A stretch of DNA of 64,000 bases, from NCBI GenBank assembly GCA_000320545.1, contig ADNK01003018.1, positions 1-64,000 on the forward strand, in the 5' to 3' direction. The translations under genes and the position numbers were made by a program. The first letter of the stretch is position 1; each line of letters begins with the position of its first letter. Positions 1 through 64,000 of this stretch are shown here, piece after piece. The notes under the pieces were generated by a model. That model was not told where the DNA came from. It saw only the letters and a list, made by a program, of their open reading frames with translations, and made no database searches. Source of the stretch: Bigelowiella natans CCMP2755. Taxonomy: Eukaryota > Protista > Cercozoa.

Positions 1-95
1 TAACCCTAACCCTAACCCTAACCCTAACCCTAACCCTAACCCTAACCCTAACCCTAACCCTAACCCTAACCCTAACCCTAACCCTAACCCTAACC
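1..95 (+). repeat. Telomeric repeat array (TAACCC)n / TTAGGG, left chromosome end
   Basis: 15 perfect TAACCC units plus a partial unit from base 1, ending abruptly in unique sequence. Confidence 0.99.
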
Positions 96-149
96 TTGGT
101 CGTCACTTTGGTTGTGGCCCAGGAGAAAATCCTGACCTCTTCGGAACTG

Positions 150-1130
150 TCAAGCTAGCCATGCTGATCAGCTAGCATGGGCGATCCATCTGAAAGTTGT
201 GCAAATCATGGAGCTAGGGAGGGAAACCAGCAGAGAAAGCAGTTCTCGTCTTGAGATTTGAAGCTCTTTTCGGAATGAACCCTGACCCTGACCTTTCACT
301 GGCGCGTGAGTGGTCTACTAGCCATTTCGATCGGGCGCTGCAATCAGAGCAGCTCTCACAATGAGAATGGCTGAAATGTGCTTGCTGGCTTGTCGCAGGT
401 GCACACGTGCAAAATTTGCACGCACAGAACACGACCTCTGCATGAGTGAGATCAGTTGGTGCGTGTCCAGATGTGTGGGAATTGACACAAGTCCGTCAAA
501 CCTGCAACGAATCGCCAGAATGTGCGCATTTGGAAGCTTTTGCGCGCGACCAAGCGCGTCATGTGATGCAATGGACATTGGATTTGCTCACATTTCTTTG
601 AAATTTTTCGTGCAGCATGTCACACTTGGTCAAACGCACACGCAAAAGCATTCAAAATGTGGCAGAGAACAAACGCGGGTGTGAATTTTCACACTTTGAG
701 GCCTTGAAAATGGACATTTTGGTCAACATCATTTCGGTCATTTTTTCAGGTTTGGCCATCGGACAAGTTCTGATGACTTTTCTTTGACTGGCTGCAACTG
801 CCTGCTGCTTCAAAGCGCGTCGCAAAGCGCTGCACTGTTCAAAACCCCGTCGTTGCCGGGTTTGACGGACTTGTGGAAGACCATGAAGGAACACCAGAAC
901 ACAAGAAGACACACATGAAGACTTGGTGCACACATGCTCATGCGTTGCACACGCAGGAATGCTAGCATGGGCGCAATGAACAGACACAAACTCTCTTTGG
1001 GAGTTTTCACTTGGTGTGAGCTGCAGCAGCTGGCATGTGATGAACTAGCTGGCTTCGTTGCATCCAGGCATGTGTGACGAGATCTAGAGAAAGGCTATGT
1101 TACACGCTTTTCGCATCACATTTCACATTC
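150..1130. other. Palindrome/RY-rich island A (telomere to P4-ATPase 3' end)
   Basis: GCTAGC at 154, 171, 961 (GCTAGCATGGGCG twice), dense TGCA/CATG/GCGC, no long microsatellites. Confidence 0.6.
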
Positions 1131-1175
1131 ACATTCTGATCAACTGACTATTTGGTGACAGTAACCTAGAGGAAA

Positions 1176-4100
1176 TCAGGAAGACTTTTTTTCGTCATTC
1201 ATGTCAGCAGTGTCAAGAGCCAGAACAGAAGCAGCTTCCTCGGTTGCATCATAGATTGCACCGGTCATGTCGTGCCACCGTAGCAATGTGTTAATAATCC
1301 ATTCCTGCTGGCCACTCATACTCACATCAGATTGCGCACGTTGCTTTGCTTGTCCCAACTTCTCCTTTATCTCCAGTACCTGTTTCTTGTGCTGCTTTTC
1401 TGCTCTTCGCATTTGTCTTGGAGCGAATCTATAAGTCTCTTTTGCCTCTTCTTCCTTGACAAATTTTTTAGACAAAGCTCTTTCTCTCAGTAAATCCACA
1501 TAACTCGGGAAAAACTCAATTTTGACGCCTACGATTGCAAGGTCTACCAGTAAAGGTAAACTGCCTGCAAGAATAGACGTAAGCCAGGCCTGGGGATTTG
1601 CCCACATTGCAAATACGACATAATAAAGATCTGGATTGAATTGGGGACTCAGATTCAGAGCGATAGCGAAGAGGATGAAAACAGCTAGTGAACCCCAGAA
1701 GAAGAAGTGGTGAATCCATGTAATTGATCTCATCTCAAATACAAGACGGAAAGATACAGTGAAGACAGTAATCGTATATATAGTCATACTCGTTAGCCAC
1801 AGGCCATGTACTTGACCGTTAGAGAATGTGACCCCATTGGAATCTAAAGCCCAGAATGCAGTGAAGAAAATGATGGAGGTATGAACTACAGCATTCATAA
1901 TCCAGCGGAAGAAGATCCTTGCTCCAAACAACTGTCCACGAGATATCATGCTGCGGTATGCTTTAGGAGTATTTTCGAGCTCTGCGCGAGGGAGACCTTG
2001 GTCTAGGACAGAAACCACGATGATGGGTAATGCGGTGAAGACAGCATTGTAAAACAAGAAAATCCAAGCATTGAAAAGTTGCTGTCCCGAAAATGCCGAG
2101 AAGAATCCGAAGAAGAACATGATGGTCGCTGCGATTGCAGTCTTATAGAATATATACAGTACCATTATCGAGATGCGTTCATATGACCATGCTCCATGAA
2201 CAAACAACAAGGTATGCAAGTATCGAAATTGACCGAATGCATAATCAGCAGCTTGTGCTGCTGCTGAACCCTCTTCTCCAAAAATTCCAACTCCTACATT
2301 TGCTTTCTTAATCATTGGTTCGTCGTTTCCACCGTCTCCAATTGCAAGTGTAACAGCCCCTGTTCTTTCTCTCATCTCTTCAACAATCCACGCTTTTTGA
2401 CTAGGGGTACAGCGACATGCAATCACAGATTTACATTTGGAAGCTAGCTCGAAGAACTGTTCTTTGAGGGCGAACAATTCGTAGTCTTTCTTGCTCAATT
2501 CTGGAATTTCCTCCTCTTGACACAGTAGAGATTTCACCCACGCAACCATACCCGTCTCCCTTGGTCGGATTTGATCCCTCGAAGGTGCCATGGAGATTTT
2601 ACCTAAAGCACTGTCCTCCCCCCCCCCTTCCACAACCATGGAAACAGGTTCCAAGTCATGATTTATGATAGATTCATATCGTTTTTCTCCAGCCTTGATA
2701 TCCTCCCTAATGGCTTTCATCATAGTAATATCTGTTCCTTGAATGAAGTCGACAAACTCCTTTGACGTAATTTTGCCATCATTACCGGAAAGGGTATCAA
2801 GAAGCTGATGATCTGTTGGAAGTTTCAGATACTTGAGGATCATTTTAAGTTCGCTCAGGGAAACATTCCCGTCGCCATTCTTGTCAATCATTCGAAAAAG
2901 TTTTAAAAGTGCCTTGTTATCGATCTTGAGTTTTGCCCATTTGCCCGTTATCTCAATTAGTCTGTTTTGTGATAGAGCTTCTGCAGAATTTATCCGAAAT
3001 TTATCTAACGCACCCTTTCCAGTGACGTCTTTTGGTTTCTTGAGAGCGATCATATCCGGTTCAATCAGGTTACAAGCCATTCCAATATTCTTAGCGGTCT
3101 CTCGCTTGTCACCAGTAAGCATCCATACTTTGATACCACCTTCGAGTAAGTCTTCAATACATTCAGGTACTAGATGCTGCAGTTGGTCCTCTATAGCAGT
3201 CGCCCCGAGAAGATACATCTCAGATTCAACTTCAATTTTCCTGTACGCTTTCCTTCGTTCTTCTTTGACTATGTTTTTGTCCTCTTTTGATTTGCCCTTA
3301 GGTTGTAGGTCCTTTGCTGCAATGTAATCCCCGCGCCTTTGCTCCCACCAGCTGAAAGGTTTTTTAGCCTCTGCTACTAACAAGGTTCGTAGGCCAAAAT
3401 TGCTAGCTTCCAGTAACTTCGTATTGATATCCTGAGATAGTGATTTTTGCTCTTCTGCAACCTTAGCCTCAGGGGACATTTTGATGAGGGGCTCCACGCA
3501 AGAATCTGCCCCTTTGCACATCAACCAAACCTCCTTACGATCCACATCAGAATAAATCACTGTGACTCTCTTCCTTACACTATCAAAAGGCAATACCGCC
3601 TGAAGACGATACTGCTTTTTTACTTTAGTCCCGAGTTGATCTTCCTCAACGACAACGATTGCAGTACCTTCAGCTCCACTTCGTGCTACAAATTTAAACC
3701 CGATGTGGCGAGCAAAGTTGCACAGCGCTAATTCATCAGGTGAGGAAGAATTGTACACAATTTTGTCGCCATCAGCGACGGGAGTAATAGTGTTAGAAAT
3801 CGCCATATGGGTAAGATAGTTCCGCACAAGCTGTGCTTGCCGTGAATTTTTGGTCTCTGGACTCCACATTGTTTGGATCATTTTCTGTTTCATCTCCTCA
3901 GGGAACGAAATTCCACCTTTCACACCCTTCATTTCTTCTTCGTGCTTTTGGACTCGTTTGGTCCAATTGATTTTAGGCATCTTCATACCACTTTCCTTGG
4001 CTTTGACACGTTTTGAAATATCAGTTTCAGATGATCCATACGCTTCCTTTCCCACAAATCCCAATCGAAACTCCATCTTATTCTGTGTTAGGGTCCCAGT

Positions 4101-5602
4101 TTTGTCAGAAAACACATATTCGATCTGCCCCAAGTCTTCACTTATCTGGCCAAAATTTACTTTTAATGGTCCTCGAACGTCGTCCCACATTTCGACATCC
4201 CTTTCCATGAACAATTGCTGGAACTTTTTCGTCAACTCCGACGTGACAACCAAAGAGATGGGGACAAGCTGCGAGAGGACGATGAACCAAGTGAAGAAGC
4301 GAAGAGTGGCAAGACCAGCAATATTGTCGTCAAGAAACAGATATCCTTCCGCAGCGCCTTTATTATCATCTTGCCAGATTCCCGAGTAGATTGCAGCAAG
4401 GACACACAATCCGATTTGAAGGCCAAGCATGTAGAGTAACAAAGTGTTAACTTTTCGAAATATTGCACTCTTCTTCAATTCAGCTCCATCTTCTTTCTCG
4501 TTGTTTTTGCGAATCTTAGTATCAACACCGACGTACAATACTATACCCAGGATGAACGCCGTGTTTTTCAGCTTGGTTCCTCTCAAGAGCAAATTTCGTT
4601 CGTTCAGTTTTACCGGCTCAGTTTCTTGATTAGGAAGAGTGATACTTATATTTCCTACTAATTTCTCGAGGTCTTTGTCCGGTTCCCCATAAACCACCTT
4701 CCCTTTCAGATCCTTCAAGGGTGCAGATACTTGAGAAACTGCAGAATATATTGCAGCCTTGCGCTTCTGTTCATCTTTCTCGTCGTCCTAGAGGTAGGTG
4801 ATGGAAAACATATTGTTAGATTACAACATCACTCATTTACATAAATGGGGCTTACATTGATCTTCTGATACGGCAAATTAGTATGGATGCTTGAAACTGC
4901 TTCTTTCACTTTTAGATTCGTTTCCCCGTCAAGACTGGCAGTTTCTACAAAGCTATGCCCCTTTGCATGTGCCGTCGCAATGCACAGTATATCGGCAGGA
5001 AACACCTCGTTTTGATTGATCATGATGATGTCACCGCAACATAAATCACCAGAAGGTTTGTAGAAATAATGCGTCGGTGCCTTTGAAACAATGCCATTCT
5101 TTCGTTTTTCTGTCTTCCCAGGACTATTTTTAGCAGTGTGAGGGCAGTAAACCAAGTAAGGTTTTCTGGCTCTGGCAGCGTCCTCTTTATGCTTTGCATA
5201 GTCATCCACAGCAGCTCGGATACCACTGACGGTCAGGATGAAAGAGAGAGGAATGTAGATATCAGGAATACCTTGAGATGCCGATATCGCTGGGACTAGC
5301 TGCAGGATTCCAATGAAGAAAAAGTATACGTTTGAAACCTCATGAAACTGATCCCACAGATTCAAGAAGAGAAAGTTCCACAATGTATACCGGCTGGTGA
5401 CGACAACATTATTCACCATTGGTTCTTCATCTCCATTCTCACTAATGAAACTGTGCCGCTCGCGAGCGACATTTGGGACAGCGATATCGAATTCTCTTCG
5501 CCTAGAAAAAAAATATTAACTCAGCTCCGATGAAAATGGAAACGTGAAATATTCTTCGAACCAGCGCTCCTTGGAGTCGTTATTCTTGGCTGGAAGTAAC
5601 AT
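1176..5602 (-). CDS. P4-type ATPase (phospholipid flippase) with an internal EF-hand pair
   Basis: Motifs DGETNLK, VPISLVVT, DKTGTLT, KGAD, TGDK, GDGGND and C-terminal TM helices. Exons about 5602-5562, 5501-4856 and 4787-1176 joined by in-phase GT-AG introns (e.g. 68-nt intron 4788-4855). Start codon tentative. Confidence 0.95.
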
Positions 5603-6623
5603 ATGAAAGTTAGATCTAATCATGAGATTAAATATTAAACGGTATGAAACATTCTTAGGTTTGTAGGTGTTCTTTTTTCTGCCCTCTCATATTTTTTTTT
5701 TAAATTGACATTAATCTCGGACCGTCAGACATTCTTAGCTGTTAAGTTTCCTATTCCAGCAGAATATTAGAGGAGAGTCTGGCGGGGAGATAGGCCGGTC
5801 TGTGGGCCACGCGGTGGAGAGAGGAAGCTTTGCTCGCAGTATTTATTAACCCGCCCCTTTTCCTCTGAACCTAAGCAAAAAACGCGTGGAAAGGGGAAGA
5901 ATGACCTAAAACCAGCATCTACGAGAGTAATTTAAGCAAAATGTCTTGCATTACGGCTATAAGAGGTCACTATGCCATTCAAACATAAAATATCTTGGAC
6001 TCGTCTTAGTTTTAATGTTGGATAAAATCCTGATAAGAGTGTTCTGCCTTTGTCGTCGCAGTAGTTGCAAGGACATTGCATGAGATCTTACTGGATTGAA
6101 TTCTTAAATTCTTGTAGGTCGTTTTGAAATAAATACAAAGACTTTTCACATCATAGATCTACGAGTATTACCTTTTAAAAAAGGTATGTACTCGGACATT
6201 TGTTTGTTGTTACCGTAAATACCGGTTGGATGAGCTATCCATTTTAATCCCACCCCGGGAGAGTTTATGACTTAAATCTGATTCTATGTTTTTTCATTTT
6301 TCATCACAACCATCTTCAAGAGCAGGATTTATTTGATGAAATCTCCTTAGTTACACCTTTACAGCTGTTTGCTTTTCATATTTCGATTATTTTTCCTGTG
6401 GACGCATTATTTTGTCAAAAAGGTATTCCTTTTTGTGTTGTTTGGGGTAATAATTTGTTGCTTTTGCATCTTAATACATGTACTTTTTGGGAGTTCATCA
6501 TCGGCTCCCTACAAAGGAGAATAGAGGAAGGAGGAAGAAGAAGGGAATAAAGAGACAAAATAGAGAGGAGGGGGGGGGAAGACCCTTCGCGGCACCGCTC
6601 TAGAATCGCATTCACAAATACCG

Positions 6624-8720
6624 ATGTCAGCTTATCCGTATTTTGACATACTAAGTCCTCGCCATCATCGCTCTTTCATCCCTCCGCCGTCATCGTCCTG
6701 CCCATTCTTCTGTCCATGCCCGAGAAATGTTGTTAGACTTATCATCGTCGCTACCGTCCTCACCACTGCTACAGTCACTTCTCTCCAAGGTGTAGAATCA
6801 AAATAAATGGATAATTTCCACTTTAGTAAAACATTTTATAGACTTAGTGCATGAAATAATAAAGTTGAGCATGAAGGGGGGGGGGGGACCGAACTAAAGT
6901 GGTTCTGAATTTGGGAACGAAAGCCTGGTATGGGCAAACAAAATCCCCTTCTATGAAAATATTATCACGTTGAAATGTTGTAGTATTGGTTGTTGATAAT
7001 GTGAGTCGTCGTCGTCGTCGGGTCAATATTTCAGCGACGATACTCTCGTGGGACAGTATAGATCATCATCGATGGAGAGGAAGAGCCTCCATTGTACCTG
7101 GAGGGTGTGTAGAGTACTCTTACTACAGTGTTTTCAATTTTCGTATTATTTATTGTGTGTGACAACAAACAAGGAGAAGGAGCAATATTAGTTCCTATGA
7201 TCTAAGAAGAAGCAGTGACGTAGTTTATGCAAAATCTCCTCCTCTTTTCGAACAGGCCACATCCCGTTGAAATTAGAGCAGCAAATTCTCCAATCGGGTA
7301 CATTATCTAGTACCACATTTGAAACAAAACTTGCCTGAGCTCGCTCAAGTTTTACGACGACTAACACGTAGTGGCAACGGTGCTTACGAGGGAGAATTGA
7401 GTGATCCTGGGAGAAAAGCAGATGGTTTGTTCAATACCATTTTGCCAAACGCTCCCAATGTATTTACTACAGTTGTGTTCGATGTCGCTGCTTTCTTCCT
7501 ACAAGCAGATTTGAAAGTAGTTGCTACAGGAGACGAAATCTCTCCTTGCTCTCCTGACCACCCGAACTCAATTAAGGTGTGAATGAAAGGGGAAAGATGC
7601 TACTACTACATATTGATCATCGTAGTAGTCACCCATTGTTGTCTTCGAAGAATAATAACAACATCATCATTTTATCTGAAATTGATGATACCTCCTCCTC
7701 CTCCTCCTCCACCTCCTCCTCCTTTTCAGGGCACAGGGTTGTTCCTTAGCTTACAGGTTCTCCCTTTGCCACACACTTTTTGAAGGGAAGGGGTTTCGGG
7801 GAATTCTGAGTTGAATCAAACTTATTTGTTATCATTAGGAGCTTGATCCTGACGCTCTCGTAACGGACTACTTGATGCTGAGACATGCAAAGTAGTAGTA
7901 GTAGTAGTAGTAGTAGACTTCTTCTAGAACATAGAGATGATAATGATGATGATGATGATAATGATGATGATATGATGCAAATATATAGTAGTAGTGCAAT
8001 TAATAACACTACTTAACTATAATGTTCTCTTACGGGGTTGGTTCTCACACATTTCCCCTAAATGTTCTCTTACGGGGTTGGTTCTCACACATTTCCCCCC
8101 TAACAACCCTACTTACATCAGCTCCAGTTTGAGTGGATTTCTTTTTCTTACGTCACGTTTGTTCTCACACCATCATCATCATCATCACCTTACTTCTTTT
8201 CTTTCTGTCTGGTGCTGCAGTGGGATCTATTGAAACTTGAAACATACGTCGTCGTAACTCGTCTAGATGCCGAGAAGCAGCAGCAGGTTATTACTACCTT
8301 AGAAACAGTTTACCATGATGATCATGTAAAATATTAGTGTCATTGAGAAACCGTTTACCATGATCATGTAAAATATTAGTGTCATTGTATCAAATTACGT
8401 GTTTCTGATGCACAATCGTCGATTGATATATTGATTATTTACACTTGTAGCATGCTGATAATGGAGATGAAGAAGACTTCAGGGATGAAACGACGAGTTG
8501 GGATGGAGATACGAGTGCATATTTCGATCAGGTAGGTTGTGTTATTATCACGTACTGACTGACTGACTGACTCCTGCTTAAAAGCAAGCAGCAATGAAAA
8601 ACGACGACGACGAACTCATCATCGATGATGATGCTTGTATTAGGTTATTTGCGTGAGCGGTGGTGTTGGTACCATATGGGGGATGTTTAATCCCCCTGCC
8701 CGTTTAATAAAGGTAAGGTT

Positions 8721-8754
<34 letters not shown>

Positions 8755-9196
8755 GTTTTTCTTCTGATGAACAATTGGTTTTCTCTGCATGTTTAAAATT
8801 AATAAATGTGCTTTATTCGGCGATAATAACAGCGATGTTGTCGTGACAGAGTGTTGAATTCATCTCGTAACTACAACTGCTACTACTACTACCACTACTA
8901 CTACTACTACTACTGCTATTACTACTACACAAATGATCCAAATATATCCATCGTCGTCTTTTTAAAGCTTACAGCTCAGTGCAAAGAGGGAGGGCAATGC
9001 TTTGGCGTCTTCATAGGAAATCTTCTAATTTATGTCTGGTATTTACCTCGCGTATATACTATGCACACACACACCACATATCTTAACATATATCTATACA
9101 AAGACTGCACACATATCATTATCATATAACAACACTATTTATTGTGAACATTATCATGATCATCATCATCATCATTGAATAATATTCCCATCATCA

Positions 9197-9235
<39 letters not shown>

Positions 9236-9620
9236 GGTGTGCTATATTCCTCCTTGGGATTCCTGAATTAGTGTTAGTTTGGGTCCAATGTGGATGGAAC
9301 CAGGTGCTGCTGCTGCTGCTGCTGTTCTTGCGAGAAGAAGAGAAGACTGCGTGTATTGCAATAACATAATTCATGATAGATGAGGAGAAAGGAATAGACC
9401 ACTTTCACTAGTAATACAACAAATGGTAGTACACTGTTGATCATCATGATATCCTTACTACTACTACTACTACTACTACTACTACCACATCAGGTTGCTT
9501 GGTTATGGGTTGTATGGGTGACATTCTTTATTGCGAGGACTCAAACCGCATGGATCGAGTACCTTCGCTCATCAGCGTGGTACTTTGAACAACACTGAGA
9601 TGATGCTGCAGAGAGAGGGG

Positions 9621-9664
<44 letters not shown>

Positions 9665-10135
9665 CAAAAAGAGAGTAAGAAGCACTTTTTAACGATTTTA
9701 CACCATCATCATGATCATTATCATCATGATTATGATGATCATGATCGCAAATGTAGTCTCACTCATGAATCAACCAACGTTCAGGTGCAGGCAATCGTCT
9801 TATTTCAGATTTCTATCTCACGCCGAAGTAAGTACTATGATGATGATTTGAGGAGTAGTAGTATTTATTTGGTTACGAGAAGTAATAGCAGTAGTCTACT
9901 GAGGTACTAATGATTTGAGTAGTGTTAAAGAGAAATTGTTGTTCTATGATGATTTGAATAGTATATGAGAAAATTGTTGTTTTGGCTACCAGAAGTAGTC
10001 CATTCTTCTTAGTATTTCTCCTTTTCAGTTGTACACACATCTGAGAGTATCATCATCACCATCATCATCATCATCATCATCATCATAATCATCATATTCG
10101 CTTATCTTATCTTATCATATCAATCGGTAGGAGAG

Positions 10136-10169
<34 letters not shown>

Positions 10170-10538
10170 CATGATCTATCCAATAAATGTTCCACGATTT
10201 ACAGCAGCAGCCGTGTAAGATACTAATGCTACTACTACTACTACTACTACTACTACTATAAAGAAATATCAGTCCTTTGTTCCCTTATCATGATATTATG
10301 ATTTGATAAGCTTAATAACTTCGAATTGGTGTGGTCAGAATCGAGAAAATGAAAAGAGTGGTGATAGAGCTGCTGCTGTTTGCAATAATAATGACGATGA
10401 CGCTGATGATGACGATGATAGCGGAGAGGAGGTACTAGACATACTAAATGTTGTATAAAATCACTGTGTATTATTCTATTTATGCACGAACGTGTAACTA
10501 TCGATCTTCTCCCCTCTCCCCTCTTCTCTCTTATTTTT

Positions 10539-10571
<33 letters not shown>

Positions 10572-10881
10572 ACTACTACTACTACTACTGCTACTATCAA
10601 TACTATTACCACTTCTTCTACTAAGATCCTTGATTTAAGCGATGATAACAACAATTACTCCAGCAGTCGATCCAGTAATAATAATAATAATAATAATTAG
10701 TGTTCTTTGTTTGTTTCCTTCTCCTTCTCCTCCTTATATGATGACTATTCCACGACTCCAAGTATGAGCTACGTACTTACTAGCTAACCAACCGTTGATA
10801 TTGAATGTCCTTGCTCATCATCATCATCTTCATCATCATATTGCGAGCTAGTTCTGATGCTCCTGCTCATCTCTCTTTGCT

Positions 10882-10914
<33 letters not shown>

Positions 10915-12059
10915 GTTCTTCTTCTTTTTGTTGGTTTATATCATCGAAAACTATGACGACTGACTGACTGACTGACGATGATGATATTTGAATGCACGGC
11001 TGCTGCCTCCTAGCAGTTAGCGGTGGTATGATTGGAGAAGGATTCTTCAACCCACATAGCTTAGAGCTTTTCTCGGGGTGGGAACGTTGGGATTGGATCG
11101 ATCTTGGGGTGTTTGCAGGTAGTCGTAGTAGTAGGGGTAGTAGTAGTAGTATCCATATTAGTAGCATCATCATCATCATCATCTTCTTCTTCTTCGTCAT
11201 CATCATAAATTCTCACTTATTATTATTATTCTTTGATTTCCAGGAATGGTCGTATTTGTTGCCGGGGTCTCGGTGCAGTTACTTGAATCATGCGGGTGCT
11301 ATAAATTGTATATGTATTATGCTTATTTGCAGACTCATTATATCTATTAAGCACAAGCATAACCCCCCACCCCCTCTATCTGTCTCTTTGTATGTTTATT
11401 TGTCATCCATGGCATAGCATGTCACATGATAATCATCAGATAGGAGCACGTCATCATTTTCATTATCTTTCATTATTATTCTGACGAAAAGAAGAGGATC
11501 TTGCAGTGAACTATATTATTAAAATTGATATTATTATTATTATTATAATCACTACTATGACTGGTGGTGGTGGTGGTGTTTCTGAATTGTTGCTACTGTT
11601 GCTACTGCTACTATGACTGGTGGTGGTGGTGGTGTTTCTGAATTGTTGCTACTGCTACTGCTACTATGACTGGTGGTGGTGGTGGTGTTTCTGAATTGTT
11701 GCTACTGTTGCTACTATGACTGGTGGTGGTGGTGGTGTTTCTGAATTGTTGCTACTGTTGCTACTGCTACTGCTACTACTGCTGCTGCTGCTGTTGTGCT
11801 CCTTTCAGTTGGGACTGCCTGGCATACTTTGTACTAGTTGTATCTGGAATCGACGAGGTCAGGAGAAGAACAAGATAGTGAAAAATAATAAGATTATAAC
11901 TGAATATCTTGAGAGTGCAACAAATTGTTGTTGTTCTTATTCTTAGGTCGTTTGGTTGTGGAGAAGTAAGAAAGGAAGTAGTAGTGGAAGCTCTTCTCGC
12001 AGAGGTAGTGGTAGTAGGAGGAGTAGGAGGAGGAAGGAGGAGAGTATGTAGCACCTCAC

Positions 12060-12096
<37 letters not shown>

Positions 12097-13191
12097 CAAC
12101 AACAACAACAACAACAATAATAATAATAATAACAATTACAATAAAAATCGAATATTATTCATTCTTGTACAACAACAACAACAACAACAACAAGAACAAC
12201 AACAACGACAATCGAATATTATTCATTTTTGTAGTTCACCAATGCATTATTTGTTGGCCTAATGTATTCTGAAGGTGGTTTGCCACGGTCGTTGTTGCAA
12301 CTTCGGCGACACACACGTAGTCGAAAATCCAATAAGAAAATAATGGGGGGAGGCAGAGGTATCAACGATACACTCAAATTCATTACTATCTACTGTACGA
12401 CTTGTTAGTTATTTGATTTGATTTGATTGTTAAAACTACTACTTGTTACTATGTAGGAAGTAACGATGATCGTCGTGGAATAGCAGATGAACAATCACAA
12501 GGGTAGTACGTTAGGGTTATGGTTATTAATTCATCTATCACGGAAGTAATTTGATGAGGAAGAGAGAGATGATGACTTTTTTGTCCCATTGCTTACTTGC
12601 TTAATCATCATCATCATCATCATCATCATCTTATCTTTATATTAATATTATTTATCTGATCATCCACAATACATAGATGGGGATATGGGGAAGGGTTAGG
12701 ACTGCACATGTGGTTATGGCTTGCAGGAGCTGTGGTATTATTGAATTAATTAATGAAGGAATGATGATGATGATGATGATGATGAGAATGTGGTGGTGGG
12801 AGGAGCTGTGGTATTATTAATCAACGAATGATTAGAATGTTGTAGTGGTGTACAAATCAATCAATAATAAGCAGTCTTAAAAATCATTCTTCAATTTGTT
12901 TCAAATCATTTTTTGAATTTTCGTCGTTCAGGTTCTTTGTACGTGGAGGGCCAGTGTAGCGTTACATTTGTTATTCTTATTCGCCTTTTGTGTTTATCAT
13001 TGGACTATGAAGGTGAATCATCACATCATGATAATACCCATTCAAGTATTTCATTACCAAAATCAGTTTATAATAATAATGTGTATATCAGGAAAAACTC
13101 CCGCACCTAAACTTCTAGAAGATCCATTTATCTAGTAGTAATATAGGACAATTCTGCATTCGAACAATGGGATTACCCAAAAATAATGTAG
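6624..13191 (+). CDS. Multi-exon hypothetical multi-pass membrane protein
   Basis: GT-AG bounded exons giving LPELAQVLRRL..PNSIK, GTGLFLSLQ, VSGGVGTIWGMFNPP, CAIFLLGIPELVLVW, WERWDWIDLGVFAG, GLHMWLWLAGAV, LHLLFLFAFCVYHW. No family recognised; start, end and some phases unresolved. Confidence 0.6.
11532..11790 (+). repeat. Intronic minisatellite, 4 copies of a 48-57 bp unit
   Basis: CTACTATGACTGGTGGTGGTGGTGGTGTTTCTGAATTGTTGCTACTG repeated four times. Confidence 0.9.
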
Positions 13192-13299
13192 TCCGTCAGG
13201 TGTGTCAATTAAATTATTATCTTGTTATGTCCCATTCCTGTATCAATACGAATCATTTTAAATTCTCATAAGTAATGTATATCTCATTTTATTCGTTGT

Positions 13300-14330
13300 T
13301 GACATCGACAATGTACAATGTGTGCCATGCCCGTGCGATGCCACGATGTCGCAACTATTCGTGTTACAGGTGTTGTCGCAAATCATGCACACTGCATGCA
13401 ATCACGTGCATTCCTGGCATCATTGCATCATTGCGCTCTAGCGCTGTGCATGTTGATGATCGATTTTCAGTGGATGTGACATCATTGTGCCGATAGGCTA
13501 GCTCGACGTACATGGTGCATGCCACCATGTCTAGATGTGCATGACTAGATGAGGACAACATGTGTCTCTCTGTGCGTGTAGCTGACACACATTCCTAGCC
13601 CATCTGTGCACCATCTCTAGATCTAGCAGTCATCTAGTCAAGCCATGTGTTGGCATGCACACACCACTGATCACACATGCATGTGTGTTGTTGTGTGCAT
13701 TACATTTCACGTGCTAGCGTGTCACACAGCACATGCAGTCACATAGCGGTGTTGTGTTAGCTGTCCAGTCTGCGTGCTCACGATGTCCAAACACTGGAAC
13801 AATGCACACACACACGGCACGCCCTGCTAGCCTGCGCCGCCCATTGCACCAGTGCGCATGGATTGGGATTACAACACATGCACTGGAAATGAACAACACA
13901 CCTAGCCTAGACACCCATCGATGTCGATCACAACACCCACGCACGTTCACAGACAGACAAGCCATGGCAAGAACGCCAGCAATTGTGCAATGAGGCGGCT
14001 CATCAATGACCCGACCAGCTAGGCTGATACATGCGGCGACAGTTCACAATCAACACGCGAGTGAACGAACGAAGACAAAGTGACGATTGCCAATGGTGCA
14101 TGCAGCTGAGATGCGAGGAGTGAACGAAACGCACAATGCTGGAATGTGCGTTCAACATTGTTGATGCACAGACAACACGCTGTGCTGATGACGTGAAGAT
14201 GGTCCTCAAGCAAGCAACAAGGTGAACTAGCCACGAAGATGCGAGGTGTCAAACTGGCCGAATGCAGGCGAAGCAACCAACTGTCCGCCAAGTGAGAAAA
14301 GGGAACAAGTGGGAGATGATGAACACACGA
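13300..14330. other. Palindrome/RY-rich island B
   Basis: GCTAGC at 13497, 13713, 13826; very dense TGCA/CATG/CTAG. Confidence 0.7.
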
Positions 14331-14829
14331 AGGTGAAAGCTACGCTGTAGAAAGAACGATCCAAAATTCAAACGCCAACCGAAACCAACTTGATCATGGA
14401 GCAGAACTTAGTGAGTGCACAAGGGGGGGAAAGCAAATGGAGACGGGCAGTTGGAAGCGTGATTCAAGATTCAAGGCTGTGAATTGAAGGGATTCCAAAG
14501 GATGCTGCTCGGAAGCTCGGAACTTGAGAGAAAGAATGAACAGTTACGATAATGTCGTAATGGGAAAATGTCATGTAATCCCCATTTTTTTTACTTCAGA
14601 CTTATGTCGTCATGTGAAAATGGCATGCATTCCAAGTGGAGCTCCATTGCTTTTTAGATCTTCCACTCGTACACTCAAGGATGATCATTATCATCTTCAC
14701 AATGATGATGATGATGATCTCCTCCTCATGACCGTTAGTAGCCTCCCTCCTCCTCATCGACCCCTAGAAGCTGTTCAGCAATCTTGCTTGTTGTCATTAA
14801 ACACCGGGTGAAGAAAAATTCTTTATCTA

Positions 14830-15324
14830 ATGGCGACTCCTCTCCGCTCGTTATGGCAGCCCTCCAACACCGCCTCTACTACCTCCTCAAAGCAATGCAT
14901 AGATCTCTGGAATCTCTTTCACGTGCCAGTAAATAGTCATCGTAATCGTCACTACAGCCGTTGTCATGTTTACGGATTCACGGTAATGCTAACTACCTAC
15001 TCACTCACTCACTCACTCACTCACTCGCTACTGCTTGTTCTGTTGCTGGGTGATGGTGATAGTGATGATGATGATGATGATGGTGATGGTGATAGTGATG
15101 ATGATCATGACGAGGGAGAAGAAATTCACGTATTGATTCCTGATACTTGTGTGTGTGTGTGTGATATTATTTTCTGAAAGAAGAACGCACATGAGCAACA
15201 GCAGGAGGAGGAGGAGGAGGAGGAAGCGGATATCATTATCCCGAGCCTCTCAACATCATCTCCAGGCAGCAGCAGCAGCAGCATCCGTCGACTTAGCATA
15301 AGAAGGAGGGGAGAATCGATTATG

Positions 15325-15357
<33 letters not shown>

Positions 15358-16780
15358 GTGAAAGAAGAATCATTATGCGATGATAATAATACCAAAGATG
15401 GAGGAAACAGTGGTGACAGCGAAAATAGCGAGGATGGTCATGATAAAATTATCATTGGTGGGAGGTGTCGTGATTCCCAGAGGGAAAAATCCTCTGCTGC
15501 TGCTGCTACTGCTGCTGCTGCTTCTTCTTCCTCTTCTTCTTCTAGGATGATGATTTTAAGAAAATTTAGACGGATAGTCTGGGGTACTGCAGCTATGATC
15601 TTGGTTTTTACGGTATAGTAGGCCTCAACAACGTTACCTCTTAAAAGAAGACAACGGCAGATTCATATACTACCACTACTACACTTGTAGCAGTACACAT
15701 ATTACCATCAAAGTTAGTTACAAAAAACGTTTGAGTTGGTTTTCTATTGCAACACCGAACACACATACAGAATCACGTGTATTCTTCGTGTATTTGTTCT
15801 TTGATGAAAGTAGACTTTCCTCGAATCTCGGGCCGATATGTTAGATGAATGGGAAGGACGTTTGAGGAATGATGACTTTGGTACTACCACTATTCCAAGG
15901 ACTCTAATGATAAACACGACGACGATTTGTTGAACATCGTTCTTGCCACTACAAATAAATGAATCACTACAAATAAATGAATCTACGAAACCCCCTTGCG
16001 GACATAGCAGAATTTAGACGATGATGATTATGCCTCGTTAGATTGATTATTCCGATGTCACAACTATCTAAAGGAGGAGGGGGAGGGGGTGAAAAGGAGA
16101 ATAATTCTATTTAGCAGACGTACGACGTAACACTTGTTTAAATTAAAGAGTAGTATGTGGGGCATTGTAGTTATTATCTACATCATTTTCACCACCACCA
16201 CCACCACCAGCACTTCTTTCACAACTCTTACTATTAGATGTGACGGGACTTAACACGATGACACCTCCATGGGACAAGAACTACTTAATGGATAGCGTGA
16301 GTAGCGCATATATACGACGACAATAATCCATTACTACAACAATACCAATAACAACAACAACAACACTACAACTACATAATGGATAGCGTGAGTAGCGCAT
16401 ATATACGATGACAATAATCCATTACTACAACAATACCAATAACAACAACAACAACTACTACTACTACTACTTCTACTACAGAGTTTCTGCTACCATCACA
16501 TTAACCCCCAATTTTGTATATTGAACACATCTCCCCTATCAGCCCTCCACAATAAGAATTGAGAAGGATAAGTAGTTAGTCTGAACACAACTAACTACAA
16601 GTGTGAATAAATAGAACTTATGATGATGTTCATATGATCATGCCTACTACTAATGTTAATCAGAGTGAGGATGATATTGTGGTTACCAAGGAAAATGGCA
16701 CTGGAGGGGTGATGATGATGATGATGATGATGATGACGAGATATCTGCTGCATGATACATCAACTATTACTATTATTGCC

Positions 16781-16811
<31 letters not shown>

Positions 16812-17304
16812 CTTCTTCTTCCTTTTTCATCATAACCCTCTCTACATGCCACCAACTACTATATTTTCTTGTCTCTCATGAAAGAAAAATATTATTATTA
16901 TTATTATTAATATTATTATTATCTCTGTTGTATCTTTGGCTGCTGCTATTTTTCTTCTATCCTTAGCGGTGATTATCTGTATTATTAGTACTCTATGCAG
17001 TTAAGAGTGCTGCTTAAGAAAACTCTGGATCTTTAAATAATCTCTAACAATGAATCATGAAACCATCATTATTTCTCACACTACTCTGTGCTCAAAAATA
17101 TAAGATGGTCATTTTACCTGATGATCATGGTGCTAGCAGTTAAATAATGGGAGAACTATTATCAAGTTGTCAAATCTTACAATATTTACATAATTTCTAG
17201 GAATTCTCATCGGCACCTGCATCAGAAGATATTGGGTGGGTCTATACAATCTATGAAGATATGGAAGGTGGTAGTAGACTACTTACACAATTAATCAAGA
17301 TATG

Positions 17305-17340
<36 letters not shown>

Positions 17341-18841
17341 CATCTTTTATTATTTCTGTGGAATGAATAATAATAAATGACAACAACAATAATAATTTAA
17401 AATAGGTGATACGTCGAGTGAGCCAATGGGTTTGACACTTGGTAGTAATACAAATAATACTAAATAATGATAATAATTATAAAATATATCATGTTGATAA
17501 ATAGATGAGGTTGTAGCATGATAATGATACAACAACAAATACTATTACTAGTACTACTGTGGTGCATAATAATAACATGCATGCTGCCGGTGGTGGTAGT
17601 AATAATCGTGGAAGTAGTAGTTCAGCGTACAAATCCAATGAATTATTGACAAAATCCTCTCTTTCTCTTCTTCTTCTTCTTCTTCTTCTTCTTCTTCTCT
17701 TCTCCGTTTTGTACCCCCTCCTACCATTTTCAGGAAACGATAATCAAACACTATACTTTACAGGTTATTGTGTTGGGATGGTGCTGCATATACTTCATGC
17801 GCTGCAGCTTTGTACACCATTCTTCTTATCGATGATAGATACAACAGCCCTTGCTTATCGTTTTATTACTTCTCACATTGCCATATTCCTCATTTTACCT
17901 ATCGAGCTTATTTTATAATATGCGATTTTAGTTATATTTTCCATTGCATTCGACTACTACACATCCCATAAATAGCAAAATCTGATCTCTTTTCGCTCTC
18001 TCATAATTACCAAGAATACAATGTGTTAATACTTGTACTACTACATTGTTTGAGTACGTTGTATATTTTGTTGTGAGAGTATCTGTTGTCCAACCCTAAT
18101 GTTTCTTCTTCTTCTTCTTCTTCTTCTTCTTCTTCTTCTTTTTCTGACTGCCTCCTCCTCCTCCTCCTCCTCCTTCAAGATCGCATGCGAAATCAAGTTA
18201 GAAAGATAATGCCTGATGGAGGTAGAAGTAGTAGTAGTAGTATTAGTTGTTGTTGTTGTTGTTGTTGCTGCTGTTTCTTGGAATACTTACTGTCTATATA
18301 TTATGAGAGAGGTGCTGCTGCTACAGCTAGATATTGATGATGAGGAGGTTTCTTGATAATCATACTGTCATTGATGTGATGACATAATGTGTTATTTATT
18401 TATTGTCCCCGTTGATCGTATACTACTACATGTAGGAGTCTATCTCAATACCGTTGTTTGTTGGTTGTTGTATATTAATTTTCACCGTTGATCGTATACT
18501 ACATACTTGTAGGAATTCATCTTGTGGCCGGACATATCGATGCATTGGTGAGGAGGAGGAGGAGGAAGAAGAAGAAGAAGAAGAAGAAGAAGAAGAGAAG
18601 GGGGAGGAGGAATAAGCAGCAAGCCATCACTTACAGACAAATTGGAAAAGCAGCAGCTCATAACTGCTATTATTGCCATTTATTGACTCATGTTGTTGTA
18701 AATATGTTCTCCTATCCATTCCAACAGTCACTCCTACAAAACACATAAGAAGATGTATAAGTAAAAATTCATTCATTCTTCACATTTTAGGATGGATATA
18801 AGGATGGCACGGCAACAGGTTTAATAGTTTGATATACAATA

Positions 18842-18876
<35 letters not shown>

Positions 18877-19234
18877 TCTATTTTACATAATTTATGCATA
18901 CTTAAATTTAAATAATAATCACTTTTTAAATGTGTATACTTTTATACTTATACTATGTAATATATGATAAAACCTTATTAGTCTATCGTGTTGATGGTGC
19001 CGGTTAAATTTGTACTGGTGGTAGCAGCGTATTAGTAGTAGTAGTAGTAGTAGTAGAAGTAGTAGTAGAAGTAAGTTGTGGTATAGATCAAATGTGGTAG
19101 AGGATGAAACAACTGAAGAGGGGGTGCTCGTATTCTCCATCATCAACATAACAATACGTTTATTCATGAAAAACAAAAGACTTCAGTACTTTTCGGCTTC
19201 TTACAGTTTAAATAAAATTTTAAGTTGTACATCT

Positions 19235-19271
<37 letters not shown>

Positions 19272-19796
19272 ATGAGTTTAATTGACTGTGTGCACTGATG
19301 ACATTATGGGTTCTAGAAGTAGAAAAATCTCCTCTTCTCCTATTCCTCTTCTTACCCCCCCCCCCCTTCGATGGACATTTAAGTCATCTAGTCGTGATAA
19401 GGAGGTGCTGTAGTAGTAGTATTATGGCGGTGATAGTAGTTTCTTTCGCTTGTTGTAAGTAGCAAGAGTAGTACTAGCACCTCCATCTTGTTGTTGCTTT
19501 ATATCATTTGTATGGATATGTGAGATTATATTTCTTACTACTAATGTCTTCGAAAGATGATGAAAATTAGTAAATGAGTAATTCTTAAGACTCGATTGTT
19601 CTAAATTGTTTTTTAATATAATCGAATTATTTTAAGACTCAGTTCTTCTTCATTGGTTTTTTAATATTATATTTGTAGATGTGCCATCATCCTTGAAATG
19701 AATCATGATTATATATGATCGATCTTAAAACAACTAATCCTAATGCACAGCATCATTCTTGTGGTACCCAAATGGAATAACAGTCGATAGCAAAGG

Positions 19797-19831
<35 letters not shown>

Positions 19832-20725
19832 GCAGCAGTATATTATTGTACAAGGTGTGTTATTCCACCGAATACGAGGAATGAGTCAGTATATAATAAA
19901 CAATAGTAGATTATTGTAAGTGGAGGAATGAGTCAGTATATAATAAACAATAGTAGATTATTGTAAGTACGTGAGGTCCAAAAGAAGAAGAAATGTGGTG
20001 GTGATGATGCTGCTGCTGCTAACGGTTAAAGATTAGCACATATATATCATAGAAAAAGGAAGAAGAGAAGAGTGAGAAAAATACTTGGACTGGCGCGAGA
20101 TAGGAATGAGGATGATATATCTTAAAATGATGATCGATTATCAATAATGGCATTCTCTTCATATTCTCTTCATATGCTACTCTACTAAAGTAATGATGAG
20201 GATATATATCATCCAGAATAGTATTCTCTTCATATACTCTGATGAAGTACTATGTTATCATCTAACCTGCTGATGTTAGACAAATATTACTACTCTTGTA
20301 GGTTACATCTATGTATGTGACGGGTACAATTATGTTGTGAGACGTATATCCTCCGACGAGAAAGTAAGTAAGTAATAATTTATATATATTATGTTCAATG
20401 GAGTGTCGCTACGGGTAGCAGCATTTTACTTCTGTATTTATTCTAGCTTTGTTGTTCTTCCTCCTCCTCCTCCTCCCCCTCATTGCTTCAAGGAGGTGTA
20501 TGTATGTATGTATGTATGTATTATTCAAAGGGTTATAGACAATGTCTGCTTTCTTGATAACCCCCCCCTTAATTGTAATCATGTAGCCTTGTGTTAAATT
20601 ATCTAATCCTTGTGCTACTTACTTGTTCTTCTTCTTCATTGGTTGTAGGAAATTATCACCTTCGCTGGATCTGGATTGTATGGGCATAGAGATGGACCTG
20701 TAGAGTATATGATGGTAGAAGAGAC

Positions 20726-20761
<36 letters not shown>

Positions 20762-21318
20762 AATCAGTTATAGTATTCCTATTATTTTCTGATATTATAA
20801 CTGGTACTACTGGCGCTGCTGCTACTTACTACTCAGTTTCGGCACCCAATTGACGCTGTTAGTGACAGTAGAGGACAAATATACATTGCAGATCAATTGG
20901 TACTAGTACTTACGACCACTAAATAATACAGAAGAAGAAGAAGAAGAAGAAGAAGAAAGAAGAAACCTACTTCCTCAACATTTTACAGTTTGAAATAATA
21001 GTTTCCTTTTTGGATGATGGATCAAGAATTGTGATGGTGAAATGATGATGATAGTCAATGTCAATGATGCTATGTGAAAAGACATACGATATCCGGAGGA
21101 TTTATAAAGATCGGTTCTCGGGGTTATGGATAGGAGAAACAATAATGTATGAAAAACAATTGGACCTCGCTATAAAAAAGATTCTCATCATCATTATTAT
21201 GATCTTTTTATTATCTTTGGGTAGTGATTAAATAGTCGTATTTTTGACATGTGTGTGCAATGCATTATTTTCATCATAATCCAATAATCGAGCGACGCCT
21301 CCCCACCACTTTTTCTTC

Positions 21319-21349
<31 letters not shown>

Positions 21350-21811
21350 ACTACTACTACTACTCCCAAGAGGATCGCCATTAGCTGCAGGGTCAGTAAC
21401 AACCCAACCGAAAACAACAACAATAACAACAACAACAAACTAGAAACAACATCCATCATCATTTTTAAATTTAGCACTGATGGTTGGATATGATATGATA
21501 TATATGGTATGTGATATATGAGATGCAAACTATGGTTGGTGAAGAAATAGGATACGAATTACTGCTAAATTGTTGTGTCTCGGCCCACTATTAACAACTT
21601 GATTCCACGCTGCATTGTAAGGTTCAAAGACGGTTATGGACCAATGTTTCAAGACTTGTAATAATAATAAGATCTCTCTATACATTGGAATAACTGATAA
21701 TAAGAAAAGAATAATACCTTGAGATTATAAATGTCATCTGCCGATAGAAAAGAGGAAACCACAACGAATTGTTTTACATTAGATGGTTTTTATAAATATG
21801 ACATATTTAAC

Positions 21812-21848
<37 letters not shown>

Positions 21849-23076
21849 CCCGTAAAACACAGCAGCACTGCTAATATACAAGCAAGTGCATTTCTCACTA
21901 CTTACTCTTTCGAATATGAGTAGGTATTCTCTGATACGCTCACCAATTGATGGTACATTCTATACAAGCTGTAGAAACTATGATAGAAGGTAATACAGCA
22001 GCAGCAGCATTAGCAGCAGATATGATAAGAAAGTCTTTGCAAGACAGCTGACACCGAAGAAGGGTGTAAAAGAAGAAGAAGAAGAAGAAGAAGAAGAAGA
22101 GAATATATTGCAGAGCTATTGCCAATAAACACCCATTCCCTCCCCTCTTGTGGTAGTACATACCTGTAAAGTACAAGGAACAACTTGCAAGTAGTAGTGA
22201 GATTTTGATGAAACGAATGATATACGTGATCATCATCATACGTCGCAAAGGATACGTAAGCTTAAGTTCCATTTTCTTCTTCCGGAAAAGTCTCAAGCAT
22301 GGACGGTTGCAGGTAGTAGTAGTAGTAGTAGTAGTAGTAATAGTAACATGATGTAATAATCTTGGATTGTTGCTCTTGAATGTTCTCCATCAACCCAAGT
22401 GCGTGTGCTTTATCGTCGTTTTACTGTTTTCCCAACTTTTTGATGTTATAATAACAGAAACATACACACTAGCTACTACTTATATTGATACTACTACTAC
22501 TACTTTTTGATGTTATAATAACAGAAACATACACACTAGCTACTACTTATATTGATACTACTACTACTACTACTACTACTACCTCTTTTGCTACATAATT
22601 GATCTTTTTATCGGTAATATTATTCTTATTTCTTCTAGGTCAAAGCTTCCCGTTAGGTCATGTTGATGGGCATGGCCCTTTAGCATTATTTCGATCGGTA
22701 GGTACTGCTGCTGCTGCTGCTTTGATGGTAGTAGTAGTAGTAGTAGTAGTAGTAGTTGTTTCAATCTTCTTCATTTGTCGTGAGGAGGAGGAGGGGGAGG
22801 AGGAAAACAATCATCAACCATCAGATACATATGAATTTTATATACTTATAAAAACAGCGATTTGGTGTAATAATATGACCCTCCCTCATGCTGCATTTAT
22901 TCTCCTTTCTGTCTTAGGTAAGTGGAATGGCAATAGATCATTCTAATAACATTTATCTTTCTGATATTGGAAATAATGTGGTTCGAAGGATTAGCTCTGG
23001 TATTATACATGCTCTCACATCCAACTTGATGATATGTCGTTTCTTTGCATTATATACACTCTCACCCTCCCCCCCC

Positions 23077-23170
<94 letters not shown>

Positions 23171-23215
23171 AAATTCTGTAGTAGATAAAAATATGATGGG
23201 ATTTCTACTGAGACA

Positions 23216-23279
<64 letters not shown>

Positions 23280-23918
23280 GAAAATTTAGAATGCTAGATC
23301 AACATTCTTATCCGTTATTGTAAGCAGATGGCGAGGTCACGACAGTTGTGGGTGATGGACGTTACATCGACGAATATGCAAATGCAGATTTCTATAAAGT
23401 GGAAGGACCTTCACGCAAGGTATTTAGTTTGTGAAATGGATATGGTTATTGTTTAGAGTCAGTAAATGATAACTATTATGTTATGAAGGTGTTGAAATGC
23501 AAGTTAAAATAGTGCTGGGGAGTAGGGACTACAATGATATCCACATGAATGATAACTGATGATACAATTATGTGTACCAAAGTTTGTATCTCTCTCTACT
23601 GCAGCAGCAGCAGCCTTTTTCAAATATTCGTCTTATCATTCTTCCAGCGACTAGTACTATTTTTATCAAATACATCATTCTACTGAGTTTACTACATTAT
23701 CTTTCAAGGTGTCACTGTCAGGTCCCAATGGAATTGCAGTTGGCCCTGATAATAGCTTATATATTGCTGATACGGGGGCTAGGCGAATAATAAAAGTAAT
23801 AGTGTGTTGAAACGAAAGGGCACACATGCAAATATCATTTCGTCTTTACGTTTAGAATCCTCCATAACCATCGTGTAAATAACTATAGGTGGTCCCTAAT
23901 GATGCTGGCTGGGTATAA
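14830..23918 (+). CDS. NHL-repeat (beta-propeller) protein
   Basis: Spliced repeats YPNGITVDSKG-YIYVCDGYNYVVRRIS, FRHPIDAVSDSRGQIYIAD, SGMAIDHSNNIYLSDIGNNVVRRIS, GPNGIAVGPDNSLYIADTGARRIIK; stop TAA 23916-23918; 5' end uncertain. Confidence 0.85.
16286..16452 (+). repeat. Tandem duplication, about 90 bp unit
   Basis: TAATGGATAGCGTGAGTAGCGCATATATACGA..ACAATACCAATAACAACAACAAC twice. Confidence 0.9.
22436..22570 (+). repeat. Intronic tandem duplication, about 67 bp unit
   Basis: CTTTTTGATGTTATAATAACAGAAACATACACACTAGCTACTACTTATATTGATACTACTAC twice. Confidence 0.9.
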
Positions 23919-24009
23919 GAAGAAGAATTATGGATTTATTGTTTTCATTTCATTATCATAAAGAAACATGAGTAACAATATCAGAGTCTTTTATCATACG
24001 AATGTATAG

Positions 24010-25170
24010 TTGCCCCACTACTAGCTCGAAATCAATCGTCTAGCATTTTCCACGATGAGGCAATATAGAGCAAGAATGTGGCGACATTGCCGCATATCAC
24101 ATTTTATCTAGGTATCATAACATCTACTAGACTTTGAAACAAACTTCCTTGCGCTACTGGGAAAGTCCATCTACGTATTATATCTTGCCTTTTTCTGGCA
24201 TCAGCTCACTGGCACGAGTACGTATCTCTGTATCCAAGCATGATCGATGCGTGACAGTATCCAGATGCTATGTGCACATTGCGTTGTTCATGCTGAGTAC
24301 GGCCATGCTAGCATGTTTCAATACTTTTATGAGACCTTTGGCGATACGATCCACTGTAGGGTAAGCCGAGTAACATGCAGTCAACCAAATGGTTGGAAAC
24401 TCCTGCTGCTGATCGAATGATGTCACATGCGATGCAGTCAACCAAATACAATGGTTGGACCCCCCTACTGCTGCTGAATGTGGACGGCGTGTGTTGTAGC
24501 TAGCTTTATTTGCACAGCGTAGCAACTACATCAGGATGACCACATCGGTGGGATTTGTAAGACAGGCGTAATGAATCAAATTAAATTTGTTCAATGGTCA
24601 TCCTCATATCTAGATATGTAGCTGTGCAATGCAACGGCTTTCTAGCTTTATTTTGGAGCATTCATTTGATTCATTGCTACACATCGATCCGTCTGATACG
24701 CTGAATGCAAATCTAGAAATGCCCAATATGTAAGTACTAGCTAGTGCAATTGAAAATTTGAAATTCGCATGTACGTGACTACCGCTTACGCAACAAAACC
24801 ACGGCGATTCACGTGCCATGATGCGTGCTATATGCTAGCTAGTATCAATAAGAATGCATGATCGAGAGTATTGTCGTCCCGTGCGTACATGCATCATGCA
24901 AGAATAAACAGCTTATTCGACAAAACATGAACAGCAATGCTTGTGTCGGTCGTATCGCTGTGTAGTTTTACACGCTGGAACAACAGGTCGCACCGCGTTG
25001 TGATCATGGCGACGCAAAGATCCGAGGATGTGAAGAATATCGATGCATAGCAATCGCTCTTCCAGCATATACAATGATCCACTACTAGATTGAATGAATG
25101 TACAGTTGAAATGGAACATGTGCTATTTTGAGTGTGCCTATTAGCATAGTCCCCACGAAATGACATATGA
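24010..25170. other. Palindrome/RY-rich island C (NHL / kinase convergent gap)
   Basis: CATGCTAGCATG at about 24304, AGCTAGCT, ATGCAT runs. Confidence 0.7.
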
Positions 25171-25371
25171 GTAACTTCAAAATATACGCTCTATAATGTA
25201 GAGTGTGGAGAAATAACACCACCACACCCTGCATTTTTTTACATTCTATTGGTAGAATCTAACTAAAGGTTATTTGATGTTATCCGGTTTCGATTGATTT
25301 TCTTCAAATTTTGCAACTGATTTACATTCTAAATAGAGTGATAACAAACAAGAGTAACAAGCAAGATTTAA

Positions 25372-26558
25372 TTACAACCCTTTGAAGGAGAACACCCGTT
25401 TTTGAGACAAATTGTTATCGTATTCTTCGATAACCACCTTTCGCATGCCATTTGTTCTTGGAGTAGAAAGCTTTCTTGATCCCCACCCTAAATTCAATGC
25501 ATTAGTCTGTCGTAAGGACAACAATACCATCATTTTCTCCCAGTCGTCTCTTTAATCTTAAGGATGATATGTGATAATACAACCTACTGTGCGTGGTGTA
25601 ACCACTTCAAGTCCGCCACTTGAGAATCCCGATGTTGGGGATTTCCATCTTCTCCTAGGTACTACGGCACTACCTACAATTATTCAATCACCTCTTTACT
25701 ACCCAGCAGCAGCAGTAGTAGTAGTAGTAGCAGTAGTTGTAGTTGTAGTAGTTGTAGTAGTAGAGCGATCAACTCATAATAAGAACACTTGCTGCTGTTG
25801 CTGCTGCTCTCTCCCCCCTCCCCCCTCTCTCCTATTATTTGCCGTATATTTTCTGCATCCAACAGGAAGAGATAATATTCTTCTTCTTCTTCTTCTTCTT
25901 ATTATTATTATTCTACGAGAACCAACTACTTCTACTACTACTATCGTCATCCTCCTGCACCAAAAAAGATGAATAAGCTATTCTAGAGTGAGCCACTAGT
26001 ACTATCATCAAACATCATTATAATTATATTATCACTCTACTACTACTCCTACTACCTCCTGTTGGTGACCGACGATGTTGTGATGATACTACTCTTCGAT
26101 GAGAACCAGGTCTAGGAGAACTACCGATTATTACCTAAGGGGGGAAGAGGAAGAAGAGGAGACAATTACTCGGTATATAAATACTACTCGCCACAAATGA
26201 TATTCATGAATCATCATCAAGTAATGGTTCTTGTCTATCAAGAAGGCATATATACACCACCACCAATCTTGGTCGTCATTATGACTATCGTATTATCTGG
26301 GTTCTTGAGTACTTTTTGTTGATATTATATTATATTACGTGGTTGTTCTTTTTTGATATTTTTGAGTAAAGTCCCCTCCTATTGACAAGCCTTGCAAGTG
26401 AGTCTTCCCCCCCCCCCGCTATTGCGCCAACATCTTGCACATGGGGATGAAGTCTTGCATGTGGTGACGTGTTAATCCTTGGGGTTGCTAATCCAGCAGC
26501 AGCAGCAGCAGCGCGTTGATTGGAGGAGTAATTTGTTGTATCGGAGCGACCGCGTACA

Positions 26559-26591
<33 letters not shown>

Positions 26592-27579
26592 GGTCGTAAC
26601 TTAGAAACTCGCATCTTAGCCAATCTGAGGAAGGAGTTAGTAGTGGTTATGGTGCTAGTAGTGTTATTGTTCAAAATAATAACAACTACGATATATAAAC
26701 TATTACGCTGGGAATTCATTCAAAATATGCACTGAATAGCTGCCCAAAACAGCAGCGTTTTCTCCATCCATGTGACCCCTTCTAACCCTATCATTATTGT
26801 TTTGACCCTCCTCCTCCTCCTCCTCCTCCTCCTCCTCCTCCTGAAGTTCTTACTTTGTATCAGCATCCCGATGGCATTCCTCCTTGAGCTTTGCTACCTC
26901 TGAAAACGTCATCTTCCTTTTTGTGTCGTTCTTGCATAAGAAGGAAGAGAGAATGGAATCAGCAGCAGCAGCAGCAGCATGAAGTACAACTCATATGTAT
27001 ACAAAATAAACAGGGTTACTACTACTGTGATTCTTTACTACCTCTTCTCCCCCTCCTCCCAAGTACTCAGTCATCATTGCCCACGAATGATTTTGAATGC
27101 TTTCTAGAGGAAGTCGGTCTAAAGACTTCACTTCAAGCATACCTAAGACACACCGTTATTGTTCACATCATCATCATATCGATCGTCACCACCAACACCA
27201 CCACCACCAACAACAACAACAACACATTTAAGAACAAGAAAAGAAGATAGAAAAAATTAAGCTTGAAGAAAGGTCCTTCTGAGAACGAGAGTAAGTAATA
27301 GCTCTATTTTAGTGGTAATAATACTTCGAATTAGGTCCGTAAGTCCCTTTGAGAGAAAAGATGGTATCGTAAAGAAACCGTTGCAAACCTGAATTATTGT
27401 CATTGTTGTAAGAGTCATCATTACGGTTATTATCATCAACCCCATCATCTTTATTTACAGAAAACGATACTAATATTTTGCGTGAGAACAATTAGATCTA
27501 TTTGCAATGTAATGATGAAGATTACTCATCATGTTTCTGCAAAGTAGAAGCGGTAGACGACACTCAGTATTAACAGCAA

Positions 27580-27621
<42 letters not shown>

Positions 27622-29362
27622 ATCTCTATTCCTCCTCCCATGATCATCTTTATCATCATCACCCTTCAACGTTATCGTATACTACTGTACCTTCTGTGAT
27701 AGATTTTGCAGATTTTTTGCTGCAAATGGTAAAAAGCCGCAAACCATTGCATACAGTACAACCTGTAGCAGCAAATTAATATACAATAAGCATTGATTGA
27801 TTAATCAATAAGTGAATCATTAATCCTGAAGTCAATTAGTTATTCTCTTCTTCTTCCTCCTCCTCCTTCTCCTCACTTACCCCTAAGCTCCACACGTCGG
27901 TTGATCCATCATACTTTTGCCCTCTCATCAGCTCTGGTGACATATAAAGAGGAGTGCCACAAACAGATTCTAACTTCGCGTCGCCCAACAAACGCTCACT
28001 TAAACCGAAATCTACGATCTTGATGTTTCCTGGACAAATTAATTAAAAAGACAAACAAGTGATGTGTATTTGGTGCTGATAACAGCCAACATATATAACC
28101 ATATTATAGACATGATCGATCATTACGAGACAATGATCTTTCTCTTCTTCTAAACCATTTCCCTTTGTTTTGTAGTACCCACCTTCAGAATCGAGAAGTA
28201 TATTCTCTAGCTTGAGATCCCGATGTATTACCTACAAAAAACAAACAGACAGACAAACAGACAAACGGACAAATACACGTCAAAAAGGAAGGAAGGAGGG
28301 AAGGAGAGGGTGAGGGAGGATGGCAAAAGAAGAACAGAAGCAAACGCCTTTTATTATATGAGTCGCGTGTGTGCCCAAACAACAACAATAACAATATAAA
28401 CAACAACGATAGCAACCGTGTGCAAGTCAAGCATACTCACGACATCGTAGTATAACAACTATGTATTTTTAATAACTTTTTCTATGAGTGGTAGTACACT
28501 GTGACACCATTGTACCACTATTGCTACCACTACTATTAGAGCTTTCTATCAGTGTATAATGTGTTATTATTATTGGTAGTAGTAGTAGTAGGCTGCTGGA
28601 GATGTATCAGTATCAAATTTTGATTATGAATAATATCCTCAAACTCTAACTCTAAATTCTAATAATCGAGTTGATCGATTTTCTGTTAATATGTGTTGCT
28701 CCTACTACTACTACTACTACTACTACCTTTAACCTATGGCAATAAACCAACCCGTCCAATATTTGGGAGAATAGCCTTCAAAATCATCATTTTGTAACAG
28801 TAACATAAATAACATGAGACAGAAAACAACGACAACAACAACAACTACTACTACTACTACTACTACATCTGTTCCTCCTCTGCAAAGGAAGTGTCGTATT
28901 ATCATTATCATCATTATCATCATCATCTCTTTCAACCTCGAGGCATGGCTTTCGGAAAGATAAAGGTGCTTTTCTATCAGCTTCGATAACTCTCCTCCCT
29001 CTGCATACTCCATAACCTGAGGACAGTAACAACCAACGTCGAGAAAATAGCGGGAGATATCATAGATGTTTGTTTTATGATCATACTATAGAAAAGCTTT
29101 GCTTGATGCAGTACATTAAAGATTTACATATACTATTACCAGTCACTACTTATTCCTACTATTACCACCACCACCACCACCACCACTGACAGCTTTTCTG
29201 TATTGCTCTGCTGCTACTACTACTACTACTACTACAACTACCAGGATAATGTTGTTGTATTGGTTCACCACGTCATACAGCTGGATCACGTTCTTCAAAC
29301 ACAAAAATCAAAATGCAACTAAGTATTATGTTGTAAAGCAATGGGTCTGTGTATGTGTGTGC

Positions 29363-29421
<59 letters not shown>

Positions 29422-32158
29422 GTATATCTACTATGATTCCAAGTGTTGTTGAGCGCCCTGGTATGTAGTTTGTAGAGTACAAACAGCAGCACCAATGAAA
29501 AACTACCGACTGTGCTAATTTCAGTGCATTCTCTCTCTCTCTCTAACGCTCCTTCCCAAGGATATGAATCGAGCTAGACTCTCGCAGTGATGGATATGTA
29601 GAATAAAGTCATCATCATTTACTTTGTGGCGAAGGGATGTCAAAATGAACATTTCTCCAAATATCTGATTCACCTGATGATACAATATGGTCATGGAACA
29701 TCAAAGAATAAACACAAATTCCAAGGAAGGTGAGGCCAAGCAATTGTGATATGGGAGAGGAATATATCCATATTCTGAACGCGCACAACATACTACGGAC
29801 ATAGCACACATTTGTTCAAATAGCAAAAACACAAACCATTGAAAAAATGATGAAGAAGCAAAGATGACATGTCCTACCCATTAGTAAGTACAAATGAAGG
29901 AAATAATCACATCGTACAATCAATACACCCACCCTTTTAAGATCATCGATGCCTTTCTTTTCCATGATTTTGATGACAAGTCCTTGCCCGCCACTGACTC
30001 GTCGCGCAAACTACCAACATGACGCGTTATCGTTAGATATCAACCCCCATCCATGAATCATCTATCGTGTGTATTATCAGATTGGTATCTACATCATCAT
30101 CGACTAATTGCTGGAGGTAGTGGTATGGTAGAATATACAATAACAGATTGAGTACTACCTTTACTTTTCCAAATGCTCCTTCCCCAATAGTTCTTCCGAC
30201 GTTGTACCCTTTCACGTGAATTCTTGGAGATGATACTCGGCGGGCACTACTACTTTTGATGATCAGCAATAATAATGGAGATGGAAAAGAAGAAGGACAG
30301 GGAAAAATAAAAAGTAGTTGAAGTGAATGATGAAAGACAGACCATGATAGTGTATGATACGACATCAACAACAATTACTAAGACACATTTTTATAATGCT
30401 GGCAACTGGAATAGGTATCTCTGAATCATCATCATCATCGTATTCCCCAAAATAATCCTTGATCTTCCTTCTATATCTTACGTATTCTTGATCTCTCCTC
30501 GCTCTCTTTTCGACGTTGAATACACGGAGGTAAGCAAGGATCTTAAAATAAGCAGAGCAGCAGCAGCAGCAGCAGCAGGAGGAGGAGGAGGAGTAGCAGA
30601 CACGGAGCGAGAATGATGAGCTCAGTTGGATCATCATCAATTGTCACCACAAAAGAAGGGCATAATTTAGTTTGAGGTAAATCATCCTTCATTTAGCATA
30701 GTCAAAGCCAGAGGAATAAAATTTAGGAGGAGGAGGAGGAGGAGGAGGAGGAGGAAAGATATATGGCAGAGAGAAGAAGGGAGAAACAGAGAGAGACAGA
30801 GAGACAGAGAGAGAGATAGTTGCTATGACAGAGAGAGACAGAGAGACAGAGAGAGATAGTTGCTATGACTTTGGTTGATCCTGTTGATCCTGCGAGCACC
30901 CCGTTGATGGTATTGTTGTTGTCCTACTACTACTCAAAGTGCTACTCCTCCTCCGTGTTCCACGTGTAGATGATGATGATGGCCTTGGAGAAGGCTGCTG
31001 CGTTGTGGAGACCGTAGTACCAGTAGTAGTAGTAGTAGCAGTACCAGTAGCAGTAGCACCGGCAGTGGTCGCAGCATTGATCGTACTACTACTACTACTA
31101 CTACTAGTAGTAGTAGTAGTGATGGCAGTAGTACCAACAGCAGCTACGCTACTACCAGATCGTATTGCTGCTTCTGCTGTCCCTGAATCAAGTTCTTTTG
31201 ATGATGAAAAAGTTTTCTCACCAAGAGTCCGAACAGATCGAGGAGATGGAGTATGTGGTAACATTGGTTCCGCCTAAGTGTCATTAAGAGATATTCAATA
31301 ATGTGCTAACATTGAGACATGCAAAAACTCACGGAGTTACATCATTATATATCATCTTGGTTTTAACACCTTCACTCCCCGCAGTATTGAGCCTGACAAC
31401 GGACGCAACAGATCTATGCTGCTTATGCATCCTGAAGACCGTACTTTTGTTATGCCTGACGCTGGTGTTTCAACAAGAAGATGATGATCTCTCGGCTGCG
31501 ATTTGTTAATTCTCGGAAGCTCAAATGGAGAAGCGCTGTATATTCAAACAAGTCACATGAAGAAATCGCATGTAAGCTATGTATTCGGCCTCATTATATA
31601 TTATAGATATTTTGTTCTTTGGGAACAAATTGTTTGAAGACCATTCGTGACTGTAAGCTACAGATTTGTTGTTAAAATTGTACGTAAATCTACATACATA
31701 CTCTCCCTCTTTCACACACACACACACGCACGCACACACATAAACATAAACATCTCCGTGGAAATAAACTTACAATTTATGAGTCGCAGTTTACAACATA
31801 ATATCTAGCTATATAAATACACGTATATTGTTGTTTTTGTTGTGATAATTTATATGTGTTTACGTTCGAGACGAATTCCGATAGTGCTGATCCCTTCGAT
31901 GGCTCATGTCTCTTCTGAGCTTTAGATAGATATATTGAAAAAAAAGAATTAAAAAGATGTTTGATGAGAAGCTGCTATTCACATCGAAATGTAGAGCCCA
32001 CACATAATTTTCGAAGCGGTACGTAATAATGCTACTCGAGATAGAAAGAGATTTCATCAACAACCTCCTATTTTCCGGATCCTTCTCCTTTTGTTTGTTC
32101 TTCTTCTTAATCTAGTCTTTTGTTTTCCTGCTGCTGCTTTGTGAGAAGCAGAAGCCAT
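25372..32158 (-). CDS. SNF1/AMPK/MARK-related (CAMKL) Ser/Thr protein kinase
   Basis: Exons give GRTIGEGAFGKVK, MEYAEGGEL, IHRDLKLENILLD, IKIVDFGLS, CGTPLYMSPE, DVWSLG, LYAMVCGFLPF. In-phase 5' exons from ATG 32158 (MASASHK..); low-complexity N- and C-terminal extensions; stop position tentative. Confidence 0.9.
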
Positions 32159-32476
32159 TCACAAAGAAACGAGGCTTTACACAAAGCCACCAATTATGAG
32201 TCACTACACCACAGGAGGGGCGAATAACATTAGAAAGATGTTTGCTTTTCTTATATTCAGATATAAATTAGACCGTCACCAAAGTAAATGGAAAAGCGTA
32301 ATTGAAGCAGAATGTTGAAATATGTGTTGTCGTATGATGAAATATCCCTATCTTCTCAACACATAGCTGTTCATAATCGATGAGTTATTGAGTGAGTAGA
32401 TCCAAGGTGTCATGTGAGGCAACGTTACGCAGCTGCTTTGACAGTTACGACAGCTGCAGGAATAGGAAGAAATGGG

Positions 32477-33373
32477 ATGAAAATCAATCCTACGACAAGA
32501 CCAATAATTCCTGTTCAAAGAAATGACTTGGAAATCAATGCTGCGACAAGACCAATGATTCCTACTTTTAAGACAAAAAAACAAAGAAAAACAAGTGGTC
32601 AATTCATTCAGGTAGCCGAGGCGACGGGATGGATGCACACACACACACACACACACACACACACCACAACGAGAGGATAGAGAGAGAGCTGTCCTCCCTT
32701 CCCCTCCTCCAGGCACGATTCAATTATGCCGATTATGCCCTATGCCCGCCCTTATGCATGCGTCACTGTTTTTTTCAGTGGAATTGGAAGATGTAAAAAG
32801 TAACCTGATAACATTGCAGATAGATGTTCCTGCGGACCCTGCAGAAAAAGCTAGCCGGCTCTCTGGCTTTAAGACGCCCGGGCCAAAACCTTCGTGTTGT
32901 CAGATGCATCCCAAAGTTGCGCCTGTTCAACGAAAAAAAACTGGACCAGGACACTACGGCAGCGAAGTCACTGGTAGCTAATAACATATTTCGCATCCTA
33001 TTACACATGATATGAGCGCAATTACTAATTCCAGCCAGAGCACGTAGAACTCGATACACGGAGGAAAAAGGCACTATGGAGGTGTAGGCAGAGAGGATGG
33101 GTTGAGATAGATTTGCTAATGGGTAACTGGGCATCAGAGGCTATACCGCGCATGAGCTCCGAAGAACTCGATCAACTTGAAGTCATCATTGCTCAGGTGT
33201 ATGATAGTAATCATCAGCGAAGAAAGCAGATAGTGGGGACATCTTTGAAAACTACGAAACGATAGTAAATTAATGGTCTGCCTCTGGAACAAAGATGAAA
33301 GAAAGAAATACTGTTGTATGGTGGATACTTCCTTCGCTATTCAAAAAGGGAGGGTATTGAATACAGAAGCACA

Positions 33374-33412
<39 letters not shown>

Positions 33413-33653
33413 ATCACAGGAGAATCCAAACCTTTTGAATTGGCTCCTTGGACATGACGATGTCCCAAAGGTGAATAGGAAAGGAAAAGGGGCCGCTACA
33501 ATTTTTCAATACAATAGTAGTGGTTGAGGTGGTAGAAGAAGCTAAAATAATCAGTTATTTTTCTATCAGGAACTTGATAATGAAGTCATGAGATCCATGA
33601 AAAAATTCGTGACGGATGGAAGCAAAGACTGGACTGTTGGCGGCAATCAATAA
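32477..33653 (+). CDS. SDHAF2: Succinate dehydrogenase assembly factor 2 (Sdh5/SDHAF2 flavinator family)
   Basis: Spliced RRKKALWRCRQRGWVEIDLLMGNWA..MSSEELDQLEVII|ENPNLLNWLLG..P|ELDNEVM matches the RGxxE flavinator signature; stop 33651-33653; start uncertain. Confidence 0.85.
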
Positions 33654-33699
33654 TAGATCTATGCGAGTACGTAGGTAAAACCATATCATCATTTATCCT

Positions 33700-34520
33700 A
33701 ATTATACAAGATGGATGCGCATGCTACTACCGTGCAGAAGTTAACTCGAATAACACGTACCATTTCCCCCCTTATCCCTTCTTTCACTTTCAGTAACATC
33801 CACTGCTACCGTGCTAGCGTGGTTCCAATAGTCGCCACTCCTTGTGCATGCACAAATCCAAAACATGATTAAGCAACTGCGCATCGCACGCTCGCTCCCT
33901 GTATTGGTCATGCATGCCATGTGTTTTACTAATATTATGCACTGCGAGATGTGTCACAACTGCAGTCTCTCATCTGATCCGCTCGTGGATGGAAGGTTGA
34001 ATAGGAGCAGCAACTTCGCGCAAAGAATCGAACGATTTTCAAACAACGCGCTTGCCTGCGGATCGTGCTTGTGCTAGCATAACGCATCGCATTAGCAAGA
34101 GCATGCATGCACGCGAAGCTGCAGTGCTGCAGTACATTACATCGCTGCGTGCATGCTAGCATGCTGCGAACAATGCGAAGATCGTCCTGCTATGTACAGT
34201 TGTGCGACACGAGCGTATAGCTTTATGATAGACACAGTATAACGCCAGGAATTCCTGTCAATATTATAATTCTTTGACGCCAATGTTGCACATCTGTACA
34301 TGCATACCTAGCTAGCTAGACGTACATTCTAGTGCACGATTTGGTAGATCAAGTGGACATAGGCTGGCGGGACAAGTGACGAGATCTCTCAACCTTTCGT
34401 CTGCTTGTGATCATCCGCTCAACAACCTACCTCATCATCCTTGAATAACTCGATCTAGTTTCCACCACATGATGATCATGTGTGCAAATGATCTCAAATG
34501 CATGCAAAACTTACACATTT
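33700..34520. other. Palindrome/RY-rich island D (SDHAF2 / glycosyltransferase convergent gap)
   Basis: GCTAGC at 33813, 34073, 34155; GCATGCTAGCATGC; CTAGCTAGCTAG. Confidence 0.7.
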
Positions 34521-34647
34521 GCACTAATTTAATTTAATAATCAAGACACTTGACATGTATCAATTTAATCTCTAACTTTAGTTTCTGAAGTGTCACTTGT
34601 CTAAATGTTGTTTTTTTAACTCCAGCTTTACAATTAGCATCCATTTG

Positions 34648-37520
34648 CTAGCAAAGGAATTGTGTAGGTGTTAATACGCTTTCAGGGTTATCCCAACCCG
34701 CGGGCTCTTCATTTGCACAACAATTTCCTGGACTTGGGTTGACCAAGGTAAGAAGACCGTTTACATTGTGTAGGTACTTCTTATGCATTTCGATGTTCCA
34801 TTTAAGTTCATGCTCCATGTAATACTGATATGCCCTCCAAGGCTCCTTCACAAAACGACCTACTTGAACAATCCCGTAGTGCAACATGTCATGATATCCA
34901 GAGTTGTGCCCGTAAGTCCAGCCCGTGAAGTGGAATGTTGCGTTTTTATTGAGGAAAAACTGAACTGTTGAGGATTGTAAGATGAGATCATTCCATCGAT
35001 TGGTGAATATCTTGCCAGATTCATCCACATAATTCAGAAAATTTTGAACGTCAGGCTGCAAGAATCTCTCAATATCAGCTACAAAGAAATTGTTGTAGAA
35101 ACCGAACTGCTCTCCACAGTTCTCCCGTGTTAAATCATCTACACTTTCCTTGCTTTCACACAAATCAAGATACCATCCAGTTGTTCCTTCCATATGCTTT
35201 TTACTATAATTTCTTAAGTACGCCGAGTAGTCATCAGGCTTAGGCCATATAAGACCCGTCTCTCTCGCTATGTTACGATAACCATAGCCTATTCCATAAT
35301 GTTCCATGAAGCCGAAGAGGTTGTAAGGAATCTCGCTAAGTAAGTAGGAGTCATCATCGAAACGAGAGACCCATCTGTATCCTAGTTTTTTCATCATAGG
35401 CCATATTCGAACAGCATACAGTCTCATCATTTTCCTGTATCCCATGCCTTCTACACCTGCCCAGTGTTTTCGAGATTCCATGACTTTAGCAGGAGGATCC
35501 TTCCAATCTTCACCCTTCAAATGGTGGAACTTGATCTCAGGACGCCCAGCGATAACAGCTTTCTGAGCTTCGGCATCAAAATCTCCCTCGTGCATAACGA
35601 TGACATCATCGTGTTCACGATCATTATAGTGTTTGAACAACAGTCGCAAAGTATTATTGAGAATCTCCATTCCTGGTCGTCCGTAAGTTTGATGTTTTTT
35701 ATTTTGTGCTAATATCACAAATGCTCCTTTTCCTACAAAAATAATAAATAAGAATATACAAGTACGTAAGAAGAGAATGGAGGAGGACAACAACATAATT
35801 ATAACAAACTAGGATGACTACTACGCATATCATATTAATAAATAGAGTAGAATCTAGCACCTGTTTTAGGTTTTCCGATTTTCAACTTCTTCGCTTCTGC
35901 CTCTTTTGCAAACTCCGCGTTGACATGAGGACAGCACGTAGTGTCCCCAAGTTTGCCCCCACCGTAGTCTGGAAGCGGATCCGTATTACTACATTTGCCC
36001 TCTGATGTGGCCAGACTGTAGGTGTTGGGATCTGCGAATAACATCTTTCTCTTCTCGTCGGCTGATTCTAGATCTGTTATCTCACCATAAGCAGGCAATT
36101 CAGGGAAGTCACCACTGCGGAAGTACACACCGAACTCTGATACCGCAGACCAACACTTGACAAGGCTGTCTGTTTGAGCTAGCATGAGAGAATCCATCAA
36201 TACATCTTGGCACTTCTGATCTTTGGATACAGAATCATTGTAGAGAACGTTCGCATCCTGTCTGTTTGCCTCCAGCACTCCTGTATTATTCAAATATAAG
36301 TCACACAATCACGCATCATCAGTTTCTATCTCACCGCTACTGATTACTACTACTACTAATACTAATACTTCACAAGGCGTTGAATGAATTTATATTTCTT
36401 GTAGAAATTACCAAGGACATCAGGGAATTCTTGCTTCATATCAGAGAGGTAGTTCTTATCATCTGTCGCTAAGAAGACTCTTGAATTCGGGCCGTTGAGC
36501 TGAACGTGTTCAGTGGCAAGTCTAATGTATGATTCAGGGTCTACACGGCCATGCACAAATTTATCCGTTCCACGCATGTGGAGACCAAGAATGGGCTTAT
36601 TTACTTCTCTATTAAACAACTGTGAGTACTTTGACTTAGCCATGTCAAGGAAAGATTTCTTGGCGTGAATGTATTCTTTGACGATCTTTGTTGCCTTCTT
36701 GCGGTTGTTATCCAGCCACGTGTTTCCACATTCCCATTCACTATCACCAGGATATGGATATGCATGTGTAGCGTTTTTGTCATAGAAGGAGCTCATCAAG
36801 GAGTCTTGTGTGAGTTCCCATACATCCGCATCTTTGACACTTTTAGGATCAACACTAGAGATTGGTTCGAAGTATTTATGCCAGAAATCAGCAGAACTCT
36901 GTCCACCCTTAGCCGTATCGTTGATGCATGAGTGATAGTGATGAGACTCGGGCATGTAAACAAATGGTGCCTTATCTCCAATTAGGCCCTCCCTCACAGC
37001 AAATTCGAGTTGATTGAGCACCATGTACGGGAACGTGAAGAACCCGCAACCCATCATAAACTTATAGTTGGCTCTGATACGAAAATGCTTGCTCCTGAGC
37101 ATAGGCCTTAGCTTGTCAAGGTTCGACCCTACCTTAGTGCTTTCAAATCCTTTGAAACTGAAGTTAAAAGCTTGTGTATCTGCGACATCTAGGCTGTAGC
37201 AGTCTCCGGAGGCTTGGCATGGTGCCTTAAAATCACAAGATTCTTGTGTTACCATGTCTGCAAGGCCACATTCACCAATACTTCGGCATCCTTTTGAATT
37301 GCACACTTTCGTTGGATCTTCCTTCTCAAAGAGACGTGGAGTAATAGAATATTGCTTGTATTCACGGGTGTCGAAAAGCCACGCCTTCATCATGAAGTTG
37401 TTGTACCTTAATAAGTGATTTTAGGTTAGACGTAAGTCGAAGGGGCCGCTACATTGATTATTTAATCAGACGAATGACGACGACTGTGCTTCTCTCCATG
37501 CAGGAAGAATGCCATTATTC

Positions 37521-37553
<33 letters not shown>

Positions 37554-38934
37554 CCTACTCATTAATGTGACAATTGATGAAGATCATATACCTTATCGGC
37601 CTGTTGAATAGCGCAACAGCAGCTCGAGCACCTTCACGACTTAGTAGGTAAGCGTGGGAACATAGCTGATTCTGAGCCTCTACCAACTTATCTTCGCTAC
37701 CGAGATCCTTCTGCGAAACGATGATGATAAACGATGACACCAACACTTGTTAGTCAATGTTCGAATGCATGAGGCGACAACAACACTTAGAAATGGAAGT
37801 ACTAATAGCAGCAATGAGAGACAATAATTACACCAAATGCGGTATGTGCTTTGCTGTTCAGAAGACAGCAGTAGCTGCAAATCGTATCGTACCGTAACGT
37901 TCTGTCTGAAGCACTCAGACATGCATCTGCCAAGATTGATCTCATGGAAATCTTTCGGAGCTGCATCAATCAATTGCTCTAGCTTTGCCATCAATCCTCC
38001 GTCTTTGATGCTCTTCTGTCCATGCGAGGAAAGTTTGATACCATCTTCCAGTACGAGTGCGTATTCTGAGAAAGTAGTTGTCGCATGTTCGGACAAACAC
38101 CAAAAATGAGTACGGCAGACATTCGCTACTCTCAACTATCGTATGTCTTATCACATCAACAGCAGGTTCTCTTCTAACATGAAGAAGTGTGAAATCAATT
38201 TTGACCTGAGGTAGAAGCTAAAAATCTCTGCAGGCCTTCAGCGTGAACTTTCGTCAAAGCTACGTGTGCTGCCATTGCTTTTTTACTTTTCGGGTCTTTG
38301 TAGTTTTTGCTCACCTGTTACACAATGATGACATAAATGATTCAGGTTGAAAGCAGTAAGGTTGTGTGTATTTTCCACTCCCTAGACGTGTGCAAGAAAT
38401 TTTCAGAAGGTGCTACGTGGCCATCTCATTACCAGGCCAGTGAATTTAAGATCGTCATTATCAATCGAGTTCGACTGATACTCGCGGAAAGCGCCTGTCA
38501 CTCCGTAACCTAGATCTTGATTTTTTCCTGGACCCTTATCTACCACAGCAATGCTGGCGAAGAAGTCTGAAATATCGATCTTTTTGCCTTGGCCCTTAAT
38601 AGATATCACCGAGAAGCTGTGTTTTTTCGGTGAACCCATCACAAAGCTGAGCAAATAAAGATGATACAAAGAGTTAGGAATGTAACAGGACTTAATCTTA
38701 GATTATGTGCTAAACTTTATGATCTCAAATGATAAAGTACGGAGCCACTTTAAGGTATGACAACGACCTTGGATGGTTTCCCGTATCTCTGTCAGCTTTC
38801 AACTCGCTGTAATCAATTGAGAATGAAACATTGACACCCTCCATAGAGCCGTAAGTATTATCCAATTGATACACATGCTTGTGCATCAGCCCACTGGAGG
38901 GCAAAGCCCAAAGCAGGATGAGGGAGAGAAGCAT
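34648..38934 (-). CDS. Secretory-pathway tri-domain glycosyltransferase: GT25-like + NodZ/GT23-like fucosyltransferase + GT15 (KRE2/MNT1-like)
   Basis: Signal peptide MLLSLILLWALPSSG; GT25-like YALVLEDG and CSHAYLLSREGA; fucosyltransferase GLHMRGTDK, VFLATDD, DSLMLAQTD; GT15 GYRKMMRLY, RFDDDS, FYNNFF, FTNRWND. Inter-domain junctions are phase-consistent GT-AG. Confidence 0.8.
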
Positions 38935-39380
38935 GTCGATCAAGTGTGGAAGCTCAACTATGATCACTATCGACCAGCTTTAAGATTCAAGTTTACGAAC
39001 ATGCTCGATATTTCTGCCTAAAATTATCCTTTTTTGCCACAAAATACTAGGCGCAGCAAGCGATTTTCACCCGTCTGTGCACATTTGAATATGCGACGTG
39101 GCGCATGGTCATCTTTTTCGTTGTTCTTTTTTTGTCAAAATCACCACAGCTTGCCACATTATTCTCTTGAATGGCCTGCGATTAGAAGTATCATCTTCTG
39201 ATCATTAGCACATTTCTTTGGGTGGAAACACCTAATATTATTATATTGAATACCGGGTTTTGATCAGGGGCTCGATCTAGATGTTTGCGACGGCTTTCAG
39301 TATTTTCTGCAGTATAAGAAAAAAATATTAGGTAGAATCACCTTTGCTACTGTGGGTTAATACAGCCGAGGTTCTTCGCC

Positions 39381-41387
39381 ATGGGATTCATGATGTTATT
39401 GTTGGGCATTTATTGTTATTTCACGATTAAACGACAGGGATTACCGGTAATAATCGTAAGAAGGATGAGAGACCCTGAGAGTTACTACAACAATCTCAGC
39501 AACAACTCCACAGAGGATGTAGGAATTACTACTGAATTATGAGTTTCAGAACTTCTTTGGACGACCTCCCCTCCTCCTGCTTGCAGGGTGAGACGGAAGA
39601 TGACAATGACAACAAGAAAGGATGGTAATATGATGAAAAGATAATGAACCATAAGGATGATCACAAGTATTAGTGCTTATCTTTATACTGTGTGGTATGA
39701 GGTGGTAAAGGTAAATAACACCGAAAATCTGACAGCCTCATCATGTATTATTATTTCAGCCTGCTTCTTCTCGGAGCAAGTGCTCATGCGCTCTCCTCCT
39801 CCATCGTATACAAGCTCATTCTAATCATCACAAAGAAAGGATGATGAACTCAAATATTCCGAAGGAAATATTCGCAACCACCCTCCGTCGTTTAATGGTT
39901 GGTCCTCCTTTGTAACATTTTTATCGTAGTAGTAGCAGCAGCAGTAGCAGTAGTCCATGTTCGACAACTCAAGCCTCAACTTAACTCATATGTAGGTCGG
40001 ACTCATCCTCGCCACGCTTATCCATCATTTGTCTTATCATTCAGGTTAGATTGATTATTACAATGATTTTAGCCACACAATTTTCACCACCATCCTGTCT
40101 ATCTATCATCACCGTTTTACTACATAATAATCAACGGGCCGGAAGGCCTAACTTTGCATGCAATGAATTTGTTCGGAACCGTTTGCACCTTCTTGATCAG
40201 TGATGGACTATAAGAAGAAGGACGAGGCGTTGGGCTGCTGCTGCAGCAAAAACAACGAATTGGATCATCTACAAAGACTAAGCAGAAGAACAAGTCGAAA
40301 TGAAGCTCCTCCAATACTCTTTCTCCATAACCCCAAGTTCTTGCTGATGATCCATAATTTGAAGAGGTTATCTTTCATCCATATTACTACTACCTAGAAA
40401 CACAATCCTAGTTCACATTGACATAGCAGCAGCCAATTCTCTTCCTCTCTCTACACACACGCACGCAGAGAGAGAGGGGGGAGAGAGAGATCATCAGTAA
40501 CATCACACAAAAGAGATACAAAGTTTGATTGATAGATACATACAGTAATAAAGAGATGATCATTTTGATTTCGTGTATGGAAGATTCCAGAGAATAAGAT
40601 TTTGATGATGATTCCCTACTATACCACCTGAGTAGTCTGACTTCTTATGTTTGTGCTAATTATATATTTTATAGATTAAGAGCTGGTAGTGGTGGTGGTG
40701 GTGGTAGTCATGATAACAGTGAGGAGGAGGAGGAAGATCACATGAAGAATATACTCAATAATGATCCAAAAAATATGGAATTCTCAGACCCAAATCCCCC
40801 AAGGTATGTATCATTGTTTCACACATAATAGGTGTACACACAAAGCATACACACACTACTACCCGCACATAATTACGACGATGACAGGGTAAAGGAGGTG
40901 GAATGGGTGATGTTTGTACAGGATAAAGGAGCTCGACTGGGTGACTCAAAAATTCAAACCTGACCCCAGACTGCCCACACCTTATATCAATGAGTTTCTC
41001 AGCGGTAGTAAGTAGTAGTAGTAGTAGTAGTAGTAGCTATTACACGTATGCTGTATCTGGAAGACATGACCACATTATTTTATCATAATCATCATCATTA
41101 TCAACATCATCAACAACAAGAAGAAGAAGAAGAAGAAGAATTTGTCTGTTCGACTATCATCATTTTTATGCAAATGAAGATTAACGCAACCACGCAACAC
41201 ATCTCCACCAGTGATAAATAGTAGGAATTGTTTATTCATTCCCTTCCCTAATGTTGTTATTATCACTCACTACGAATTGTTCATTGGAATATATTCATAA
41301 TTCGAACAGATTCCGATGTGCCATTTAATTCTCCTTTTTCGCGACAAATCAGTCAAATACTTGACTTGGACCCCGGCCCTGCTGTGC

Positions 41388-41432
<45 letters not shown>

Positions 41433-42108
41433 GATATATAATTGACACGATGATTACTTCTGCATGTTGTATATGTAAAATAGTGTATTCAAGACTTCAG
41501 TAATAAACGAAAATTTTCATTGAGGATTTATGATGTTCTCTGATAATGATGATGATGAAGCATATTAAGTATTTCAGTTAGCCATCATGTACGTGTTGTG
41601 TGTGTGTGTGTGTGTTAGTTTATGTGTGCGTGTTTGCGAGTGTGTGTGCGTGTTTGTGTTCGTGTTGTGTTGAATATCGTCATCATCATTATCATCATCA
41701 CATCATCATCCATATATGTAATCAAACATTCATGTAAGTGTATATATGTTATGATGATGGATTAGCTTTTCTTGGTTCCAATCGATCAAACATTTTGTCT
41801 TGTTGTCGTTTATTACATGATATCAGATGGAAAATTACGTGAGAATGCAACATCCTACTGTACCGATTCACTTGCACTACATTAAGAGATATCTACTCTC
41901 ACTAGGTTGTCAATAAAAGTGAAGATGATAATGATGATGATGACGATGGTGATAGTATGATGTAACAACACGTAATGATGTTCTTTGGTCTTCTTGATGA
42001 ACGTGAGAAGTAAGTAAGTGCTGCTGCTGCTGCCGCTGCTATTGCTGAAAGTTTAACATGATGATGATATGATGATGACCATCATCAGCGCCATCTCAAC
42101 AACTTATA

Positions 42109-42154
<46 letters not shown>

Positions 42155-42304
42155 GTCAAACTCAGGATTTGACGAAGGCATACTTAACAACACGAAATCT
42201 TTGGACGTAAGGTTGTTCTCCCACCTATTTTTGTGCAAGTACTAGTTCATTGCTTATTTGCTGCTTTAGAGTTGTAGAAATAGAGCCCCCCCAGACACAA
42301 CCAC

Positions 42305-42342
<38 letters not shown>

Positions 42343-42405
42343 GTGTGTGTATAAGTACGTATGCCTTATCGTTCTTAATTTGCTCTGTCGTTGCCCTCTT
42401 TCTTA

Positions 42406-42442
<37 letters not shown>

Positions 42443-55527: not shown

Positions 55528-56223
55528 CCCCCCGCCCCCCCCCTCCTTCTGTGTTGTGTTGTGTGATATACTACATATTATTGTCACTGTGTAAATATCC
55601 AGAGATTTACTTGCCGATGCCAGCGCAATATGTTCGGTTTTACCTCAAGGCACCGAGGTATTATCGATCGATCGGTCGTCGTGACCTAATGTTTATTTTC
55701 TTATGCTATTATTAAGTTGTTGAACCGCTGTATATCCCTCCATCTCCATTTTTTGTCTATATATTCTTCTTCTTAGGGACGGCAGTTGGAAATTGTGAGG
55801 AGAGAGATAAGACTTATGCGGCTTCAGGTAGCCAACTCTTAGTAGTGTGGTAGTAGTAGTAGTCGTAGTAGTAGTAGTCGTAGTAGTAGTAGTCGTAGTA
55901 GTAGTAGTAGTAGTCGTGCTGCTGCTACTGCTGTTGCTGCGAAAGCATGATCAAATACTTTATTATTTCATTTATAATTATTAGAACCAGCAAGCATTGC
56001 GGGAGCAAGTAAGAGCAAGCAGAGGAAGAGGTGGAGGAGGAGGAAGTAACGGTGCAGCAGCAGCCAGACGTGGAGCGAGGAGGGACGGACTTAACCCGTC
56101 GTCGCCCTTCTTCCAGTACACTTTACCTCTTACAGCAAAATGGATGGTCATAATGATGGTAGTAAAACTTATTTTAGTTGTGTTGTTATGAGTACCAATA
56201 GGTGGTTGTTTGTTGTGGCAATC

Positions 56224-56259
<36 letters not shown>

Positions 56260-56345
56260 TTGGAAGTACCAGTAGCAGCAGCAGAAACTAATGGAAGAAG
56301 AAGATGATAGTAATGATGATGCCATAAGTTCATACCTACACTCTC

Positions 56346-56384
<39 letters not shown>

Positions 56385-56900
56385 CCTCTCCCTCTATCGT
56401 GAATAATGAATCCTAAAAGGTTTTTACGGTGTGGAGCTTGGTAGATACAAATGCAGTTTCGTATCTTAAATTAGACTGGAACAAAGGTGATAAGTAGTAG
56501 AGATTATATCAGTGATGCGTGAAACACATCGTCAGCATCGTCATTATCATCATCACTACTCATCACCAACAACTGTTATAATGATATTCATATTTGTTCT
56601 TCTATTTCAGTGAGCGAGGGAGAATTTTGGAGGCTGGGCACGACTTTTTTCTCGCTGGGAAACCGATCCAACTTGCTGTAATTATAATCATTAGAAGACC
56701 AATTTCATGTTTTCCCCTGCTCGAACAAATCGTATTATTATTATATCATGTAATAATAATAATCATAATAATAATGATAATATCTCAGGCGATCTGTATT
56801 TTCGCTCTTGCGTTTGTACTTTCTCAAACCTTATGAGCCGACGATTGGAACAAAGAGGTAGGTAGGGTAGGCACTACTACTACTTTCATATATCATCACC

Positions 56901-56933
<33 letters not shown>

Positions 56934-57996
56934 TCATGGCCTCCCTCTCCTTTCACCGATTTACAAAATAATACTAGATACGGTAAAATTCTGGTTTCTG
57001 GCGTTATTATCATGCTCATGTGGAGTTATATGAATCAAGCAACAGCCGTCAAACAGCAGCAGCAGCAGCAGCAGCAGCAGGTCGAGTGAATTGGTAGAAG
57101 GAAGCAGTAATAGTAGTAGTAGGAGGAGGAGTAGGAGTATGATGAATACAGCAGCAAGAAGAAGAAGAGGAAGAAGAAGAAGAAGATCTATATGATCGTC
57201 TGCATCACAATTAACCGTAGTTTTCTCCCTCCCTGTGTAGGATCATGAATTAGACGATTCAGATTTCCTTTCACATTGGCTAATCTGGCACATGTTTGTC
57301 TATTACTGCCTTGAGGTAATATATTTCATTTGTTCGATCTGAGGGGGGGGATGGGGGATGTTTCCACAACCATTCATTACACAAACGGAATGATTTTACA
57401 ATCTTATTGCTCTATTGGTTGTTATTTATTGATATACCATAATAACTTGACACTATCATCATCATCATTATCATGATCATCATTCAGAAACCGCTTCTGT
57501 TTTTGGTATTGCTATGGCTTGTACAATTGGAGGCCATCGTCCAAGCACCGTAAGATCATGATGATGATGATGATGATGATGATGTGTACTACACATATGA
57601 TGAGCCCTACATCACCATAATCATCATCATTGTCATCATCACATCGGTCATCTTAGAATCAATATTGTTGGTCTATGTTATGATCAATAAATATTTCCCA
57701 GATGGCAAAATCTCACCATGTTCCTGATGATGCTCTCTCCTAGGATTCCATACATTGCGGTATCATCTTTGATAGAATGCTTAATTTGCAATAATGATTA
57801 TTTCGGCTGCTGCTGCAACATGGAGTATCGTTCACTGCCGCCTTAATTTAAATTTAATCCTGTCGAAAACAACAACTTTTATGATTTTGTTCTACAGATA
57901 ACTCTCTATAAAAATCTCAACAATTACATGTTCAACGAAGAGCAACGGCATGAAGAACTATTTCATATCAGAACTCGAGTTGTGTTGCGTGGTTGA
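54420..57996 (+). CDS. N-terminal C3HC4 RING E3 ligase fused to a Derlin/rhomboid-like membrane domain
   Basis: CPVC..PVTLKCGHSLCEDC..KCPA|GC RING; downstream exons YLKLDWNK|VSEGEFWRLGTTFFSLG, LYFLKPYEPTIGTKRY and several TM segments; stop TGA 57994-57996. Confidence 0.75.
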
Positions 57997-58069
57997 AATC
58001 TGATAGTATAGACAATGGTCATTTTAATAATAATAGAGAATATAAATTCGGACGTATGTGTATATATCC

Positions 58070-59150
58070 GTTGCAACACGTGTCGCTTTACTTGCATGAA
58101 ACATTACATTGACAAGCTAATTTTCGATCACCACCAAAACAAACCTGCACACGATCGCGGGCGATGCAATCGCAGTCGCGGACTCAAATCTGGTTATCAT
58201 CATCTGCGCACTGCTAGACTGGGCCTCGCAATGATGGTTATTATTATTTCATACACAGCGACGAGCATGACGCTCTAGACGCTACCTTCGGTTTGATGCG
58301 CGCACATTCTAGCATTGCTGCGCATGCTGTAGCGCACAACTGTGCAGTGGCGGTCCATGCAGAGACAATAAGACGATGCAAGTTGTTGAGCGCTGTCGTA
58401 GCCGCTGCATTGCATAGCTACATGTGAGGATATGACCATTGAACGAATTTGATTGATCAGTTGCATCCGTCTTGTGCATGCTAGCATGCTAGCATGCATA
58501 CTAGCATAGCTACATGGCATCACGAAGCCATCGCCGCATGATCGCACATCTAGACATGACCACTTGGCGCTAGATGGCAGTAGCCACAACAGGCTAGCAG
58601 GCTGGCGCAGGCTGTGCAGCGCTTTTCCATGCTCACCTTTCCATCTAGCTAGCCATGCAGCGTCGTGCAGTCAGAAGGAAACCCATCTAGACATTGCATG
58701 CTAGCATGGTTAAGCCAAGCTAGTAAGCTAGCACCGTGTTTTTCCGCAACAACAATATGTGCCACGGCATCGGCATCATACCTACACTATGACACAAATG
58801 GCGTGCAGTGATAGGGTAGCGCAGGTGCAACACATTGCGCGCACAGCTGTGTGTCAATAATGCGCACGCTTTGCATGATGTGACACATGTGGCGCAGCAA
58901 GCAAACCCGCTCTAGCGCTTGATGACGAACATGTCTAGATATATGGACATATATGCAAGCTACGATGCGTAAGACAAAGGCAATAAATAAGCTCATGCAT
59001 AGTACTAGGATGTAGTACGTTACATCGTAGACAAGACGAGGGCGTGGTGGAACACACAGTTGATAATAACACATAATAAGCATCACGTTCTCCAAGAGAA
59101 AGTAAGCCACACAAACATCCACGATTTAGGTGTTGATTGTGCCAGAACAT
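58070..59150. other. Palindrome/RY-rich island G (RING-Derlin / C2-PDZ convergent gap)
   Basis: Perfect 24-bp palindrome TGCATGCTAGCATGCTAGCATGCA at 58475-58498, many GCTAGC. Confidence 0.7.
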
Positions 59151-59185
59151 GTCTTGACGGAAATGTTTTCAATATCGATCTAGAC

Positions 59186-60236
59186 TCAGAATTGAAGCTT
59201 TGCATGTAAAAATATCTTGCAGTGTGTGAATGTTTCGTTGCTCCGTATCGAATAGTCTACTTTGCATTCTGTAGATGTTCTGAACCAACCTTTGTCAACG
59301 TCAATGCCACGATCACCGAACATATTCTCAATCCTATCAATAAAGAAGGAGGTATGAATTGTCAGGAAACAACAGTTTTGGTAGTGGTCTCTAGCATCAT
59401 CCAAAGAATGCAAAGAAGACGACTACACATCATATGCTTATCATTAAGATTAAATTCTCCATTCCTCTGCTCATTTACGGTATCATCATTATACAAACAG
59501 CAGTGGTCCTCTTACCTCCTTCCTGATACTACAACACTCACCTTGGTTCGTGGCGGAATATGCGATCATCCTTTGACATCGAATCTCTGTCGTAGCAGCT
59601 TAAGCATACTATACCAAAACCGTTCTGAGAAGAAATAGAGGGGGGGAGGAGAAGAAGAATGAGCAGAAAGCTAGCTAATAGCAGCTGTATGAATAAATAA
59701 ACAACTAAATAAATAAAGCAAATTTGATAAGCATAAGCAGTACCTGAAGGCATGGGTATCGTCTATCCCGTAGTTTTCCATGCATCATACAAGGAACTAC
59801 CTGTTGTCGTTGTTGTGGTTACTCAATTTTGATGATTACGATAGATGGAAATAATTGTGCAAGAATGTGTTGTACACTCACAACATACTACTACTGAGGA
59901 GGGGGAGAAAAAGGAGGAGTACAAACTTGAATTGGCTGCTTCTGATTTATCTGGAAATCAATGATGGAAGGGCACGGCATTCCTTTAAAAACCTTGCTAA
60001 CGAACAATTCCTTTCTCCTGCAAAGTCAAGAATAATCAGAGGAACAAGCGAGAAACAAGACCAGAAGCAGAATACAAGAAGAAGAACAAGAACAAGAAGG
60101 AGAACATAGAGGAGGACTCAGGAAATAGAATTTAGGTTTTATGATGCCAGAGGATACAGATAGATATTTAAACACACGACGAGAAAGGAGGTACTTGTTC
60201 AATAGTTGGATGATGACTAATTTCTAAGCCAAGATC

Positions 60237-60294
<58 letters not shown>

Positions 60295-61308
60295 TTAATG
60301 GCCGCTTTGTAATTGTTCGTGACATTTTATCATTTGTGTTAGGAGTACTACTTTCTGACGATTGGTCCTCCTATCCGCATGCCAACAGTCCTCTCACCAG
60401 CTTGCTCACACACGTTGGGGGGGGGCACAGATGATGATGATGATGATGATGATGACGATGACGTTGATGATTGAGGAGAAGAACGGACTAACAGCCTAAC
60501 AATTGTATTGTGTTCCAAACCGCGTAACCTGACGACAAGGCAATAGTAATATTATCATCTGAAGAATAAAGAACATGCATCATCATTATCACCATCATCA
60601 TCACTACTAATACTACTATTGCTACTACTGCTACTACCACAACCCCCATAATTAAATGTATTTCTCCGTTTAATCACTTTAACCACTACCAAAGCATCAT
60701 ATCTCCTGCTTTTCCTTTTCTGAAGTTTGCATAATAGGGTTCAAGGACCTGGGTAGTAGCAGTAAATTAGTAGTAGTAGTAGTAGTGGTGGTGGTGGTGG
60801 TGGTGCTGGTGGTGCTCATGGTCTTCGAGATGCTCTCAGTGATAAGTAAGTAAGTAAGGAAGTAAAGTGGTATTAGTATTCGCTATATGAATCAACACAA
60901 TCATTACTTTTACGATACGATCTCCAGCCCTAAGGCCTGACTCTGCTGCAGGTGTGTTTGCAATCACTTCCTTCACACTAAGTAGTAATGTTATTGATGC
61001 TGATTAGTCATGATCGATCATAACAAAAGTAAGTGCTACAAATAAGCATTTTGTTCTTCCTCCTCTTCGTGTTCATATTAGAGGGTTGCGTTGCAATTTT
61101 CTTAGAGGTTGTACTAGTACGTAAGAAGAAGTAATAACGAATAGCTGCATCTCCATCATCATCATCATCATCATCATCATTATTATTATTACGTTATGGT
61201 GCTCGTAGTAGTAGTATCATCTTGTAGAAGAAGGCCATGATGACTGGCCATCGTATGCACGCTAGTACTGAATTTCGAGCATTTCTCCCAGTATTCCACA
61301 AACACCTG

Positions 61309-61340
<32 letters not shown>

Positions 61341-61473
61341 GTGATAGAAGAAGGGATTAAGGTATTAAATAACATACCTTTAGATACGGATCTGTTTTAC
61401 CCTGCTTTGCCCTGCCAAAGATTCCCTACGAATGATGACAACAGAGAGCAAACAACAAAAGGACGATCGACAA

Positions 61474-61505
<32 letters not shown>

Positions 61506-62673
61506 CTTACATGATTCATCACTACTTACTTACTTACTTACTTACACAGTGTTTTTTGGTACTAAAGAAAATCATTCGTACCATTGGCTCAATATGGAAC
61601 AAAAAAAAAAATTAATAATAGTAGTAGTAGGAGTAGTAATAGTTACTCAAGTAATACTACTACTACTAGTAGTAGTACTACTACTAGTACTAATAGTAGT
61701 AGTAGTACCTGGGTGTCTGTTGCTGGTATATTTGCTTTGATATTATAAAATAATATCTTATTCACACGGGGGCAGTAAATCCCACAGTACTTCTTTCTAT
61801 CTTCTGGGCTATCTTTTCCAATGTCTCCCAGCGTTTGCCAGTACCATCCCGACGATGATGATGATGATGGTGATGATAATGCAGCATCATTTTCACGATG
61901 AATCTATTTTATGCAAAAACAACGACAACAACAACAACAACAAAATACATCAAAATGAGGAGCAGAGTTGGTGTTCTGAGTTCTCGTATAATAAGTGGAA
62001 GCAAACAATGGATTTGTAATTTGTTGGCTCTGATTATCATCATCATCATCATCATTATTATTATCATGATTATCAGCAGCATTAGTAGTACCAGACGTGC
62101 TAGATATAGCACTTGACGTGGTTGTTCTTGTTGTTGATGATGATGATCATCCACACAGAATCTAAACTGCTCGGCTCCTAATTCACGAGGATTCTGGTGG
62201 TGGTGGTAAGTAACAGCAGCAGTATTTGAATATTAGATGATGATGATGATGATGATGATGATAGTGGTGGTGATATCATTAACCATCATCCATCAGAAAT
62301 ATTACATTTGATTGGATCGAACGGCAGTAAATGTCCTTCGCTAGTTTCAACCCGAGTTCTTATTGAGTGGCGAGAGGGAGGAAGGGAGGGGGAGAGAACA
62401 TCGTGATAATAGCAACAAAAACAAATACAACAATAACAACAACAACAACAACAAGCTAAGAGGGAAGAGTTCTTCTTTCTCTTCTTCTTCTTCTTCTTCT
62501 TCTAATTCTTACATTCATTAAATTAAAGGCAAGGATGCTACATAGTTACCACTACTACTACTGCCACTACTACTACTATTGTGCTAGTACTTGATGTTGA
62601 TTGAAGGGTAATAACAATCGATTTCACCCAAGGGGGCATTTGTTTGAAATCAACGAGTAGTAAAGCCTTATCG

Positions 62674-62708
<35 letters not shown>

Positions 62709-63091
62709 GCCACCGCCCCTTCCTCTCATCATCATCATTTCACCATGAAGACGATGCACGGACAAAGCAGCTTTTTCGGAAGACAATCCATTCACCCTGT
62801 TGTTGTTGTTGTTGCTGTTGTTGTTGTTATCATTGGGCTTGATGATACTACTACAGTGGGATTTCTGCTTCTACTACTACTACTACTACTACTACTACTT
62901 ATTCTACTACTACACTCGTCTTGTACTATCTATCTATTTGATGATACTACTGATACTACTACATCTACTACTACTACTACTAAATGCTGCTGCTGCTGCT
63001 GCTTCCTGGTTCGCTAACTATGTGTGATTCTATGCAATCCATACACCTGCCACTCAGTACTATTCGATCAACAACATCAATTCAAGAAACC

Positions 63092-63145
<54 letters not shown>

Positions 63146-63659
63146 TTATGTATCATCACTTATTTGTTTCTCTGTATTATTTATTATTTCTGCATACTGG
63201 AAGAACAGATAATGACACGACGTATTAGCTAAAACAATACTCAAGTACAAGGGGCAGTAATTGGCAATCATCATCATCATCATCATCATCATCATATTCC
63301 ATAATGAAGCTACTACCTATCGATGCCAAAAAGCGTATCATTTCTTCCTCCTGGTTTCTTCATGGGGGATAAAGATTTAACTCTCTCCCCATATATATTG
63401 AAAACGTGTACTCCTACTAATACCTTACCCCCACCACCACTATCACCACCAAATAATAACAGCAGCAAGAAACATCGCCAATTATGACACAACAATGATC
63501 AGTAGGTGCTAGTAGTAGATAATGATGATGCTAATAATAATAATAACAACAACAACAACAACCCAGACAATGGTAACAGTGTGTATTATTATTAAAGAGT
63601 AATGATGATGATGATAATGCTTCTCTCACAGTATGGATTGAAACAAACAATAGTAGTAA

Positions 63660-63707
<48 letters not shown>

Positions 63708-64000
63708 GTGCAGTAGATAATAGTAGCAGTTGTTGGCTAGCACTTATACTTGATGTACTTCAACTTTAAAACAACTACTACTTACTGTGACGCTGCTGCT
63801 GCTCCAAAATAGCGGTCATATCTCAATCTATTCCAACCAATAATCAGCGTATGATTATAAGCCGTCTCTTCTTCTTCTCTTCTTTCTTGTCTTATCATCC
63901 TCTGCTTTATATCATGAGCATGATCATCTTGTAGGTCGTCATTTTCCTTCTTCTTCTTCTTCTTCTTCTTGTCCTTTTCCTCCGCATCACCAATCAGTAG
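59186..64000 (-). CDS. Multi-domain protein (TerD-like, PDZ, C2/PTEN-C2-like); 5' part probably outside the window
   Basis: DKALLLVDFKQMPPWVKSIVITL (TerD-like), KTDPYLK|VFV (C2 start), VKEVIANTPAAESGLRAGDRIVK (PDZ), LSCYDRDSMSKDDRI and IHTSFF..DVDKG (C2 end). Confidence 0.6.

Follow-up and report, generated by a model that had tools for sequence, protein, structure and literature searches.

Gene-end spacers of Bigelowiella natans as a probable record of TpA hypermutation, CTAG scars and LINE debris

RESULTS

Islands, flanking genes and transcript ends

The window, 64,000 nucleotides of Bigelowiella natans CCMP2755 (contig ADNK01003018.1, positions 1–64,000), begins at a chromosome end: (TAACCC)n telomere repeats, read directly from the sequence, occupy positions 1–95. 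Seven islands of unusual composition, making up 9.4% of its length, are distributed along it, and an eighth lies beyond it at 72.5–74.0 kb of the contig. In what follows, “core words” are the tetranucleotides CTAG, CATG, TGCA and GCGC.

Island 1 (150–1130; 44.9 core words/kb) separates the telomere from the 3′ end of a flippase gene on the minus strand. The open reading frame of this gene stops at 1176, and its PhoLip_ATPase_N match lies at 4895–5494 (minus strand). Island 2 (13300–14330; 56.3 core words/kb) is one of the strongly TpA-erased islands, and island 3 (24010–25170; 35.3 core words/kb) has a plus-strand NHL-repeat gene to its left (exon 23655–23807, E = 3e-5). Island 4 (33700–34520; 52.4 core words/kb) adjoins the 3′ end of a glycosyltransferase gene that runs on the minus strand (ORF 34648–35796, stop at 34648). 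Island 7 (58070–59150), the richest in scars and with 67.5 core words/kb, is followed on the right by a minus-strand PDZ exon (60839–60976).

The two remaining islands are convergent gaps verified by RNA. At island 5 (46560–47180) the plus-strand transcript fades over 46645–46790, a minus-strand gene with CT..AC introns ends at about 47164, and RNA depth is zero over 46791–46987. Island 6 (51485–51780) takes up the interval that separates two poly(A) sites: the plus-strand gene on the left (GT..AG intron 50727–50852) has its poly(A) end at about 51508, on the right minus-strand poly(A) sites are revealed by poly(T) loose ends at 51779 and 51798, and RNA depth is zero over 51519–51715. The original prediction had placed one island after a tandem gene; this assignment falls, RNA making 51485–51780 a convergent gap. 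Transcriptional silence is thus a statement about islands 5 and 6, the two for which RNA was examined, while the orientation of the flanking genes comes from RNA on both sides for these two and from Pfam-supported exons or long ORFs on one side for four others, island 2 belonging to neither set. With that basis, the claim that the islands follow Pol II 3′ ends, occupying convergent gaps and the stretch beside the telomere, holds. No shared poly(A) signal was seen at the four mapped transcript ends. Strand maps from codon usage were too noisy to give more than hints, as the trinucleotide repeats of introns mimic ORFs, and intron-end motifs were of no help as strand indicators, only GT..AG being conserved. 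The 9–13 kb spacing of the islands is what the spacing of gene pairs would be expected to give.

The island vocabulary

Counted in 500-bp bins, the core words peak at exactly the seven predicted blocks, with 16–41 per bin versus 2–9 elsewhere. Including the eighth island, core-word densities are 34–68/kb, versus 10.6/kb in the rest of the contig, bearing out the claim that these blocks are rich in such words; the five head-to-head gaps have 7–22/kb, and the islands are, as predicted, absent from them. In 250-bp bins, the difference between island and non-island DNA is highly significant (Mann–Whitney p = 3e-16), and no outside bin reaches island level. As predicted, the islands are also almost free of microsatellites (0–3% in islands vs. 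10% elsewhere).

The vocabulary itself is compositional, set at the level of dinucleotides. Island dinucleotide odds are 1.57 for CA/TG, 1.52 for GC and 0.58 for CC/GG, and GCGC, TGCA and CATG occur at 1.0–1.1 times the second-order Markov expectation; CTAG alone stands out, at 1.48 times. The description “palindrome/RY-rich” survives in its second half, the purine–pyrimidine alternation of the islands being 0.59, but not in its first: perfect palindromes of at least 8 bp are no more frequent per kb in islands than in the remaining contig, and palindromes as structural elements were dropped on this account. Nor do the islands align to one another, in agreement with the expectation that they share no long homology and do not form one transposon family: their sole common piece is a 61-bp LINE fragment in islands 3 and 7, and no match to the remaining contig extends beyond this 61–85 bp piece.

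A stereotyped 8-bp CTAG scar

The excess of CTAG has a specific source. CTAG is found inserted into a target of which 4 bp are duplicated, giving NNNN-CTAG-NNNN (X-CTAG-X), in effect an 8-bp insertion. Every one of the 25 perfect scars in the window falls within an island, against about 0.7 expected by chance: one each in islands 1 (210–221), 5 (46676–46687) and 6 (51751–51762); three in island 4 (starting at 33810, 34152 and 34308); four in island 3 (24304, 24606, 24638 and 24709); six in island 2 (13434, 13527, 13541, 13613, 13710 and 13823); and nine in island 7 (58210, 58305, 58477, 58485, 58497, 58546, 58590, 58697 and 58908), which include the array CATG-CTAG-CATG-CTAG-CATG at 58477–58496, again read from the sequence. 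The flanks of 31 of the contig's 215 CTAG match perfectly, and those of 19 differ at one position, the expectations being about 0.7 and 8.

A 168-kb sample, 0.2% of the genome, contains 125 perfect scars, and no other filler of 0–12 bp between duplicated flanks stands out in it. Genome-wide, the CATG-CTAG-CATG unit CATGCTAGCATG has 3828 copies versus 7 for its reversed control, and ACAT-CTAG-ACAT has 868 + 865 copies, reversed controls for scar units giving 2–8; by scaling, we estimate some 25,000–31,000 perfect scars in the genome. A minor form, CTAGCTAG, has 76 copies. The 125 targets give a palindromic logo, c|M-W-W-K|g, and CATG is the commonest among them; TGCA equals CATG in island abundance, yet is never a scar target. 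The CTAG scar is a single stereotyped event, the target preference of which yields both CTAG and GCTAGC.

Two DNA read runs are both identical to the window, and none of 21 new indels in mutation-accumulation data covering 3,132 generations is a CTAG scar. Metagenomes scanned for the double scar, in a collection that may omit this genome and its closest kin, gave 22 unrelated contigs with the queried 20-mer only and no other scars, and a literature search for a 4-bp duplication combined with a CTAG footprint gave nothing relevant; the papers searched contain no description of such a uniform 8-bp CTAG scar, present tens of thousands of times.

TpA hypermutation

A second process, converting TpA to TpG or CpA, acts on the islands; it erases TA and yields CATG, TGCA, CACG and TG/CA runs. 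CA+TG odds are raised in all eight islands (1.41–1.95). Two of the eight pass both cut-offs, island 1 (TpA odds 0.16, with seven of the 10 leftover TA inside CTAG) and island 2 (TpA odds 0.41, or 0.18 without CTAG, with CA+TG odds of 1.95); TpA odds are near normal in five (0.73–1.13), so that editing is uneven. The TA inside CTAG is a poor but not immune substrate, and the same hypermutation decays the scars to CTGG or CCAG: decayed scars of the CATG type number 508 with CTGG and 505 with CCAG, while the four transversion forms average 56 each and the C-to-T and G-to-A forms number 62 and 65.

When ordinary noncoding and exon DNA was edited at TpA in silico, the rise in CA/TG, CATG and TGCA was reproduced, but the GpC odds of 1.5, the CC/GG odds of 0.58, the alternation of 0.59 and GCGC were not. 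Excising the recognisable scars, which form 5% of island DNA, leaves the GpC, CC/GG, alternation and GCGC signature unchanged. The GpC excess, the CC/GG deficit and the alternation are thus only partly accounted for.

The same conversion of TpA to TpG or CpA has been measured directly in silent integrated viral DNA of B. natans, the targets there being two inserts, one of 186 kb from a giant virus (NCLDV) and one of 25 kb from a virophage, along with 124 clusters of 1-kb windows (Mettrop et al., preprint, 10.64898/2026.01.13.699255). A text search of that preprint returns neither “CTAG” nor “tail-to-tail”, and “convergent” only as convergent evolution. The islands share with that system the species, the signature, the silent DNA and the combination of TpA loss with CpA+TpG gain; unlike the viral inserts, the targets here are gaps of 0.3–1.5 kb, unevenly edited. 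The process may also be set beside repeat-induced point mutation (RIP) in Neurospora, in which C becomes T, chiefly at CpA, and the DNA grows richer in AT. Both are context-specific transition hypermutations of silent or repeated DNA that leave a diagnostic dinucleotide skew, but in B. natans the change is from A:T to G:C at TpA and the DNA becomes GC-richer, and a tie to duplication and a sexual cycle is known for RIP.

LINE stumps carrying both kinds of damage

In a genome search with island 7, 44 of 459 candidates were scored as matches. The segment 58389–58474 (plus strand) is the 3′ end, truncated on its 5′ side, of a LINE whose endonuclease is of the APE type; a reversed fragment of the same 3′ end lies in island 3 (24579–24639, minus strand; 77% identical over 61 bp to 58400–58454). 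The copies have ragged 5′ ends and a sharp common 3′ end, ...CATCCGTCTT(A/G)CA. Pfam, PHROGs and PDB searches with the ORF fragment found no matches, the family being identified instead from a full-length relative: the ORF of a longer copy is 45% identical to a 1319-residue protein (P0002) with Exo_endo_phos_2 and RVT_1 domains. The shared 3′ end, the variable 5′ truncation and the endonuclease and reverse transcriptase domains of the relative establish the stumps as those of an APE-type LINE.

The stumps lodged in the islands bear both scars and TpA edits. In three copies (L024, L030 and L025), comparison to the family consensus shows the 8 bp to be inserted. Within the TpA dinucleotides of the copies, 20.9% of the A and 14.6% of the T have undergone transitions, versus 0.7–4.8% in other A/T contexts. 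Scars occur at about 1/kb in LINE sequence versus 4/kb in the surrounding island DNA.

DISCUSSION

Origin of the scar

Several sources of short duplications can be set aside: topoisomerase-II-type duplications, abortive LINE insertion and hairpin P-nucleotides are all ruled out by a filler that is constant, always 4 bp long and independent of the flanks. We tentatively regard the scar as the trace left by the excision of a cut-and-paste element, present in few copies, that ends in CTAG and duplicates 4 bp of its target; to this reading we give nearly an even chance. A departing element would expose self-complementary CTAG overhangs, the religation of which would leave X-CTAG-X. The direct target duplication around a constant remnant that such a footprint should have is present in the 125 scars of the 168-kb sample. 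A donor with matching termini and the same duplication was not found in that sample, 0.2% of the genome; a search of it for elements bounded by CTAG that have inverted repeats or 4-bp duplications gave nothing above chance. The genome has 15 DDE_Tnp_4 matches.

The canonical footprint of Tc1/mariner elements, including Sleeping Beauty, is likewise a target duplication with a few fixed terminal nucleotides left after the element leaves. Duplication, fixed remnant and a palindromic target preference, the last expected of a dimeric transposase, are common to both. In contrast to those footprints, the scar's duplication is 4 bp at no fixed sequence, its remnant is a uniform CTAG, and the scars amount to tens of thousands in one genomic compartment, with no donors in 168 kb.

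Such uniformity on such a scale, with no donor elements in the sample, would also suit a host-encoded nuclease or integrase aimed at silent chromatin, which would cut with a 4-bp stagger and close the break with CTAG, giving the genome another line of defence next to TpA editing. The scars share a compartment with the hypermutation and also occur inside LINE copies, and an 8-bp insert shifts the reading frame, with CTAG reading TAG on both strands. We nevertheless consider a host enzyme unlikely: LINE sequence is not denser in scars than the island DNA around it, no enzyme is known as a candidate, the footprints of a conservative cut-and-paste element can far outnumber its copies, and the minor scar form fits filled-in overhangs at an excision site equally well.

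Nature of the islands

The islands are probably transcriptionally silent DNA that separates the poly(A) sites of genes running towards each other, or the last gene from the telomere, and their vocabulary a mutational palimpsest with no sign of a code. Most of this vocabulary is accounted for by the scars, TpA hypermutation and LINE stumps together. Both mutators would act only on untranscribed, probably heterochromatic DNA, sparing the microsatellite-filled introns and the head-to-head promoters. Since both avoid neighbouring transcribed introns, we infer from the sequence pattern a distinct silent chromatin state at the islands; B. natans does have a heterochromatin state marked by H3K9me3 and H3K27me3 (bioRxiv 2025.03.17.643675).

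This heterochromatin, together with the confinement of both mutators to spacers, which itself implies a distinct chromatin state, is also what can be said for the islands as functional terminator or chromatin-boundary domains, in which a modified base or a bound protein would stop Pol II between converging genes, on the analogy of base J. The islands do lie exactly between poly(A) sites, without RNA, and are absent from head-to-head gaps, but the same position is expected of any DNA between two poly(A) sites. Furthermore, no motif or alignment is common to the islands, their vocabulary is compositional, and hypermutation, 8-bp scars and LINE stumps are rewriting their sequence, which speaks against its being under constraint; dedicated terminator domains are therefore improbable, in our view. 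The original prediction had offered either such a modified-base or protein-bound terminator or a mutational footprint, and it was right in kind about the footprint, which consists of TpA hypermutation, CTAG scars and LINE debris that have built up in untranscribed DNA, and is not that of a termination mark. In kinetoplastids, base J is found at convergent strand-switch regions and telomeres. The likeness is one of position only, between converging transcription units and beside telomeres: B. natans is a rhizarian with ordinary monocistronic genes, and its signature, known here from sequence and RNA, is mostly explained by mutation. The implied silent chromatin state leaves room for a role at the level of chromatin, through which the islands may contribute to termination or insulation.

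A single repeat or satellite family whose decayed copies came by chance to lie in these gaps is a highly improbable source of the islands, for although two of them share the LINE 3′ fragment, nothing beyond this short piece aligns among them or to the remaining contig, and only 85 bp of the 1081-bp island 7 has genome repeats.

The palimpsest reading has consequences for how such DNA is viewed. A striking class of sequence that depends on gene orientation can come from mutation alone, with no code needed. Both activities spare adjacent introns, and the spacers must therefore differ from them in chromatin or transcription state. If a host-encoded writer of scars did act on silent chromatin beside a deaminase-like TpA mutator, the two would constitute a mutagenic defence of the genome with two arms, for which no counterpart has been described. 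TpA hypermutation appears to extend well past viral inserts, into thousands of short gene-end spacers, and the convergent-gene spacers of B. natans are a natural record of two unusual DNA-altering activities.

Islands in composition and position

The analysis covered the window (C719:1–64000 of the 91.4-Mb genome assembly), the contig's further 15 kb, and a 168-kb sample made up of the whole contig and 29 loci. Counts of the core words CTAG, CATG, TGCA and GCGC are highest at precisely the seven blocks of the original prediction, here islands 1–7 (150–1130, 13300–14330, 24010–25170, 33700–34520, 46560–47180, 51485–51780 and 58070–59150), with 34–68 core words per kb in the islands, 10.6 in the remaining contig and 7–22 in the five head-to-head gaps (about 5.6–6.6, 32.2–32.5, 38.9–39.4, 50.1 and 53.0–54.4 kb). 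Islands are clearly distinct from other 250-bp bins (Mann–Whitney p = 3e-16), and no non-island bin reaches their level. As had also been predicted, they are poor in microsatellites (0–3% vs 10% elsewhere) and lack long mutual homology, alignment between islands giving nothing beyond one 61-bp piece. Beyond the window, an eighth such island (contig 72.5–74.0 kb, loci L001/L002) holds five perfect scars (see below); to its left there is a coding hint on the plus strand, to its right there are hints on the minus strand. The start of the window is read from sequence as telomere repeats, (TAACCC)n.

The island vocabulary is mostly compositional. The proposed enrichment is real, but GCGC, TGCA and CATG occur at 1.0–1.1x second-order Markov expectation, and CTAG is the only word in excess as such (1.48x). 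Dinucleotide odds in the islands are 1.57 for CA/TG, 1.52 for GC and 0.58 for CC/GG, and purine–pyrimidine alternation is 0.588 vs 0.497, composed of many short mixed runs of 6–12 bp with no pure dinucleotide repeats. Perfect palindromes of at least 8 bp are no more frequent per kb in islands than elsewhere.

RNA sequences (one raw run and one transcript-contig run) and DNA reads (two runs) were mapped over 46200–52100 (5,901 letters). A plus-strand transcript entering island 5 dwindles over 46645–46790, RNA coverage is zero at 46791–46987, and a gene on the minus strand, whose six introns read CT..AC, ends near 47164, on the right side of the island. At island 6, a plus-strand gene with a GT..AG intron ends near 51508, to the left, coverage is zero at 51519–51715, and poly(T) loose ends put poly(A) sites on the minus strand at 51779 and 51798. 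Islands 5 and 6 therefore consist of DNA that lies between converging poly(A) sites and is not transcribed. No island occurs in the head-to-head gap at 49548–49959, and the gap that contains the U6 snRNA gene (53406–53517, plus strand; Rfam, 94.8 bits) is island-free in composition. The predicted positions, after Pol II 3′ ends and outside head-to-head gaps, hold. For islands 1, 3, 4 and 7, gene orientation is supported from one side only: by a minus-strand flippase gene beside island 1, an isolated short plus-strand exon with an NHL match left of island 3 (23655–23807), a minus-strand ORF with its end at 34648 next to island 4, and an isolated short minus-strand exon with a PDZ match right of island 7 (60839–60976). 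The NHL and PDZ exons belong to genes with trinucleotide-repeat-filled introns and are informative only for strand. Island 2 may be the case described as tandem.

The CTAG scar

We call NNNN-CTAG-NNNN with identical 4-mers a scar. All 25 perfect scars of the window lie within islands, which make up 9.4% of its length; about 0.7 would be expected by chance. Flanks of the contig's 215 CTAG match perfectly in 31 cases and with one mismatch in 19, as against about 0.7 and 8 expected for random flanks. The sole perfect pattern outside islands, AAAA-CTAG-AAAA at contig 70004–70015, is surrounded by A-rich sequence and could have arisen by chance. The 168-kb sample has 117–125 perfect scars (19% of all CTAG), and no alternative filler of 0–12 bp between identical 4-mers is prominent there. 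The whole genome has 3828 copies of CATG-CTAG-CATG and 868 + 865 of ACAT-CTAG-ACAT, against 2–8 for reversed controls; scaling from these two target types (15% and 5.6% of sampled scars) gives an estimated 25,000–31,000 perfect scars.

In three dispersed-repeat copies (CGCT-CTAG-CGCT, CATT-CTAG-CATT and AGAT-CTAG-AGAT), the 8 bp are inserted sequence that the family consensus lacks, and the scar is therefore a gain of CTAG with duplication of 4 bp. The targets of 125 scars give a palindromic logo, c|M-W-W-K|g; the insert prefers G before and C after, which accounts for GCTAGC. TGCA is never a target, though as abundant in islands as CATG. There is also a minor form, CATG-CTAGCTAG-CATG, with 76 copies vs 0 in the control.

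Our best guess is that the scar is the excision footprint of a low-copy cut-and-paste element, whose departure would expose CTAG overhangs that, being self-complementary, religate; the CTAGCTAG form would be a filled-in variant. The 168 kb contain no element that ends in CTAG or has matching 4-bp duplications. No scar is among the 21 new indels of 3,132 mutation-accumulation generations, which leaves room for continuing formation, as a rough rate estimate predicts only about 1–2. Alternatively, a host enzyme might write the scar directly.

LINE stumps

Window 58389–58474 belongs to a dispersed family (44 scored matches among 459 candidates), a LINE with an APE-type endonuclease, whose copies have a sharp, common 3′ end and ragged 5′ ends; the ORF of a longer copy shares 45% identity with a protein of 1319 aa that has Exo_endo_phos_2 and RVT_1 domains. 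A direct repeat of 10 bp, ACATGCTAGC, itself containing CTAG, brackets the truncated copy L005 (G000:C2458). The LINE target duplication thus exceeds the 4 bp of the scar, which disfavors the LINE endonuclease as scar maker. The LINE in islands terminates in ...CTTACA. In Supplementary Table S2 of 10.64898/2026.01.13.699255, 7 of the 13 new insertions of the mutation-accumulation lines end in ...ACA (among them +GACA, +CAACA and +CATTACA), and TGGC has become AACA in one multinucleotide change. These may be extremely 5′-truncated LINE insertions; if so, the process would be active.

TpA hypermutation

In B. natans mutation-accumulation lines, hypermutation is reported to be solely TpA to TpG or CpA and to fall in integrated viral DNA that is transcriptionally silent; windows poor in TpA and rich in CpA+TpG form clusters across the genome, and the baseline GC-to-AT over AT-to-GC bias is 2.65 (2026 preprint, 10.64898/2026.01.13.699255). 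“CTAG” and “tail-to-tail” are absent from that text, and its sole “convergent” is convergent evolution. The same signature occurs here, unevenly among the islands: TpA odds are 0.16 in island 1 and 0.41 in island 2, the remaining TA being mostly within CTAG. Among CATG-type scars genome-wide, centers have become CTGG in 508 cases and CCAG in 505, transversions of all four forms add up to 224, and outer bases show 62 C-to-T and 65 G-to-A changes; TpA transitions are therefore about eight times faster than ordinary C-to-T in the same 12-mers, a spectrum opposite to the baseline bias. Transitions in 30 LINE copies reach 20.9% for A after T and 14.6% for T before A, compared with 0.7–4.8% in other A/T contexts and 4.4–6.7% at C/G positions. 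Individual sites occur as TA, TG and CA, and TA is therefore ancestral. Editing is 7–10% in GTAG/CTAC vs 37–57% after A or T, so CTAG is a poor substrate, yet not immune; the genome-wide decay spectrum of scars has it edited at a slower pace.

Editing of TATA yields CATG, TGCA, CACA or TGTG, and the predicted vocabulary of CATG, TGCA and TG/CA alternation is its product. A nearly TA-free 900-bp LINE copy (TpA odds 0.03) has 46 core words per kb, the island level. Loss of [AT]n repeats by TpA editing would fit their being reported as “largely absent” in B. natans and widespread in the related alga Amorphochlora (PMC12730881). In-silico editing of ordinary noncoding and exon DNA raises CA/TG, CATG, TGCA and G+C as in islands; it fails to yield GpC 1.5, CC/GG 0.58, alternation 0.59, GCGC and the higher CpG. 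Recognizable scars do not explain the CATG/TGCA/GCGC and alternation signature, which is unchanged when they are cut out (5% of island DNA). Possible contributors to the remainder are old decayed scars, a TAC-to-TGC preference, TE-derived sequence and CpA-to-CpG editing, which is weak in LINE copies (4.6% vs roughly 2% in other contexts).

Implications

The proposal of terminator or boundary domains, made by analogy with base J, was right about position; nothing points to a coded terminator or to base modification, and the islands bear the marks of turnover, junk insertion and hypermutation. They may still have a role at the chromatin level. The present work adds RNA mapping of two islands, the genome-wide scar decay spectrum and the palindromic target logo. 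In B. natans, an H3K9me3+H3K27me3 heterochromatin state covers TEs and repressed genes. Both mutators, the scar former and the TpA editor, avoid the adjacent introns, which implies that the islands are in a distinct silent state.
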